From NCBI GenBank assembly GCA_977017645.1, contig OZ360238.1, forward strand, positions 62,434,001-62,498,000: a DNA stretch of 64,000 nucleotides, in the 5' to 3' direction. The position numbers and the translations under genes were made by a program. The DNA is from Torpedo marmorata. Lineage: Eukaryota. Below the pieces are notes generated by a model. The model ran no database searches and had not been told where the DNA came from. It saw nothing but the letters and a program-made list of their open reading frames with translations. Below, piece after piece: positions 1 to 64,000 of this stretch. Position 1 is the first letter of the stretch, and every line of letters begins with the position of its first letter.

Positions 1-987
1 CTAGAACTGATTGAGTATTGATATTTGATATAGTGTTTTCAAGAAGGTTAGAGTGGGATGGTTTTGGTGTGCAAATATACTGTCCTTGATGATCTGGTTC
101 TGAACTTAAAGAAATTACCTAATTATTTATTGACTTGGAAAAGCGGATGTGAGTGGTACTGAACATCCTAAATATCTCAACCATTGCTTTGTTGTGATTG
201 TTTGTCATCTTGTTTAATGCTCCCTAATGTTTTAGGCCAATGATTTTGAGCCATGATTTGTCAAAAAAAAGCCAAAGAAAACCAAGTTGATCGTTAAAGA
301 TAACAGGAAAACATTAATGATGGTAACTTTACACGGCTTTTTATTAAAAGGTTGATCAGTGGTTGCTGCAAGATGATCCGGGGCTAGGTTGCCATACTGT
401 CAGGAAAGACATTTAAGTGGCTATCCCGAAGCAATAGAGGTCACTTGTTAAATAATAACATTTTCAAAATGGTCTGTTTTGGCTTGTGAATCTTGAAAAG
501 CATTAGATATCATACAAGCTGTTTTCCTAGATTTAGCATCTCAGGGTATTAGAACATTACACTGGAAAAATGGGCTTTACTTCTTTGATCCCACGTTTCA
601 AATGCACTGTCGGAGAATTTCCTGTGTGGCTTTTCAGGTGGTTGCGCCTGACTGCACCTTAAGGGAGAGCAGGAATGTAAATGAGATGGAAATAAATGTT
701 GCGCAGCTCGTATTTCCCACTAGAGCACAGAATGTAGTTCAACAGCAGACTGACTTCCCTCCCACAATAAAGCAAACAACTGTTCCACAGCTGCACTTTA
801 ACTTCTGCTGGGCTCCTCTTGTTGGGACGTTCTATCACATGTTAAATTCAAGAATAACTTTTTTTTCCAACTTCAACAATCTACAGATGGACACAGAAAA
901 GGAGGAATTACTACAAGACCTTTTAGCAGGAATTCTGTGAAAGGTTTTTGACTGTTTCTCCATGGATGCTGCTCGACCTGCAGAATA

Positions 988-1876
988 CAGTGCCCCCCAT
1001 AATGTTTGGGACAAAGACACCTTTTTCCTTTAATTACCCTTGTGCTCCACAGTTTTAAATTTGTAATCAAACAATTCACATGGAATTAAAGTGCACATTC
1101 CAGATTTTACTCAAGGTTATTTGTGTACAATTTGGTTTGACCATGTAGAAATTACAGCACTTTTTATGCATAATCCCCTCATTTCAGGACACCATAATGT
1201 TTGGGACATTTGACTTCACAGGTGTTTGTGAGTACTCAGGTATGTTTAATTGCTTCATTGATGCAGGTATAAGAGAGCTAGTCTTGCTTCTAAGCTTTTG
1301 ATCACCTTTGGAGTCTGTAGTTGCCATTTTCAACATGAGGACCAGAGTTGTGCCAATGAAAGTCAAAGAAGCCATTATGAGGCTTAAAAACAAGAATAAA
1401 ACAGTAAAAGACATTGCCCAAACTTTAGGATTACCAAAATCAACAGCTTGGAACTTCATTAAGAAGAAACAGCATACTGATGAGCTCAGTAATCGCAAAG
1501 GGACTGGTATTCCAAGGAAGATCTCCACTGCTGATGACAGAAGAATTCTCATCATAATGAAGAAAAATCCCCAAACGTATATCCAACATATCAGAAACAC
1601 TCTTCAGGAGGCAGGAGTGGATATGTCAATGACTACTGTCCACAGAAGACTTCATGAACAGAAATACAGAGGCTACACTACAAAATGCAAACCACTAGTT
1701 AGCCACAGAAAGGATAGCCATATTAAAGTTTGCCAAGAAGTATTTAAAAGAGCCTGCAGAATTCTGGAAAAAGGTCTTGTGGACAGATGAGACCAAGATT
1801 AACCTGTATCAGTGTGCTGGCAAGAGCAAAGTGTGGAGGCACAAAGGAACTTCCCAAGATCCAAAGCATACCACCT
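988..1876 (+). mobile_element. Tc1/mariner DNA transposon, left end plus frameshifted, 3'-truncated transposase
   Basis: TA|CAGTGCCCCCCATAATGTTTGGGACA terminus; 17-bp direct repeat CCATAATGTTTGGGACA at 997-1013 and 1192-1208 (IR/DR-type end); ORF 1308-1790 has a Tc1 HTH (KDIAQTLGLPKSTAWNFIKK); the next frame gives WTDETKINL (first D of DDE) and then breaks off. Confidence 0.9.
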
Positions 1877-1889
1877 TTGCCATGGTTTT

Positions 1890-2365
1890 CATGGTGATCG
1901 TCGAACAAAGCCTGATCATCGAGGCCCAGCACTCCCCTCAAAGCACTGTTGGTGAGAGCAAACGAGCGAGCGAGGGCAAGAGAGCGAGCGGGCGGGTGGG
2001 GAGCGAGCGGGCAGGCGGGGAGAGCGAGCGGGCGAGGGCGAGTGAGCGAGCGAGGGCGGGGAGAAAGCGGGCGAGGGCGGGGAGAGAGCGGGCGAGGGCG
2101 GGGGAGAGCGAACGGGCGGGGAGAAAGCGAGCGAGCGGGCGGGCGGGGAGAGCGAACGGGAGGGAGAGAGCGAGCCTTCTTACTGGGGGAAGAGAGCGGC
2201 GGCGACTCCGGAAAGCACGGGCCACCCAAGGGAAGGTGGTCCGCGAAGCTGCAGGCCCGCTTCCTGGACTCCACTCTGTGCCCAAAATGGCGGCACCAAA
2301 ATTGCACCTTCGCGTATAAGACCCGGGGTGGTTTTTGAGGCGATTTTTTGGGGAAAAATACGATA
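1890..2365. repeat. GC-rich (GAGCGAGCGG-like) low-complexity tract ending in a Tc2/pogo-type MITE-like terminus
   Basis: Tandem GAGCG/GGGCG units at about 1953-2174; the end CGCGTATAAGACCC...GAAAAATACG resembles the right end of the MITE at 52445-53423. Confidence 0.5.
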
Positions 2366-2785
2366 GTTAGAAATTGATTCACTTTTGTTTAATCTTTATT
2401 TCTTATCTTTGTACAGTGTAAAAGAAAAGAACAGAGATAGGCTAACTGCCATCAGTGGACCTCTGCTCTTTGTAAGTTAATTGCCATCTACTGCCCTGTA
2501 TCCTAATCTTGTCAGACTGTCGAAAGCGTTCCAATTAATATCTGATACTTTTTTTTTCTGTCCCAATTTTATTATCTGTATTCATATTTATAGAAAATAT
2601 CGTTATGACCCTTTGGTCAAACATCTCCAAACAGCACGTTGTTTTTGTAATTATTGAAACAATGCAATAAATCACATATTGTTGTCAGGCATTGAAGAAC
2701 AGCTTCATTGCTTTTTAGATTGGCATTTTAAGGTTCCTAATAATTGGAGAAAGAGAAGCAAAATAGAGTCTATTCAGAGACAAGA

Positions 2786-4210
2786 AGTAAAACACGAAAA
2801 TCTGCAGACACCGAGGTTGAAGTAAAAACACAAAGCTGTAGAAACTAAACAGGTCAAGCAGTGTCCTTTATATAGCAAAGGTAAAAATACATAACTGACG
2901 TTTCAGGCTTGAGCCCTTCATCAAGGTATGGAAAAATGTCAGCAGGCGTCCGAACAAAAGAGAAGGGTGGGGGGGAGTGGTGGTCGCAAAGGGGATCAAG
3001 GGGAGGAGGGATGGCTAGGTGAAGGGAGGGGGAAGGGAGGGAGGAGAACTGGAAAAGGGAAGGGAAGGGAGGAGGGGGAAGAGGAGAGCAGGCTAGCAGA
3101 AACCGGAAAAGTCGATGTTAATGCCATCTGGCTGGAGAGTGCCCAGACGGAAAATCAGGTGTTGTTCCTCCAATTTGCAGGTGGTCTTGGTGGGACAGTA
3201 CATAAGGTCATGGACAGACATGGGAGTGTGACACAGAACTGAAATGGTGGGCTACTGGGAGGACTCTGTCACTGGTGCGGACGGAGCAAAGGTGCTCAGC
3301 GAAGTGATCTCCCAATCTGCGCCCAGTCTCTCCGATGTAGAGAAGGCCACAAAGGGAGCCCGGATGCAGTAAATCAGTCCTGCAGATACACAAGTGAAGT
3401 GTTGCTTCACTTGAAAGGCCTGTTTGGGACCCCGGACCGAGATGAGGGAGGAGGTGTGGGCGCAAGTGTGGCACCTCCTGCGGGCACAGGGGAAGGTGCC
3501 GGGGAGGCGATTGGTGGGGAGGGAATGAGTGCACGAGGGAGTCACGGAGGGAGCGGTCCATACGGAAGGCAGAGAGGGGAGGAGAAGGGAAGATGTGTCT
3601 GGTAGTGGGATCCTGTTGTAAGTGCCGGAAATTCCGGAGGATATTGTGTTGGATGCAGAGGCTGGTGGGGTGGTAGGTGAGGATAAGGGGGATTCTATGT
3701 TTGTTGCATCTGGGGGCAGAGGGGGCCAGGGCAGATGAGCGGGAAATGGAGGAGATGTGGGTGAGGGCTGAGTTGATGGTGATGGAGGGGAAGCCACATT
3801 TGTGGAAGAAGGCAGACATTTTGGAAGATCTGAACTGGAAGACCTTATCTTGGGAACAGATGCAGCGGAGACGGAGAAATTGAGAGAAGGAGATGGAATC
3901 CTTGCAGGGGACAGGATGTGAGGAATTGTGGTCAAAGTAGTTGTGGGATTTAGTGGGTTTGTAATATCTGTCTCCTTCTCCCGAGAAGGAGACAGAGAGA
4001 TCCAGGAAGCGGAGAGGGTTATCGGAGATGGACCAGGTGAGTTTCAGATTGGGGTGGAAGTTGGCCACGAAGTGGATGAAGTTGACAAGCTCATCGCGGG
4101 TGCATGAGGCAGCCCCGATGTAGTCATCGATATACCGGAGGAAGAGTTGAGGGGTCTTGCCTGTGTAGGCTTGCAGCATGGATTGCTCCACAAAGCCCAC
4201 AAACAGGCAG
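2786..4210 (-). mobile_element. Penelope-like retroelement (RT + GIY-YIG endonuclease), 5'-truncated and frameshifted
   Basis: ORF 3208-4200 with FLRYIDDYIG RT motif; GLIYCIR...LYIGETGRRL GIY-YIG motif; 3' end GTGTTTTAC shared with other PLE copies; flanked by GAGACA at 2777-2782 and 4211-4216. Confidence 0.92.
2890..2930 (-). ncRNA. Minimal hammerhead-ribozyme-like motif in PLE 3' end
   Basis: Reverse complement CATACC-TTGATGA-A-GGGC-TCAA-GCCT-GAAAC-GTC-AGTTATG. Confidence 0.6.
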
Positions 4211-4490
4211 GAGACACTGAGTGTCTGTGGATTCGCCTCCAGTCTCTGCAGCCACAGAGACTCCTGTTTGGTTCATCGGCTCCAGATCCAAACCTCCAAC
4301 ACAATCAGGAAGCCTTCAGCGCCCGAGGCCCTTCAGGAGCCCTTTTTGCCCTCAGTACCCTCTCGAATCCTGGTTCCGATACCTGGTTCCCATGAGCCAG
4401 TTCCAGCAGCCCGCAGCCCGTGCGGGTCCCCTGACCGTAAGTTGCCCGGGGCCTGTGAGGGTCCCTCAGCCGCTGAGCCTGTCTCGTTGT
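4211..4490 (-). mobile_element. Non-autonomous SINE-like repeat (family with GAATCTT tail), interrupted by the PLE; the other piece lies at about 2746-2782
   Basis: Joining 2746-2782 to 4217 onward restores a sequence matching the reverse complement of 63391-63550 and the copy at 5640-5773. Confidence 0.6.
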
Positions 4491-5510
4491 CTGACGAGTT
4501 TGTTATGAAGTCACTCTTTCCAAAGATTCCTGCAGATTCAACTGGCTGACTAATAGCACCCCACTCATGTCTCCAATGATCTTCTCCAAACTAGTTGCAC
4601 ATTGGAAGTTTCTGCTTGTTTTACCAATAACTGTAGTGGTCTCTTTTACTCTAACAGTGCACTTCACTGAGATATTCAGCCCTCCCCTGGCAACAGAAGG
4701 GAGAGGTGGGTTTGTCATCTGGTGAAGTGCTGTCTACCCCTTTAAATGTTTTTACTCTGTGGCTCTGGACCTCAAAACTCCTGCTCTGTATTTAAGCCTC
4801 CTGAATGCATGAACCTAATCTGTTTAAGGCTAAGTTAAACAGATAATGTTGACTGCAGCAGTGGGTGTGGTGATGATAGACAAGGTAATGGTTACAGAAT
4901 TCTGAACCAGGATTTCTATTTCACCCATTTGATTTTTCAAATACAATGACAGGGGTAAGGATAATAAGAGGATATAAGGTAAGAACAAAGTATACATGCA
5001 TAAGAATATATTAACAGTGAGAATAACAAAAAGTGCTGACAAAATTAAAGTTTCATTATTAGACATGGCCTGGAGCATCATGGGCTTCATAGAGCTCTGA
5101 TCTGGGAAGGCCTGCAAACTGGGTAAAATACTTGCTGGAAACCATGGTTCCCTTCCCCCTTCCACCCCTCGACTGGAACAGCAGCTCAATCCCATGAACT
5201 CCACTCTAGCCCAACCCCAATCAGCAGCATTCTTCCAAACCCTGTTGCCCCTTGATTTTTTGAACGTCCTGATTCATCATTATGCCTCAACCTTTTTACA
5301 ACATCCTGCAGACCACCTCTTCCCTTAATCTTCCAACCTCCAGAAACCTTCAGTCCATTCATTAAGTCCTGACACCCAATTCCCAAAAGCACACTACATG
5401 CCTGTTCTCTTCTGCACTCCTGTACCAACCACATTTTCTCCCCAATCACTCCAGATATTTGGCTCTATGGACCGTGATACTGAGCCTCTTGCAGATTTCC
5501 CTGCTTCATT

Positions 5511-5773
5511 ATTCAAGATTCAAGATTCTTTTTATTATCATGTTATAAAACAGGTGTAATATTACACAAAATTGACTTTAGTCTACTATAAGGCAGACAA
5601 AGATTCACCATCAGCAGAAATTGACTGGCAGCCCTTACAGACAGAGAAAGAGAAGTAAAAGACAATCACCTCCAGTGTTCCCGCAGCCTCCGTAGCCACA
5701 CACCCTTCAGTCCAAACCATTGGCAACCTGAGCTCCAGATCCAAACCTCTGACATGATCAGGAAGCCCTCAGC
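5511..5773 (-). mobile_element. SINE-like repeat, GAATCTT-tail family
   Basis: (ATTCAAG)n tail; GCTCCAGATCCAAACCTC and ATCAGGAAGCC blocks shared with 4211-4490 and 63389-63675. Confidence 0.6.
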
Positions 5774-5971
5774 TGCTGTTACATAAAGGACTGCATGGCC
5801 CTATTTTGAAAAAGAATAGGGGAATTGTCTCCATTTTCCTGACTTCAGTTTCTCCTTCAATCATGATTACTGCAATGTATCAAAAAGTTGTAATCACGCT
5901 GTTACTCATGAAATGCACATTAGTTGTCATATTTCTTACACTATCAGAGCAACTGCACTTTGAAGTATTTC

Positions 5972-6645
5972 CAGCATACTAATGTCATCGTGAAGAAAGC
6001 ACGTCAGCACCTCCTCTTCCTCAAGAGCTTGCGCAGGTTTGGTATGACATCAGAAACCTTGGCAAACTTCTACAGATGTGTAATGGATAGTGTGCTGACC
6101 GGCTGCATCGTGGCCTGGTATGGGGTCATCAATACCTCTGAGCGGAAAGCCCTGCAAAAGACAGTGGACACAGCCCAGTACATCACAAGCAAAACTCTTC
6201 CCACCATTGAAAAAATCTTCATGGAACGCTGCCATCGAAGAGCAGCAACAATCATAAAGGATTCACACCACCCAGCACACACTTTGTTCTCGCTGCTACC
6301 ATCAAGAGGTATAGGTGCTACAAAACACGTACCACCAGGTTCAGAAACATTTGCTACCCCTCCACCACCAGACTCTTCAACAACAAACTCAATCACAGAC
6401 GCATTTAAGGACTCTTACTTTGCACATTATTTATTACTATTTTTTTTTCTGTATTGCACAGTCAGTTTGTTTACATTTCTTTCTTTGTTTACATTTCTCT
6501 CTTTTGTATATGTATCTTTTCTTGAGTACAGTTTTTTGCACTACCAACAAGCAGATATTCTGCCTCGCTCGCAGGAAAAAGAATCTCAGGGTTGTATGTG
6601 ATGTCATGTATGTACTCTGACAATAAATCTGAACTTTGAACTTTG
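5972..6645 (+). mobile_element. Rex1/Babar-type LINE 3' fragment
   Basis: KKARQHLLFLKSLRRFG...FYRCV C-terminal region; 3' UTR ending GACAATAAATCTGAACTTTGAAC. Confidence 0.85.
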
Positions 6646-7034
6646 ACTGTCTGCACTGTTGCAAGTCACTTTTTGCACTAGGATTACTGTGAATATTTAT
6701 TAACACTTGCATGCCTGTATTGTCTTTTTTAATTCAATTAGTTTGCTATTCTAGTTTTTCTATGTTCCTGTTGGGCAGCAGCAAGTAAGAATTTTGGGAT
6801 ATGTACAAAATTTGTACAAAGTGTATTACAATTAAATCATTCATTAATTCAAAGAAATCTGCTAAGTTTCCTCAGAGTCTTTTGTGCTCAAGTGGAACAA
6901 TTACTTCTGTCAAGTACCTCCTTTTAATTGTAAAACACGAAAATCTGTAGACACCGTGGTTGAAGTAAAAAACACAAATGCTGGAGAAACTCAGCAGGTC
7001 AAACAGTGTCTTTTATGTAGCAAAGGTAGAAATA

Positions 7035-7075
7035 CATAACCGACGTTTCGGGCTTGAGCCCTTCATCAAAGTATG
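7035..7075 (-). ncRNA. Minimal hammerhead-ribozyme-like motif (left PLE arm)
   Basis: Reverse complement CATACT-TTGATGA-A-GGGC-TCAA-GCCC-GAAAC-GTC-GGTTATG. Confidence 0.65.
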
Positions 7076-7964
7076 AGAAAATGCCGGCAGGCGTCCGAAC
7101 AAAGGAGTGAGGGGGGAAGGGGGATGGCAAAGGCAGGAGATGATAGGTGGAGAAAGGAGGGAGGGGACAGCAGCAAAGAGGGGGAGGAGGGATGGCTAGG
7201 TAGCTGGAGAAAAACAGGAAGGACAGGTGAGGGGGGAGGGGAAGGGAACGACAAGCAGGTTTAGTGGAAAGCAGAAAAGTCAATGTTAATGCCATCTGGC
7301 TGGAGAGTGCCGAGACGGAATATGAGATGTTGTTCCTCCAATTTGCGGGTAGTCTGGGTGGGATAGTACATGAGGCCATGGACAGACATGTGAGTGTGGG
7401 AGTGTGACTCGGAATTGAAATGGTTGGCTACTGGGAGGTCGCTATTGTTGCGGACGGAGAGGAGGTGCTCAGCAAAGCGGTCTCCCAATCTACGACCGGT
7501 CTCTCCAATGTATAGAAAGCCATTCTATACATTGGAGAGACCGGTCGTAGATTGGGAGACCGCTTTGCTGAGCACCTCCTCTCCGTCCGCAACAACAGCG
7601 ACCTCCCAGTAGCCAACCATTTCAATTCCGGGTCACACTCCCACACTCACATGTCTGTCCATGGCCTCATGTACTATCCCACCCAGACTACCCGCAAATT
7701 GGAGGAACAACATCTCATATTCCGTCTCGGCACTCTCCAGCCAGATGGCATTAACATTGACTTTTCTGCTTTCCACTAAACCTGCTTGTCGTTCCCTTCC
7801 CCTCCCCCCTCACCTGTCCTTCCTGTTTTTCTCCAGCTACCTAGCCATCCCTCCTCCCCCTCTTTGCTGCTGTCCCCTCCCTCCTTTCTCCACCTATCAT
7901 CTCCTGCCTTTGCCATCCCCCTTCCTCCCTCACTCCTTTGTTCGGATGCCTGCCGGCATTTTCT

Positions 7965-8005
7965 CATACTTTGATGAAGGGCTCAAGCCCGAAACGTCGG
8001 TTATG
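7965..8005 (+). ncRNA. Minimal hammerhead-ribozyme-like motif (right PLE arm)
   Basis: CATACT-TTGATGA-A-GGGC-TCAA-GCCC-GAAAC-GTC-GGTTATG. Confidence 0.65.
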
Positions 8006-8309
8006 TATTTCTACCTTTGCTACATAAAAGACACTGTTTGACCTGCTGAGTTTCTCCAGCATTTGTGTTTTTTACCTCCTTTTAATTGTTGTTTTTCATC
8101 TCTGGTGTAACACTGTGAAAATTATGCTGCATTTTCACAATTGCTTTCATGTCATATAACATAATTAGCTGTTTCCTGTAAGTTCACCCACAATCATGGG
8201 TGCCAAACATGATAGCAGCTGTGCATTCCACTCTGCCTCCAAAATTCACTTCTGTTAACTTTCGCTGCCTGGAAATACATTTCCAAGCAATACCTTTCAA
8301 TGATGGGGT

Positions 8310-8507
8310 TGTAGTCGCGCTATCGATTAAAGACGCAGAGACTGTGGAGTTGAATCATGGAGTCTTTACTGGATTCAAAACACTGAACTATTCCCGGGGC
8401 GGAAGTGACGTCAGGGCCCTTTCCGGAAATCCCACCCCGAGCGCGTAGTTCCGGATGCCCTGTTGTGTCCAATGGCGGTTTGAGACCCGCGCATGCGCGC
8501 CGCTACA
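8310..8507 (-). repeat. Gypsy 3' LTR
   Basis: Direct repeat of 12304-12511, TG...CA ends, adjacent PPT. Confidence 0.93.
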
Positions 8508-8529
8508 CCACCCCCCCCCCCCAAAAATG

Positions 8530-9750
8530 TCATCGGGGACCTGGATCCCCCATCCTGTGCGTGTTGCTTGGGTGGCCAGCCTCGCTGTCACGGTGCGGCA
8601 CACTTACCGGCTGGTCGGTGTCCAAGTGTGCTGGTTTCAGGCGGTCTATTGTAAAAGTCTCTTGCCGGTCACCCACCTCCACAATGCACGTGGTTCCATT
8701 TCTCTGGATCACCTTGAACGGTCCCTCGTACGGTCGCTGTAGAGGTGACCTGTGTGCGCCCCTGCGAATAAAGACATACTCACAGTCTTACAGGTCCTTG
8801 GGGGTGAAAGATGGTGTTGGACCGTGTTTGGAGGTCGGGACCGGTGCAAGGGTCCCTACCTTGTCCCGCAGTCTCGTCAGCACCGCAGCTGGAGTCTCTT
8901 CCGTACTGCTGGCCTCTGGAATGAATTCGCCTGGTACCATCAGGGGGGCGCCATAAACTAACTCCACGGAGGAACAACTCAAGTCCTCTTTAGGGGCGGT
9001 CCGAATGCCCAGCAGGACCCAGGGAAGCTCATCTGACCAGTTGGGGCCTTTCAGGCGAGCCATCAGTGCCGACTTGAGGTGGCGGTGGAAACGTTCTACC
9101 AGGCCATTGGACTGGGGGTGGTACGCCATGGTGTAATGCAGTTGTGTGCCCAGGAGTTGTGCCAATGCCGACCACAAAGTCGAAGTGAACTGCACCCCTC
9201 TGTCCGAAGTGATGTCCGTGGGTAGACCGAAACTGGCAATCCAGTTGGCGATCAGTGCTCTGGCGCAAGCCTCCGTGGAGGCTTCTGTGAGCGGTACTGC
9301 CTCTGGCCACCTGGTGAACTGGTCCACCATGGTAAACAGGTACCTGTAGCCCCAGGGGACTGGCAGTGGACCGACGATGTCCACATGGACGTATTGGAAC
9401 CTCCTGTCTGGCAGCTGGAACTGCTGGAGCGGGGCCTTAACATTTCGCTGTACCTTGGAGGCTTGGCAGTGAACGCAGGTTCTGGCCAAGTGTCCCACTT
9501 GCTTGCGCAATCCATGCCAGACAAATCTGTCCGCCACGAGTTTAAGGGATGCTCAGATGGATGGACGGGATAGGTTGTGCAGAGTATTGAACACCCGGCG
9601 TCTCCACGCTGCCGGAACCACTGGTCTGGGCCTGTCTGTGGAAATGTCGCAAAGGAGCCGGTCTGCTGCTGGTCTGAAAGGGACGTCCTGTAGCTGGAGG
9701 CCTGAGACGGCGGTGCGATAGGCCAGCATTTCAGGGTCTGCCTGCTGTGC
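8530..9750 (-). pseudogene. Gypsy integrase, largest open part 8788-9537
   Basis: CVHC zinc finger, HVDIVGP, SDRGVQF, NGLVERFHR (DDE); GPF-type motif in the downstream frame. Confidence 0.88.
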
Positions 9751-10055
9751 TGCCGCTAGTGCCGTGTAGTCAATGCCCTAGGACGAGGTGCACATTGAGA
9801 GGAGTGTGGGGCGAGACAGTGCATCGGCGACGACGTTGTCCTTCCCTGCAATGTAGCGGACGTCGGAAGTGAAGTCTGAGATGAACGACAGGTGCCTCTG
9901 TTGCCAGGCTGACCATGGGTCCGAGACTTTAGCAAGTGCGTAGGTGAGGGGCTTGTGGTCCATGTAGGCGGTGAACTCTCTCCCCTCCAGGAAGTACCAG
10001 AAGTGTCAGACGGCCAGGTAGAGTGCCAGAAGCTCTCTGTTAAAAGCACTGTATT

Positions 10056-11831
10056 TTACCTCTGGCGGTCGCAGGTGCCGGTGAAAAAGGAGAGTGGTCG
10101 CCACTGACCCTTGATGAGCTGTTCGAGGACTCCCCCTATGGCCGTTTCGGATGCGTCGACCGTAAGCGCCGTGGGGGCTTCGGCCCTCGGGTGCGCTAAA
10201 AGGGTAGTGTTTGCCAGCGCCTCCTTGGCCTGCTCAAAAGCTTCGTTTGATGCCGTGTCCCAAGTGACGTCTTTGGACTTGCCTGCCATCAGGGTGAACA
10301 AAGGCCTTATTATGTGTGCAGCTGCTAGAACGAAACGGTGATAGAAGTTGACCATACCCACAAATTCCTGCAGGCCTTTCACTGTGGTGGGCTTCGGGAA
10401 CTGGCGAATGGCCTGGACCTTGTCTGGCAGAGGAAAAGCACCATCTTGGTTAAGTCTATGGCCTAAGAATTCAATTTCCATCCGCCCAAACTGGCAATTT
10501 GCTGGGTTAATTGCTAACCCGAAGTGGCTCAGGCGTCGGCAGAGTTGGCGCAGGTGTGCAGCGTGCTCCTGGCATGAGCTGCTTGGCACCAGGATGTCAT
10601 CCAAGTAGATGAAAGCGAAATCTAGGCCATGTCCTACCGAGTCCATGAGCCTTTGGAAAGTCTGTGCCGCGTTTTTCAGACCGAATGGCATCCTCAGGAA
10701 CTCGAAAAGGACGAACGGAGTGATGAGGGCCGTCTTTGGAACGTCATCGGGGTGCACTGGGATCTGGTGGTATCCCCGGACTAGGTCGACCTTAGAGAAG
10801 ATGGTGGCTCCATGCAGGTTCGCTGTAAAATCCTGGATGTGGGGTATCGGGTACCTGTCGGCGGTCGTGGCGTCGTTCAACCTTCTATAGTCACCGCAGG
10901 GCCTCCATCCTCCTGCGGACTTGGGCACCATGTGCAGCGGGGATACCCACGGGCTGTCCGAGCGGCGGACGATCCCCATTTCCTCCATCTTGCGGAACTC
11001 CTCTTTGGCCAGATGTATCTTATCGGGTGGGAGCATGCGAGCTTGGGCATGTAGAGGCGGACCTGTTGTAGAGATGTGGTGCTGCATGCTATGTTTAAGG
11101 CCGGTGGTGGAGCACTGCGGGGTAACGATGGAGGGGAAATCTGCCAAAACCCTGTTGAATTCGTTTCCGGAGAGCTTCACGGAGTCCAAATGGAGGGCTG
11201 GAAGGTTGGCCTCGCCGAGCTGAAACGTTTGGAACGTCTCCGCGTGGACCAACCTTCGGCCTTTCAGGTCGACCAGGAAACCCTTGGCCCGTAAAAGATC
11301 TGCTCCGAGTAATGGCTGTGAAACCACCGCCACCGTAAAAGTCCAAGTGAAACGAGCGGACCCGAAATCTAGCGGAATGGTCCGTTTGCCAAAAGTGCGG
11401 ATGGTTGTGCCATTCGCGGCGGTCAGTTCCGGGCCTAGAGTTGCGTTGCGTGTGTCCATGTTCGAGGATGGGAGGTCGCTGATTTCGGCTCCGGTATCTA
11501 CTAGGAACGCCGCCCGGAGTGCCGGTCCCAAATGTGCAGTAGGCAGTCTCGGTGGCCAGCCATCGCAGCCATTAGCGACGGCTGGCCCTGGCATTTCCCA
11601 GAAACGCACATGGAGGACGGCAGCAGCGTGTGCCCTGGCCCCATCTTTGGTTGTAGAAACACCATAGGCCTGAACCATCATCTTTGTCCCCCGTGGCCTT
11701 TGGCAGTTTCGGTTTTGGGGTTTTGGGGGGCGCGATTGCAGCAAGGCCCAGGGAGGTGGCTTGCCATTGCCTACTCTGCCAAAGGACATCTGCTTTGGCT
11801 GCGACCTTGCGAGGGTCGCTGAAATCCTCAC
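10056..11831 (-). CDS. pol: Gypsy pol: protease, reverse transcriptase and start of RNase H (RNase H continues frameshifted to about 9778)
   Basis: FLVDTGA protease; [16 protein letters not shown] and YLDD RT motifs; [12 protein letters not shown] RNase H; DHKPL and NVVADALSR in the next frame. Confidence 0.9.
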
Positions 11832-12303
11832 TTGCGAAAAGGAGGCGAATGTCCTCGAGCATCTGCTGGAGGAACAGCTGTTCGAATAGAAAACATGGCT
11901 TATGGCCGTCCATGAGTGCCAGCATGTCGTTCATTAGCTCGGACGGTGTGTGATCGCCCGGGCCATCCATCTGGAAGAGCCGCGCGGCCCGTTCGCGGTG
12001 GGAGAGGCCGAAAGTTTGGAGCAGGAGCGCCTTGATCTTAATGTACCTGTCCTCTGTAGGGCGTTGATGGAGGAAGTCAACGATCCGGCCTGCCGTCTCC
12101 TGGTCGAGCGCACTGACCACGTAGTAGTACATCGTGGCATCGGCTGTGATGTCCCTGATGTTGAACTGGGCCTCGGCCTGCTCGAACCATACATGGGGCT
12201 GAGTGGACCAGAAAGTCGGGAGCTTCAGTGAGGCTGCACTGGAACTCATGGTCAATGCTGCTTCTTTAACTCCAGATGCCATCTGGAGCATTGGGGTCAC
12301 CAA
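11572..12303 (-). CDS. gag: Gypsy gag-like ORF overlapping pol
   Basis: [23 protein letters not shown]-terminal motif and C-terminal CFYNQRWG...C knuckle typical of these Gag proteins; lies immediately after the PBS. Confidence 0.85.
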
Positions 12304-12511
12304 TGTAGTCGCGCTACGGCGCGCTATCGATTACAGACGCAGAGACTGTGGAGTTCAATCATGGAGTCTTTACTGGATTCAAAACACTGAAATATTCCTG
12401 GTGCGGAAGTGACGTCAGCGCCCTTTCCGGAAGTCCTGCCCCGAGCGCGTAGTTCCGGTCGCCCCGTTGTGTCCAATGGTGGTTCGAGGCCCACGAGTGC
12501 GCGCCGCTACA
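12304..12511 (-). repeat. Gypsy 5' LTR
   Basis: Direct repeat of 8310-8507 with a 10-bp indel; adjacent PBS. Confidence 0.93.
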
Positions 12512-12759
12512 GGGTGACCATTTCTGTGACAGGTTAGCAACTGTTCTTTAATCAATTTAATTGTGCAAACTTAACATTGCATCGTCTTATAGAAATAAAT
12601 GAGTGCTCTTTTGAATTTGGCTAAGAAGAATATACCTTTAAGAGATTTACAGTAAAGAACTGGTCCTATTTTAGATTTTGAGCCTAATTTAGTTAGCTAT
12701 AGTACATAGTTATTGGTCTTTTAACTTGCAGTAGAACCATAGAACCATAGAACAATTAT

Positions 12760-13415
12760 AGAGTAGATAGGGTTGTAAAGAGAGCTTTTGGCATATTGGC
12801 CTTCATAAATCAAAGTATTGAGTATAGGAGTTGGGATGTTATGGTAAAATTGTATAAGACATTGGTGAGGCCAATTTTGGAGCATTGAGTGCAGTTTTAG
12901 TCACCTAACTACAGGAAAGATGTCAATATGATAGAAAGAGTGCAGAGAAGATTTACCAGGATGATGCTTCAAGAACTGAGTTACAGGAAAAGGGTAAACA
13001 GGTTAGGACTTTATTACCTGGAGCGTAGAAGAATAAGGGGAGATTTGATAGAGGTATTTAAAACTATGAGGGGGATAGACAGAGTAAATGTAGATAAGCT
13101 TTTTCTACTGAAGGTAGGTGTGATACAAACCAGAGGACATGGGTTAAGAGTGAAATGGGAAAGATTTAGGTGGAACATTAGGGGGAACTTCTTCGCACAG
13201 AGAGTTGTGGGAGTGTGGAACAAGCTGCCAGCTGAAGTGGTGAATGCAGGCTTAATTTTAACATTTAAGAAGAATTTGGACAAGTACATGGATGGGAGGG
13301 GTATGGAGGGCTATGGACTGGGTGCAGGTCAAGTGGGACAAGGCAGAAAAATAGTTTGGCACAGACTAGAAGGGCCAAAGGGCCTGCTTCTGTGCTGTAA
13401 TGTTCTATGGTTCTA
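12760..13415 (+). mobile_element. CR1 LINE 3' fragment
   Basis: IERVQRRFTRM...LERRRIRGDLIEVFK...TRGH...FFAQRVVGVWNKLP; tail TTCTATGGTTCTA. Confidence 0.9.
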
Positions 13416-13715
13416 AGTATTCTCACTACTTCTGCACAGAATCCCAATTCTTCCAAATATATCCTTCAAAGATAGAAATCTATTTTTTTTTAATTTTTCA
13501 GACTTCACATCCTTCCCAATTGACAATTAATTCATAACAATCCTATTTATCTCATGAAGTCTGCAGACAATTAGATTGTCCTTATTACTCTGATATTTTA
13601 TGAGGAACATCATGGGAAATATGAATATTCTCACTCTCGAATTAATCATGTTGAAGTGTAAATCCTTAAGGAATTAGTTTCTGCATTTAAGTTTCCTGCA
13701 GGGAATTCACTTCAG

Positions 13716-13952
13716 CACCAATAGCCTGAATACAACTGGGATTGTCTGATCTCAGAAGCTAAGCAGGCACAGGACTGGTCAGTACTTGAAGGGGAGACCG
13801 CCTAGGAACACCAGGTGCTGTAGGTTTCTGTGAGGGGCGCTGGACAAAGTAGCGACCCTCTGTCTGCCTTATGGTAGACAATAATTAAAGAATCTCATGT
13901 ATGTTACATTCTAAATGTAGTATTACGTGACAATAATGGAACCTTTACCTTT
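13716..13952 (+). mobile_element. 5S rRNA-derived SINE (SINE3-type): degenerate 5S head at 13716-13827 plus a LINE-like tail
   Basis: GTCTGATCTCAGAAGCTAAGCAGG...TGGTCAGTACTTG...GGGAGACCGCCTAGGAACACCAGGTGCTGTAGGTTT aligns by eye to vertebrate 5S rRNA; tail ends GACAATAATGGAACCTTTACCTTT. Confidence 0.82.
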
Positions 13953-14522
13953 TATGGTTTAACTGCAGACAAAACTTTGGACATGGACAGCGAGAACAGG
14001 CAAAATGTGAATGGGTTAGAATGACAGATTACTTTACGGACGGCTAAAAACGACAACGGTCAGTAAATAATTACAAGAGTTAGGAAGTCATGATACATTC
14101 GTGCTGAGCATTGGTCAGATTTTAGATGTCTTGTTTCAGTTTACTTTTCCTTTTACTGGTGTCATTGCAGTCCCCTTCACTCAAACCAGTGCAACTCTTT
14201 TTATTACTGCACACATACCATACTTTTACTGCAGCCTGTGTAGTTTCATTTTATTGCTACCTATGTGGCCAAGGTCACTTTTTCTGCTATTTTATAACGT
14301 AGTTTGTGCAATCGCTGCACTATTGTATTTTTGACTTTTCAAAAGTCTTTGCTCTTCATTATTTCCAAGCATTTTGAGAATTTTAGAAATAGCAGGGGTG
14401 GGCCATTTGGCCTCTGATCCCTAGTTAACCATTTATTAAGATCTTAGCTGATCTTTCACTTCAACTCCACTTTCCTCCAATAACCCATAACATTTGATTC
14501 CTTCAACAACCACATATCCTGA

Positions 14523-14556
14523 GTTAATATTTCAGGTTGCTGACCTCTCATCAGAG
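14523..14556 (-). ncRNA. Hammerhead-like motif in an old PLE-end remnant
   Basis: Reverse complement CTGATGA-G-AGGT-CAGCA-ACCT-GAAA-TATT-AAC, with canonical CUGAUGA and GAAA core. Confidence 0.55.
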
Positions 14557-14622
14557 GTCAGGAAACAAAGCTGCAGAGGAGGAGGATTTGTGATCTGATC
14601 TTCAACTTCTGAGCAATTGTAT

Positions 14623-14871
14623 GTCGCTGAATTTTACCTGGATTTTTCCCCAGGCAAACTGGAAAGGAGTGGAAAGGGAAAAGAAGATATCAGTAAGAAA
14701 TTGGATCACGCAAAACTCTCGGCATTAATTCTGAAAGTGGTCACTTCAAGCAAGTTGCCTAAATCCAGATGTCAGATTTATTGTCAGAGTACATATATGA
14801 CACCACATACAACCCTGAGATTCTTTTTCCTGCGGGCGAGGCAGAATTACCACTTATTGGTAGTGCAAAAA
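14623..14871 (-). repeat. Rex1 3' tail plus about 140 bp of flank, inverted copy of 28388-28639
   Basis: Reverse complement aligns across the LINE end into GGATTTAGGCAACTTGC...ATCCAGGTAAAATTCAG. Confidence 0.85.
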
Positions 14872-15506
14872 TCACAAAGGTTACCAGCAGCAGCTGGTGT
14901 TTACTTTGGTAAACTTCTCTGGGATCTGGCCCTGGAGAACAGAGCCCAGTAGTACATGGCTGATCTGGGTGAAACACAAGGGCTAATGCATTATTTTCTG
15001 GAACTTCCTGGCAAAAGCACAGTCCACAAGGAGTTGGACAATTGTATCCTCTGCATTGCAGTCATATGCAATGGTACTGAGGGCCCAGTTGTGTTTGAAG
15101 GGGACCTACCTCCCACCTCACTGGCAGCGAAGCGAGATCTTAGTTCTTGTTTGAGAGTTCGGCTGATAACGCATTCTACCAAGTGACCCAGGAATCATTC
15201 CACAGGATCCACAGTCTCCTTCTCCCACATGGCATCCAGGACATTCTGTGCTGACCATTACCTGATATACCTGTGGTTGAAGGTATTTTATCACACAAAA
15301 GACCAGCAGTGCAGCAAGGTTCAACTGAATGGAACATTCACCACAAGCTTGAAGGCAATAGACGTCACATATGCTGACCTATCCTTGTACTTTCAAGTAT
15401 CCAATTTAGGCAGAATAATCTCCATCAGATGGCTTAATTTACTTGTTGCTTACATCTATTTTGAGACAGTTTCTGTGACTAGGCCTGCTTTGTAAACCCA
15501 TCCTCC

Positions 15507-15740
15507 AAGTCAAGTCAAGTTTATTGTCATCTGATTGTCCAAGTACAACCCAACGAAGCAGCGTTCTCCGGTTCTCGGTGCAAAACATGCAGACACACAA
15601 CCAGACATAACACACATACAGACAAATAATACATATGCAGGACAAGTATTTCATCTGTACAAATAAATAAATAAATATTGTTTCATGAATATGAGAGTCT
15701 CGGATGCTTAGTGTGAGCAGTACCTTGGGTCGTTCAGCAG
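15507..15740 (-). mobile_element. LINE 3' end with (GACTT)n tail, probably Rex1-type
   Basis: CAAGTCAAGTCAAGTTTATTGTC start, similar to the tails at 24527 and 30800. Confidence 0.6.
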
Positions 15741-16147
15741 TTCTGGAGTCCTGTCTATTTGAAGCAGGGAATCAGAAATTTAGGCTACAATCACCTCACT
15801 TTTCTAACCATTTCTGTCGCATGGGCCAGTGATTATACTCTTTGTTTAGTTATCCCAAGCTCCATGAAATGGCTTTCCCTTGGGAATCTGGTGGTGCTCT
15901 CATTCAGAATCAGATCAGCAACATATAGTATAATCTGCATGGTCGTGTGAAAATGTCAGTCCAGCTGTACCTTAATTTCCACGTGCCAACCTACCAAGGG
16001 TTTTAATTCTTTCATAAGATATTCCTGGGCTTTGAGATATTGCTGACTTTTAGTTAAAATCAACATGACAGGTAAGATATTTTAAGTTTATGGATTTATA
16101 TTGGTAAAATATTGAGAGGCAATGATAATTTTTCAGTTTAATGCCTT

Positions 16148-16520
16148 AATCACCCAGCACATGCTCTGTTCTCACTGCTACCATCAGGAAAGAGGTATAG
16201 GTGCCACAAGACGTGCACCACCAGGTTCAGGAACAGTTGCTACCCCTCCACCATCAGACTCCTCAACAACAAACTCAATCAGGGACTCATTTAAGACTCT
16301 TACTTTTACACTTTATTGATTTTCTTTATTCTCACTGTATTGCACAGTCAGTTTGTTTACTTTTCTTTATTTGTTTACATGTGTATGTTGAGTACACTTT
16401 TATTTGCACTACCATTAATTGGTGATTTGCTTGGCTCGCAGGAAAAACAATATCAGGGTTGTTGTGAAGTCATGTATGTACTCGCCCAATAAGCCTGAAA
16501 TCTGAAATCTAAAATCTATT
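16148..16520 (+). mobile_element. Rex1/Babar LINE 3' fragment
   Basis: CCATCAGGAAAGAGGTATAGG...CCACCAGGTTCAGGAACAG block and TGAAATC tail. Confidence 0.82.
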
Positions 16521-16626
16521 AATGACTGCCCCTTTTGAGTTTGTTAGTCAAGGTGTAGTAGCATCTATTTGAAATCACCAATTATTTCAACATCTCTTCA
16601 AAATTATTCCAATGACAGATACACAG

Positions 16627-17390
16627 AGAACCATAGAACATTACAGCACAGAAACAGGCCCTTCAGCCCTTCCAGTCCGTGCTGAACCATTTTTCTGCCT
16701 AGTCCCACTGACCTGCACCCAGTCCATAGCCCTCCATACCCCTCCCATCCATGTACATGTCCAAATTCTTCTTCAATGTTAAAATTGAGCCCGCATTCAC
16801 CACTTCAACTGTAAGCTCATTCCACACTCCCACCACTCTCTGTGTGAAGAAGTTCCCACAGAAACTTTTCCCCTATCACCCTTAACTCATGTCCTCTGGT
16901 TTGTATCTCACCTACCCTCGGTGGAAAAAGCTTACCTACATTTACTCTGTCTATCCCCCTCATAAGTTTAAATACCTCTATCAAATCTCCCCTCATTCTT
17001 CTACGCTCCAGGGAATAAAGTCCTATCATGTTAAACCTTTTCCTGTAACTCAGTTCCTGGAGTCCGGGCAACATCCTGATAAATCTTCTCTGCACTCTTT
17101 CAATCTTATTGATATCTTTCCTGTAGTTAGGTGACCAAAACTGACACAATACTCCAAATTTGGCCTTATACAACGTTACCATAACATCCCAACTCCTATA
17201 CTCAATACTTTGATTTATGAAGGCCAATATGCCAAAAGCTCTCTTTACAACCCTATCTACTTGTGATGCCACTTTTGGGGAATTATCTACCTGTATTCCC
17301 AGATCCATTTGTTTTACCTCACTCCTCAGTGCCCTACCATTTACCGTGTATCTCCTTTCTTGGTTTGTCCTTCCAAAATACAACGCCATT
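16627..17390 (-). mobile_element. CR1 LINE 3' fragment
   Basis: ORF 16817-17449 CQFWSPNYRKDINKIERVQRRF; AGAACCATAGAAC tail. Confidence 0.9.
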
Positions 17391-18464
17391 CCCCAGATAC
17401 TAAATACATGCTGCTTAAAACCATGATCTTCTTTTATGACCTTCAACAACAGACAAAAGGAAAAGAAGACTATTTGGCAAATTTATATCGAACTCTCAGA
17501 ACTGTTGATACAGGTAGGGATCGGTCATAAATTGCCTAAAACAATGTGGTTCATATTAAGTGCACCATCAGAGGCAATGCTAGTTGTATTGATTTCAAAA
17601 TTGAAGAGAGGTCATTTGTGTGATTTAAGCAAAAAGAGAAATAAAATTTAAGTACACGTCTGGACACACACAGCTGAGGAATTGAATAATAAATAATAAA
17701 TTGGTTAAAAAATCCCTACTGTGTGTTTAGTTTATTGGATATCAATGGTCCATTTCAGGATAAATTTTCAGTGTTCTGAGGTAGGATAATCACTTGATAA
17801 AACTTGCACTTTAAATTTGTTGTAGTGCCAGATATTTTTGAAATTAAATACCATGAAGAAATTTAGTTGATCTATTTGTTGATGACATACTTTCTATAAA
17901 CGCTTTATTAAGTTTTGAATGGAATGAAGACATGGAGCTCTCCTGTTGCAGGTGGCCTATTTAGGAACCTGACTTGGATCCTCAAGCACATAAAAAGGCT
18001 AATGCATATCATTTCAATTGTGATTGTGTATTATTATAAATTAAATGACTGAGTATGATTCACTCTGTCAAGGGATTTAATATTCCTGACCTGTTCAAAA
18101 TGCCTATGTTTAATTGCTTTCTCATAATTTAAATTAAATATATTTCACCAGCTCTTGAGTTATAAGCAGCTGGTATTACCCTGGTAATTGCTCATAATTT
18201 ACCCATCAGATTATTCTTTATGCAGTCATACAACAAATATCAACAGAGAAATGAAACATGTTCTTTGCTCACTTTCATTACTGCCAGTTTCTGCTGTGCG
18301 ATCAAAACGAGACTGCAGTCAACGAGCGTTAGATTTGAGCTATTTACATTGTGCGCAGAAATCTGATCAATATATATTGATTATATGCACTTATAAAAGC
18401 AGATAATTCTCAATCCAATAGAAAGTTATTTGCTTACACTTACATGAAATGAATTAATTACTTT

Positions 18465-18597
18465 TCGTGCACTATTATTTATTTATTTTTTTATAGTAAT
18501 GTCATAAGATGGTTATAATATGAATGTTTGCACTATGATGCTGCCGCAAAACACTGAATTTCATGACTTGTTCATGACATTAAATTCTGATTCTGAT
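18465..18597 (+). mobile_element. Rex1-type 3' UTR with (TCTGAT)n tail
   Basis: Matches the reverse complement of 56150-56285 and the copy at 31761-31888. Confidence 0.75.
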
Positions 18598-18869
18598 TAA
18601 TTTAACATTGATGCTCATTGAATATCCAGAATACAATATTGCGGGTGATTATTGTGATCTTTTTCAATGTCTCAATACATTATTTTGCTTAGCTGAACCG
18701 TATTTGAGTCTTATTGCTTCATTATTATATCATTACATTCCTTTCACACCCTCGATCATTTCTGTCATTTCCTTGAATACTTTCTGTTATGCAAGGAATT
18801 AACTGTAGGATCAAATGAATGTTTTGAGTCATCCAATAACATGGCAGGCATTTAATGTATCTATCTCAA

Positions 18870-20590
18870 AGAACATAAGAGCATAAGAACATAAGAAATA
18901 GAAGCAAGAGTAGGCCATCCTGCCCGTCAAGCCTACTCTGCCATTCATGGCTGATCTGATTATAGGCTCATCTCCATCTACCTGCCTTTTTCCCATATCC
19001 CTTAATTCCCTTACTATGTAAAAATCTATCCAATCTTGTTTAAAATGTATTTACTGAGGCAGCCTCCAATACTTCGATGGGTAGCGAATTCCACAGATTT
19101 ACCACCCTCTGGGAAATGCAGTTCCTCCTCATCTCTGTCCTAAATCTACTACCCTGAATTTTGAGTCTATGTTCCCTAGTTCTGGTCTCCCCTACCAGTG
19201 GAAAAAACTTACCTACCTCTGTCTTATCTATGCCTTTCATCATTTTATACGTTTCTATAAGATTCCCTCTCATTCTTCTAAATTCCAGCGAGTACAGTCC
19301 CAGACGACTCAATCTCTCCTCACAGGTTAACCCCTTCATCTCTAGAATCAACCTGGTGAAGCTCCTCTGCTCCGCCTCCAAAGCCAGTACATTCTTCCTC
19401 AAGTAAGGAGGCCAGAACTGCACACAGTACTCCAGATGCGGCCTCACCAGTACCTTGTACAGTGCAGCATAATTTCTCTGCTCTTAAATTCCATCCCTCT
19501 AGCAATGAAGGCCAACATTCCATTTGCCTTCTTGATAGCCTGCTGCACCTGCAAACCAACCTTTTGCGATTCATGCACAAGCACTCCCAAGTCCTTCTGC
19601 ACGGCAGCATGCTGCAATCGCTTGCCATTTAAATAATATTCTGATCTTCCATTTTTACTTCCAAAGTGGATAACCTCACATTTGCCAACATTGTACTCCA
19701 TCTGCCAGACCCTTGCCCACTCATCTATATCTCTCTGAAGACTCTCCGTATTCTCTGCTTAATTTGCTTTTCCACTGAATTTAGTGTTATCAGCAAACTT
19801 ACATACACTCTGACCCCTCTTCTAGATCGTTATCCATATTGAGAACAGTTGCGGGCCCAGCACCGACCTCTGCGGCACACTGCTCACCACTGATTGCCAG
19901 CCAGAAAAACACCTCCGTACCCCAACTCTCTGCTTTCTATTGGTTAACCAATCCTCTATCCATGCTATTACATCACCCCCAACTCTATGCATCCTTATCT
20001 TCTGTATGTCTTTTATGCAGCACCTTATCGAACGCCTTCTAAAAATCCAGGTAAACAACGTCCATCTGGTCCCCTCTATCTACCGCGCTCATTATATCCT
20101 CAAACAACTTCAGTAAATTCGTCAAACAGGACCTGCCTTTGCTGAATCCATGCTGCATCTGCCTGATGGATCCATTTTGCTCCAGATGCCTCGCTATTTC
20201 TTCTTTAATGATAGTTTCAAGCATTTTCCCAATTACAGATGTTAAAATAACTGGCCTATAGTTCTCTGCATTTTGCCTACATTCTTTTTTAAATAGTGGT
20301 GTAACATTCGCCATCTTCCAATCCACCGGGACCTGCCCAGAGAATTTTGGTAAATTATCACCAAAGCCTCGGCTATAACACCTGCCATTTCTTTCAGTAT
20401 CCTGGGATGCATTCCATCAGGACCAGGGGACTTATCTATCTTTAGACCCTCAAGTTTTCAGAGTACTACCTCTTTAGTGATAGCTATTACATCGAGGTCC
20501 TCAGTTCCCATCACATCCATAACATCTGTCTATGTCACTCATATTCGACGTGTACTCCACCGTGAAGACTGACACAAAATGGTCATTCAA
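18870..20590 (-). mobile_element. CR1 LINE, RT through 3' end, degraded
   Basis: DWKMANVTPLFKK..NYRPV, QHGFSKGRSCLTNL, VVYLDF, VPQRSVLGPQLF, RPHLEYCVQFW; (AACATAAG)n tail. Confidence 0.92.
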
Positions 20591-21323
20591 AGCTGTAAGA
20601 CAATATAGAAGCTAACACGAAGCATGTAATACTGGATTACATTAGCAGCTCTATAATGTTTGCATAGCAGTTGAATCATTATCCAGTGTCTCCCTTGTTC
20701 AAGAAACATTCAAGTATTACCTGCAATAGCTCTAAGGAATATTGATAATGTTGTGATATTTTTATTAATCTAAATGATAAATTTGAGAATTATCAACATA
20801 CTATACGGTATGTGATTTAGACATGGGACATCTTTCAGGAATTGTGTGGATAGTAGAACAAGCCACAATCAGTTTTGAAATTAAAAGGATAGCTTTGTAA
20901 ACAAACAGAATTGTCAACAGAGCACACACGACCAGCCCACAGCAGGAAGCTACTCAAGAGATGCGGTCTGCAAACTGATGTGTCCATGAGATGTTTTCAA
21001 ACGCATTTGCCAAACATAAAGCAATGTGAGTGTGTTAATTGGCCTGGCATCAGACACTTTCAGCAAAGTTATTTTGCATCATTGTAACTGAGATCAAGAA
21101 GATTCCAAACCAGATTTACTAAAAAAAAAAGGCGGTGCTGCCAGAGGTGCTGTAACAGCAACGGTGGTCGCAAACCCAGGAGAGCGGGCAGCGGAGACAC
21201 AGTGCTGCTCCGCAGGGTCCTACTGCCCGGTCCTATTAAACCAGCTCCATAGAGGCTTTAAACAGCCTGTTAAAGGAGCCAATGGTGTTTTTTTAAATCC
21301 TGCGACTGCAGAGTCTGTGCTGG

Positions 21324-21406
<83 letters not shown>

Positions 21407-21408
21407 CA
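21324..21408 (+). repeat. (CA)n microsatellite
   Basis: About 40 CA units with a few interruptions. Confidence 0.97.
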
Positions 21409-21561
21409 CCCTGAGTCCTATCATGGATCAAGTTTAGTTTTTGAGAAAGCTCAGAAGATATTGGAATCGAGGCTGATATTGGGATAAAATAATCTGAGGG
21501 GTGTATGTGATGTCATATATGTACTCTGACCACAAATTTGAAGTTTGTATTTAACTTTAAT

Positions 21562-21776
21562 GTTAGCGTAGCGGTTAGCGCAACGCTGTTACAGCGCCAG
21601 CGATCGGGATTGGGGTTCGAGTCCCGCGCTGTTTGTAAGGAGTTTGTACGTTCTCCCCGTGTCTGCGTAGGTTTCCTCTGGGGGCTCCGGTTTCCTCCCA
21701 CCGTTCGAAACGTACCGGGGGTGTAGGTTAATTGGGTGTAATTGGGCGGCACGGGTTCATGGGCTGAAATGGCCTG
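21562..21776 (+). mobile_element. tRNA-derived V-SINE (HE1-like)
   Basis: A box TAGCGTAGCGG, B box GGTTCGAGTCCC, V-domain GGAGTTTGTACGTTCTCCCCGTG...GCTCCGGTTTCCTCCCAC. Confidence 0.85.
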
Positions 21777-22486
21777 TGAATGGTTTTTTGCCTATGACAA
21801 GTTATTTATAAATTTTGTTTCAAAGACCTAAAGTTTGAAAATCTCAAAGCAGTGTGTAGGATTGTATTTTCAGCATCCATGTACAGTGTTTAACACTTAA
21901 GAATGTCATTTTCTGAGCTGGGTTGAAGTGTGAATGGTCTGCAAGTTTTAAAATGTTGCATGAGGTGCAGTAACTTGTAAATTCACTTTCGTTTTAACAA
22001 AGAGAGAGAAAGGGAATGTGTGGAACAGCTGTGATATGTTTATTAAATCTGTTTTGGGAGAATGTTTAAATATTAATCATATGCTTCAGAAAAATAGGAC
22101 GTGACCAATTGAAAGTTTCTGTTACTTAATATGAAGTGAATTTGCAGGACCTCTTGTGTTAAGGAGCAATGTCTTTTTAAGAAGTTGTGTAAATGTGTGA
22201 GTATGGGGCCCCATCCGTTCATATTTTATTTTCCTTTATTTTCTTTGGAATATGAGAGAGAGAGAGAGAGAAAGAAAGAGAAAGAAAAAAACACTGGTGG
22301 CATAGATTCCAGGTTAGGCTGTTGGAAGTGTGAGAGTCTCAATTCTGGAATTGAGATTCCCACATTCTAGAGAGAAATTGGAATTTTGGGAATTTGGTGA
22401 TTCATGCATATTCATATTGGCAATTTGAAATTGGTATTTTGGGAGATAGTTTCAAACAATTGTGAGTAATTTAAAATGTTACTCTT

Positions 22487-24366
22487 TTTTTTAATTATTT
22501 TATTTAAAATTTTTAAATCACACATTACATAGTTTAAAATGCAAAATTATCAAATTACATGTGATACATTTTCACACCCCCTCCCTCCCTCCCCTCCCTA
22601 ACCCTCCCGAAAAAAAGAAAGGAAGAAGAAAAAGATAAAGTAAGGAGAATGTCACTCTAAACAAAACAACTATAAACTAATTTTATTGTGAAATACAGGT
22701 TCGCCAGTCAGAGCCAATATCCGGAGATATTCAAATCCTTAAACCGACAGTTTTTATATATGGGCTCCATATTTTCAAGAAGAAATGATATTTATTACAT
22801 AAATTATGTAATTTTTTCAAGTGGTATACATGAACGCAATTCTGCATGCCATCTTTCTAACCCTAAATCTACATCCGATTTCCATGTAATAGCAATACAT
22901 TTCGTAGAAACAGCTAAAGCAATACGTAAAAATTCTGTTTGATACATATTTAATTTCATTTTAACACTGATTCTTATAATATCTCCAAACAAAAATATCA
23001 TAGGATCCATTGGGAGTGTAATTCTTAATACTTTATCTAAAAACTTTTTAACTTTCAACCAAAAATCATATATCTTTGGACAAAACCATGTAGAATATAC
23101 AAAAGAACCTTCCTCTCTATTACATCTAAAACATAAGCCGGATAATGTTGGATTAAATTTCTTTAATTTTTTAGGTGTTAAATATAATTGATGAAAAAAA
23201 TTATATTGCACCAATCTATATCTAACATTAATAATCTTCGTCATACTTTGTTTACATAATTCTTTCCAATGTTCTTCATCTATTGTTACGTTCAGATCTG
23301 TTTCCCAATTTTTTTTTTTTCTTTTTCTTTTTTATATTAATACTTACTAAGTTTATACTTCTAGAATCTCCCATAATCAAATAATAACTGTTCCCTGTCA
23401 ATCAAATCCACCAGCGTTTCCCTCTTATTCTGTCGTATATACATTTTCTCCTCAACTAGAATAAAAGACAGAAATGAAAAAAAGAAAAACTCCCCTGTAA
23501 AAAACACTGGTCTTCTACTCCCAGTGGAACCCCCCTCCATTGTTTGTTTCCCAATTTAATCTTGATTTATGAATTCCTGGTTTAGGCATTTTCTTCTGTA
23601 ACAATCTATATATTTTAGAAATAAATTTATTAACACCTCCATTAGTAACTAATAATTCCAATTCACTCTGTCTTGGTAAAATCAAACTATGGCCCAACCT
23701 TTCAACTAAAAATGCTCTGATTTGATAGTAAGCAAAGATTGTATTATTTGCTACATTAAACTTATCTTTCATTCTTTGAAACGTAATAAATTTACTAGCT
23801 TCAAAACAATCATTTATTTCCTTAATTCCCTTTTGGAACCAAATTTTAAATAATTGATTATCAACAGTAAATGGGATAAGTTTATTTTGATAAGAGGCAT
23901 TTTTCGAGAAATTGACCATTTCGCTCCTATTTCTCTATCCACTCTATTCCATATTTCTAACAAATGTCTAAAAATAGGAGAATGTTTCCCTCTTGTTAAT
24001 AATAATTTAGAATTCCATTTATAAATAACTTCTTCTTTCAAATCCTCTCCTATATTATTTAATTCTATTCTAATCCAAGCAGAGAGTTTTCCTAAATCAA
24101 ACATTTCATTAATAAATTTTAATTGGGCTGCTTTATAGTAATATTGAAAATTAGGAAGTTGTAGACCACCCATTTCATAATTCCAAGTTCATTTCTCCAT
24201 ACCTACTCTAGCCAACTTTCCTTTCCACAAGAATTTCCTAATAATTAAATTTAAATCTTTAAAAATTTTTTGAGGAATTTCATAAGGAATTGATTGAAAA
24301 AGATATTGAACTCTCGGAAAAACATTCATTTTAATACAATTTACCCTTCCCATTAAAGTTATAGGT
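22487..24366 (-). mobile_element. L1-clade LINE, 5'-truncated (ORF2 C-terminus plus 3' UTR)
   Basis: GGLQLPNF, CFRC..HSTWxC-type zinc knuckle; T-rich tail; TSD AAATGTTACTCTT at 22474-22486 and 24367-24379. Confidence 0.92.
23312..23544 (-). mobile_element. Short poly(A)-tailed retroposon end nested in L1 ORF2
   Basis: Poly-T start; TSD TGTTTCCCAATTT at 23299-23311 and 23545-23557; absent from the sibling L1 near 32810. Confidence 0.82.
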
Positions 24367-24526
24367 AAATGTTACTCTTAATCAGAATGTATTTCCCCAA
24401 CAGATTAAAAGTATATTGCACATTGTCCATACTTATTATGAGTTTTAGGGTTCTTATGGCAAGTTTATATTTGGTGTTTGCCATGTGTCTTGTAAAATGC
24501 AAATGAGCAGCCAGGATTCAGGTCAG

Positions 24527-25370
24527 TTCAAGTCAAGTCAAGTCAAGTCACCTTTATTTGTCGTTCATTACCATATATACAGTAAGACAAGATAACGTTT
24601 CTCCAGGACCATGGGCTGATGTACATAAATATCATAATACAATAAAAAAACTGATAACATGCTAATACACATATATATATATAAATTGAGAAGCCTGATG
24701 GCTTGGGGGAAAAAACTGTTGCACAATCTGGACATACGAGCCCGAGTGCTTCGGTACCTCCTTCCAGATGGCAAAAGGGAAAAAAGTTTACAAAAGGGGT
24801 GTGAGAAGTCCTTCACAATGTTATTCGCCTTTCCTCATGCATCGTGTGTTGCAGATGTCCGTCATGGTGGGAAAAGAGACAGCAATAATTTTCTCCACTG
24901 ACCCCACTATCCTCTGCAGGGCCTTTCAGTCCGAGATGGTACAGTTTCCGAACCAAGCGGTGATGCAATTGCTCAGAATACTCTCAATACATCCCCTGTA
25001 GAATGTAGTAAGGATAGAGGGTGGAAGATGAACTTTCCTCAGCCTTCGCAGGAAGTAAAGACGCTGCTGGGCTTTCTTGACTATGGAACTGGTGTTGAGG
25101 GACCAGGTGAGATTCTCCGCCAAGTGCACTCCAAGAAACTTGGTACTCTTTACGACCTCAACGGTAGAGCCGTCCATGGTGTATCGAGAATGATCCCCCC
25201 GGGCCCTCCTGAAGTCGACAACCAACTCTTTCGTCTTATTTACATTCAGATGCAGGTTGTTGGCTCCGCACCATTCCATTAGTGACTGCACCTCATCTCT
25301 GTATGCTGACTCATCGTTCTTGCTGATAAGGCCCACCACGGTAGTATCATCAGTGAACTTGATGATGCGA
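24527..25370 (-). mobile_element. Rex1/Babar LINE 3' part, (GACTT)n tail subfamily
   Basis: KFTDDTTVVGLI RT end; KKAQQRLYFLRRLRK; LLPSGRRYRS. Confidence 0.9.
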
Positions 25371-26440
25371 TTCCAGATCTTCTGAAATGTCTGCCTTTTT
25401 CCATAAATGTGGCTTCCCCTCCACCACCATCAACTCAGCCTTCACCCGCATCTCCTCCATTTCCCGCTCATCTGCCCTGGCCCCCTCTGCCCCCAGACGC
25501 AACAAACATAGAATCCCCCTCATCCTCACCTACCACCCCACCAGCCTCCGCATCCAACACATTATCCGCCGGAATTTCCGGCACTTACTACAGGATCCCA
25601 CCACCAGACACATTTTTCCTTCTCCTCCCCTCTCGGCCTTCCGTAGGGACCGCTCCCTCTGCGATTCACTCATGCACTCATCCCTCCCCACCCATCGCAC
25701 CCCCGGAACCTTCCCCTGTGCCCGCAGGAGGTGCAACACCTGCGCCCACACCTCCCCCCTCACCACAGTCCAGGGCCTTCCAAGTGAAACTACACTTCAC
25801 TTGTACATCCAGAGGACTTATTTACTGCATCCGGTGCTCCCTTTGTGGCTTTCTATACATTGGAGAGACTGGTCGTAGATTGGGAGACCGCTTTGCTGAG
25901 CACCTCCTCTCCGTCCGCAACAACAGCGACCTCCAAGTAGCCAACCATTTCAATTCCGAGTCACACTCCCACACTCAAATGTCTGTCCATGGCCTTATGT
26001 ACTATCCCACCCAGACTACCCGCAAATTGGAGGAACAACATCTCATTTTCCGTCTGGGCACTCTCCAGCCAGATGGCATTAACATTGACTTTTCTGCTTT
26101 CCACTAAACCTGCTTGTCGTTTCCTTCCCCTCCCCCCTCACCTGTCCTTCCAATTTTTTTTCCACCCACCCAGCCATCCCTCCTCCCCCTCTTTGCTACT
26201 GTCCCCTCCCTTCTTTCTCCACCTATCATCTCCTGCCTTTGCCACCCCCCCTTCCCCCCTCACTCTTTTGTTCGGACGCCTGACGGCATTTTCTCATACT
26301 TTGATGAAGGGCTCAAGCCCGAAACGTCGGTTATGTATTTCTACCTTTGCTACATAAAAGACACTGTTTGACCTGCTGAGTTTCTCCAGCACTTGTGTTT
26401 TTTACTTCAACCACGGTGTCTACAGATTTTCGTGTTTTAC
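25371..26440 (+). mobile_element. Penelope-like element 3' part (RT C-terminus, GIY-YIG, 3' end)
   Basis: GLIYCIRCSLCGFLYIGETGRRL; close to identical to the palindrome arms; complete 3' end CAGATTTTCGTGTTTTAC. Confidence 0.92.
26295..26335 (+). ncRNA. Minimal hammerhead-ribozyme-like motif
   Basis: CATACT-TTGATGA-A-GGGC-TCAA-GCCC-GAAAC-GTC-GGTTATG. Confidence 0.65.
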
Positions 26441-26844
26441 TTTTATTCCTGTCAGAAGCAGACCTGTGGGTGCAAGGCACAGGGAATATGAAGAATAGGA
26501 AGAGAGTGTTCCTGCAAATCATGAGGCATATGCTAAAATGTATTGGTGTTGTATTTTGTAATGAAAATCGCTTTTGTGAGTTAGATGTTTAATCGCATAG
26601 ATCAGAACAGAAAGGTACTGGGAAAGCAGAAGTGAAGGGATCCATATGGATATATACCAGGAGTGAGTGCCATTGGAATGAGATCCTTGCAGCCATTCAG
26701 ATATAGTCTGCCCAAATCCTCCTGTGGATGGATCAACGAGACCTACCAGGAGACGTGATTATCTGATGTTAATCTGATTTTATCCCAATATCAGACATAG
26801 ATAATCTTCTGTCATGTCATTGAATATGAATTGCTGCATGTGAT

Positions 26845-28495
26845 GCCCAATGTCGCCTGATGATCCTCTGCTGTCAGTATCTGACGATGACGTGCGGGCT
26901 GCCTTCAGGAGAGTGAATCCAAGAAAAGCATCTGGTCCAGACGGAGTACCCAGCCGAGTACTGAAAACCTGTGCTGGCCAACGTATTCACGGATATCTTC
27001 AACCTCTCAGTCCGGCAGGTCATGGTACCCACCTGTTTCAAACAGGCCACAATCGTACCAGTGCCCAAGAACAGTGTAGTAACCTGCCTTAATGACTATT
27101 GACCAGTGGCACTAACATCCACAGTGATGAAGTGTTTTGAAAGACTGGTGTTGAAGCATATCAGCTCCTGTCTGTGTGGCGGCATGGATACGTTCAAATT
27201 CGCCTATCATAGCAACAAGTCTACGGCAGATACCATCTCACTGGTTCTACATAAAGCCCTGGAACACATGGACAGCAAAGATGTATACATCAGGATGCTC
27301 TTTATCGACTACAGATTCAACACCATCATCCCCTCAAAACTGATCAGCAAACTCCAAGACCTGGGCCTCAATACCCCATTGTGTAATTGGATCCTGGATT
27401 TTCTCACCCCAAACTCCATTCAGTGAGGATTGGTAAGAACATCTCCTCCACAATCTCCATCAGTACCCGAGCACCACAGGGCTGCGCTCTTAGCTCCCTG
27501 CTCTACTCGCTTTACACCTATGACTGTGTGGCTTGGTACAACAACAACACCATCTATAAATTTGCTGACGATACCACGGTAGTGGATTGTATAATAAAGG
27601 GCAATGAGTCAGCATACAGAAGGGAGATTGAAAATATGGCTGAATGGTGCACTAATACTGTAACAACCACACACTTAATGTCATCAAAACCAAGGAGCTG
27701 ATTGTGGACTTTAGGAAGGGAAAACCAGAGGCGTATGATCCAGTGATCATTGGGGGATCAGAGGTGGAGAGGGTGAGCAAATTTAAATTCCTGGGAGTCA
27801 CTATCTCAGAAGATCTTTCCTGGATCCAACACACTAATGTTATCGTGAAGAAAGCACATCAGCGCCTCTAGTTCCTCAGGATTTTGCGGAGGTTTGGTAT
27901 GATATGGTAAACCTTGGCAAACTTCTACAGATGTGTAGTGGAAAGTGTTTTGACCAGCTGCATCAAGGCCTGCCATAGAAGCACCGATACCTCTGAGCAG
28001 AAAGCCCTGCAAAATAGAGTGGACACAATCCAGTCCATCACAGGCAATACTCTCCCCACCATCGAGGAAATCTACAAAGGAGCGCTGCCGTCAGAGAGCA
28101 GCAGCATTCATCAAGGATCCACACCACCCAGCACACCCTCTGTTCTCACTACTACCATCAGGAAAGAGGTATAGGTGCAACAAGACTTGCACCACCAGGT
28201 TCAGGAACAGCTGCTACCCCTCCACCACCACACTCTTCAACAACAATCAGACTCATTTAGGGACTCTTACTTTGCCCATTATTTATTACTGAATATTTAT
28301 TTTCTTCTGTATTGCACAGTTTGTTTACATTTCTTTCTTTGTTTACATTTCTCTCTTTTGTATACGTATCTTTTCTTGTGTACAGATTTTTTTGCACTAG
28401 CGATAAGTAGAAATTCTGCCTGGCCTGCAGGAAAAAGAATCTCAGGGTTGTATGTGATGTCATGTGTGTTCTCTGACAATAAATCTGAAATCTGG
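26845..28495 (+). mobile_element. Rex1/Babar LINE, RT through 3' end, degraded
   Basis: [48 protein letters not shown]; TCTGAAA tail. Confidence 0.92.
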
Positions 28496-29204
28496 ATTTA
28501 GGCAACTTGCGCAAAGTGACCACATTTTCAGAATTAATGCCGAGAGTTCTGCGTGATCCAATTTCTTACTGATACCTTCTTTTCCCTTTCACTCCTTTCC
28601 AGTTTGCTTGGGGAAAAAATCCAGGTAAAATTCAGGGACTTTAGACTTTGATCTTGAGACAAAGGAAGTTACCAGATGGTGTCCATTGCCCAAACGGTAA
28701 CTTAAGAAAGCTATGTCTGATTGTTTCAAAGTTATAGAGAGACCAAATGGGCCAAGATAAGAATGCAATGCATGCCTCAATGGGTCAGTAGGGCAGAAGG
28801 TAGCAAAGGGCCATGAATAACAAGCCTACCATCTTTAACACTGCCTGAGATCATTGGGAGGATAACCTGAATCTGAGAAAACATTGTGGATAAATGGTTG
28901 GAACAACATTTTATTGCCATCACTGCTGGATATTGCGGATAGCTAGTTAGGGATAATAGAGCAGATGAAAGTCCATTTAGTGTCATAGGAGTCTGAGGAT
29001 TTTGGTCAGGGTTTGTTAGTGAAGAACCTTCTGTTGCTTATTTACTGAGAACCACCTGTTAGACTTTCGCCTTCCTGGGACAGATAGGATGTGTGTGTTC
29101 AGGCTTGTAAGGAATTTCAGGAATTGCGCAGATAGCGGGCTTTAATACAAACAAGAATCCATCTTCAACAGAAACCTTCACAAATGTAAACTACAAGCAA
29201 TGGT

Positions 29205-29490
29205 AAACACACCGAAATGCTGGAGGAACTCAGCCGGTCTTTTCAGCATTTAAAGGAGACAAAGATATATTGCCGACGTTTCGGGCCTGAGCCCTTCTTC
29301 AAGGAAAAATCAGAAAGGGCAGAAGCAGGATATATCAGAAAGTCTCAGAATTCAAACAATGGGGGAGGAATCCAGACCAACAAAAGATGTTAATTGAATG
29401 TGATAAGGGACTACGTGAGAATTTGTCATGTCTGTGCGAAAGGAGGCAGGGAATGGAGAGAAGACAGGGAAGAAGTGGGTGGGGGTGGTT
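29205..29490 (-). mobile_element. Non-coding PLE 3'-end element (second subfamily) with hammerhead-like motif at 29268-29306
   Basis: ATGCTGGAGGAACTCAGC block; reverse complement CC-TTGAAGA-A-GGGC-TCAG-GCCC-GAAAC-GTC-GG. Confidence 0.72.
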
Positions 29491-29815
29491 TTGATCAAGT
29501 TTGAAATTAAAATTACTTTTATAAACAAACAGTACTGTCTATGGACAACAGGCTGCTGGTCCAGAGCAGGAGGCTGCTCAAGAGAAGTGATTTGCAAATT
29601 GACATGACCATGATACTTTTTCATATGCATCAGCCAAACAATGCGGGCATGTTAATTAACCTGCATCAAACCAAACATCAGACACCTACAGCTGAGTTAA
29701 TTTGCAATGTTGTGATGGAGATCAGGAAAGTTCCAGACCAGACTTCAGACACGTCAAACATGGTCATATGTATTCTGCTCTGTCTGTCAATACTTGGGAT
29801 ATTTGTATACCCAGA

Positions 29816-30157
29816 TATGTTTTTTACATAGAACTTACGTTTTATTTCCGTTCTGAAGTGTCTCCCTACCTTCCGGGAGTGGCCGTTCACACAGGAACGA
29901 ACAAAACTCCAAATATCCATATCACACCGTGAGTTTAGACAGAATACCTGAAGTGCAGTATTTACGTTCTATTCATTAGCCCGTTGCTGCGGATCGCCTG
30001 CAGTTCAGTTTAGACTGCAGGCGATCCGTAAAAATATCTAGGGGTCGAGGAGGTAAAATTTCAGAACGGAAATTCCCGTTACAAACTTTTTACACAGACT
30101 GCGTTCCGGAAAATTGGGAATAATTTCCCGGAACGCAGCAGCTGTGTAAAACACATA
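29816..30157. mobile_element. Hairpin-rich MITE-like element
   Basis: Imperfect terminal inverted repeat TATGTTTTTTACATAG / CTGTGTAAAACACATA; internal stems at 29990-30028 and 30088-30151; ATTTCCGTTCTGAA / TTCAGAACGGAAAT pair. Confidence 0.55.
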
Positions 30158-30775
30158 AGAGAGTCACCCCTCATAACTCTAATTTGGGCATCTGGGTGCG
30201 CTGTCTTTAGAAGATATGAGACCATTCATGTGAATTACTTTGTCCCAGCAAAGATGTTTGCTACTCAAAGGAGTCTTGTCACTTGCAGTGTTCTCTAACT
30301 GTAAATATGCGATTCAATGAAATCATTTGTCAAACTCAAAATATTGAATAAGCAATGGCATTGTCACTACAAAAGCCAATGTACTTTCAGTTCAGGGAGA
30401 TTCTACTGAGAGTGTCTCCAAAAGATTATATGCTTGTGATGAAAAAAGACCTACATCTCCCAGCTTCAGTCTCTGTGTGCCAGAGTCACAGTCATGATAG
30501 GGACACATTTTTGGCCATTTAATTTTTATTCTATAAGAAGCTAGTCATTTTGAACAAGGTGAATAAATTAGGAAAATTACTAATTTAGTAAATAAAGTTC
30601 GATCCAACAGTTGTTGTGCTTGAAAATTAATTAATTATGGAAATATTTGAAGAAATATAAACATTATTAATTGTGGCAAAAAGTAATTGCACATTTGATC
30701 AAACCCTTTCACCATTGCTACAAGTTACTTAATTTCTAATGCGAATGTCCAATTTTACAAACAATGCTGTTTGCA

Positions 30776-31888
30776 GATCAGAATCAGAATTTATTGTCAA
30801 GACAAGTCAAGTCACCTTTATTTGTCGTTCATTACCATATACACAGTAAGACGAGATAGCGTTTCTCCAGGACCATGGGCTGATGTACATAAATATCTTA
30901 ACACAATAAAAAAAAACTATAACATGCTAATACACATATATATCTAAAAATTGAGGAGCCTGATGGCTTGGGGGAAAAAACTGTTGCACAATCTAGACGT
31001 TGGAGCCCGAGTGCTTCGGTACCTCCTTCCAGATGGCAAAAGGGAAAAAAGTTTACAAAAGGGGTGTGAGAAGTCCTTCACAATGTTATTAGCCTTCCTC
31101 ATGCAACATGTGTTGTAGATATCCGTTATGGTGGGAAGAGAGACACCAATAATTTTCTCCGCTGAACCCACTATCCTCTGCAGGGTCTTTCGGTCAGAGA
31201 TGGTACAGTTTCCAAACCAAGCGGTGATGCAATTGCTCAGAATACTCTCAATACATCCCCTGTAGAATGTAGTAAGGATAGAGGGTGGAAGATGAACTTT
31301 CCTCAGTCTTCGCAGGAAGTAAAGACGCTGCTGGGCTTTCTTGACTATGGAACTGTTGTTGAGGGACCAGGTGAGACTCTCCGCCAAGTGCACAGTCATG
31401 AAATTCGGTGTTTTGCGGTACCATCATTGTGCAAACATTCATATTATAACCATCTTATGACATTACTATAAAAAAATATAAATAATAGTGCACGAAAAGT
31501 AAGGCAGTGTCTTTGGTTTATTGATCATTCAGGAATCTGATGGCAGTGGGGAAGAGGCTGTCCTTGTGCCGTTGAGTGCTCGTCTTTAGGCTCCTGTACC
31601 TTTTTCCCACCCTGTCGCACTCACATCTACCGTCATGAAGTGCTTCGAGAGGCTCGTCATGAGGCACATCAAGCTTCTGCTGCACCCGTCACTGGACCCC
31701 CTGCAGTTCGCATATAGATCAAACCGCTCCACAGATGATGCCATCATTACCACCCTCCACTATTATTTATAATTTTTTGTAGTAATGTCGTAAGATGGTT
31801 ATAATATAAATGTTAATTGCACTATGATGCTACCGCAAAACACCGAATTTCATGACTTGTTCATGACAATTGATTCTGATTCTGATTC
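30776..31888. mobile_element. Composite of Rex1 fragments: GACTT-tail copy (about 30800-31392, minus) inside a TCTGAT-tail 3' end, plus an inverted RT/3'-end piece (about 31608-31888, plus)
   Basis: ORF 30944-31399; [16 protein letters not shown] on the plus strand from about 31610; tails in both orientations. Confidence 0.8.
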
Positions 31889-31894
31889 ACTACT

Positions 31895-34800
31895 CTTCTT
31901 GGATGATTGATGCCCTTTTGAAGCAGGTGGGAACCTCTGACTGCCGCAATGAGAGGTTGAAAATGTCCGTGAACACTCCGGCTAGTTGGTTGGCACAGAT
32001 TTTCAGTATCCTGCCAGGTACGCCGTCAGGGCCTGACGCCTTGCAAGGGTTCAACCTCTTTTTTAAAAAAAATATTTTATTTAAAATTTTTAAATCACAC
32101 AATACATAGTTACATGTGATACATTTTCACCCCCCCTCCCTCCCTCCCTCCCTCCCTTCCCTAACCATCCCGAAAAAAAGAAACTAATTTTATTGTGGAA
32201 CACAGGTTCACCAGTCAGATCCAATATCCGGAGATCTTCAAATCGTTAAACCGACAGTTTTTATATATGGGCTCCATATTTTCAAAAAGAAATGATATTT
32301 ATTACGTAAATTATAAGTAATTTTTTCAAGTGGTATACATGAACGCAATTCTGCATGCCATCTTTCTAACCCTAAATCTACATCCGACTTCCATGTAATG
32401 GCAATACATTTCTTAGAAACAGCTAAAGCAATACGTAAAAATTCTGTTTGATACATATTTAATTTCATTTTAACACTGATTCTTTTAATATCTCCAAACA
32501 AAAATATCATAGGATCCATTGGGAGTGTAATTCTTAATACTTTATCTAGAAACTTTTTAACTTTCAACCAAAAATCATATATCTTTGGACAAAGCCATGT
32601 AGAATGTACAAAAGAACCTTCCTCTCTATTACATCTAAAACATAAGCCGGATAATGGTGGATTAAATTTCTTTAATTTTTTAGGTGTTAAATATAATTGA
32701 TGAAAAAAATTATATTGCACCAATCTATATCTAACATTAATAATCTTCGTCATACTTTGTTTACATAATTCTTTCCAATGTTCTTCATCTATTGTTATGT
32801 TCAAATCTGTTTCCCAATTTAATCTTGATTTATGAATTCCTGGTTTAGGCATTTTCTTCTGTAACAATCTATACATTTGAGAAATAAATTTATTAACACC
32901 TCCATTAGTAACTAATAATTCCAATTCACTCTGTCTTGGTAAAATCAAACTATGGCCCAACCTTTCAACTAAAAATGCTCTGATTTGATAGTAAGCGAAG
33001 ATTGTATTATTTGCTACATTAAACTTATCTTTCATTCTTTGAAACGTAATAAATTTACCAGCTTCAAAACAATCATTTATTTCCTTAATTCCCTTTTGGA
33101 ACCAAATTTTAAATAATTGATTATCAACAGTAAATGGGATAAGTTTATTTTGATAAGAGGCATTTTTCGAGAAATTGACCATTTCGCTCCTACTTCTCTA
33201 CCACTCTATTCCATATTTCTAACAAATGTCTAAAAATAGGAGAATTTTTCCCTCTTGTTAATAATAATTTAGAATTCCATTTATAAATAACTTCTTCTTT
33301 CAAATCCTCTCCTATATTATTTAATTCTATTCTAATCCAAGCAGAGAGTTTTCCTAAATCTAACATTTCATTAATAAATTTTAATTGGGCTGCTTTATAG
33401 TAATATTGAAAATTAGGAAGTTGTAGACCACCCATTTCATAATTCCAAGTTAATTTCTCCATACCTACTCTAGCCAACTTTCCTTTCCACAAAAATTTCC
33501 TAATAATTAAATTTAAATCTTTAAAAAATTTTTTGGGAATTTCATAAGGAATTGATTGGAAAAGATATTGAATTCTCGGAAAAACATTCATTTTAATACA
33601 ATTTACCCTTCCCATTAGAGTTATAGGTAAATCCTTCCAACTCTCCAGATCTTTTTTTATATTCACAAATAATGGTAAATAGTTTAATTTATACAGATTA
33701 GTTAATTTTATATCAATCTTTATTCCCAAATATTTAATTCCTTCCTTTGACTATTTAAATTGTGTAATTTCTTTACATTGTGATAAAGGCATAATTTCAC
33801 TTTTATCTGAATTAATCTTATAACCAGATATTTCCCCATATTCTCAATAAAACAGACAATTGCATTAAAGAATTAATAGGTTTTGTCATATATATCAATA
33901 CGTCATCTGCAAATAAACTAATTTTGTGCTCTTCATTACCAACTTTAATACCTGCAATCTTAATATCTTGTCTAATTAATTCTGCTAAAGGTTCTATTGC
34001 TAAAATAAACAATGCTGGCGATAAAGGACAACCTTGTCTAGTAGACCTAGTTGAGGAAAATTTTGAAGAAATTAGTCCATTTGTGACCACTCTAGCAGAA
34101 GGTTCTTTATATATAGTTTTAATCCAATTAATAAATGTATTTCCAAAACCAAATTTTTCCAGTACCTTAAATAAATAATTCCACTCTAATCTATCAAAAG
34201 CCTTTTCAGCTTCTAATGTTAATACTAATGCCAATTCCTCTCTCTTTTGTGCCACATTTATTAAGCTAATTAATCTAGCGATATTATCTTTTGAATATCT
34301 GTTCTTAATAAAACCTGCTTGATCTACATGAACTAAATCTGGTAAATATTTAGCCACTCTATTTGCTAAAATTTTCGCCATTATCTTATAGTCCACATTT
34401 AACAACGAAATTGGTCTATATGATTCTGTTTTCAACAAGTCTCTATCCTTTTTAGGTATAACTGTTATTATTGCATTTGAAAAGGTTTCCGGTAGTGAAT
34501 GAGTTTCCGTTATTTGTTTTAACACCTCCATATAAGGAGGTATCAATAAGTCCTTAAATTTTTTATAAAATTCTGATGGGAAACCATCTTCCCCCGGAGA
34601 TTTTCCACTTGTTAAAGAGCTTACAACCTCATTAACTTCTCTCATCGTAAATCGTGAATCTAAAAATTCTTTACTATGTGTATTTAACCTAGGCATCTTA
34701 ATTTTGGATTAAAATTTATTAATTTTAGAATCATCTTTATCGACTTGATATGTATATAAATTTAAATAAAAATCCTTGAAAGAATCATTTATTTCTCGCG

Positions 34801-35790
34801 GTTTATAAGTTATTTTCTTAGAATTCTTTTTTATAGCCGTTATAGTTCTAGAGGTTTGTTCTTTCTTTAATTGCCAGGCTAAAACTTTATGAGCTCTTTC
34901 TCCCAATTCATAATACCTTTGCTTAGTTCTTTCAATTAGTTTTTCCATTTTATATGTTTGTAACATATTATAATATAATTTTTTCTCTATTAAATGTTTC
35001 CTCTTTTCTTCTGATCTCTTTATTTGTAAATCCTTCTCCAAAAACTCAATCTCCTTCTCCAAATTATCCAATTCCTGAGTATATTCCTTCTTAATTTTTG
35101 CTGAATAACTTATTATTTGACCTCTTAAATAAGCTTTCAAAGCTTCCCAAATTGTAAATTTATTATCAATGGAATCAGAATTAATCTGTAAGAATTCTTG
35201 GATTTCTCTTCTTATATAATTACAAAAATCCACTCTTTTCAGTAAAGAAGAATTAAATCTCCATCCATATATAATTTTTTCTTTTTCTGGAATTATACAT
35301 GACACTAATGAGGGTTCAACCTCTTGAATGATGTTCTGATGTCGCCCTCAGAGACAGATTTCACAGGGTCCTCAGCCTTTTCAGGGATTCTAGTAGGCAC
35401 TGTTTGGTTCTTCTTCTCAAAGTGGGCATAGAAGGTGTTCAGCTCATCGGGTAGTGAAGCATCACAGCTGTCTATAGTGTTCGCCCTCGCTTTGTAGGCT
35501 GTAATGGCCTGCACTCCCTGCCATAGCTGGCGTGTATCTGTCTCTGTCTCTAGCTTCCTCCGGAATTGCCACTTTGCTTCAGAGATGGCCTTCCGCAGGT
35601 CGTGCCTGGACTTCTTGTAAAGATCCCGGTCCCTGGCCTTAAACGCCCTTGTTCTCGCCCTCAGAAGGTTGCGAATTCTCTGATTCATCCAGGGCTTCTG
35701 GTTGGGGAACACCCGGTATTTGCGTGTGGGCACACACTCATCCACGCAGGTCTTGATGAAGTCGGTGACACCTGTTGTGTATTCATTCGA
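31895..35790 (-). mobile_element. Rex1/Babar LINE mid-region, split by an L1 (pieces 31895-32060 and 35311-35790)
   Basis: FPNQKPWMN...LPDELNTFYAHF...KRLNP in one piece and [14 protein letters not shown] in the other. Confidence 0.88.
32061..35310 (-). mobile_element. L1-clade LINE, 5'-truncated ORF2 with frameshifts
   Basis: WRFN, KSPGEDGF, YRPISLLNVDYK, TRQGCPLSP, FADDVL, CFRC; TSD AGGGTTCAACCTCTT at 32046-32060 and 35311-35325. Confidence 0.95.
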
Positions 35791-36532
35791 TTAAGAAAGA
35801 AATCATCATGGAAAACAGACTCTGGAAATCTTAGGCAAGACTTATGGTATCAATGTATAAAAGATTCTTTATGAAACATGAATGTATTTTTGCCAAGAGA
35901 GAAACCAGAAATTGCCACAAATTCCAGCATAAATTATGTAAACATTGAGAATACAGGTACTTTATTAGTGAGGTTGTAGCAAGACAGCATAATGGAGAAT
36001 TATATGGTCGATTAAATCACTAGGTATATTTCCATTTATGATCAATTTTAACATCGCAAGCAGCAAGTTGAAGTGGAATAGATCCTGAATTACTATCTAT
36101 GAAACAATCAGGAAGTAAAGGCATGATTGTACATGAGTAAGTTTGCCTTAGACAGAAGGTGAAAAATACAGTGGCAATGCTTATCACTATTTTTTCAATT
36201 GATTAAACCTGTCAGAATTTTACAAACACCCATTAGAGATTTTATTCTCCTGCATTCACCGGGTTAATTTGGGGTTTAATAACATTTGTTAGCATCAAAT
36301 AAATTTGGAGTGGGTCATTTCAACTTGTTCAAAGAATGAAAAAGTAAATTAGTTAAGAAGAATGACAGTCTGACAATTTACACAATATTATTCCCATTGT
36401 TTTCAAAACTTTAACATCTCAACATCTTGCATTCCAACATTTCTGCTAATTGTCCCAGCACTTGTCTACCTTTATAATTAAATTTTGACATCCCTGCCGT
36501 TTTTCAGATTCACCCTTTTCAGTCAAGGTCAA

Positions 36533-36850
36533 TTTTTTTTTTTATTTCCAAAAAATAAACTTTATTCGCAATAAATTATATACAAGACAAAACCAGACAA
36601 AAAAACTGTTCAAGACTTTACATTCATAGTTTCAATCCTCTTGAGTAAGTTATTTACAAAACATGCTCAAAACTTTTACGTATTGTCAGTCATGTCATAT
36701 TGAGTAAGTTCTTTAAATTACAGGAAAAATAGTTCACAAGCTTTTTACATCGTGTCACTCATCACATCAGTGTACATTTCATGTTTTACCTTGTTGCCTT
36801 AACACTCGGTCCCCACCCCTGTGGCATCTTGTTGTTACTCCCTCCCTCTC
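36533..36850 (-). mobile_element. Poly(A)-tailed retroposon 3' end (L1/Tx1-like)
   Basis: Poly-T run followed by AAAAAATAAACTTTATT (AATAAA on the minus strand) and short tandem repeats. Confidence 0.5.
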
Positions 36851-36852
36851 TA

Positions 36853-36934
36853 GGTTATGTATTTCTACCTTTGCTACATAAAATACACTGTTTGACCTGC
36901 TGAGTTTCTCCAGCATTTGTGTTTTTTAGTTCAT
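36853..36934 (+). mobile_element. PLE terminal fragment starting at the predicted hammerhead cleavage site
   Basis: GGTTATGTATTTCTACCTTTGCTACATAAAA...CAGCATTTGTGTTTTTTA nearly identical to 7999-8074. Confidence 0.85.
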
Positions 36935-38769
36935 CATTCAGTTGCTTAATGTCTTTTCCTCTTCCATTTGTAATGTACCTTCTCCGCAGCTAATTCCATC
37001 CAGGTCATTTGTATGCCTGGTGTTTTAGATTAGTTGCCCTTCCCCCTTGTACAACTTGTTCATGGGACCTTGCCATTGATCCTCCCAAAGAAGTTCTTTG
37101 TAAATAAATTACCATTCCTAATGATCCAGTTTTCATTTTAATGCAAGCATTAATGGTGTTCTTTAGGATCTGAGTAGCAATATGCAGAGAGAAAAAAGTT
37201 TTCACATTTATATTTCAATGAGAATAGCGACCATTTTCTGCATTTCCAAGTGAGCAGGATTGCGGCATCTTCACTGTTATGAATGCAAAAGCATTACCTC
37301 TTGCATTAGCACTTCAAAGAAATTTTGAGATTCAGTAACCCTTGCTGAATGTCAGCCATCTGCACTTGAATGTTTTTGACTAAATTACTAATAAAGAAAA
37401 CTCTGGTTGAATGCAACCCAGGTGGCTGTGTGGAGTTTTTTTATATAATTTGTGGCTCTCATTTATTTTTTTGTAATTAATGTTTTTGAGATGTGGCTTA
37501 AGTGCATATTAAACATTGATGTTCAAAGTTGCTCAGAGCTCCCTGTAATAAAAGTTTTGCAGAAAGACTTATTTCTTCCTCAAGCAATGGTTGAATAAAG
37601 TGAGTCAGTACTCTAAAGAATGTCATTGGTTTTAATTGGATCTGGACCACGTGGCCATACAAATTAAAGTTATGAAAAGGAATCGAGTTATTTGTATAAC
37701 AGTGAAATCATTCTGACGTGTTCTTCACCAGACAGTGTTATTTCCTTAAGTTAATTTTGTTATGTTTACCATATTTTTAAAGTGCTGTTTAATATTACTG
37801 TTAACCAACAAACCCTTACTGTGTAGCTATGTTGAAAATAAACCAGCGGCAGAGAAAGTGAGAGCTGTTCATTTTCTTATGATTGATGTACCTTTCCGCC
37901 AACATTTAAACTCCTTACCATTTACACAATGCCAACACAGTAAGCTGATTTTACTCCCTGGATTTTATGCACTAATTCTGCATTAAAGATAAGACCGAAA
38001 GAGTGAATAGCTTTGAGACTAAACAACGGTTGTTTTCTTTAAAAAAAAGGTCAGAGCTAAGGTCTTGTTATTGTGATAACAGGAAGAGGAAATGACATAT
38101 TAACTGCAGTAACCATCTTTGGTGGTCCATGCCACCAAACATGGCAAGTATTAGCCTTGAATTACAGTGTGCAAACAGAATGGAGCAGAAATGAACAAAC
38201 CAATTTTAATCAATAATAGCAAAGTTAATAGCAGAAACTAAATAAGTTGATTAATTACTTATTCTGAGCAAGAGAATTCTGTAGAAAAAATACTGGATTG
38301 TTCTGACTTCAAACTTGATTGGAATGGAACAGGATATCACCTAATTTTGCAGCATACATTTTCTCTGTGTCGTCTGCTGGTGTTCCTTAATTTGGCAGAA
38401 TGGCGACGAGGAATATTGCAGGTCAACTGTCCAACAGACTAGTCAGTAGATGGACATAATACGCACACTGAGAACAGCCTTAAAACTTCAATATTCAGTG
38501 TTGCTCCAAATTGTTTGAATTACTTCTTTAGCTATAGCTATACGATAAATAAAAATAACTTCTATGGGGAAAGTGTTGTTTTTCTTTGCATGGCTTTAAG
38601 GCCAGTATCCTAGGAACAATAATTATTTGTAAATGGGTTCACCAACAAAAATTTTGACAATCCCTGAGAACTAAATATTGATGGCCACTGTTGTTTCCAT
38701 TTGCGATACTTGCTATTTGAAATGCATTTTCTTTCTCATTTACTAACAGCTACCTTAAGCTTAAAGAAA

Positions 38770-39705
38770 AATGGTGCCAGTGAACAATAGCGACTGTCTG
38801 CAGGCTACAGAAATCTCTGCTACTTATCCTCTTAAATATACATTTTCCAACCTGCTTTTGCTGCAGTCGGCAGCATGTAGATTTCCTCCTGACAACGGGC
38901 TGCAGAACTGCATTGACGATCTTCGGATCTCCCAATCGATGGCTGAGTCTGGAACAGGTCAGCTGAAATGCGAAGCCCTTAAAGGGCAACGCCAAGGACA
39001 AGGCCAGAAATGCGGTGTGAGGGCCAGCATCCAAACCAGATTAAAGTGCAGAGGACTGTGACCTTCCCTACTGACCATCCTGTGGGTGAATGTACAGTCA
39101 TTGGAAAATAAAATCGACAACCTCAGGGCACGTCTGCTTTATCAGAGACAGGTGAGACAAATCTCAGTTGTTTGCTGCACCAAGACCTGGCTAAGAGATA
39201 ACATACTGGATGCAGCGATCCGACCAGAGGGCTTCACTATTCGCTGGCTGGACTGAAATTCAGATTCTGGCAAAGAGAGAAGGGGAGTTGTGTGCTTTTT
39301 AGTGAATACTGGTTGGTACACAGATGTTGGGGTTATGTCAACCTCCTGTTCCACTATTACCCAGGACACACTCTGTTCTTGCAGCTGCCATCAGGAAGGA
39401 GGTGCAGGTGCCACAGGACTCGGAGCAGCAGGTTCAGGAATAGTTGCCACTCCTCAACTATCAGACTCCTGTACAATACACTCATTCAGAGAGTCATCTG
39501 ACGGGTATTTTGCTCATTATTTATTACTGTATATTTATACCTACATCTGCTTTTGCACAATGAGTTTGTTTATAGTTCTTTGTTTTCTTAGTATAGTTTA
39601 CAGTTGTTGATAATAGAAATTCTGCCTGGCCCACAGAAAAGAAATCTCAGGGTTGTATGTGATGTCATGTATGTTCTCTGACAATAAATTTGAAATTTGA
39701 ACTTT
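38770..39705 (+). mobile_element. Internally deleted Rex1 LINE (endonuclease start joined to the 3' end)
   Basis: NVQSLENKIDNL...TKTWL...GFTI APE-like N-terminus up to about 39350, then CCATCAGGAAGGAGG and a TTTGAA tail. Confidence 0.7.
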
Positions 39706-40262
39706 AATTTGTCACATTTTTAAAACCAAATATGAGTAGTTTGCATATTTTTAGCATTAATGATCAATCTCTTAGTTGGCATTTTAGGATTCCCTTGTTC
39801 TTTCTCTTTTATTTTTACAAAGTCTTGTTTGAGATCCTGATTAGTCAATAAGATAAGCACTGAAGCACAAACATCTTTAATACCTTCCTATTTTACCTGA
39901 AATTCTTTAACTGAAGGAGCATGTAAGAGTTTGCTGGAGCTCAGTGACTGGGACAACTTAAATCCACAAAAATCTTTGAATCTCATTATTTTATCATGAT
40001 CACAAAAATTTATCCAGATGAGGAAAGTGACCTGGAATCGAATGCCCCAGTCAAGTTCCTCATTTAACGAATAAGCATTTCAGACCACTGTATATATAAT
40101 TTACAAATCAATATTCTTATTTAAATAGTTTTTATGCACCAGGAAATCTATTGCCTTGTTTGTTTTTTTTTACCATTGGACTTTGGAATTAATGGATGAA
40201 GAGTTTAATTTAGCATAGCAGTCCAGTTTTTGTGATCGCAAGGACAATAGAACTGTTGTGCT

Positions 40263-40660
40263 CAGATTTCAGATTTATTATGTACATGACATCACATACA
40301 ACCCTAAGATTCTTTTTCCTGTGAGCGAGGCAGAATTACCACTTATTGGTAGTGCAAAAAAAAACTTTACACAATGTACACATGTAAACAAATAAATAAA
40401 TATAAACAACTGCACAATACAGTGAGGAAAAAAAAACCTTAAAAAAAAGAGTCCTTAAATTAATCCCTGATTGAGTTTATTGTTGATGAGTCTGATGGTG
40501 GAGGGGTAGCAGCTGTTCCTGAACCTGGTGGTGCAAGTCTTGTGGTACTTATACCTCTTTCCTGATGGTAGTAGTGAGAACAAAGCCTGTGCTGAGTGGT
40601 GTGGATCCTTGATGATTGCTGCTGCACTCTGACGGCAGCGTTCCCCATAGATGTTCTCCA
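40263..40660 (-). mobile_element. Rex1 LINE 3' fragment
   Basis: IIKDPHH..LFSLLPSGKRY; CAGATTTCAGATTTATT tail. Confidence 0.85.
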
Positions 40661-42444
40661 TATAAATACTCTATGAAACTGACAGAAACTTCAGGTGTTT
40701 TCCCCTTGGCAGACACTAAGGGGTGAGGATGACATGCTACCACTTCAGTTTTGTGAGATCCACGTTGACAGGTACAGTTAATGTGGGGACTATCAATTCT
40801 TCATGTGTACCGGTAATTTAAGGAAAAAAATTATAAAGACCCTCTTATATTCCAATGCACCTCCACTGGCTGTTCCATTTTCTGCTTTCTCGTACAATCA
40901 TGAAAAATCATTTCAATTGATGTGGGACTTTGCTACCTACAAACCAGTCCCATGATTAGCTCATGCAAACATGTCCTTTGTTACACAGTCTAAGTGATTT
41001 ATTAATGCCACACAAATACATAACTACTGCTGATTTCATCCTTAAATAATGAAACTTCTGCATGAGTGTTGTAACCCCTCCAAATGAGCCATTCAAAGTA
41101 TTCACAACTTTAATGGAAATATTTTCAGAAGTCTTTGATAATATTATTAGAGCTTTTATCTTGTTCACACAGATATAATACATTCAAACTTGACATTTGT
41201 ATAATGTCTAAAACATTGATAAATAACCTTTGACTTTGCCTCCCAATGTTCAGTTGGTAAGAATTATTTCACTGTAATCATTTATATAATCAAACTGACA
41301 ACACAGCAGCTAAACCCCATGGATTGAGTTGAATTGATGTCTGACAACAACAGAAATTGGAATAGGGAAACTTCACACCAGAGATTGCTTAATAACACAG
41401 GCAAAATATTGCCTTTGATCTCAAATATTAACTCGGTTTTTGTCTCTGCAGACGTTTCCTGATTTACTGGGAATTTTTCCTTTTATTTGAGAAAGCTAAA
41501 TATCTGTGGGAAACTTACTTTAAAGTCAGCGGTGAGTGCTATATTTTTGATGTAAATTACAATGAGACTTCAACCTTGTGTGTTTATTCTCTTCTTCAGG
41601 GATTGAGTATTAAGTCAATAAATATTTGACATCACTAAACTGAAAATTCATCACTTTATTTAGTCTAATAATTCTAAAATAGTTAAGAGACATAAATTAC
41701 ATTTTAAAAATGTGTATGTCTATTCTTGTCAACAAGGTGATATATTAACCCAACATATAGAAAACAGTGTTGCTTTTGGTGAAATGAATAATTGCATTTT
41801 CCAATTGAATGCACAAAGTGAACCTGTCCAAACAAATTGTCATAAAATCTTATGTTTCAAAAACCAGAGCTTCAAGAGAATAATTCAAGTCAGGGTGAAT
41901 GAAAACATACTGGGATTAAGCAGGTACAATATTGTTGCTCTGCTTGTGAAAGACAACAAAAGTCACTTTGAATTGATTTGCTCTTCAAGAAATTTAGGTT
42001 CCATGACAGGCATTAAATGTACCAATAGATATTTAGTAAATTTGTGAGGGACAAAATTGTGTCTTTAAACAGAACTATGTTTGCGTGACTTCTGTGTACC
42101 TAAGAAGAAATGGAGGAATATGCATGTTATTTTGAGGATATTTGTTGAATAAGGCTCTTGTGGTTTGGCAGTTGCTTATAAATTCTTGGGGAAGGATTGT
42201 TTGTCAAAATTAATAAAGTACTTGTAACAGATGAGATTTTTAACATTTTAATTAATGGAATAATTGACATTAAATGTGATGTTATTTTAGAATATTCTTG
42301 AAAATATTACAATTTAACATTAACAAATAAGTTATTTTGCATGTCTGGCTGGTCTCATTCCTTTCTGTTCATGTAACTGAGTTTCAAGAAAAAACCAAAA
42401 TGATGAAACAAAATGTTGACCAATATTAAGAAATATATAAGAAA

Positions 42445-42638
42445 AGTAAAACATGAAAATCTGTAGACACCGTGGTTGAAGTAAAAAACACAAATGCTGG
42501 AGAAACTCAGCAGGTCAAACAGTGTCTTTTATGTAGCAAAGGTAGAAATACATATCCGACGTTTCGGGCTTGAGCCCTTCATCAAAGTATGAGAAAATGC
42601 TGGCAGGCGTCCGAACAAAGGAGTGAGGGTGGAAGGGA
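42445..42638 (-). mobile_element. Short PLE 3'-end insertion with hammerhead-like motif at 42551-42591
   Basis: Nearly identical to 6930-7120. Confidence 0.88.
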
Positions 42639-42785
42639 TATATATATATATATATATAAGAGATATATAATTCTATTTACTACATAACATGTGGTATACA
42701 AAGACAGGTTATGTACTTCTTTTCATCTAAGTATTGCTTTATGGACTTCAGGGTTTTAGAACCATGTAACCATGTTAGAACCATT

Positions 42786-43037
42786 GGGCCGGCATGGTTG
42801 GCGTAGCGGTTAGCGCAACGCCTTTACAGCGCCGGTGATCGGGACTGGGGTTCGAAACCCGTGCTGTCTGTAAAGAGTTTGTATGTTCTCCCCGTGTCTG
42901 TGTAGGTTTCCTCCGGGGGCTCCGGTTTCCTTCCACAGTCGAAACTGCTGAGGGTGTAGGTTAATTGGGTGTATATTGGGAGGCATGGACTCGTGGGCTG
43001 AAATGGCCTGTTACCGTGCTGTATGTCTAAAAAAAAA
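42786..43037 (+). mobile_element. tRNA-derived V-SINE (HE1-like), near full length
   Basis: A and B boxes, V-domain, tail CCGTGCTGTATGTCTAAAAAAA. Confidence 0.87.
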
Positions 43038-43233
43038 TTATCAAGGTGTTAAGATTGCAATATGTATATTGGAAATTATGGTGCTCTTTTAGCTTTCTGC
43101 TGATCAGTACACATATATATATTTTTTTAAAATGTTTTATTTAAAATTTTAAATCACTCGATAATACATATTATAAAATGCAAAATTATCAAAATACATG
43201 TGATATATTTTCACCCCCCACTCCCTCCCTCCC

Positions 43234-43380
43234 NNNNNNNNNNNNNNNNNNNNNNNNNNNNNNNNNNNNNNNNNNNNNNNNNNNNNNNNNNNNNNNNNNN
43301 NNNNNNNNNNNNNNNNNNNNNNNNNNNNNNNNNNNNNNNNNNNNNNNNNNNNNNNNNNNNNNNNNNNNNNNNNNNNNNNN
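43234..43380. other. Assembly gap (147 N) in L1 3' UTR
   Basis: N run between the C-rich tract and CTATAAGCTGATTTTATTG; sibling L1 copies have low-complexity purine-rich sequence here. Confidence 0.95.
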
Positions 43381-45003
43381 CTATAAGCTGATTTTATTGT
43401 CGGACACAGGTTCACCAGTCAGATCTGATATCCAGAGATCTTCAAATCCTTAAACCCACAGTTTTTATATATGTGCTCCATATTTTCAAAAAGAAATGAT
43501 ATTTGTTACATTAATTATAAGTGATTTTTTCAAGTGGTATAGCTGAACGAAGTTCTGCATGCCATCTCTCTAACCCTAAATTTACATCAGACTTCCATGT
43601 AATAGCAATGCATTTCTTAGAAACAGCTAAAGCAATTCGCAAAAATTCTATTTGATACACATTTAATCTCATTTTAGTACTAATTCTTTTAATATCTCCA
43701 GACAGAAATATCATAGGATCCACTGGGAGTGTAATTCTTAATACTTTGTCTAAAAACTTTTTAACTTTCTATCAAAAATCACATATCTTTGGACAAAGCT
43801 ATGTAGAGTGTACAAAATAACCTTTCTCTCTATTACATCTAAAACATAAACCTGATAATGGCGGATTAAATTTCTTTAATTTCTTAGGTGTTAAATATAA
43901 TTGATACAAAAAGTTATATTGCATCAGCCTATATCTAACGTTAATAATCTTCATCATACTTTGTTTACATATTTCTTTCCAATGTTCCTCATCTATCGTT
44001 ACATTCAAATCTGATTCCCATTTTAATCTTGATTTATGAATACCTAATTTAGGCATTTTCCTCTGTAACAATCTATACATTTGAGAAATAAATTTATTTA
44101 CACCTCCATTAGTAACTAATAATTCCAATTCACTTTGTCTTGGTAAAGTCAAACTATAACCCAACCTTTCAACTAAAAATGCTCTGATTTGATAATAAGT
44201 AATAAGTGTATTATTTAATACATTAAACTTCTCTTTTATTCTTTGAAAAGTAATAAATTCACTAGCTTCAAAACAATCATTTATTTTTTTAATTCCTTTT
44301 AAAAACCAAATTTTAAATAATTGATTGTCAATAGTAAATGGAATAAGTTTATTTTGATATAAAGGCATTTTTCGAGAAATTAACCCTTTCCCTCCTATCA
44401 CTTTATTCCATATTTCTAACAAGTGCTTTAAAATAGGAGAGTTTTTACCTCCTCTTAATAGTAATTTAGAATTCCATTTGTAAATAACTTCTTCTTTCAA
44501 ATCTTCTCCTTTGTTATTTAGTTCTATTCTAATCCAAGCAGAAGATTTCATTAATAAATTTTAGTTGAGCTGCTTTATAATAATTTTGAAAATTGGGAAG
44601 TTGTCAACCTCCCATTTCGTAATCCCAAATTAATTTCTCCATACCTACTCTAGCCAAGTTTCCTTTCCACAAAAATTTCCTAATAATTAAATTTAAATCT
44701 TTGATGAATTTTTGAGGAATTTCATAAGGAATTGATTGAAAAATATATTGAATTCTTGGAAATACATTCATTTTAATACAATTTACCCTTCCTATTAAAG
44801 TTAATAGGAAGACTAAAGAACTACAATCTGAAAGTGAATGATCGCGCATGCGCGAAACGGTGCGCATGCGCGATAGAGAACGCGAGCTGTCAGCTAAGGC
44901 TGACGGCAAAAGAAGAGTCCCTCAATCATTTCAATATGATGTGGGACAGGAGTTTTTATCATCAACAGATTCAGAAGACAAAAAGAGAGAAAAAGATGAA
45001 TAA

Positions 45004-45705
45004 ATGGAGGAAGAAATAGAAGAAATGGAGGGAGAGGATGAAGAATTAAATGGAGAGGAGGCTCAATTACCACAGGCTAAACAAGAAATATCAGAGATTT
45101 TGATTAAAGCTATGGACAATTTAACAAAACAAGTGTCAAAGATGAATCAACGCATGGAATTTAGATTTAATGGAATTGAAGAAGTGAGAGACATGAAGCA
45201 AGATATGAAAAAACATACAAATACTGTGGATAAAGTAATATCGAAAGTCTGGAAAATTGAAAAAGATGTTAAAGAGCACTATGAAGAAATGGTGTATTAT
45301 AAAGATAGAGTAGATAAAGTGGAAGACTCATTTACAGGTTGGGAGCAACAAAGAAATGAACTTTTACAAAAAATAGATGTATTGGAAAATCAGAGTCGGA
45401 GAAATAATGTTAAAATCGTGGGATTGCCCGAAGACTTTGAAGGGGTGAACGTAACTGAATTTTTTCAAGAGTGGATTCCACAAGTTTTGGGTACTGATCA
45501 CTTTCCGTATGGACTGGAATTAGATAGACCCCTTAGAGATAGCAGAAAGAAACCGTATCCTGGACAAAGGCCACGTTCAGTGTTAATCAGATGTTTTCGA
45601 TACCAGGATAAAGAGAAGATATTGAAATTAGCTGTTCAAAATGCTAGAATGAACCAGAGTCCATTGATAATTAATAAAAATAGGGTATTTTTTATGCTGA
45701 TCTAA
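45004..45705 (+). pseudogene. L1 ORF1p (coiled coil plus RRM), disrupted
   Basis: LENQSRRNNVKIVGLPE and RPRSVLIRCFRYQDKEKIL motifs. Confidence 0.88.
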
Positions 45706-47696
45706 GTGCAGTAATAATTAAAAAATGAAAAGAATTTAATCCAACGAAAGCAATTCTTTGGAGCAAAGGATATAAATTTTCAATTAGATATCCTGCGACA
45801 TTGAAGGTACAGTCTGCAGAGAATCAGTCATTCTTTTTTACTGATTATCAAGAAGCTTTGGAGCATGCGAATTCACTTCTGAAATTAAAGAAAGATCAAG
45901 ATTTGTTGGGGCAACTTCAAGTTACTGTACCGACTCGGGAACTGCTTTCACCAAGAGTCTCAGGACAAGAAGATGCTGTCGAAATAGATGAGGATCAAGC
46001 TAACAGAGATCTCGAAGAAGCTGGATGAAGAAATGATAACAAATGTGTAAAATCTGTTGGGGGGGGTGGACTTTTTGTCTTCTCCGTACCTAGTCACACG
46101 TCACCTTATTGGCGAGGGCCACTTCCCGAACAATGGAGGGTGGTAGTGCTGGTGTAAATATACCAGTATTATATATAGTGGGTTTTTTAGTTTTTTATTT
46201 TCTTTTTATTTCTTCTTTTCTTTTTCTTTCTAAGGAGATGTCAAATAGATTACAAATGTGGAAGTGGGAACCGGTAGGTCTGATGGAGAGAGAGTTATTA
46301 AATATTAGAAATGGCAGACAGTAAATTAATAAATGTAGTAAGTATTAATATAAATGGGCTAAATAATCCGATTAAAAGGAAGAAAACTCTAGCATATATT
46401 AAAAAGTTAAAAGTTGATATAGCCTTTTTACAAGAGACACATTTGACAGATAAAGAACATCAGAAGTTGAAAAGAGAATGGGTTGGTCAAGTGGTCGCGT
46501 CTTCATTTAATTCTAAAGCAAAAGGAGTTGCTATATTAATTAATAAAAGTTACCTTTCAAAGTACAATCTGTGGTTATAGATGTGTCAGGAAGATATGTT
46601 TTAATAAATTGTCAGATATATTCAGAAATGTGGACACTTATCAGTACACATATATATAACTTTTTACATTTAGCTTTTCTTTCGTCTGAAGTAGAGGTCT
46701 TCACAAATCAAAGTTAACCTAGTGCTTGAAATGAAAGTGCTGCCCATTTCATTGGGATATTCTGGCGTAGAAGATGGGAAATGGTCAAACTCAATAAAAA
46801 GCAGTGTGAGGCCTTTAAATAAACAGGATGCTTTTTTTTAAAGGTTAATGTTCCTGCATCTCAGGGGATGATTTGAAATGTTTCATTAACTCTTCAAGAA
46901 TATTTCATTTTAATGGTCATTATGTAGTTTGTGCAAATGTGGTCTCGCCAACTTGGACTAGTCCCAATCTTCAAAAAACATTTTTTGTTAGATAATAATG
47001 ACGATTAATCCCATTCACTTAAAAATTAATAATCTCTCTTATGATCTGTGGGGCAGAATGTTTTCCTAATATAGTTGCAACATTCTCAGTGGAAAACGTA
47101 AATTGAAACCTGTGCATTTTTGTCAAACGTTTAAAAGAGGGGTGGCAGATAGAATAAGCTGTGAAAAAGACTCATGGAGATCTAGGCCTGCTGCATAAAG
47201 ACATCTATCGCAAAAGAAATGGAGTAATTTTACATATGTATATAACACCGGAAGAGCACAGTTAGTGCTGTGAGTAACCGTTCATGGGAAGAATACTAGG
47301 AAATGTTCAGGAAAAGGATTTACTCACTTACATGAGGGACCTGGTGATGTGAATGAGCGATTTCAAATACGTCAATTATATTTGCTTAAGCAGATAAACT
47401 GAAAGGTCAAGATGCTTTTTCTAAAAAATAAATAATGTAAGACAAATTATTTATGATTATGAACAGTTGATATTATTTAGTAATAGGAAACAATTTAGAC
47501 TGTTCCATGTTTGAGAGGTAAATGTAAAATTAGTGATGAATGCAATTTTATAGTTTATTTTCAAATTTACATTGATCACTATTTAAGAGTAGACAGAAGA
47601 TCTCTTGAAGAGGGAATACTGAAGGCCCCATGAAAGAACAAAGAAACTGGATTACAATAGATAGTTTATCGCAGTGCACGAGAGAGAAATGATTTA

Positions 47697-47843
47697 ATTT
47701 TTTTAAATTTAAATTTAAATTTTTATCACGCAAACACGATAGAACGTACAAACTCCTTACAGACAGCGCGGGATTCGAACCCAGTTCCTGATCGCTGGCA
47801 CTGTAATAGCATTGCGCTAACCGCTACGCTAACCGTGCTGCCC
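47697..47843 (-). mobile_element. V-SINE, internally deleted
   Basis: Reverse complement GGGCAGCACGGTTAGCGTAGCGG...GGTTCGAATCCCG...GGAGTTTGTACGTTC. Confidence 0.82.
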
Positions 47844-48239
47844 TAATGGAATGAATTGCCTCAATCTGTGTTGAATTTTTGTGTTGTGAAGATAGTGAAT
47901 AGGAAATTTAAGTGAATACCAATGCAATTAGCAACTGAAATTACTTTTCTATTGAGTTGGTAGTAATATAGTTTTATAAATTGCCTGCTCTGCTCTGAAA
48001 ATATGACACTGCTTGTTCAGAATTGAAGTGAATGAATGCATATTATAATTCCAATCTCTTTAAAAAAAGAGATTGAAACCCAGGTTGAATAACAACACTG
48101 GGGTGAATTGAGGTGGATCTGGCGCCCCTACCCATTATTCACATCCAAATGCATTTAACTGCGCTAGACACAGAGGGCCAAGTGAACCCTCTGCACCCAG
48201 GAAGAGTCCAGCAAGGTCTTTGCAATCCATTGGCTAGAA

Positions 48240-48812
48240 GCGGCATAGCGATGAGAGCCTACTCCCGGCATAGCGCTGATCCCCAGCCACCGGCATAGTG
48301 CTGAGCCCCTGCCCCCGGCATAGCGCTGATCCCTTGTCCCCGGCATGGTGCTGACACCCTGCCCCCGGCTTAGCGCTGAGCCCCTGCCCCCAGCATAGCG
48401 CTGATCCCTTGTCCCCGGCATAGTGCTGAGCCCCTGCCCCCGGCATAGCGCTGATCCCTTGTCCCCGGCATAGTGCTGAGCCCCTGCCCCCAGCATAGCA
48501 CTGAGCCCCTGCCCCCGGCATAACGCTGATCCCCTGACCCCAGCAGAGCGCTGAGCCCCTGCCCCCGGCTTAGCTCTGACACCCTGCCCCCGGCATAGCG
48601 CTGATCCCTTGTCCCCGGCATAGTGCTGAGCCCCAGACCCCGGCATAGCGTTGACACCCTACCCCCAGCTTAGCTCTGACATCCTGCCCCCAGCATAGCA
48701 CTGATCCCCTGTCCCCGGCATAGCGCTGATCCCCTTCTCCTGGCTTGGTGCTGAGCCCCTGCCCCCCGGCATAGCGCTAAGCGCCTGCCCCCGGCAGAGC
48801 ACTGAGCCCCTG
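48240..48812. repeat. GC-rich minisatellite, 25-bp unit with two variants
   Basis: GCCCCTGCCCCCGGCATAGCGCTGA and TCCCTTGTCCCCGGCATAGTGCTGA, about 22 units. Confidence 0.92.
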
Positions 48813-49574
48813 CTCCTGAATGCCTGAATTGCCTTTGCCAACAGGTAAGGCTGGAAGCAAAGTTTACCTCCTGTCAAATCTGAGAATAATTTTATCCGGT
48901 TTTGCATGTGATTTTCATGTTTGAAAATTATAAAAATTGTTTGAAATGGTTAAGAATAATCTTTAAAAAATTAAGGTAAAATAACACAATAATGAAATTA
49001 AATGAAACAAATAAAAAAATATCTTGTTTCTTTCCCCATGTTGAAAAGAATGTGATCTCTGATCCCATACCAGGTCTAACTAGTGAAGGACCACTCTTCC
49101 CCATCCCTCTGACTTCTTTCCTCCACCTCTCCACCCCCTTCCCTCTCCATTCACAGAGCCATCCCTCTCCTCCTGTTTGCTGGTGTTCCCTCCCTCCCTT
49201 ATCCACCTATTACCTCCTGCTTGTGTGACTGTTCTCCTCCCCCTGATCCTTCCCCCCCACCACTGTTCCCTCTAAGCTGTGCGCGCGTGTGCGCGGGCAC
49301 ACACGTTTTGCAACCAGCGCACAAAGGAAATTAATGTGCGCACAAAAGGTTAGTTACCTAAAATAATGTAGTAATTAATAATTATACTAATTGAAAATAA
49401 TCTCTTAGCTAACTGTTTCTGTTAACTAGTTAGTAGTTTATTCAAATACCACATTTGCACATCACTAATTGACGTCATCTCACCTTTCCTGTTCCGGTTT
49501 GTACAGCTGCAGCACCTACATAAACTGTGCTATGTGTGAAGCATCTGGATAGTTTGTCAACCAGCTTTGTAATT

Positions 49575-52352
49575 TTTTTTAAATATTTTACTTAAAATTT
49601 GTAAATCACAGAGTACATAATATAAAATGCAAATTATCAAAATACATGTGATACATTTTCACCCCCCCCTCCCTCCCTCCCCCCACTCTAACCCTCCCAC
49701 CCTTACCAATCTACTAAAATAAAAAAGAAGAAAGAAAGAAAGAAAATAAAGTAAGGAGAATGTCAATCTAAAAAAGAACAATTATAAACTAATTTTATTG
49801 TGGAAGGTAGGTTCGCCAGTCAGATCTGATATCCAGAGATCTTCAAATCCTTAAACCAACAGTTTTTATATATGGGCTCCATATTTTCAAAAAGAAATGG
49901 TATTTATTACGTAAATTATGTAATTTTTTCAAGTGGTATAGCTGAACGAAGTTCTGCATGCCATCTTTCTAACCCTAAATCTACATCAGATTTCCATGTA
50001 ATAGCAATGCATTTCTTAGAAACAGCTAAAGCAATTCGCAAAAATTCTATGTGATAAATATTTAATTTCATAATACGAATTCTTTTAATATCTCCAAACA
50101 AAAATATCATAGGATCCATTGGGAGTGTAATTCTTAATACTTTGTCCAAAAACTTTTTAACTTTCAACCAAAAATCATATATCTTTGGACAAAGCCAAGT
50201 AGAGTGTACAAAAGATCCTTCCTCTCTATTACATCTAAAACATAAACCAGATAATGTCGGATTAAATTTCTTTAATTTTTTTTGGTGTTAAATATAATTG
50301 ATGAAAAAAATTATATTGCACTAGTCTATATCTACCATTAATAATCTTCATCATAATTTGTTTACATAATTCTTTCCAATGTTCTTCGTCTATTGTTACA
50401 TTGAGATCCCCATTTTAATCTTGATCTATGAATTCCTAATTTAGGCATTTTTTTCTGTAACAATCTATACATTTGAGAAATAAATTTATTTACACCTCCA
50501 TTAGTAACTAATAATTCCAGTTCACTTTGTCTTGGTAAAGTTAAACTATAACCCAACCTTTCAACTAAAAATGCACTAATTTGATAATAAGCAAAAAGTG
50601 TATTGTTTAACACTTTAAACTTTTCCTTCATTCTTTGAAAAGTAATAAAATTACTAGCTTCAAAACAATCATTTATTTTCTTAATTCCTTTTTGGAACCA
50701 AATTTTAAATAATTGATTATCAACAGTAAATGGAATAAGCTTATTTTGATACAAAAGCATTTTTCGAGAAATTACCCCTTTCCCTCCTATCTCCCTATCC
50801 ACTCTATTCCATATTTCTAACAAATGTTTAAAAATAGGAGAATTTTTCCTTCTTGTTAATAGTAATTTAGGATTCCATTTATAAATAACTTCTTCTTTCA
50901 AATCTTCTCCTATATTATTTAATTCTATTCTGATCCAAGCAGAAGATATTCCTAAATCAAACATTTCATTAATAAATTTTAATTGAGCTGCTTTATAATA
51001 ATTTTGAAAATTGGGAAGTTTTAAACCACCCATTTCATAATTCCAAGTTAATTTCTCCATACCTACTCTAGCCAACTTTCCTTTCCACAAAAACTTCGTA
51101 ATAATTAAATTTAAATATTTAAAACATTTCTGAGGAATTTCATAAGGAATTGATTGAAAAAGATAGTGAATTCTTGGAAAAACATTCATTTTAATACAGT
51201 TTACCCTTCCTATTAAAGTTATAGGTAAATCCTTCCAACTTTCTAAATCTTTTTTAATATTCATAAATAATGGTAAATAATTTAATTTATATAAATTAGC
51301 TAATTTTGTATCTATATTTATTCCCAAATATTTAATTCCTTCCTTTGACCATTTAAATTGTGTAATTTCTTTACATTTATTATAATCCCCTTATGTCAAT
51401 GCCATAATTTCACTTTTATCATAATTAATCTTATAACCAGATATTTCCCCATATTCTCTCTATAAAACATTCAATTGTATTAAATAAGTAATAGGTTTTG
51501 TCATATAAATCAATACGTCACCTGCAAATAAACTAATTTTATGCTCTTCTCTTCCAACTTTAATACCTGCAATCTTAATATCTTGTCTAATTAATTCTGC
51601 CAAAGGTTCTATTGCTAAAATGAACAATGCTGGCAACAAAGGACATCCTTGTCTAGTTGACCTAGTCAAAGAAAATTTTGAAGAAATGTGTCCATTTGTC
51701 ACCACTCTAGCAGAAGGTACTTTAAATATAGTTTTAATCCAATTAATAAATGTAGTTCCAAAACCAAATTTCCCCAATACTTTAAATAAATAATTCCACT
51801 CTAATCTGTCGAAAGCCTTTTCGGCATCTAATGTTAATACTAATGCTAATTCCTCTTTTTTTGTGCCACATTTATTAAACTAATTAATCTAGCTATATTA
51901 TCCTTTGAATATCTATTCTTAATAAAGCCAGCTTGATCTACATGGATTAAATCTGGTAAATATTTAGCCACTCTATTTGCTAAAATTTTTTCCATTATCT
52001 TATAATCCACATTTAACAATGAAATTGGTCTACATGATTCTGTTTTTAACACATCTCTATCTTTTTTAGGTATAACTGTAATTATTGCATTTGAAAATGT
52101 TTCCGGTAGCGAATGAGTTTCCGTTATTTGTTTCAACACCTCCATATATGGAGTTATCAATAAATCCTTAAACTCCTTATAAAATTCTGATGGGAAACCA
52201 TCCTCCCCTGGAGATTTTCCACTCGTTAAAGAACTAAGAACATCATTGACTTCGCTCATCAAGAACGACATATCTAAAAGTTTTTTCTTTGAGTATTTAA
52301 TCTAGGTAACTTAATTTTAGATAGAAATTCATTACTTTTAGAATCATCTTTA
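49575..52352 (-). mobile_element. L1-clade LINE, 5'-truncated, inside the hAT element
   Basis: RT motifs in ORFs 51846-52271, 51460-51777 and 50362-51327; TSD AACCAGCT(T/C)TGTAATT at 49559-49574 and 52353-52368. Confidence 0.93.
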
Positions 52353-52444
52353 AACCAGCTCTGTAATTGAATGAGTTTTGATTTAACCATTTCCAGCAAC
52401 ATTAATAATAATAATCTGTGAATTGATGGGTGTTATTGTTATTA

Positions 52445-53423
52445 CCGTATATTTTGGCATATGAGTCGACCCCCCTTTTTCAGCCTCATTTTAATGGTTT
52501 TATTGTATATCCAGTGTATAAGTTGACCCCCAATTTTCGGGCTGTCCGGGCCTCCCAGCAACAACCCAAAATTTGTTACAACACCCCAATCACCAAGTAA
52601 CAAAGCTGTAAATTAAGCAAGTAAGTGAAAAAAAAAACAGTAAAAAAAACCTTTGCTTCTGGCCGGGAAGATGCCAAACGGAGCTGGGTCCAAGTCTTCA
52701 GCTTCGGCTGCAGCCAGAGTCGGCGACGGCGACTCCATTCTCCATATCGGGTGCTGTGCCGTCCTCATCGAAGAAGTTGCCTCGCTGCCCAAGTGTGCTC
52801 GGTGCAGGAACCATGGCTACATGTCGGCTCCCGGACAGGAGCAGTGGCCTCGTTCTCCCGGGCAGGTGCGGCGACCTCGTTCTCATGGGCAGGAGCGGCA
52901 ACCTCGTTCCCCCGTGCAAGAGTGGCGACCTCGTTCTCCTCAGCAGAAGCGGCGACCTCGGCTTACGTGGCAGGAGTGGCGACCTCGTTCACCCGGCAGG
53001 TCAGGAACGGACTCGGACTACGTGGCAGGAGCGGGAACCTCACCCTACCAGCCAGGAGCCTCGGCTTACCGGGCGGGAGCGGCAACCTCAGGCTCCTGGG
53101 TAGGAGCGGGGACCTCGGGTTCTACAATTGTAGAATGTCTGAGTGGTTTATGGCGGCGCCCGGCGGTGGGGAGTTGTCGGGGAGCAGCGGCGCCGGCGGT
53201 GGGGAGGTGCTTCCAGGGTCGACCTATACGCCAAATCACTTTTTCATGGGTCGACATACGCCGAATCGGGTTTGCAAGGGTCGACTTATACGCCGAATCG
53301 GCATGGAGTAGTTTTTGAGCTGATTTTAAGGTCTCAAAAGTATATCCGGCGTATAAGTCGACCCCCGTTTTTTGAGAGATTTTTGAGGGTTTCAAGACTC
53401 GACTTATACGCCGAAATATACGG
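52445..53423. mobile_element. Tc2/pogo-type MITE (Tc1/mariner superfamily) with GC-rich internal repeats
   Basis: TA|CCGTATATTTTGGCATATGAGTCGA ... TCGACTTATACGCCGAAATATACGG|TA; subterminal GTCGACTTATACGCC repeats. Confidence 0.88.
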
Positions 53424-55294
53424 TATCACATAAAAATAAGAAATACTCATTGATGTTTTATTTAATGGAACAACAAACTGAAGAATAATAGAATAATAGA
53501 ATAATAGAATAAAATCTTAACTAAATACGTTACTTCGCAGAATGCAATCCTACTTGTATTATATTAAAACATGCCAATACAGTTTTATTAGCCATGAGAG
53601 ATCGGCTGTGCCAAAATGATCTTGAAACAATTTCAAGTTTACATTTGCACAAGCATTCAGTGCGCACATACTTTTGTCACAGGAAAACAAATTGCACAAC
53701 ATAAGATTTTTGCGCACACTGACTACTAAAAATTAGAGGGAACATTGCCCCCCACCAGTTTGTTTGGGCGCCTGCCTACATTTTGTCCACACCTTGATGA
53801 AGGGCTCAAGCCCGAAATGTCGGTTATGTATCTTTATCTTTGCTATATAAAGTACACTGTTTGACCTGCTGAGTTTCTACAGCTTCGTGTTTTTCCTTCA
53901 ATCACAGTGTCTGTAGACATTTGTGTTTCACTCCTTCCCACAATTATTGTCAGGCCTTCACCACTGAGCTGCTGTCTTGATTTACTCCAAGGAGCCAACC
54001 ACGGAGAGAAGCAACAGATGCACTGGCATTTGACATTTGGCTTGCTTTGGGCTTGCCCAAGGTTCATGCTAGTGTGGAACTTCCGAATGTGGGAATGGCC
54101 GATGGTTTGTTTCAGAATTGACATCCACAACCAGCGTGCCACAACCCACTGAATAACTGAGCTTGCTTAATGTTAATATGTCACTTATCGCATTCTTATC
54201 CTGTTCTAAACACTGATTACAATATTATATTGGAGGCATCAAGCCACTGCTTATTTGTAAAGTTGCCCTCCATTTTCTTCAATGTTCACATTATTTTATA
54301 TTTTCTAAGTATTTGAACAATATCATTCTAATTGCTTAAAGCTTAATATAATTGTTACCTGTGTGTTTTTCCTTAGTGTAATGCTCTTTACAGACTTAAC
54401 CAACACTGTTTTTATTGTGATAGAAATAAGAACTGCTTCAAAACTGTGTTGAATGGCAGCCTAATCAAAAATCAATAATTCCACTTGAAAAGACCCAATA
54501 TGCTATGTTGCGGATTATGTAATTTGATAATATCAATCATAATTGAGTTACATGCAATTCATCTGACTTCCAGTGCATTGAGGTCAGCAGGGGCCACAAA
54601 GCCTCACTTCCCATCAATTACCACATATTAGGTGAGCTCTGGTTTCTCAGAGCATTTCCACTGAAAGTCTGCCTCTATAAATAATATTAAGAGGCACAGC
54701 AAAGGCAATCAATAGAATATAGTTCTACTGTCACCGCTTTAATGGCAGCTGTTATGCCTTGCAGTTTGATCAATACTCAGTCTCCTCAGACACAGACTGA
54801 AACCACAACATCCAGAGGCAGAGTAAATGACACCTTTTGTTATGATTCAGGGTATGACAGAGCATATCAGTCTTCAAGTCAGTTACTTCTGACAAAAGGC
54901 ATTATGTGAAAGTGTATTCTATAAACCACAAAAGCCTGTGGCTCTATTGCAAGCTATAGAATCAGTATATACAGCATCACCAAGCATATGTCCTGCTGGA
55001 ATCTGCTTGAATAGTAGCAGATTGATCTGTGAGGACATTGAATTGGGCTGAGAATCAAGCGCAGAAACAGAAATCAATATTGTATTAGAATTACCAATAA
55101 CCCATATCAGAAGTGATTATCCTTTTTTTACTAAAAGGGTCTGGTTTGAAATCAGAAGCATTGCAGCATTGCATTCGACACACTGTTTAAAAAAAAGTAA
55201 TGTGGCTCTACAACAGCAAGCTTTTGTTTCCATCTTGATAGAATTTGTGGAATAGTTTAGGAGTACGACAAAATTAGGTTGCATATTTATTGTG

Positions 55295-55475
55295 TAGTAC
55301 CCAAAAGTACTGGAGAAAGTCAGCAGGTCACACAGCATCCAGAGAAAGTAAAAGGCAATCAACGGTTCGGGCCTGAGCCCTTCTTCAGATGTGCTGAAAA
55401 TCAGGGAGATGCCAGAATAAGGTGGGGGGAAGGGGGAGGAGCACTGGCTAAGAGGGGAATACAGGTAGGAGGGGG
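55295..55475 (-). mobile_element. PLE 3'-end remnant with hammerhead-like motif at 55356-55393
   Basis: CTGGAGAAAGTCAGCAGGTCA block; reverse complement CTGAAGA-A-GGGC-TCAG-GCCC-GAACC-GTT. Confidence 0.7.
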
Positions 55476-56141
55476 AAGTTGCATTCATTTTTGTAATTGT
55501 TTTAAAGTAAATCTGAATCAACACACAGGGAACATGATTTTATGAAATCAAACTGACAACCACAACACTTTCAGTTGAGGAACTTCAGATAAGGTCCCTA
55601 GTATCAACAGTGGAGTACGTTTCGTACCATGAGATATCATTCTAGTTGGAGAACTCCCATCTGTGCAGTCTCTTATAAGCCACAGGTCGATACTATATTG
55701 AGACATGAGCATAAACTGAGGTGTTAAAACTCTTCAGAAATTATCCATTGATAAAATTATTTCACGCTGTGATAGGTGGATGACCAAGACCTATTGACAG
55801 ATTCAGAAAGTTACCTTTCTCAGTTGGCCTGCAGCTGGATGCTACATTGAATTGAAGAGTAGGGCCCAATCTTGGTGAGCTTCCACAATGTTGCGTTGGG
55901 ACCCTGTTGATTTAAGATGCAAATTTATTTTGCTTAGGCTTAATATTTTGTTTTAAATATTTGTCTGAGTTTTAATTATCTTAACCTTTTATTATTTCAG
56001 CTTTTATAGTTTTTAAATGTTTCTGAATTACCACAGTCCTCCAGCTAAGGCTCAGTGGCTCTTTGGGCCTTGTGTATGTGGGGACAATGACCAGGATTTC
56101 TGAAAGCAAGCATATTCCAGCAACATTCATCCAGTTTTATT

Positions 56142-56815
56142 TCAGAATCACAATCAGAATTTATTGTCATGAACAAGTCATGAAATTCGGTGTTTTGTGG
56201 CAGCATCATAGTGCAATTAACATTCATATTATAACCATCTTATGACATTACTATAAAAAATTATAAATAATAGTGCACGAAAAGTAAGGCAGTGTCTTTG
56301 GTTCATTGATTATTCTGGAATCTGATGGCAGCGGGGAAGAAGCTGTCCTTGTGCCGTTGAGTGCTCGTCTTTAGGCTCCTGCACCTTTTTTCCGATGGTA
56401 GCAGAGTGAAGAGGGCATGGCCTGGGTGGTGGGGGTCTTTGAGGATAGAGGCTGCTTTTTTAAGACACCGCCTCATGTAGATGTCCTCAATGGAGTGAGG
56501 TTTGGTGCCTGTGATGTCACAGGCCGAGTTAACAACCCTCTGGAGTTTACTCTTGTCCTGAGAGTTGGCGCCTTCATACCAGGCAGTGATGCAACCAACC
56601 AGAATGCTCTCCACAGTACACCTGTAGAAGTTTACGAGAGTCTTCGGTGACATACCGAATCTCCTCAGACACCTCACAAAGTATAGCCGCTGACGAGCCT
56701 TCTTTGTGATTTCATCAACGTGGAGGCTCCAAGACAGATCCTTGGAGATGTTGACACCCAGGAATTTGAAGTTCTTGACCCTCTCCACTACTGAGCCCTC
56801 GATGAGGACTGGGTC
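56142..56815 (-). mobile_element. Rex1/Babar LINE 3' fragment, TCTGAT-tail subfamily
   Basis: ORF 56303-56788 FKFLGVNI..KKARQRLYFVR..HPGHALFTLLPS. Confidence 0.9.
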
Positions 56816-56869
56816 CTCATTTATATTATATTATACTTATATTAACTATTCCTGTTAATTTGTCGTCTC

Positions 56870-57290
56870 CTTCCTGTATTCCTCGATACCAGGCGTGATG
56901 CACTTTCAGTTTGGCTCTATGGATTTTGAAGTGGCAAATGAAGATAGTGTGGACCTTTTAGACTTTTCCATATGTGGATGAAGAATTGCCAAAGGGATGA
57001 GTAGATTGGCAGTTTGGGGGTGATGTGCTTCTTCCACCTTCGCTGGGCTTCTGTGTGCTCCCAATGCGTGAGTCGGGATTCATTCTGAATGTGATTCTCC
57101 ACTTGGAGTGTTCATGGGCTAGGGAGTCCCAGGAGATGGTTGGAATGTCATATTTATTTAAAAAGGCTTTGAGCACATCCTTGAATCTGTCTGCCTCGTC
57201 ATCTCTTCCCATGACAGAGCTCAGAATACTGTACAGGATCCATTTTAGGACTCTGGTATTTGGCATGTAAATGATATGCCCTGTTCAACA
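56870..57290 (-). mobile_element. RTE-clade LINE 3' remnant
   Basis: ILYS..RFKDVLKAFLNKYDIPTISWDSLAHEHSKWR resembles the RTE/BovB ORF C-terminus. Confidence 0.6.
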
Positions 57291-58023
57291 GCAGACTGAG
57301 TGCAGGTTGTGTTGCAGAGGATGTTGGTTGGAGAGAAGATGCTAAAGTTGGTTTTCTTATCCTTCTGGTGGACTTGAAAAGTTTTGCAGAGACAGCATCC
57401 CCAGAGTCTGATGTAGTCTCAAAAATAAGTTCAAGTTTATTGTCACATGAACCGTGCTCAGGAGGCAAGGGGTCACAATCTCAGAACTCAGCCATTTAGG
57501 ACAAGAATGAAGAAAAATTACTTTACTTAAAGTTGCTGATTCTTTGAAATTGTCTACTCTGTATAGCTGTGAAGTCTCAATCATTGATGGTATTCTAAAA
57601 TGGGATAAATATGTTCCGCACATAAAAACATTCAATACTCGTGGAGAGATGGCAGCAAAATTATATATGATCAGCCATGATCTTGCTAACTGATGGTGCA
57701 GGTTCAGTGTGCTGAAAGGCCTTCTCTGCTTATGTTATGTTTTTTACAGATACAGCTGAGAAGAGGTGGAGAGGCAGCTAGTGTGTTGACTTGTTGGTTG
57801 GTAAGGTTGCATGCATCTGCAATTGATGACTCTATTAATAAGGCAAGGACAAATAGCCAGCCTTGAAAGACCACGTAATCTGAAGAACTGACCATTGCTC
57901 TTTCTTTTGTGTATTTTGCCCTGCTGGGCATGTCCCAATCGGCCAGAATATGCAATGGCACTCCAAAACATTAGCTACATGATGCACAGACAAAGGAGTA
58001 CAAGTGTCCATTCAATGGCCACA

Positions 58024-59650
58024 TTGTTGACTTCAGGAAGGGAAAACTAGAGGTATACAATCCAGTGATCATTGGGGGATCAGAGGTGAAGAGGGTGAGC
58101 AAATTTAAGTTCTTGGGAGTCACTATCTCAGAGGATCTTTCCTGGACCCAAAACACTAATGGCATCGTGAAGAAAGCACATCAGTGCCTCTACTTCCTCA
58201 GGAATTTGCAGAGGTTTGGTATGTCACCAGAAACCCTGGCAAATTTCTACAGATGTGTGGTGGAAAGTGTGCTGACCGTCTGCATCACGGTCTTGTATGG
58301 GGACACCAATACCTCTGAGCGTAAAGCCCTGCAAAAGGTAGTGGACAGCCCAGGACATCACAGGCAAAACCCTCCCCACTATCGAGAACATTTACAGGGA
58401 ACGCCGCCGTCGGAGAGCAGAAGCAATCATCAAGGATCCACACCACCCAGTACAGGCTCTGTTGTCACTGCTGCCATCAGGAAAGAGGTATAGGTGCCAC
58501 AAGACTCACACCACCAGGTTCAGGAATAGCTGCCACCCCTCCACCATCAGACTCCTCAACAACAAACTCAATCAGGGACTCGTTTAAGGACTCTTACTTG
58601 TTCACTTTATTGATTTTTTTATTCTCTCTGTATTGCACAATTTGTTTTTATTCGTTATCTGTTTACAGTTCTTTATTTGTTCACACCAGCAGCAATAGAA
58701 ATTCACCAAGAGACTATTATTGTTTTTCTTTTAAAACAATATATTTATTAATAACTTCTAATAATATAACACATTAACTAAATTAACCCAAATTATGCGC
58801 GAATATACTTATGTGTGTGTGTGTGGGATACCCAAACCATTACAGCTCAGGCACAATTCTGGGAAGTCATTCCAAAGTTCAGTTTTAGAAATCCTGTGTT
58901 GAAACTCAGACTTTTAAACTGATGCCCAGAAGTAATCATGAAGGAGGTGGGAGAGACTGAGTGACTGGACTGCTGAAAACTTATGAATCCTTGTCGAGTT
59001 TCTTCCTGAGAAATGTTCTTTTCGGACGAACGGTTGTCACCACTCCCCTTTCCTTGCGTAGGGGAAACGAAACAAGTGACTTCCACGATGCTTCCAAACC
59101 CAGGCACAGGTCAGTTGAAATGACAATCATCTTGATTCGATGCAGCAATTCTCCTGCTTCCTTTACCCAGATACGGGTCAATCAAAGTGACCTTTCCTTT
59201 GGTCACAGTGGTTCAATAATTCCCCTGACAGGGAGAATCAGTTGAATTGTCCATTTCACACAGAGTCACTCCACCAGTCATCAGATGGCTGGTGGTCAAT
59301 AATGAATGCTGTTTCTTTAAGTGTCCCACTCACATGACTCTCTCACCACCTGTTTACCTGGATAAACAACCATTGTTCTTTCTCTTCCACCAGAGTATCA
59401 ACTTTAGGTATAATCTGTACTTGATGGTGCCATCCAGTCTCTCCACAACTGTGAATGGTTGCAGTCTGCACTAACCCTTAAAGTGACAGTCACACTAAAT
59501 GAAATGGGAGCTCATAATAACATGAATACTCTGTGCACAGTTTTTTTGCACTACCAATAAGTGGTAATTCTGCTTTGTCCGCAGGAAAAATAATCTCAGG
59601 GTTGTATGCGATGTTATGTATTTACTCTGACAATAAATCTGAAATCTGAT
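58024..59650 (+). mobile_element. Rex1 LINE 3' part, split in its 3' UTR (pieces 58024-58685 and 59521-59650)
   Basis: ORF 58065-58493 FKFLGVTISEDLSW; the 3' UTR resumes at 59521 as in the copy at 62940-63090. Confidence 0.87.
58686..59520. mobile_element. About 835-bp non-coding insertion, possibly a solo LTR
   Basis: Interrupts the Rex1 3' UTR; possible TGTT...TAACA ends; AATAAA on the minus strand; no clear TSD. Confidence 0.4.
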
Positions 59651-59654
59651 TTCA

Positions 59655-59860
59655 CTCCATTACAGACATTCCCTTTGTTCCATCGATTGCTCTCCTCTAC
59701 TTTCTCTGCCACCTCGACTAACTTGCTTTCTCTCTTTCTTAGTTCTGATGAAAGGTCTTCAACCTAAAATGTCAACCATTTCTCTTTCCACAGAGGTTGC
59801 TTGACTGGCTACGGTTTTCCCATAAATTTCTGTTTTGATTTCAGATTTCCAGCATCTCCA
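59655..59860 (+). mobile_element. Old PLE-end remnant with hammerhead-like motif at 59742-59776
   Basis: GTT-CTGATGA-A-AGGT-CTTCA-ACCT-AAAAT-GTC-AAC, followed by a decayed PLE terminal block. Confidence 0.6.
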
Positions 59861-60899
59861 TTTTTTATATTTTAAATTCACTGCAGTGTGTCAATGGCTT
59901 CATGAATGTAGGGACTGAGACCCACGGTGCAGAATGCAACCATTGTAATGAACTAAGATGCCACACTTAGCAGTGCAGTAGTCAATAGGCACTGCATCAA
60001 GGTGTCAACCTAGATTATGACCTAAGGTATCTGAAGTTAAATTTGAATCCATGACCTTCTGACGTGGAAATACAAGTGCCAGCACTGAACCACTCATGAG
60101 ATTTCATTTCCTCCTTTTGTGAGGAGATAATGGACGTCTAAAATCAACCCATTCAGCTAAGTCAATTATAAAATTCCATATAAATGACATACAGACAAAG
60201 GTGTAAGGGAAAGAGATGCATTTCATTTTCCATATAAAGTGACACCTATATATATGAAATTTTCCCACTATCCTTTTTAGCAACTTTAATTGCTTCTAAA
60301 GGTGACTCATACAGGTTGATCTCTCAGAAGTTCACATTCAGGTGGAAAAATGAGCATTTTTGGCAGGTGTTCCAAATTTTTAGGTGCATTTTATTCATAA
60401 TTGATTCACTTTTATGATTTCCCACCCTGGTGAATAGGGTAACATTAAAAAAAAAAATCTTTTGTTCTTTTCCTTTTTCCACTTTTTTCTGTGATAATAA
60501 TGGTTTCACAAAGTGAAAACCTCAAAGTTCTTTGGAATGTGTGACTTGTGCTGTAAGCCACAAAAAAATAGAATGGATCAAGGAGTTAAAATGAAGATAA
60601 TGTTTCTTGATTTTGCCAGATGGCTTTTAATGAATTGAATCAAGAGAAGAATGAACCCATCAGACGTGTTCCTGTTTATGGATGGCATCAAACACATTTA
60701 TGTGGCAGGTGGATAAAAATATAAATGATACCATCAAATTAACAAAGATTAAGTGAAATGAAAAGATGGATTAAGTAACAGATTTCATAACTACCTTAAC
60801 TTCATAAAAAGCAAAAGGCCTCCTTTAAACAAAATCTGCACAAAGTGCAAATGAATGCGACAGATTGTTCAGGGATGGTTCTCGGGTTCTACTCAGACC

Positions 60900-61310
60900 T
60901 ACTGAATATTGGGCAAAAGTTACAAAAAAAGCATAGTACAGGAATGGATTACATGGTATACACTGCAAAGAGAGATTGGACAAACATACATTAAAATGTG
61001 TCTCTGGAGCAACGGAAGCTAATAGAAGTTTATAAAATTATGAGAGGCATAGGAAGTCATAGCCTTTTTGTCCAAGGTGTAAACATCAAATACTAGAGAG
61101 CACAGATTTAAAATGAGAGGGGGAAAGTTTAAAGGAGATTTACAAAGGAGGGGTTTTTACACAGAGAGTGCCAGGAAAGAGGGTGTGATGGAAATAGATA
61201 CGCTAGCAACATATCAGAGGCATTTAGATGTATATGTGAACAGGCAGTGAATTGCAGAGCATAGACCGCAGGCAGATGGGATTAGTTAGATAGGCATCAT
61301 GGTCAGAAAA
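60900..61310 (+). mobile_element. Old CR1 3' fragment
   Basis: GAAGTTTATAAAATTATGAGAGGCATAG and TTTTTACACAGAGAGTG blocks. Confidence 0.65.
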
Positions 61311-62779
61311 AGCATCAAAAAATATAATTCCTTTTTATTACAATTTGTCCAAAATAGAAATAAGTTTTATAGTTCATTCTAAAATAATTGGCATTTAAAA
61401 TTTATCGTAAATGGATATATTTTGCCCTTCAATGAGCACTTAAAATAAGATTCACCACAATGGAATAAATACTTATGTAAGTTTTGCTTTCCTGTATTGT
61501 ATTAATTGATTGTAAGCATTATGATTATGCTTCATTTAAATACGCGCTTGATGAAACCAGCCAATCCAGGCTAAACTTAGTCACTGCATGAGATGCCCAT
61601 AACTCTCTACGTCACCACAAACCTGTTTTCCGACTAGACACCACTTGTGTGGATATAGATGTTTTTACTCTCTGCAATGTCTGTGTCCTGTGTTATTTGT
61701 CAAAGGTGGCTTGTATCCATTGGCAATTTAATCAGCATCCGTACAGATTCTCTATGCTTTATGCATCCTCATCAGTAAGTGCTGGCACTGAAAATGTATT
61801 TTGGTCCCAGTTGAGCACTATTCAAGACTTTCCAAGTGATACCTTTGTACAGCCAGTGTAGACAATCAATAGCACATGCTTGTCAAATAATTCGCCACAT
61901 GGCAATCCTTGTAATCATTCTTTTCACAAAAGATCACTGCTGTTGATTTTTTAGGCTTTGGAAAGATTCATAGCGAAGATTTGGTATGCATAGGACCTTG
62001 TTAATTCTGTAATGTACAGCATGAATAATGATGGTTTTGATCATTTGCAATGAAGATAAACGACAAGCCTGTGCAAATCACTGATCTTGGACATCAACTA
62101 CTGCTCCAGATTTTTATACTTTTGGCTCAATCGTATAGCAATTACACAAGCAATTTTCTTCAGAGATGCAGTGTCACTCAGATACTTAATGGCTCGAATC
62201 TTCTGCTAAAAACAGGTCTACGCACAAGATCGCACATACGCTTGAGTCCAAAACATTGCAGAGTTGGTCAACATTGTTGGTTAACGCTGTGCTCCAGTGA
62301 CACTCTGCCAGGTTAGTTATAGCTGCTCGGGAGAAGGGTAAGAAAAGACATTCTATTTTTTTTATTTGATTGTTTTGTTTTAAAAGTTTTGAATTGTATT
62401 TTTAAGTGATTTCAATTTTAATATTTTTATCATGTTCTATGGGCCTGCAAAACAGCAAAAACAGAATGCAGTAGACAGAGGTCAGTGTTCCCCAATTAAT
62501 GAGTCAGATCAAAGATCTGCAATCTGGCCACATTCAGTTCTGAATGGCTTTGAACATTTTAAATCCTAATAAGAGGAGAAAGTAAAAATGAGACATTCCC
62601 TGCTGTAACAATGGTTCAAAACAGCATGTAAATGGGAGCAACATTGTTAAGATATTTATCACCATGATCAGCCAATAATGTTGACGGATGATCCATCTAG
62701 GTTTCTTTCTGAGACGCCCACCATTTCACAAGACAATTTTCGGTCATTTTGGGTCACTCTAGAGTAGGGGTGGCCAACC

Positions 62780-63100
62780 TTTTAATTTTTAATTTAGACA
62801 TACAGCACGGTAATAGGCCATTTCGGCCCACGAGTCCGTGCCGCCCAATTAACCTACACCCCCTGTATGGACTCTTATTTGTGCACTTTATTGATTTTTT
62901 TATTCTCTCTGATTTGCACAGCCCGTTTGTTTACATTTGTTTTCTGTTTACAGTTCTTTATTTGTTCACATGTATACACTGTGTACGGTATTTTTTGCAC
63001 TACCAATAAGTGGTAATTCTGCCTGGCCCACAGGAAAAAGAATCTCAGGGTTGTATGTGATGTCATGTATGTACTCTGACAATAAATCTGAAATAAATCT
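62780..63100. mobile_element. V-SINE 3' end (minus, to about 62865) abutting a Rex1 3' UTR (plus)
   Basis: TTTAGACATACAGCACGGTAATAGGCC; GGACTCTTA...GACAATAAATCTGAAA. Confidence 0.78.
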
Positions 63101-63289
63101 AAAATAAATAAATATGAAAGGATTCATCCCAACGGAGTCACTCTCTTTTCTCCCTCCTCCTTTGAGGAGAAAGTTCATGTGTGAAATCACACACCACTAC
63201 ATTTAAGGACGTTTCTTTCCTGTTATTCAATTTTAACATTTAAGAAGAATTTGGACAGGTACATGGATGGGAAAGGTATGGAGAGATAA

Positions 63290-64000
63290 TAAGACCATAA
63301 GATATAGGAGCAGAAGCAGTCCATCAAGTCTCTTCCCCCATTCCATCATGAGCTGGTCCATTCTCCCACTCAGCTCCACTCCCCTGCCTCGGGCGCTGAA
63401 GGCTTCCTGATCATGAAGTTTGGTCCTGGAGCTCGGGATGCCGATGAATCGAACAGGAGTCAGTGCGGCTGTAGAGATTGAAGGAGGGCTGGAAGTGAAT
63501 GCACGGACTCTCAGTGACTCTGAAGGGACTCTCTTTTGCTTCTCTTTCTCTCGTACTGTAAGGAGCACTGGGCAACACCAATGGTGAATCTTTGTCTTAG
63601 AACTGTCAAAAGGCGATTTCATTTCATATTACATTTTGTACTATTATATGACAATATTGGAATCTTGAATCTTGATACCCTGACTATTCAGATACCTATC
63701 AATCTCTGCCTTAAATACGGCCAACATCTTGGCCTCCATAGCTGCCCGTGGTAACAAATTCCAGAGGTTCACCACTCTATAGCTAAAGAAATTCTTCCGC
63801 TCCCCTGTTTTAAATGGACGCCCTTCAATTCTGAAGTTGTGCCCTCTTGCCTGAAACTCATCTGTCATGGGAAACAACTTTGCCACATACATTCTGTCCA
63901 GGCCTTTCAACATTCAGAATATTTGTATGAGGTCCCCTTCATTCTTCTGAACTCCAAGGAGAACAGTCCAAGAACAGTCAAACGTTCCTCAGATTCTAAT
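63290..64000 (-). mobile_element. CR1 3' fragment running off the window, interrupted at about 63389-63675
   Basis: ORF 63644-63913 ARGHNFRI..FFSYRVVNLWNLLP; ATAAGACCATAAG tail. Confidence 0.82.
63389..63675 (+). mobile_element. SINE-like repeat, GAATCTT-tail family
   Basis: Matches the reverse complement of 4211-4330 and 5511-5773; ends GGAATCTTGAATCTTGA. Confidence 0.65.

Follow-up and report, generated by a model that had tools for sequence, protein, structure and literature searches.

Minimal hammerheads in the pseudo-LTRs (pLTRs) of Penelope-like elements (PLEs) are already published (Cervera and De la Pena 2014, PMC4209133). As described there, they lie in both pLTRs on the sense strand, have the core UGA-N-GA plus an extra base, a G10.1-C11.1 pair and a palindromic 15.2-16.2 without loop 3, and are found in numerous scattered single copies left by truncated elements, with several subfamilies per genome. 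The Torpedo marmorata element described here shares all of these features. It differs in that U3.G8 is dominant where the paper highlights U3-A8, stem II has just 4 pairs, stem I is bulged, and the copy number is far over the published 4,000-9,000 in coelacanth and Xenopus. Cartilaginous fish are absent from the 56 rows of Fig. S3 in that paper, and one row, Saccoglossus kowalevskii 1, has U3.G8. The dimer model and the low activity of PLE hammerheads also come from this source.

The green anole carries PAc, a PLE of the Poseidon clade (Frangieh et al. 2024, PMC11167929), which resembles the Torpedo element in its tandem pLTR-ORF-pLTR arrangement, its optional 30-40 nt tail, and the lack of any sign of cut inserted templates. 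PAc has C3-G8 and an ORF start inside the motif, whereas the Torpedo element has a Cys linker and a likely start codon ~150 nt downstream of the predicted cut. For PAc, cleavage is described as protein-assisted and dispensable in vitro, and the tail is explained by two starts of reverse transcription (RT). The Neptune/Nematis group is defined by a CX2-5CxxC linker (Craig et al. 2021, PMC8557442); this, a C-terminal GIY-YIG, the DKG motif, 5' truncation, an inverted 5'-truncated partner and a one-end tail are common to these EN+ PLEs and the Torpedo element. The role of hammerheads in PLEs is a puzzle, since they cleave weakly and the element can do without cleavage in vitro.

The window analysed is a 64,000-nucleotide stretch of T. 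marmorata contig OZ360238.1. An earlier note had read ten PLE ends in it as carrying minimal type I hammerheads with a palindromic ACGU replacing stem III, and the 3' pLTR position and family alignment bear this out. Judging from sequence, the motifs are probably hammerhead folds of the minimal type I kind, lying in the 3' pLTR of truncated copies of an abundant, protein-coding PLE; those in the parent elements are probably weak self-cleavers that depend on both a dimer and protein, and the RNA that was inserted was probably uncut. All that the window contains is dead fragments, which appear to be neutrally decaying insertions.

All ten sites are present, within ~30 nt of where they had been placed, with position 3 at 2924, 7069, 14554, 29302, 42585 and 55388 on the minus strand and at 7971, 26301, 53794 and 59745 on the plus strand. 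A descriptor not tied to any one family (N-UGA-N-R-A, at least 4 pairs in stem II, GAAA, a pairable 2-nt, U, H) matches eight of them, against a mean of 0.1 matches in 30 dinucleotide shuffles of the window. A covariance model trained on 36 natural copies, five of them from the window, recovered nine sites (E 6e-15 to 4e-8) and nothing else in the window below E 0.99. The site it missed, 14554, has only 5 genome matches, and 38 nt of it match an old-family copy at 92%. A search with Rfam models found no hammerhead in the window at E<=10, which is uninformative since the motif lacks stem III. The exact GAAAC-GTC claimed for the motif is present in six of the ten sites and has decayed in the other four, at 15.2 in 53794, at A15.1 in 55388 and at G12 in 59745, while 14554 reads ATAT. 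U3.G8 is found in seven of the ten copies.

Four of the ten copies (2924, 7069, 7971 and 26301) still contain coding sequence, which corrects the description of the copies as mostly short non-coding ends. The copy at 2783..4218 (-) is a frameshifted, 5'-truncated PLE of subfamily B2, with the C-terminal part of the RT, the Cys linker, GIY-YIG and a pLTR with tail (tblastn to P0002 residues 784-1161, 58-71%). Its hammerhead (2889..2932, 54.9 bits) has U3.G8, a G.U at 10.1-11.1, and 1.1 decayed to A. The sites 7069 and 7971 belong to one inverted insertion of subfamily A at 6930-8078. Its left arm (6930..7522, -) consists of the GIY-YIG end, the pLTR and a ~35-nt tail, and its right arm (7523..8078, +) lacks the tail; the arms are 99% complementary over 556 nt and are flanked by a target duplication of ~15 nt (~6917-6931 / 8075-8089). 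Both hammerheads (7034..7077, - and 7963..8006, +; 54.9 bits each) are of the young family with U3.G8; the first is otherwise canonical, and the predicted cut in the second is at 7998/7999. The subfamily A copy at 25372..26442 (+) is 5'-truncated and retains the linker, GIY-YIG (Pfam E 8e-4), pLTR and tail (tblastn 92% to P0002). Its young-family hammerhead (26293..26336, 54.9 bits) has U3.G8, lies ~195 nt past the stop codon and has its predicted cut at 26328/26329.

At 14518..14562 (-) about 38 nt remain of an old C3 family, with a 5-nt loop II and A-U at 10.1; they lack pLTR flanks, and a competing hairpin is predicted in them. Non-coding ends lie at 29203..29486 (-; subfamily D, hammerhead 29267-29310 with U3.G8 and a weak stem I), 42444..42637 (-; subfamily A, hammerhead 42550-42593 with U3.G8) and 53748..53935 (+; subfamily B, hammerhead 53786-53829 with U3.G8 and 15.2 decayed). 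Two older ends, both with approximate limits, have C3-G8: subfamily E at 55310..55480 (-; hammerhead 55353-55396, A15.1 decayed) and subfamily F at 59650..59866 (+; hammerhead 59737-59781, G12 decayed). The earlier estimate of at least three PLE subfamilies was right in that several keep the motif but low as a count, as the window has at least six. The earlier note had also missed an eleventh fragment, 81 nt of family A at 36853..36933 (+), which has no core and whose 5' end is exactly at the predicted cut.

The parent element is assigned as a Neptune/Nematis-type PLE from its predicted RT and GIY-YIG domains and its Cys linker; by features it fits either Neptune or Nematis. The P0002 open frame has 1162 residues, with RVT_1 at 692-836 (Pfam E 2e-4) and GIY-YIG at 1067-1097 (E 1e-3), both scoring under the curated cut-offs. 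P0001 and P0002 share a C-x4-C-x2-C linker, which is of the CX2-5CxxC form found between RT and EN, and the window copies match P0002 at 58-95%. Four of 20 long loci (L021, L030, L034 and L040) are pLTR-ORF-pLTR tandems with two same-strand motifs 3.1-4.1 kb apart. In 28 copies the 3' ends fall at +100-107 or +128-140, two groups ~35 nt apart. The element has the hallmarks of an EN+ PLE: a single ORF with RT and C-terminal GIY-YIG, a partial tandem, an inverted 5'-truncated partner and an optional 30-40 nt tail.

Two compensatory changes had been proposed in stem II. That at 10.4-11.4 is clean, from C-G to U-A at family level (12 of 36 rows), while that at 10.1-11.1 mostly follows a G.U wobble path, with 18 G.U and 5 A-U in 23 five-nt-loop copies counted by hand among the first 100 of 351 matches listed. 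Stem I has two or three paired changes, to stem II's one clean swap; some of these distinguish A from D, and one stem I pair is lost in subfamily D2. The number of double-sided changes at 10.4-11.4 and two stem I pairs was reached in none of 500 shuffles, both in the training alignment and in 54 distinct held-out copies, and the covariation score of the held-out set was reached in 7 of 500; these pair counts come from related sequences and are not independent events. A slipped register of stem I that would pair U3 was rejected, as it is predicted to be ~1.8-1.9 kcal/mol less stable than the bulged one in A and D1. In family A the predicted hammerhead dimer (-15.1) falls ~10 kcal/mol short of the stability of two monomers folded back on themselves (-25.0), in which U3-G8 would be paired off. 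The predicted gap in the older C3 family E is ~1 kcal/mol; the C and D1 sequences in this comparison came from decayed copies and were set aside.

The unusual part of the Torpedo motif is U3.G8 in the young, dominant families. U3, which had been noted as a departure from the canonical core, is real, being found in 48 of 55 unbiased matches, and the young core has 62,577 exact genomic matches. The 3-8 pair is U3.G8, and so not Watson-Crick, in 42 of 55 held-out matches, and is Watson-Crick in the older families E, F, G0 and H. The extra A after A9 had been counted as a second deviation; it is A in 54 of 55 held-out matches, and an extra base is listed as conserved in the published consensus CUGANGAH (PMC4209133). 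The majorities of eight subfamilies are identical at U4-A6, G8, A9 and G12-U16.1 and have the minimal core (U4 G5 A6 N7 G8 A9, G12 A13 A14, A15.1-U16.1, H17), with flanks averaging 0.31-0.47 identity and an endonuclease region in which D matches family A at ~65-75% and E and F at ~35-65%; the core identity is partly built in, as the copies were gathered with a core pattern allowing 3 changes. The palindromic ACGU at 15.2-16.2 is present in every family majority. Deep mutational scanning of a different hammerhead found low activity for all single changes in the motif, C3U included (PMC9901934). U3.G8 weakens one core pair, and the core is therefore likely to be a poor cutter. Literature searches for hammerhead U3-G8 pairing by name and for shark Penelope hammerheads found, respectively, none and nothing relevant. 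Lunse, Weinberg and Breaker (2017) reportedly described hammerhead variants from PLEs, with a short stem III and cleavage as dimers, to which the Torpedo motif is likened; whether U3.G8 or the Torpedo families are among them bears directly on novelty.

Among 85,707 anchors, 121 junctions lie at the predicted cut and 105 at the single control offset (+6), counted with patterns that detect only junctions with three mismatching flank letters; on inspection 21 of 30 were true at the cut and 28 of 30 at the control, and none of 30 inspected copies runs on into the ORF. Copies starting at the cut are not in excess, which suggests that most templates were uncut and that the inserted RNA had probably not been cleaved at the hammerhead. 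The 5' end of the fragment at 36853 was considered as a fossil of cleavage and rejected on the same genome-wide comparison. In the tandem loci the upstream pLTR begins before the cut. A fixed transcription start near -47, as in L030 and L034, was also rejected, as only 2 of 27 unselected 5' ends fall at -60 to -41. The motif family is present in assembled contigs of four sequencing runs, whose RNA status is mostly guessed and which carry no RNA ends, strand or level.

That the hammerhead likeness is a coincidence of one repeat family containing the right letters is extremely improbable. Rfam gave no hammerhead match, and ten copies of related descent are not ten events, but the invariant core against diverging flanks, the compensatory changes, and a pLTR position and anatomy that fit the published PLE consensus feature by feature refute it at the family level. 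The earlier suggestion that the short ends form a separate, self-spreading non-autonomous family, SINE- or retrozyme-like, is very unlikely and already largely refuted. In its favor, 17 of 28 young-family copies from 1.2 Mb of unselected sequence begin past the stop codon, 14 of 27 mappable 5' ends lie between -60 and +35 of position 3, and pLTR-derived retrozymes are described (bioRxiv 10.64898/2026.07.22.740005). However, eight of the 14 fall at inversion junctions, as is typical of PLE insertion, and the 5' ends of the 28 copies share no common point, scattering from beyond -2000 to +70. Nested truncation ladders occur in D and E, and neither a fixed-end non-coding unit nor, within the window, head-to-tail arrays of motif-bearing units were found. 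In sequence the short copies do not differ from the ends of coding copies. Of the best 12 matches to the 29302 copy, 11 have endonuclease sequence nearby (directly upstream in nine), and the exception is that window copy itself. On their sequence, the short copies are truncated elements whose 5' ends scatter, and not a separate SINE.

Under the preferred reading, transcription from the upstream pLTR would yield an RNA with two motifs, whose ACGU palindromes would pair and stem I arms exchange, forming two cores that likely self-cleave weakly, dependent on the dimer and on protein. Reverse transcription would begin 75-110 nt past the motif, at either tail end, and often end early, leaving short motif-bearing ends. 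Alternatively, the young-family ribozyme may be catalytically dead, the fold serving as a protein-binding or reverse-transcription signal or decaying early in parents that do not need it. We give this somewhat less than an even chance. The broken Watson-Crick core pair, the predicted competing rod that buries the core in family A, the stem I pair lost in D2 and the lack of excess at the cut are consistent with it; cleavage mutants insert normally in vitro (PMC11167929), and Naiad elements are described as thriving without hammerheads (PMC8557442). Against it, with U3 fixed in A, B, C, D and J, the other core positions have not changed, although N7, loop II, H17 and the flanks have; A and D differ by paired changes in stem I, and a binding role would not obviously preserve exactly the catalytic letters.

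More tentatively, and rather doubtfully, U3.G8 may be a selected, attenuated core with two origins in the lineage, tuned so that a protein-switched ribozyme is off during insertion. The origins would be a substitution in J, and a one-base insertion shifting stem I, followed by re-pairing, in G1, C, D, B and A; the two origins are what we infer, because a tree built from 93 downstream nt tells the subfamilies apart but has too little sequence for their order. If so, the U3 families went on to be the genome's most successful while keeping all the other catalytic letters, and the large range of subfamilies would offer a natural experiment on the purpose of PLE hammerheads. The subfamilies of this genome grade from canonical C3-G8 into a wobble core that has >60,000 exact copies, accompanied by a genome-scale sign of uncut templates, and comparing them could tell tuned from lost or structurally replaced cleavage.

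The earlier note described ten hammerhead-like motifs in the window, and all ten are present in the sequence. A family-agnostic descriptor matches eight of them against 0.1 expected from 30 shuffles. A covariance model built from element copies recovers nine of the ten at E<=4e-8, with no other noteworthy match across the window; it was trained on 36 natural copies, five of them from the window. The 14554(-) copy is an old-family remnant of ~38 nt without the flanks of the 3' pseudo-LTR (pLTR). The Rfam hammerhead check of the window gave no matching family. The motifs are a further case of the already published minimal hammerheads of Penelope-like elements. With the form described in PMC4209133 they share UGA-N-GA, one extra base, a short stem II and GAAA, as well as the palindromic ACGU, H17 and stem I. 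The extra A after A9, previously taken for a core deviation, is the norm there.

The core is identical in the majority sequences of eight subfamilies save at positions 3 and 7, an identity that is partly built in because the copies were collected via a core pattern allowing three changes. The flanks of the same majorities have a mean identity of 0.31-0.47. Double-sided pair changes occur at 10.4-11.4 and in stem I. Their count, which is of related sequences and not of independent events, exceeds 500 of 500 shuffles for the training set, and does so again for 54 distinct copies that were held out. Two compensatory swaps had been proposed for stem II; the one at 10.4-11.4 is double-sided, but the second is mostly G.U (18 G.U vs 5 A-U in 23 copies with five-nt loops, counted by hand in the first 100 of 351 matches).

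The young families have U at position 3, paired with G8, and genome counts uphold this departure from the canonical core. The genome has 62,577 exact matches to the young core, with U3 in all of the first 100 listed, and a broader C3 pattern spanning several families has 1,510 matches. Among 55 covariance-model matches in 600 kb outside model building, 48 have U3 and 42 have U3.G8. Families E, G0, F and H, which are older, have C3, and J is a second, older U3 family with a different stem II. A one-base insertion separates G0 from the young group, whose stem I has re-paired in a shifted register that contains a bulge; the order of events between them is only inferred, since a tree on 93 nt is weak. 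Fig. S3 of PMC4209133 already shows the U3.G8 pair in one of its 56 rows, and natural U3-A8 is better known (PMC4209133; PMC3088659). The U3.G8 core is rare in print (Lunse et al. 2017 may hold more) and dominant in the Torpedo marmorata genome.

Whether the U3 hammerheads have a putative residual, assisted self-cleavage appears evenly balanced. When another hammerhead was put through a mutational scan, activity was low for single changes in this motif, C3U included (PMC9901934), and for family A a folded-back monomer with the core paired off is predicted to be ~10 kcal/mol more stable, per two molecules, than the hammerhead dimer; the predicted gap is ~1 kcal/mol for family E. On the other side, the remaining catalytic letters are fixed across five subfamilies that carry U3, and a related ribozyme is described as cleaving solely with the element's protein present (PMC11167929). 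An eleventh family fragment, at 36853, has its 5' start exactly at the predicted cut, and for this reason junctions were counted genome-wide. Three foreign letters directly precede the cut in 121 of 85,707 exact anchors, and 105 anchors have them in front of a control position lying 6 nt beyond it. On inspection, 21 of 30 were true junctions at the cut and 28 of 30 at the control, with no read-through into the ORF in either set; the two counts are equal once flank chance is allowed for (0.28 vs 0.34). The lack of an excess at the cut agrees with a report of uncut RNA as the main substrate (PMC11167929).

The short motif-bearing ends, which the earlier note likened to a non-autonomous family, are copies of the coding element that stopped early and form no separate family. 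In an unselected sample of 1.2 Mb (120 stretches of 10 kb), no common 5' end was found among young-family copies, and 17 of 28 begin downstream of the stop codon. Subfamilies D and E have nested truncations with endonuclease sequence upstream, which is also seen in 2 of 12 copies of subfamily F. Fourteen of 27 mappable 5' ends lie within -60 to +35 of position 3, eight of these being inversion junctions; reverse transcription may perhaps stall at the fold, giving this pile-up across the motif. Head-to-head pairs of short ends are common, with the junction at most ~70 nt before the motif (genomic loci L068, L074, L029, L036 and L265). Covariance-model matches number 47 and 55 in two 600-kb samples, and by extrapolation the genome would hold roughly half a million motifs.

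Coding sequence precedes four of the ten window motifs, and the 6.2-Gb genome has 101,168 candidates matching a 167-residue RT piece. Of 20 loci picked for long open frames from 150 listed RT matches, four have a pLTR-ORF-pLTR arrangement with a motif in each pLTR, on the same sense strand and 3.1-4.1 kb apart. The window also has a single inverted insertion (6930-8078) with a tail on one arm only and a target duplication of ~15 nt. Tandem pLTRs, inverted insertions with a one-arm tail and target duplication are among the features listed for Neptune/Nematis-type elements (PMC8557442). At the pLTR-ORF junction of loci L030, L040 and L021, an ATG within the motif core opens a 17-codon upstream frame, and the main ORF likely starts ~180 nt downstream of position 3. 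The N-terminal part of the ORF has proline-rich repeats of ~57 nt each (L023:3500-5746 oriented, L022, L030 and L040), and in one copy this region has an extra 2-kb tandem expansion.

A small hairpin is predicted ~45-65 nt downstream of the predicted cut in all four folded subfamily copies (8044-8061 in the window, and equivalents). It sits just upstream of the element 3' ends and could be a protein-binding or priming signal. Outside the window, a minisatellite with 320 or more units of 27 bp (L202:1314-10000; G000:C1, ~705.8-714.5 kb) has as its unit the young-family cut site, the stem I 3' arm and the following bases, without the catalytic half; by sequence, the array resembles a hammerhead substrate strand in repeated form.

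Other repeats in the window include a decayed 5S rRNA-like sequence (13708-13826, +, 49.7 bits), either a pseudogene or the head of a 5S-derived repeat, and a broken Tc1/Tc3-type transposase (1302-2319, +; Pfam HTH_Tnp_Tc3_2, E 1e-11). A Gypsy-like LTR retrotransposon with frameshifted gag-pol-integrase frames (8788-12330, -) was judged from translations. Four related LINE copies, 89-99% alike (22672-24300, 32181-35347, 43385-45705 and 49784-52301; strands -/+), and numerous CR1/L2-like fragments are also present, the names L1/Tx1-like for the former and CR1/L2-like for the latter being assigned by reading translations. Two GC-rich tandem arrays have 23 copies of period 25 (48241-48813) and six copies of period 27 (52828-53000).
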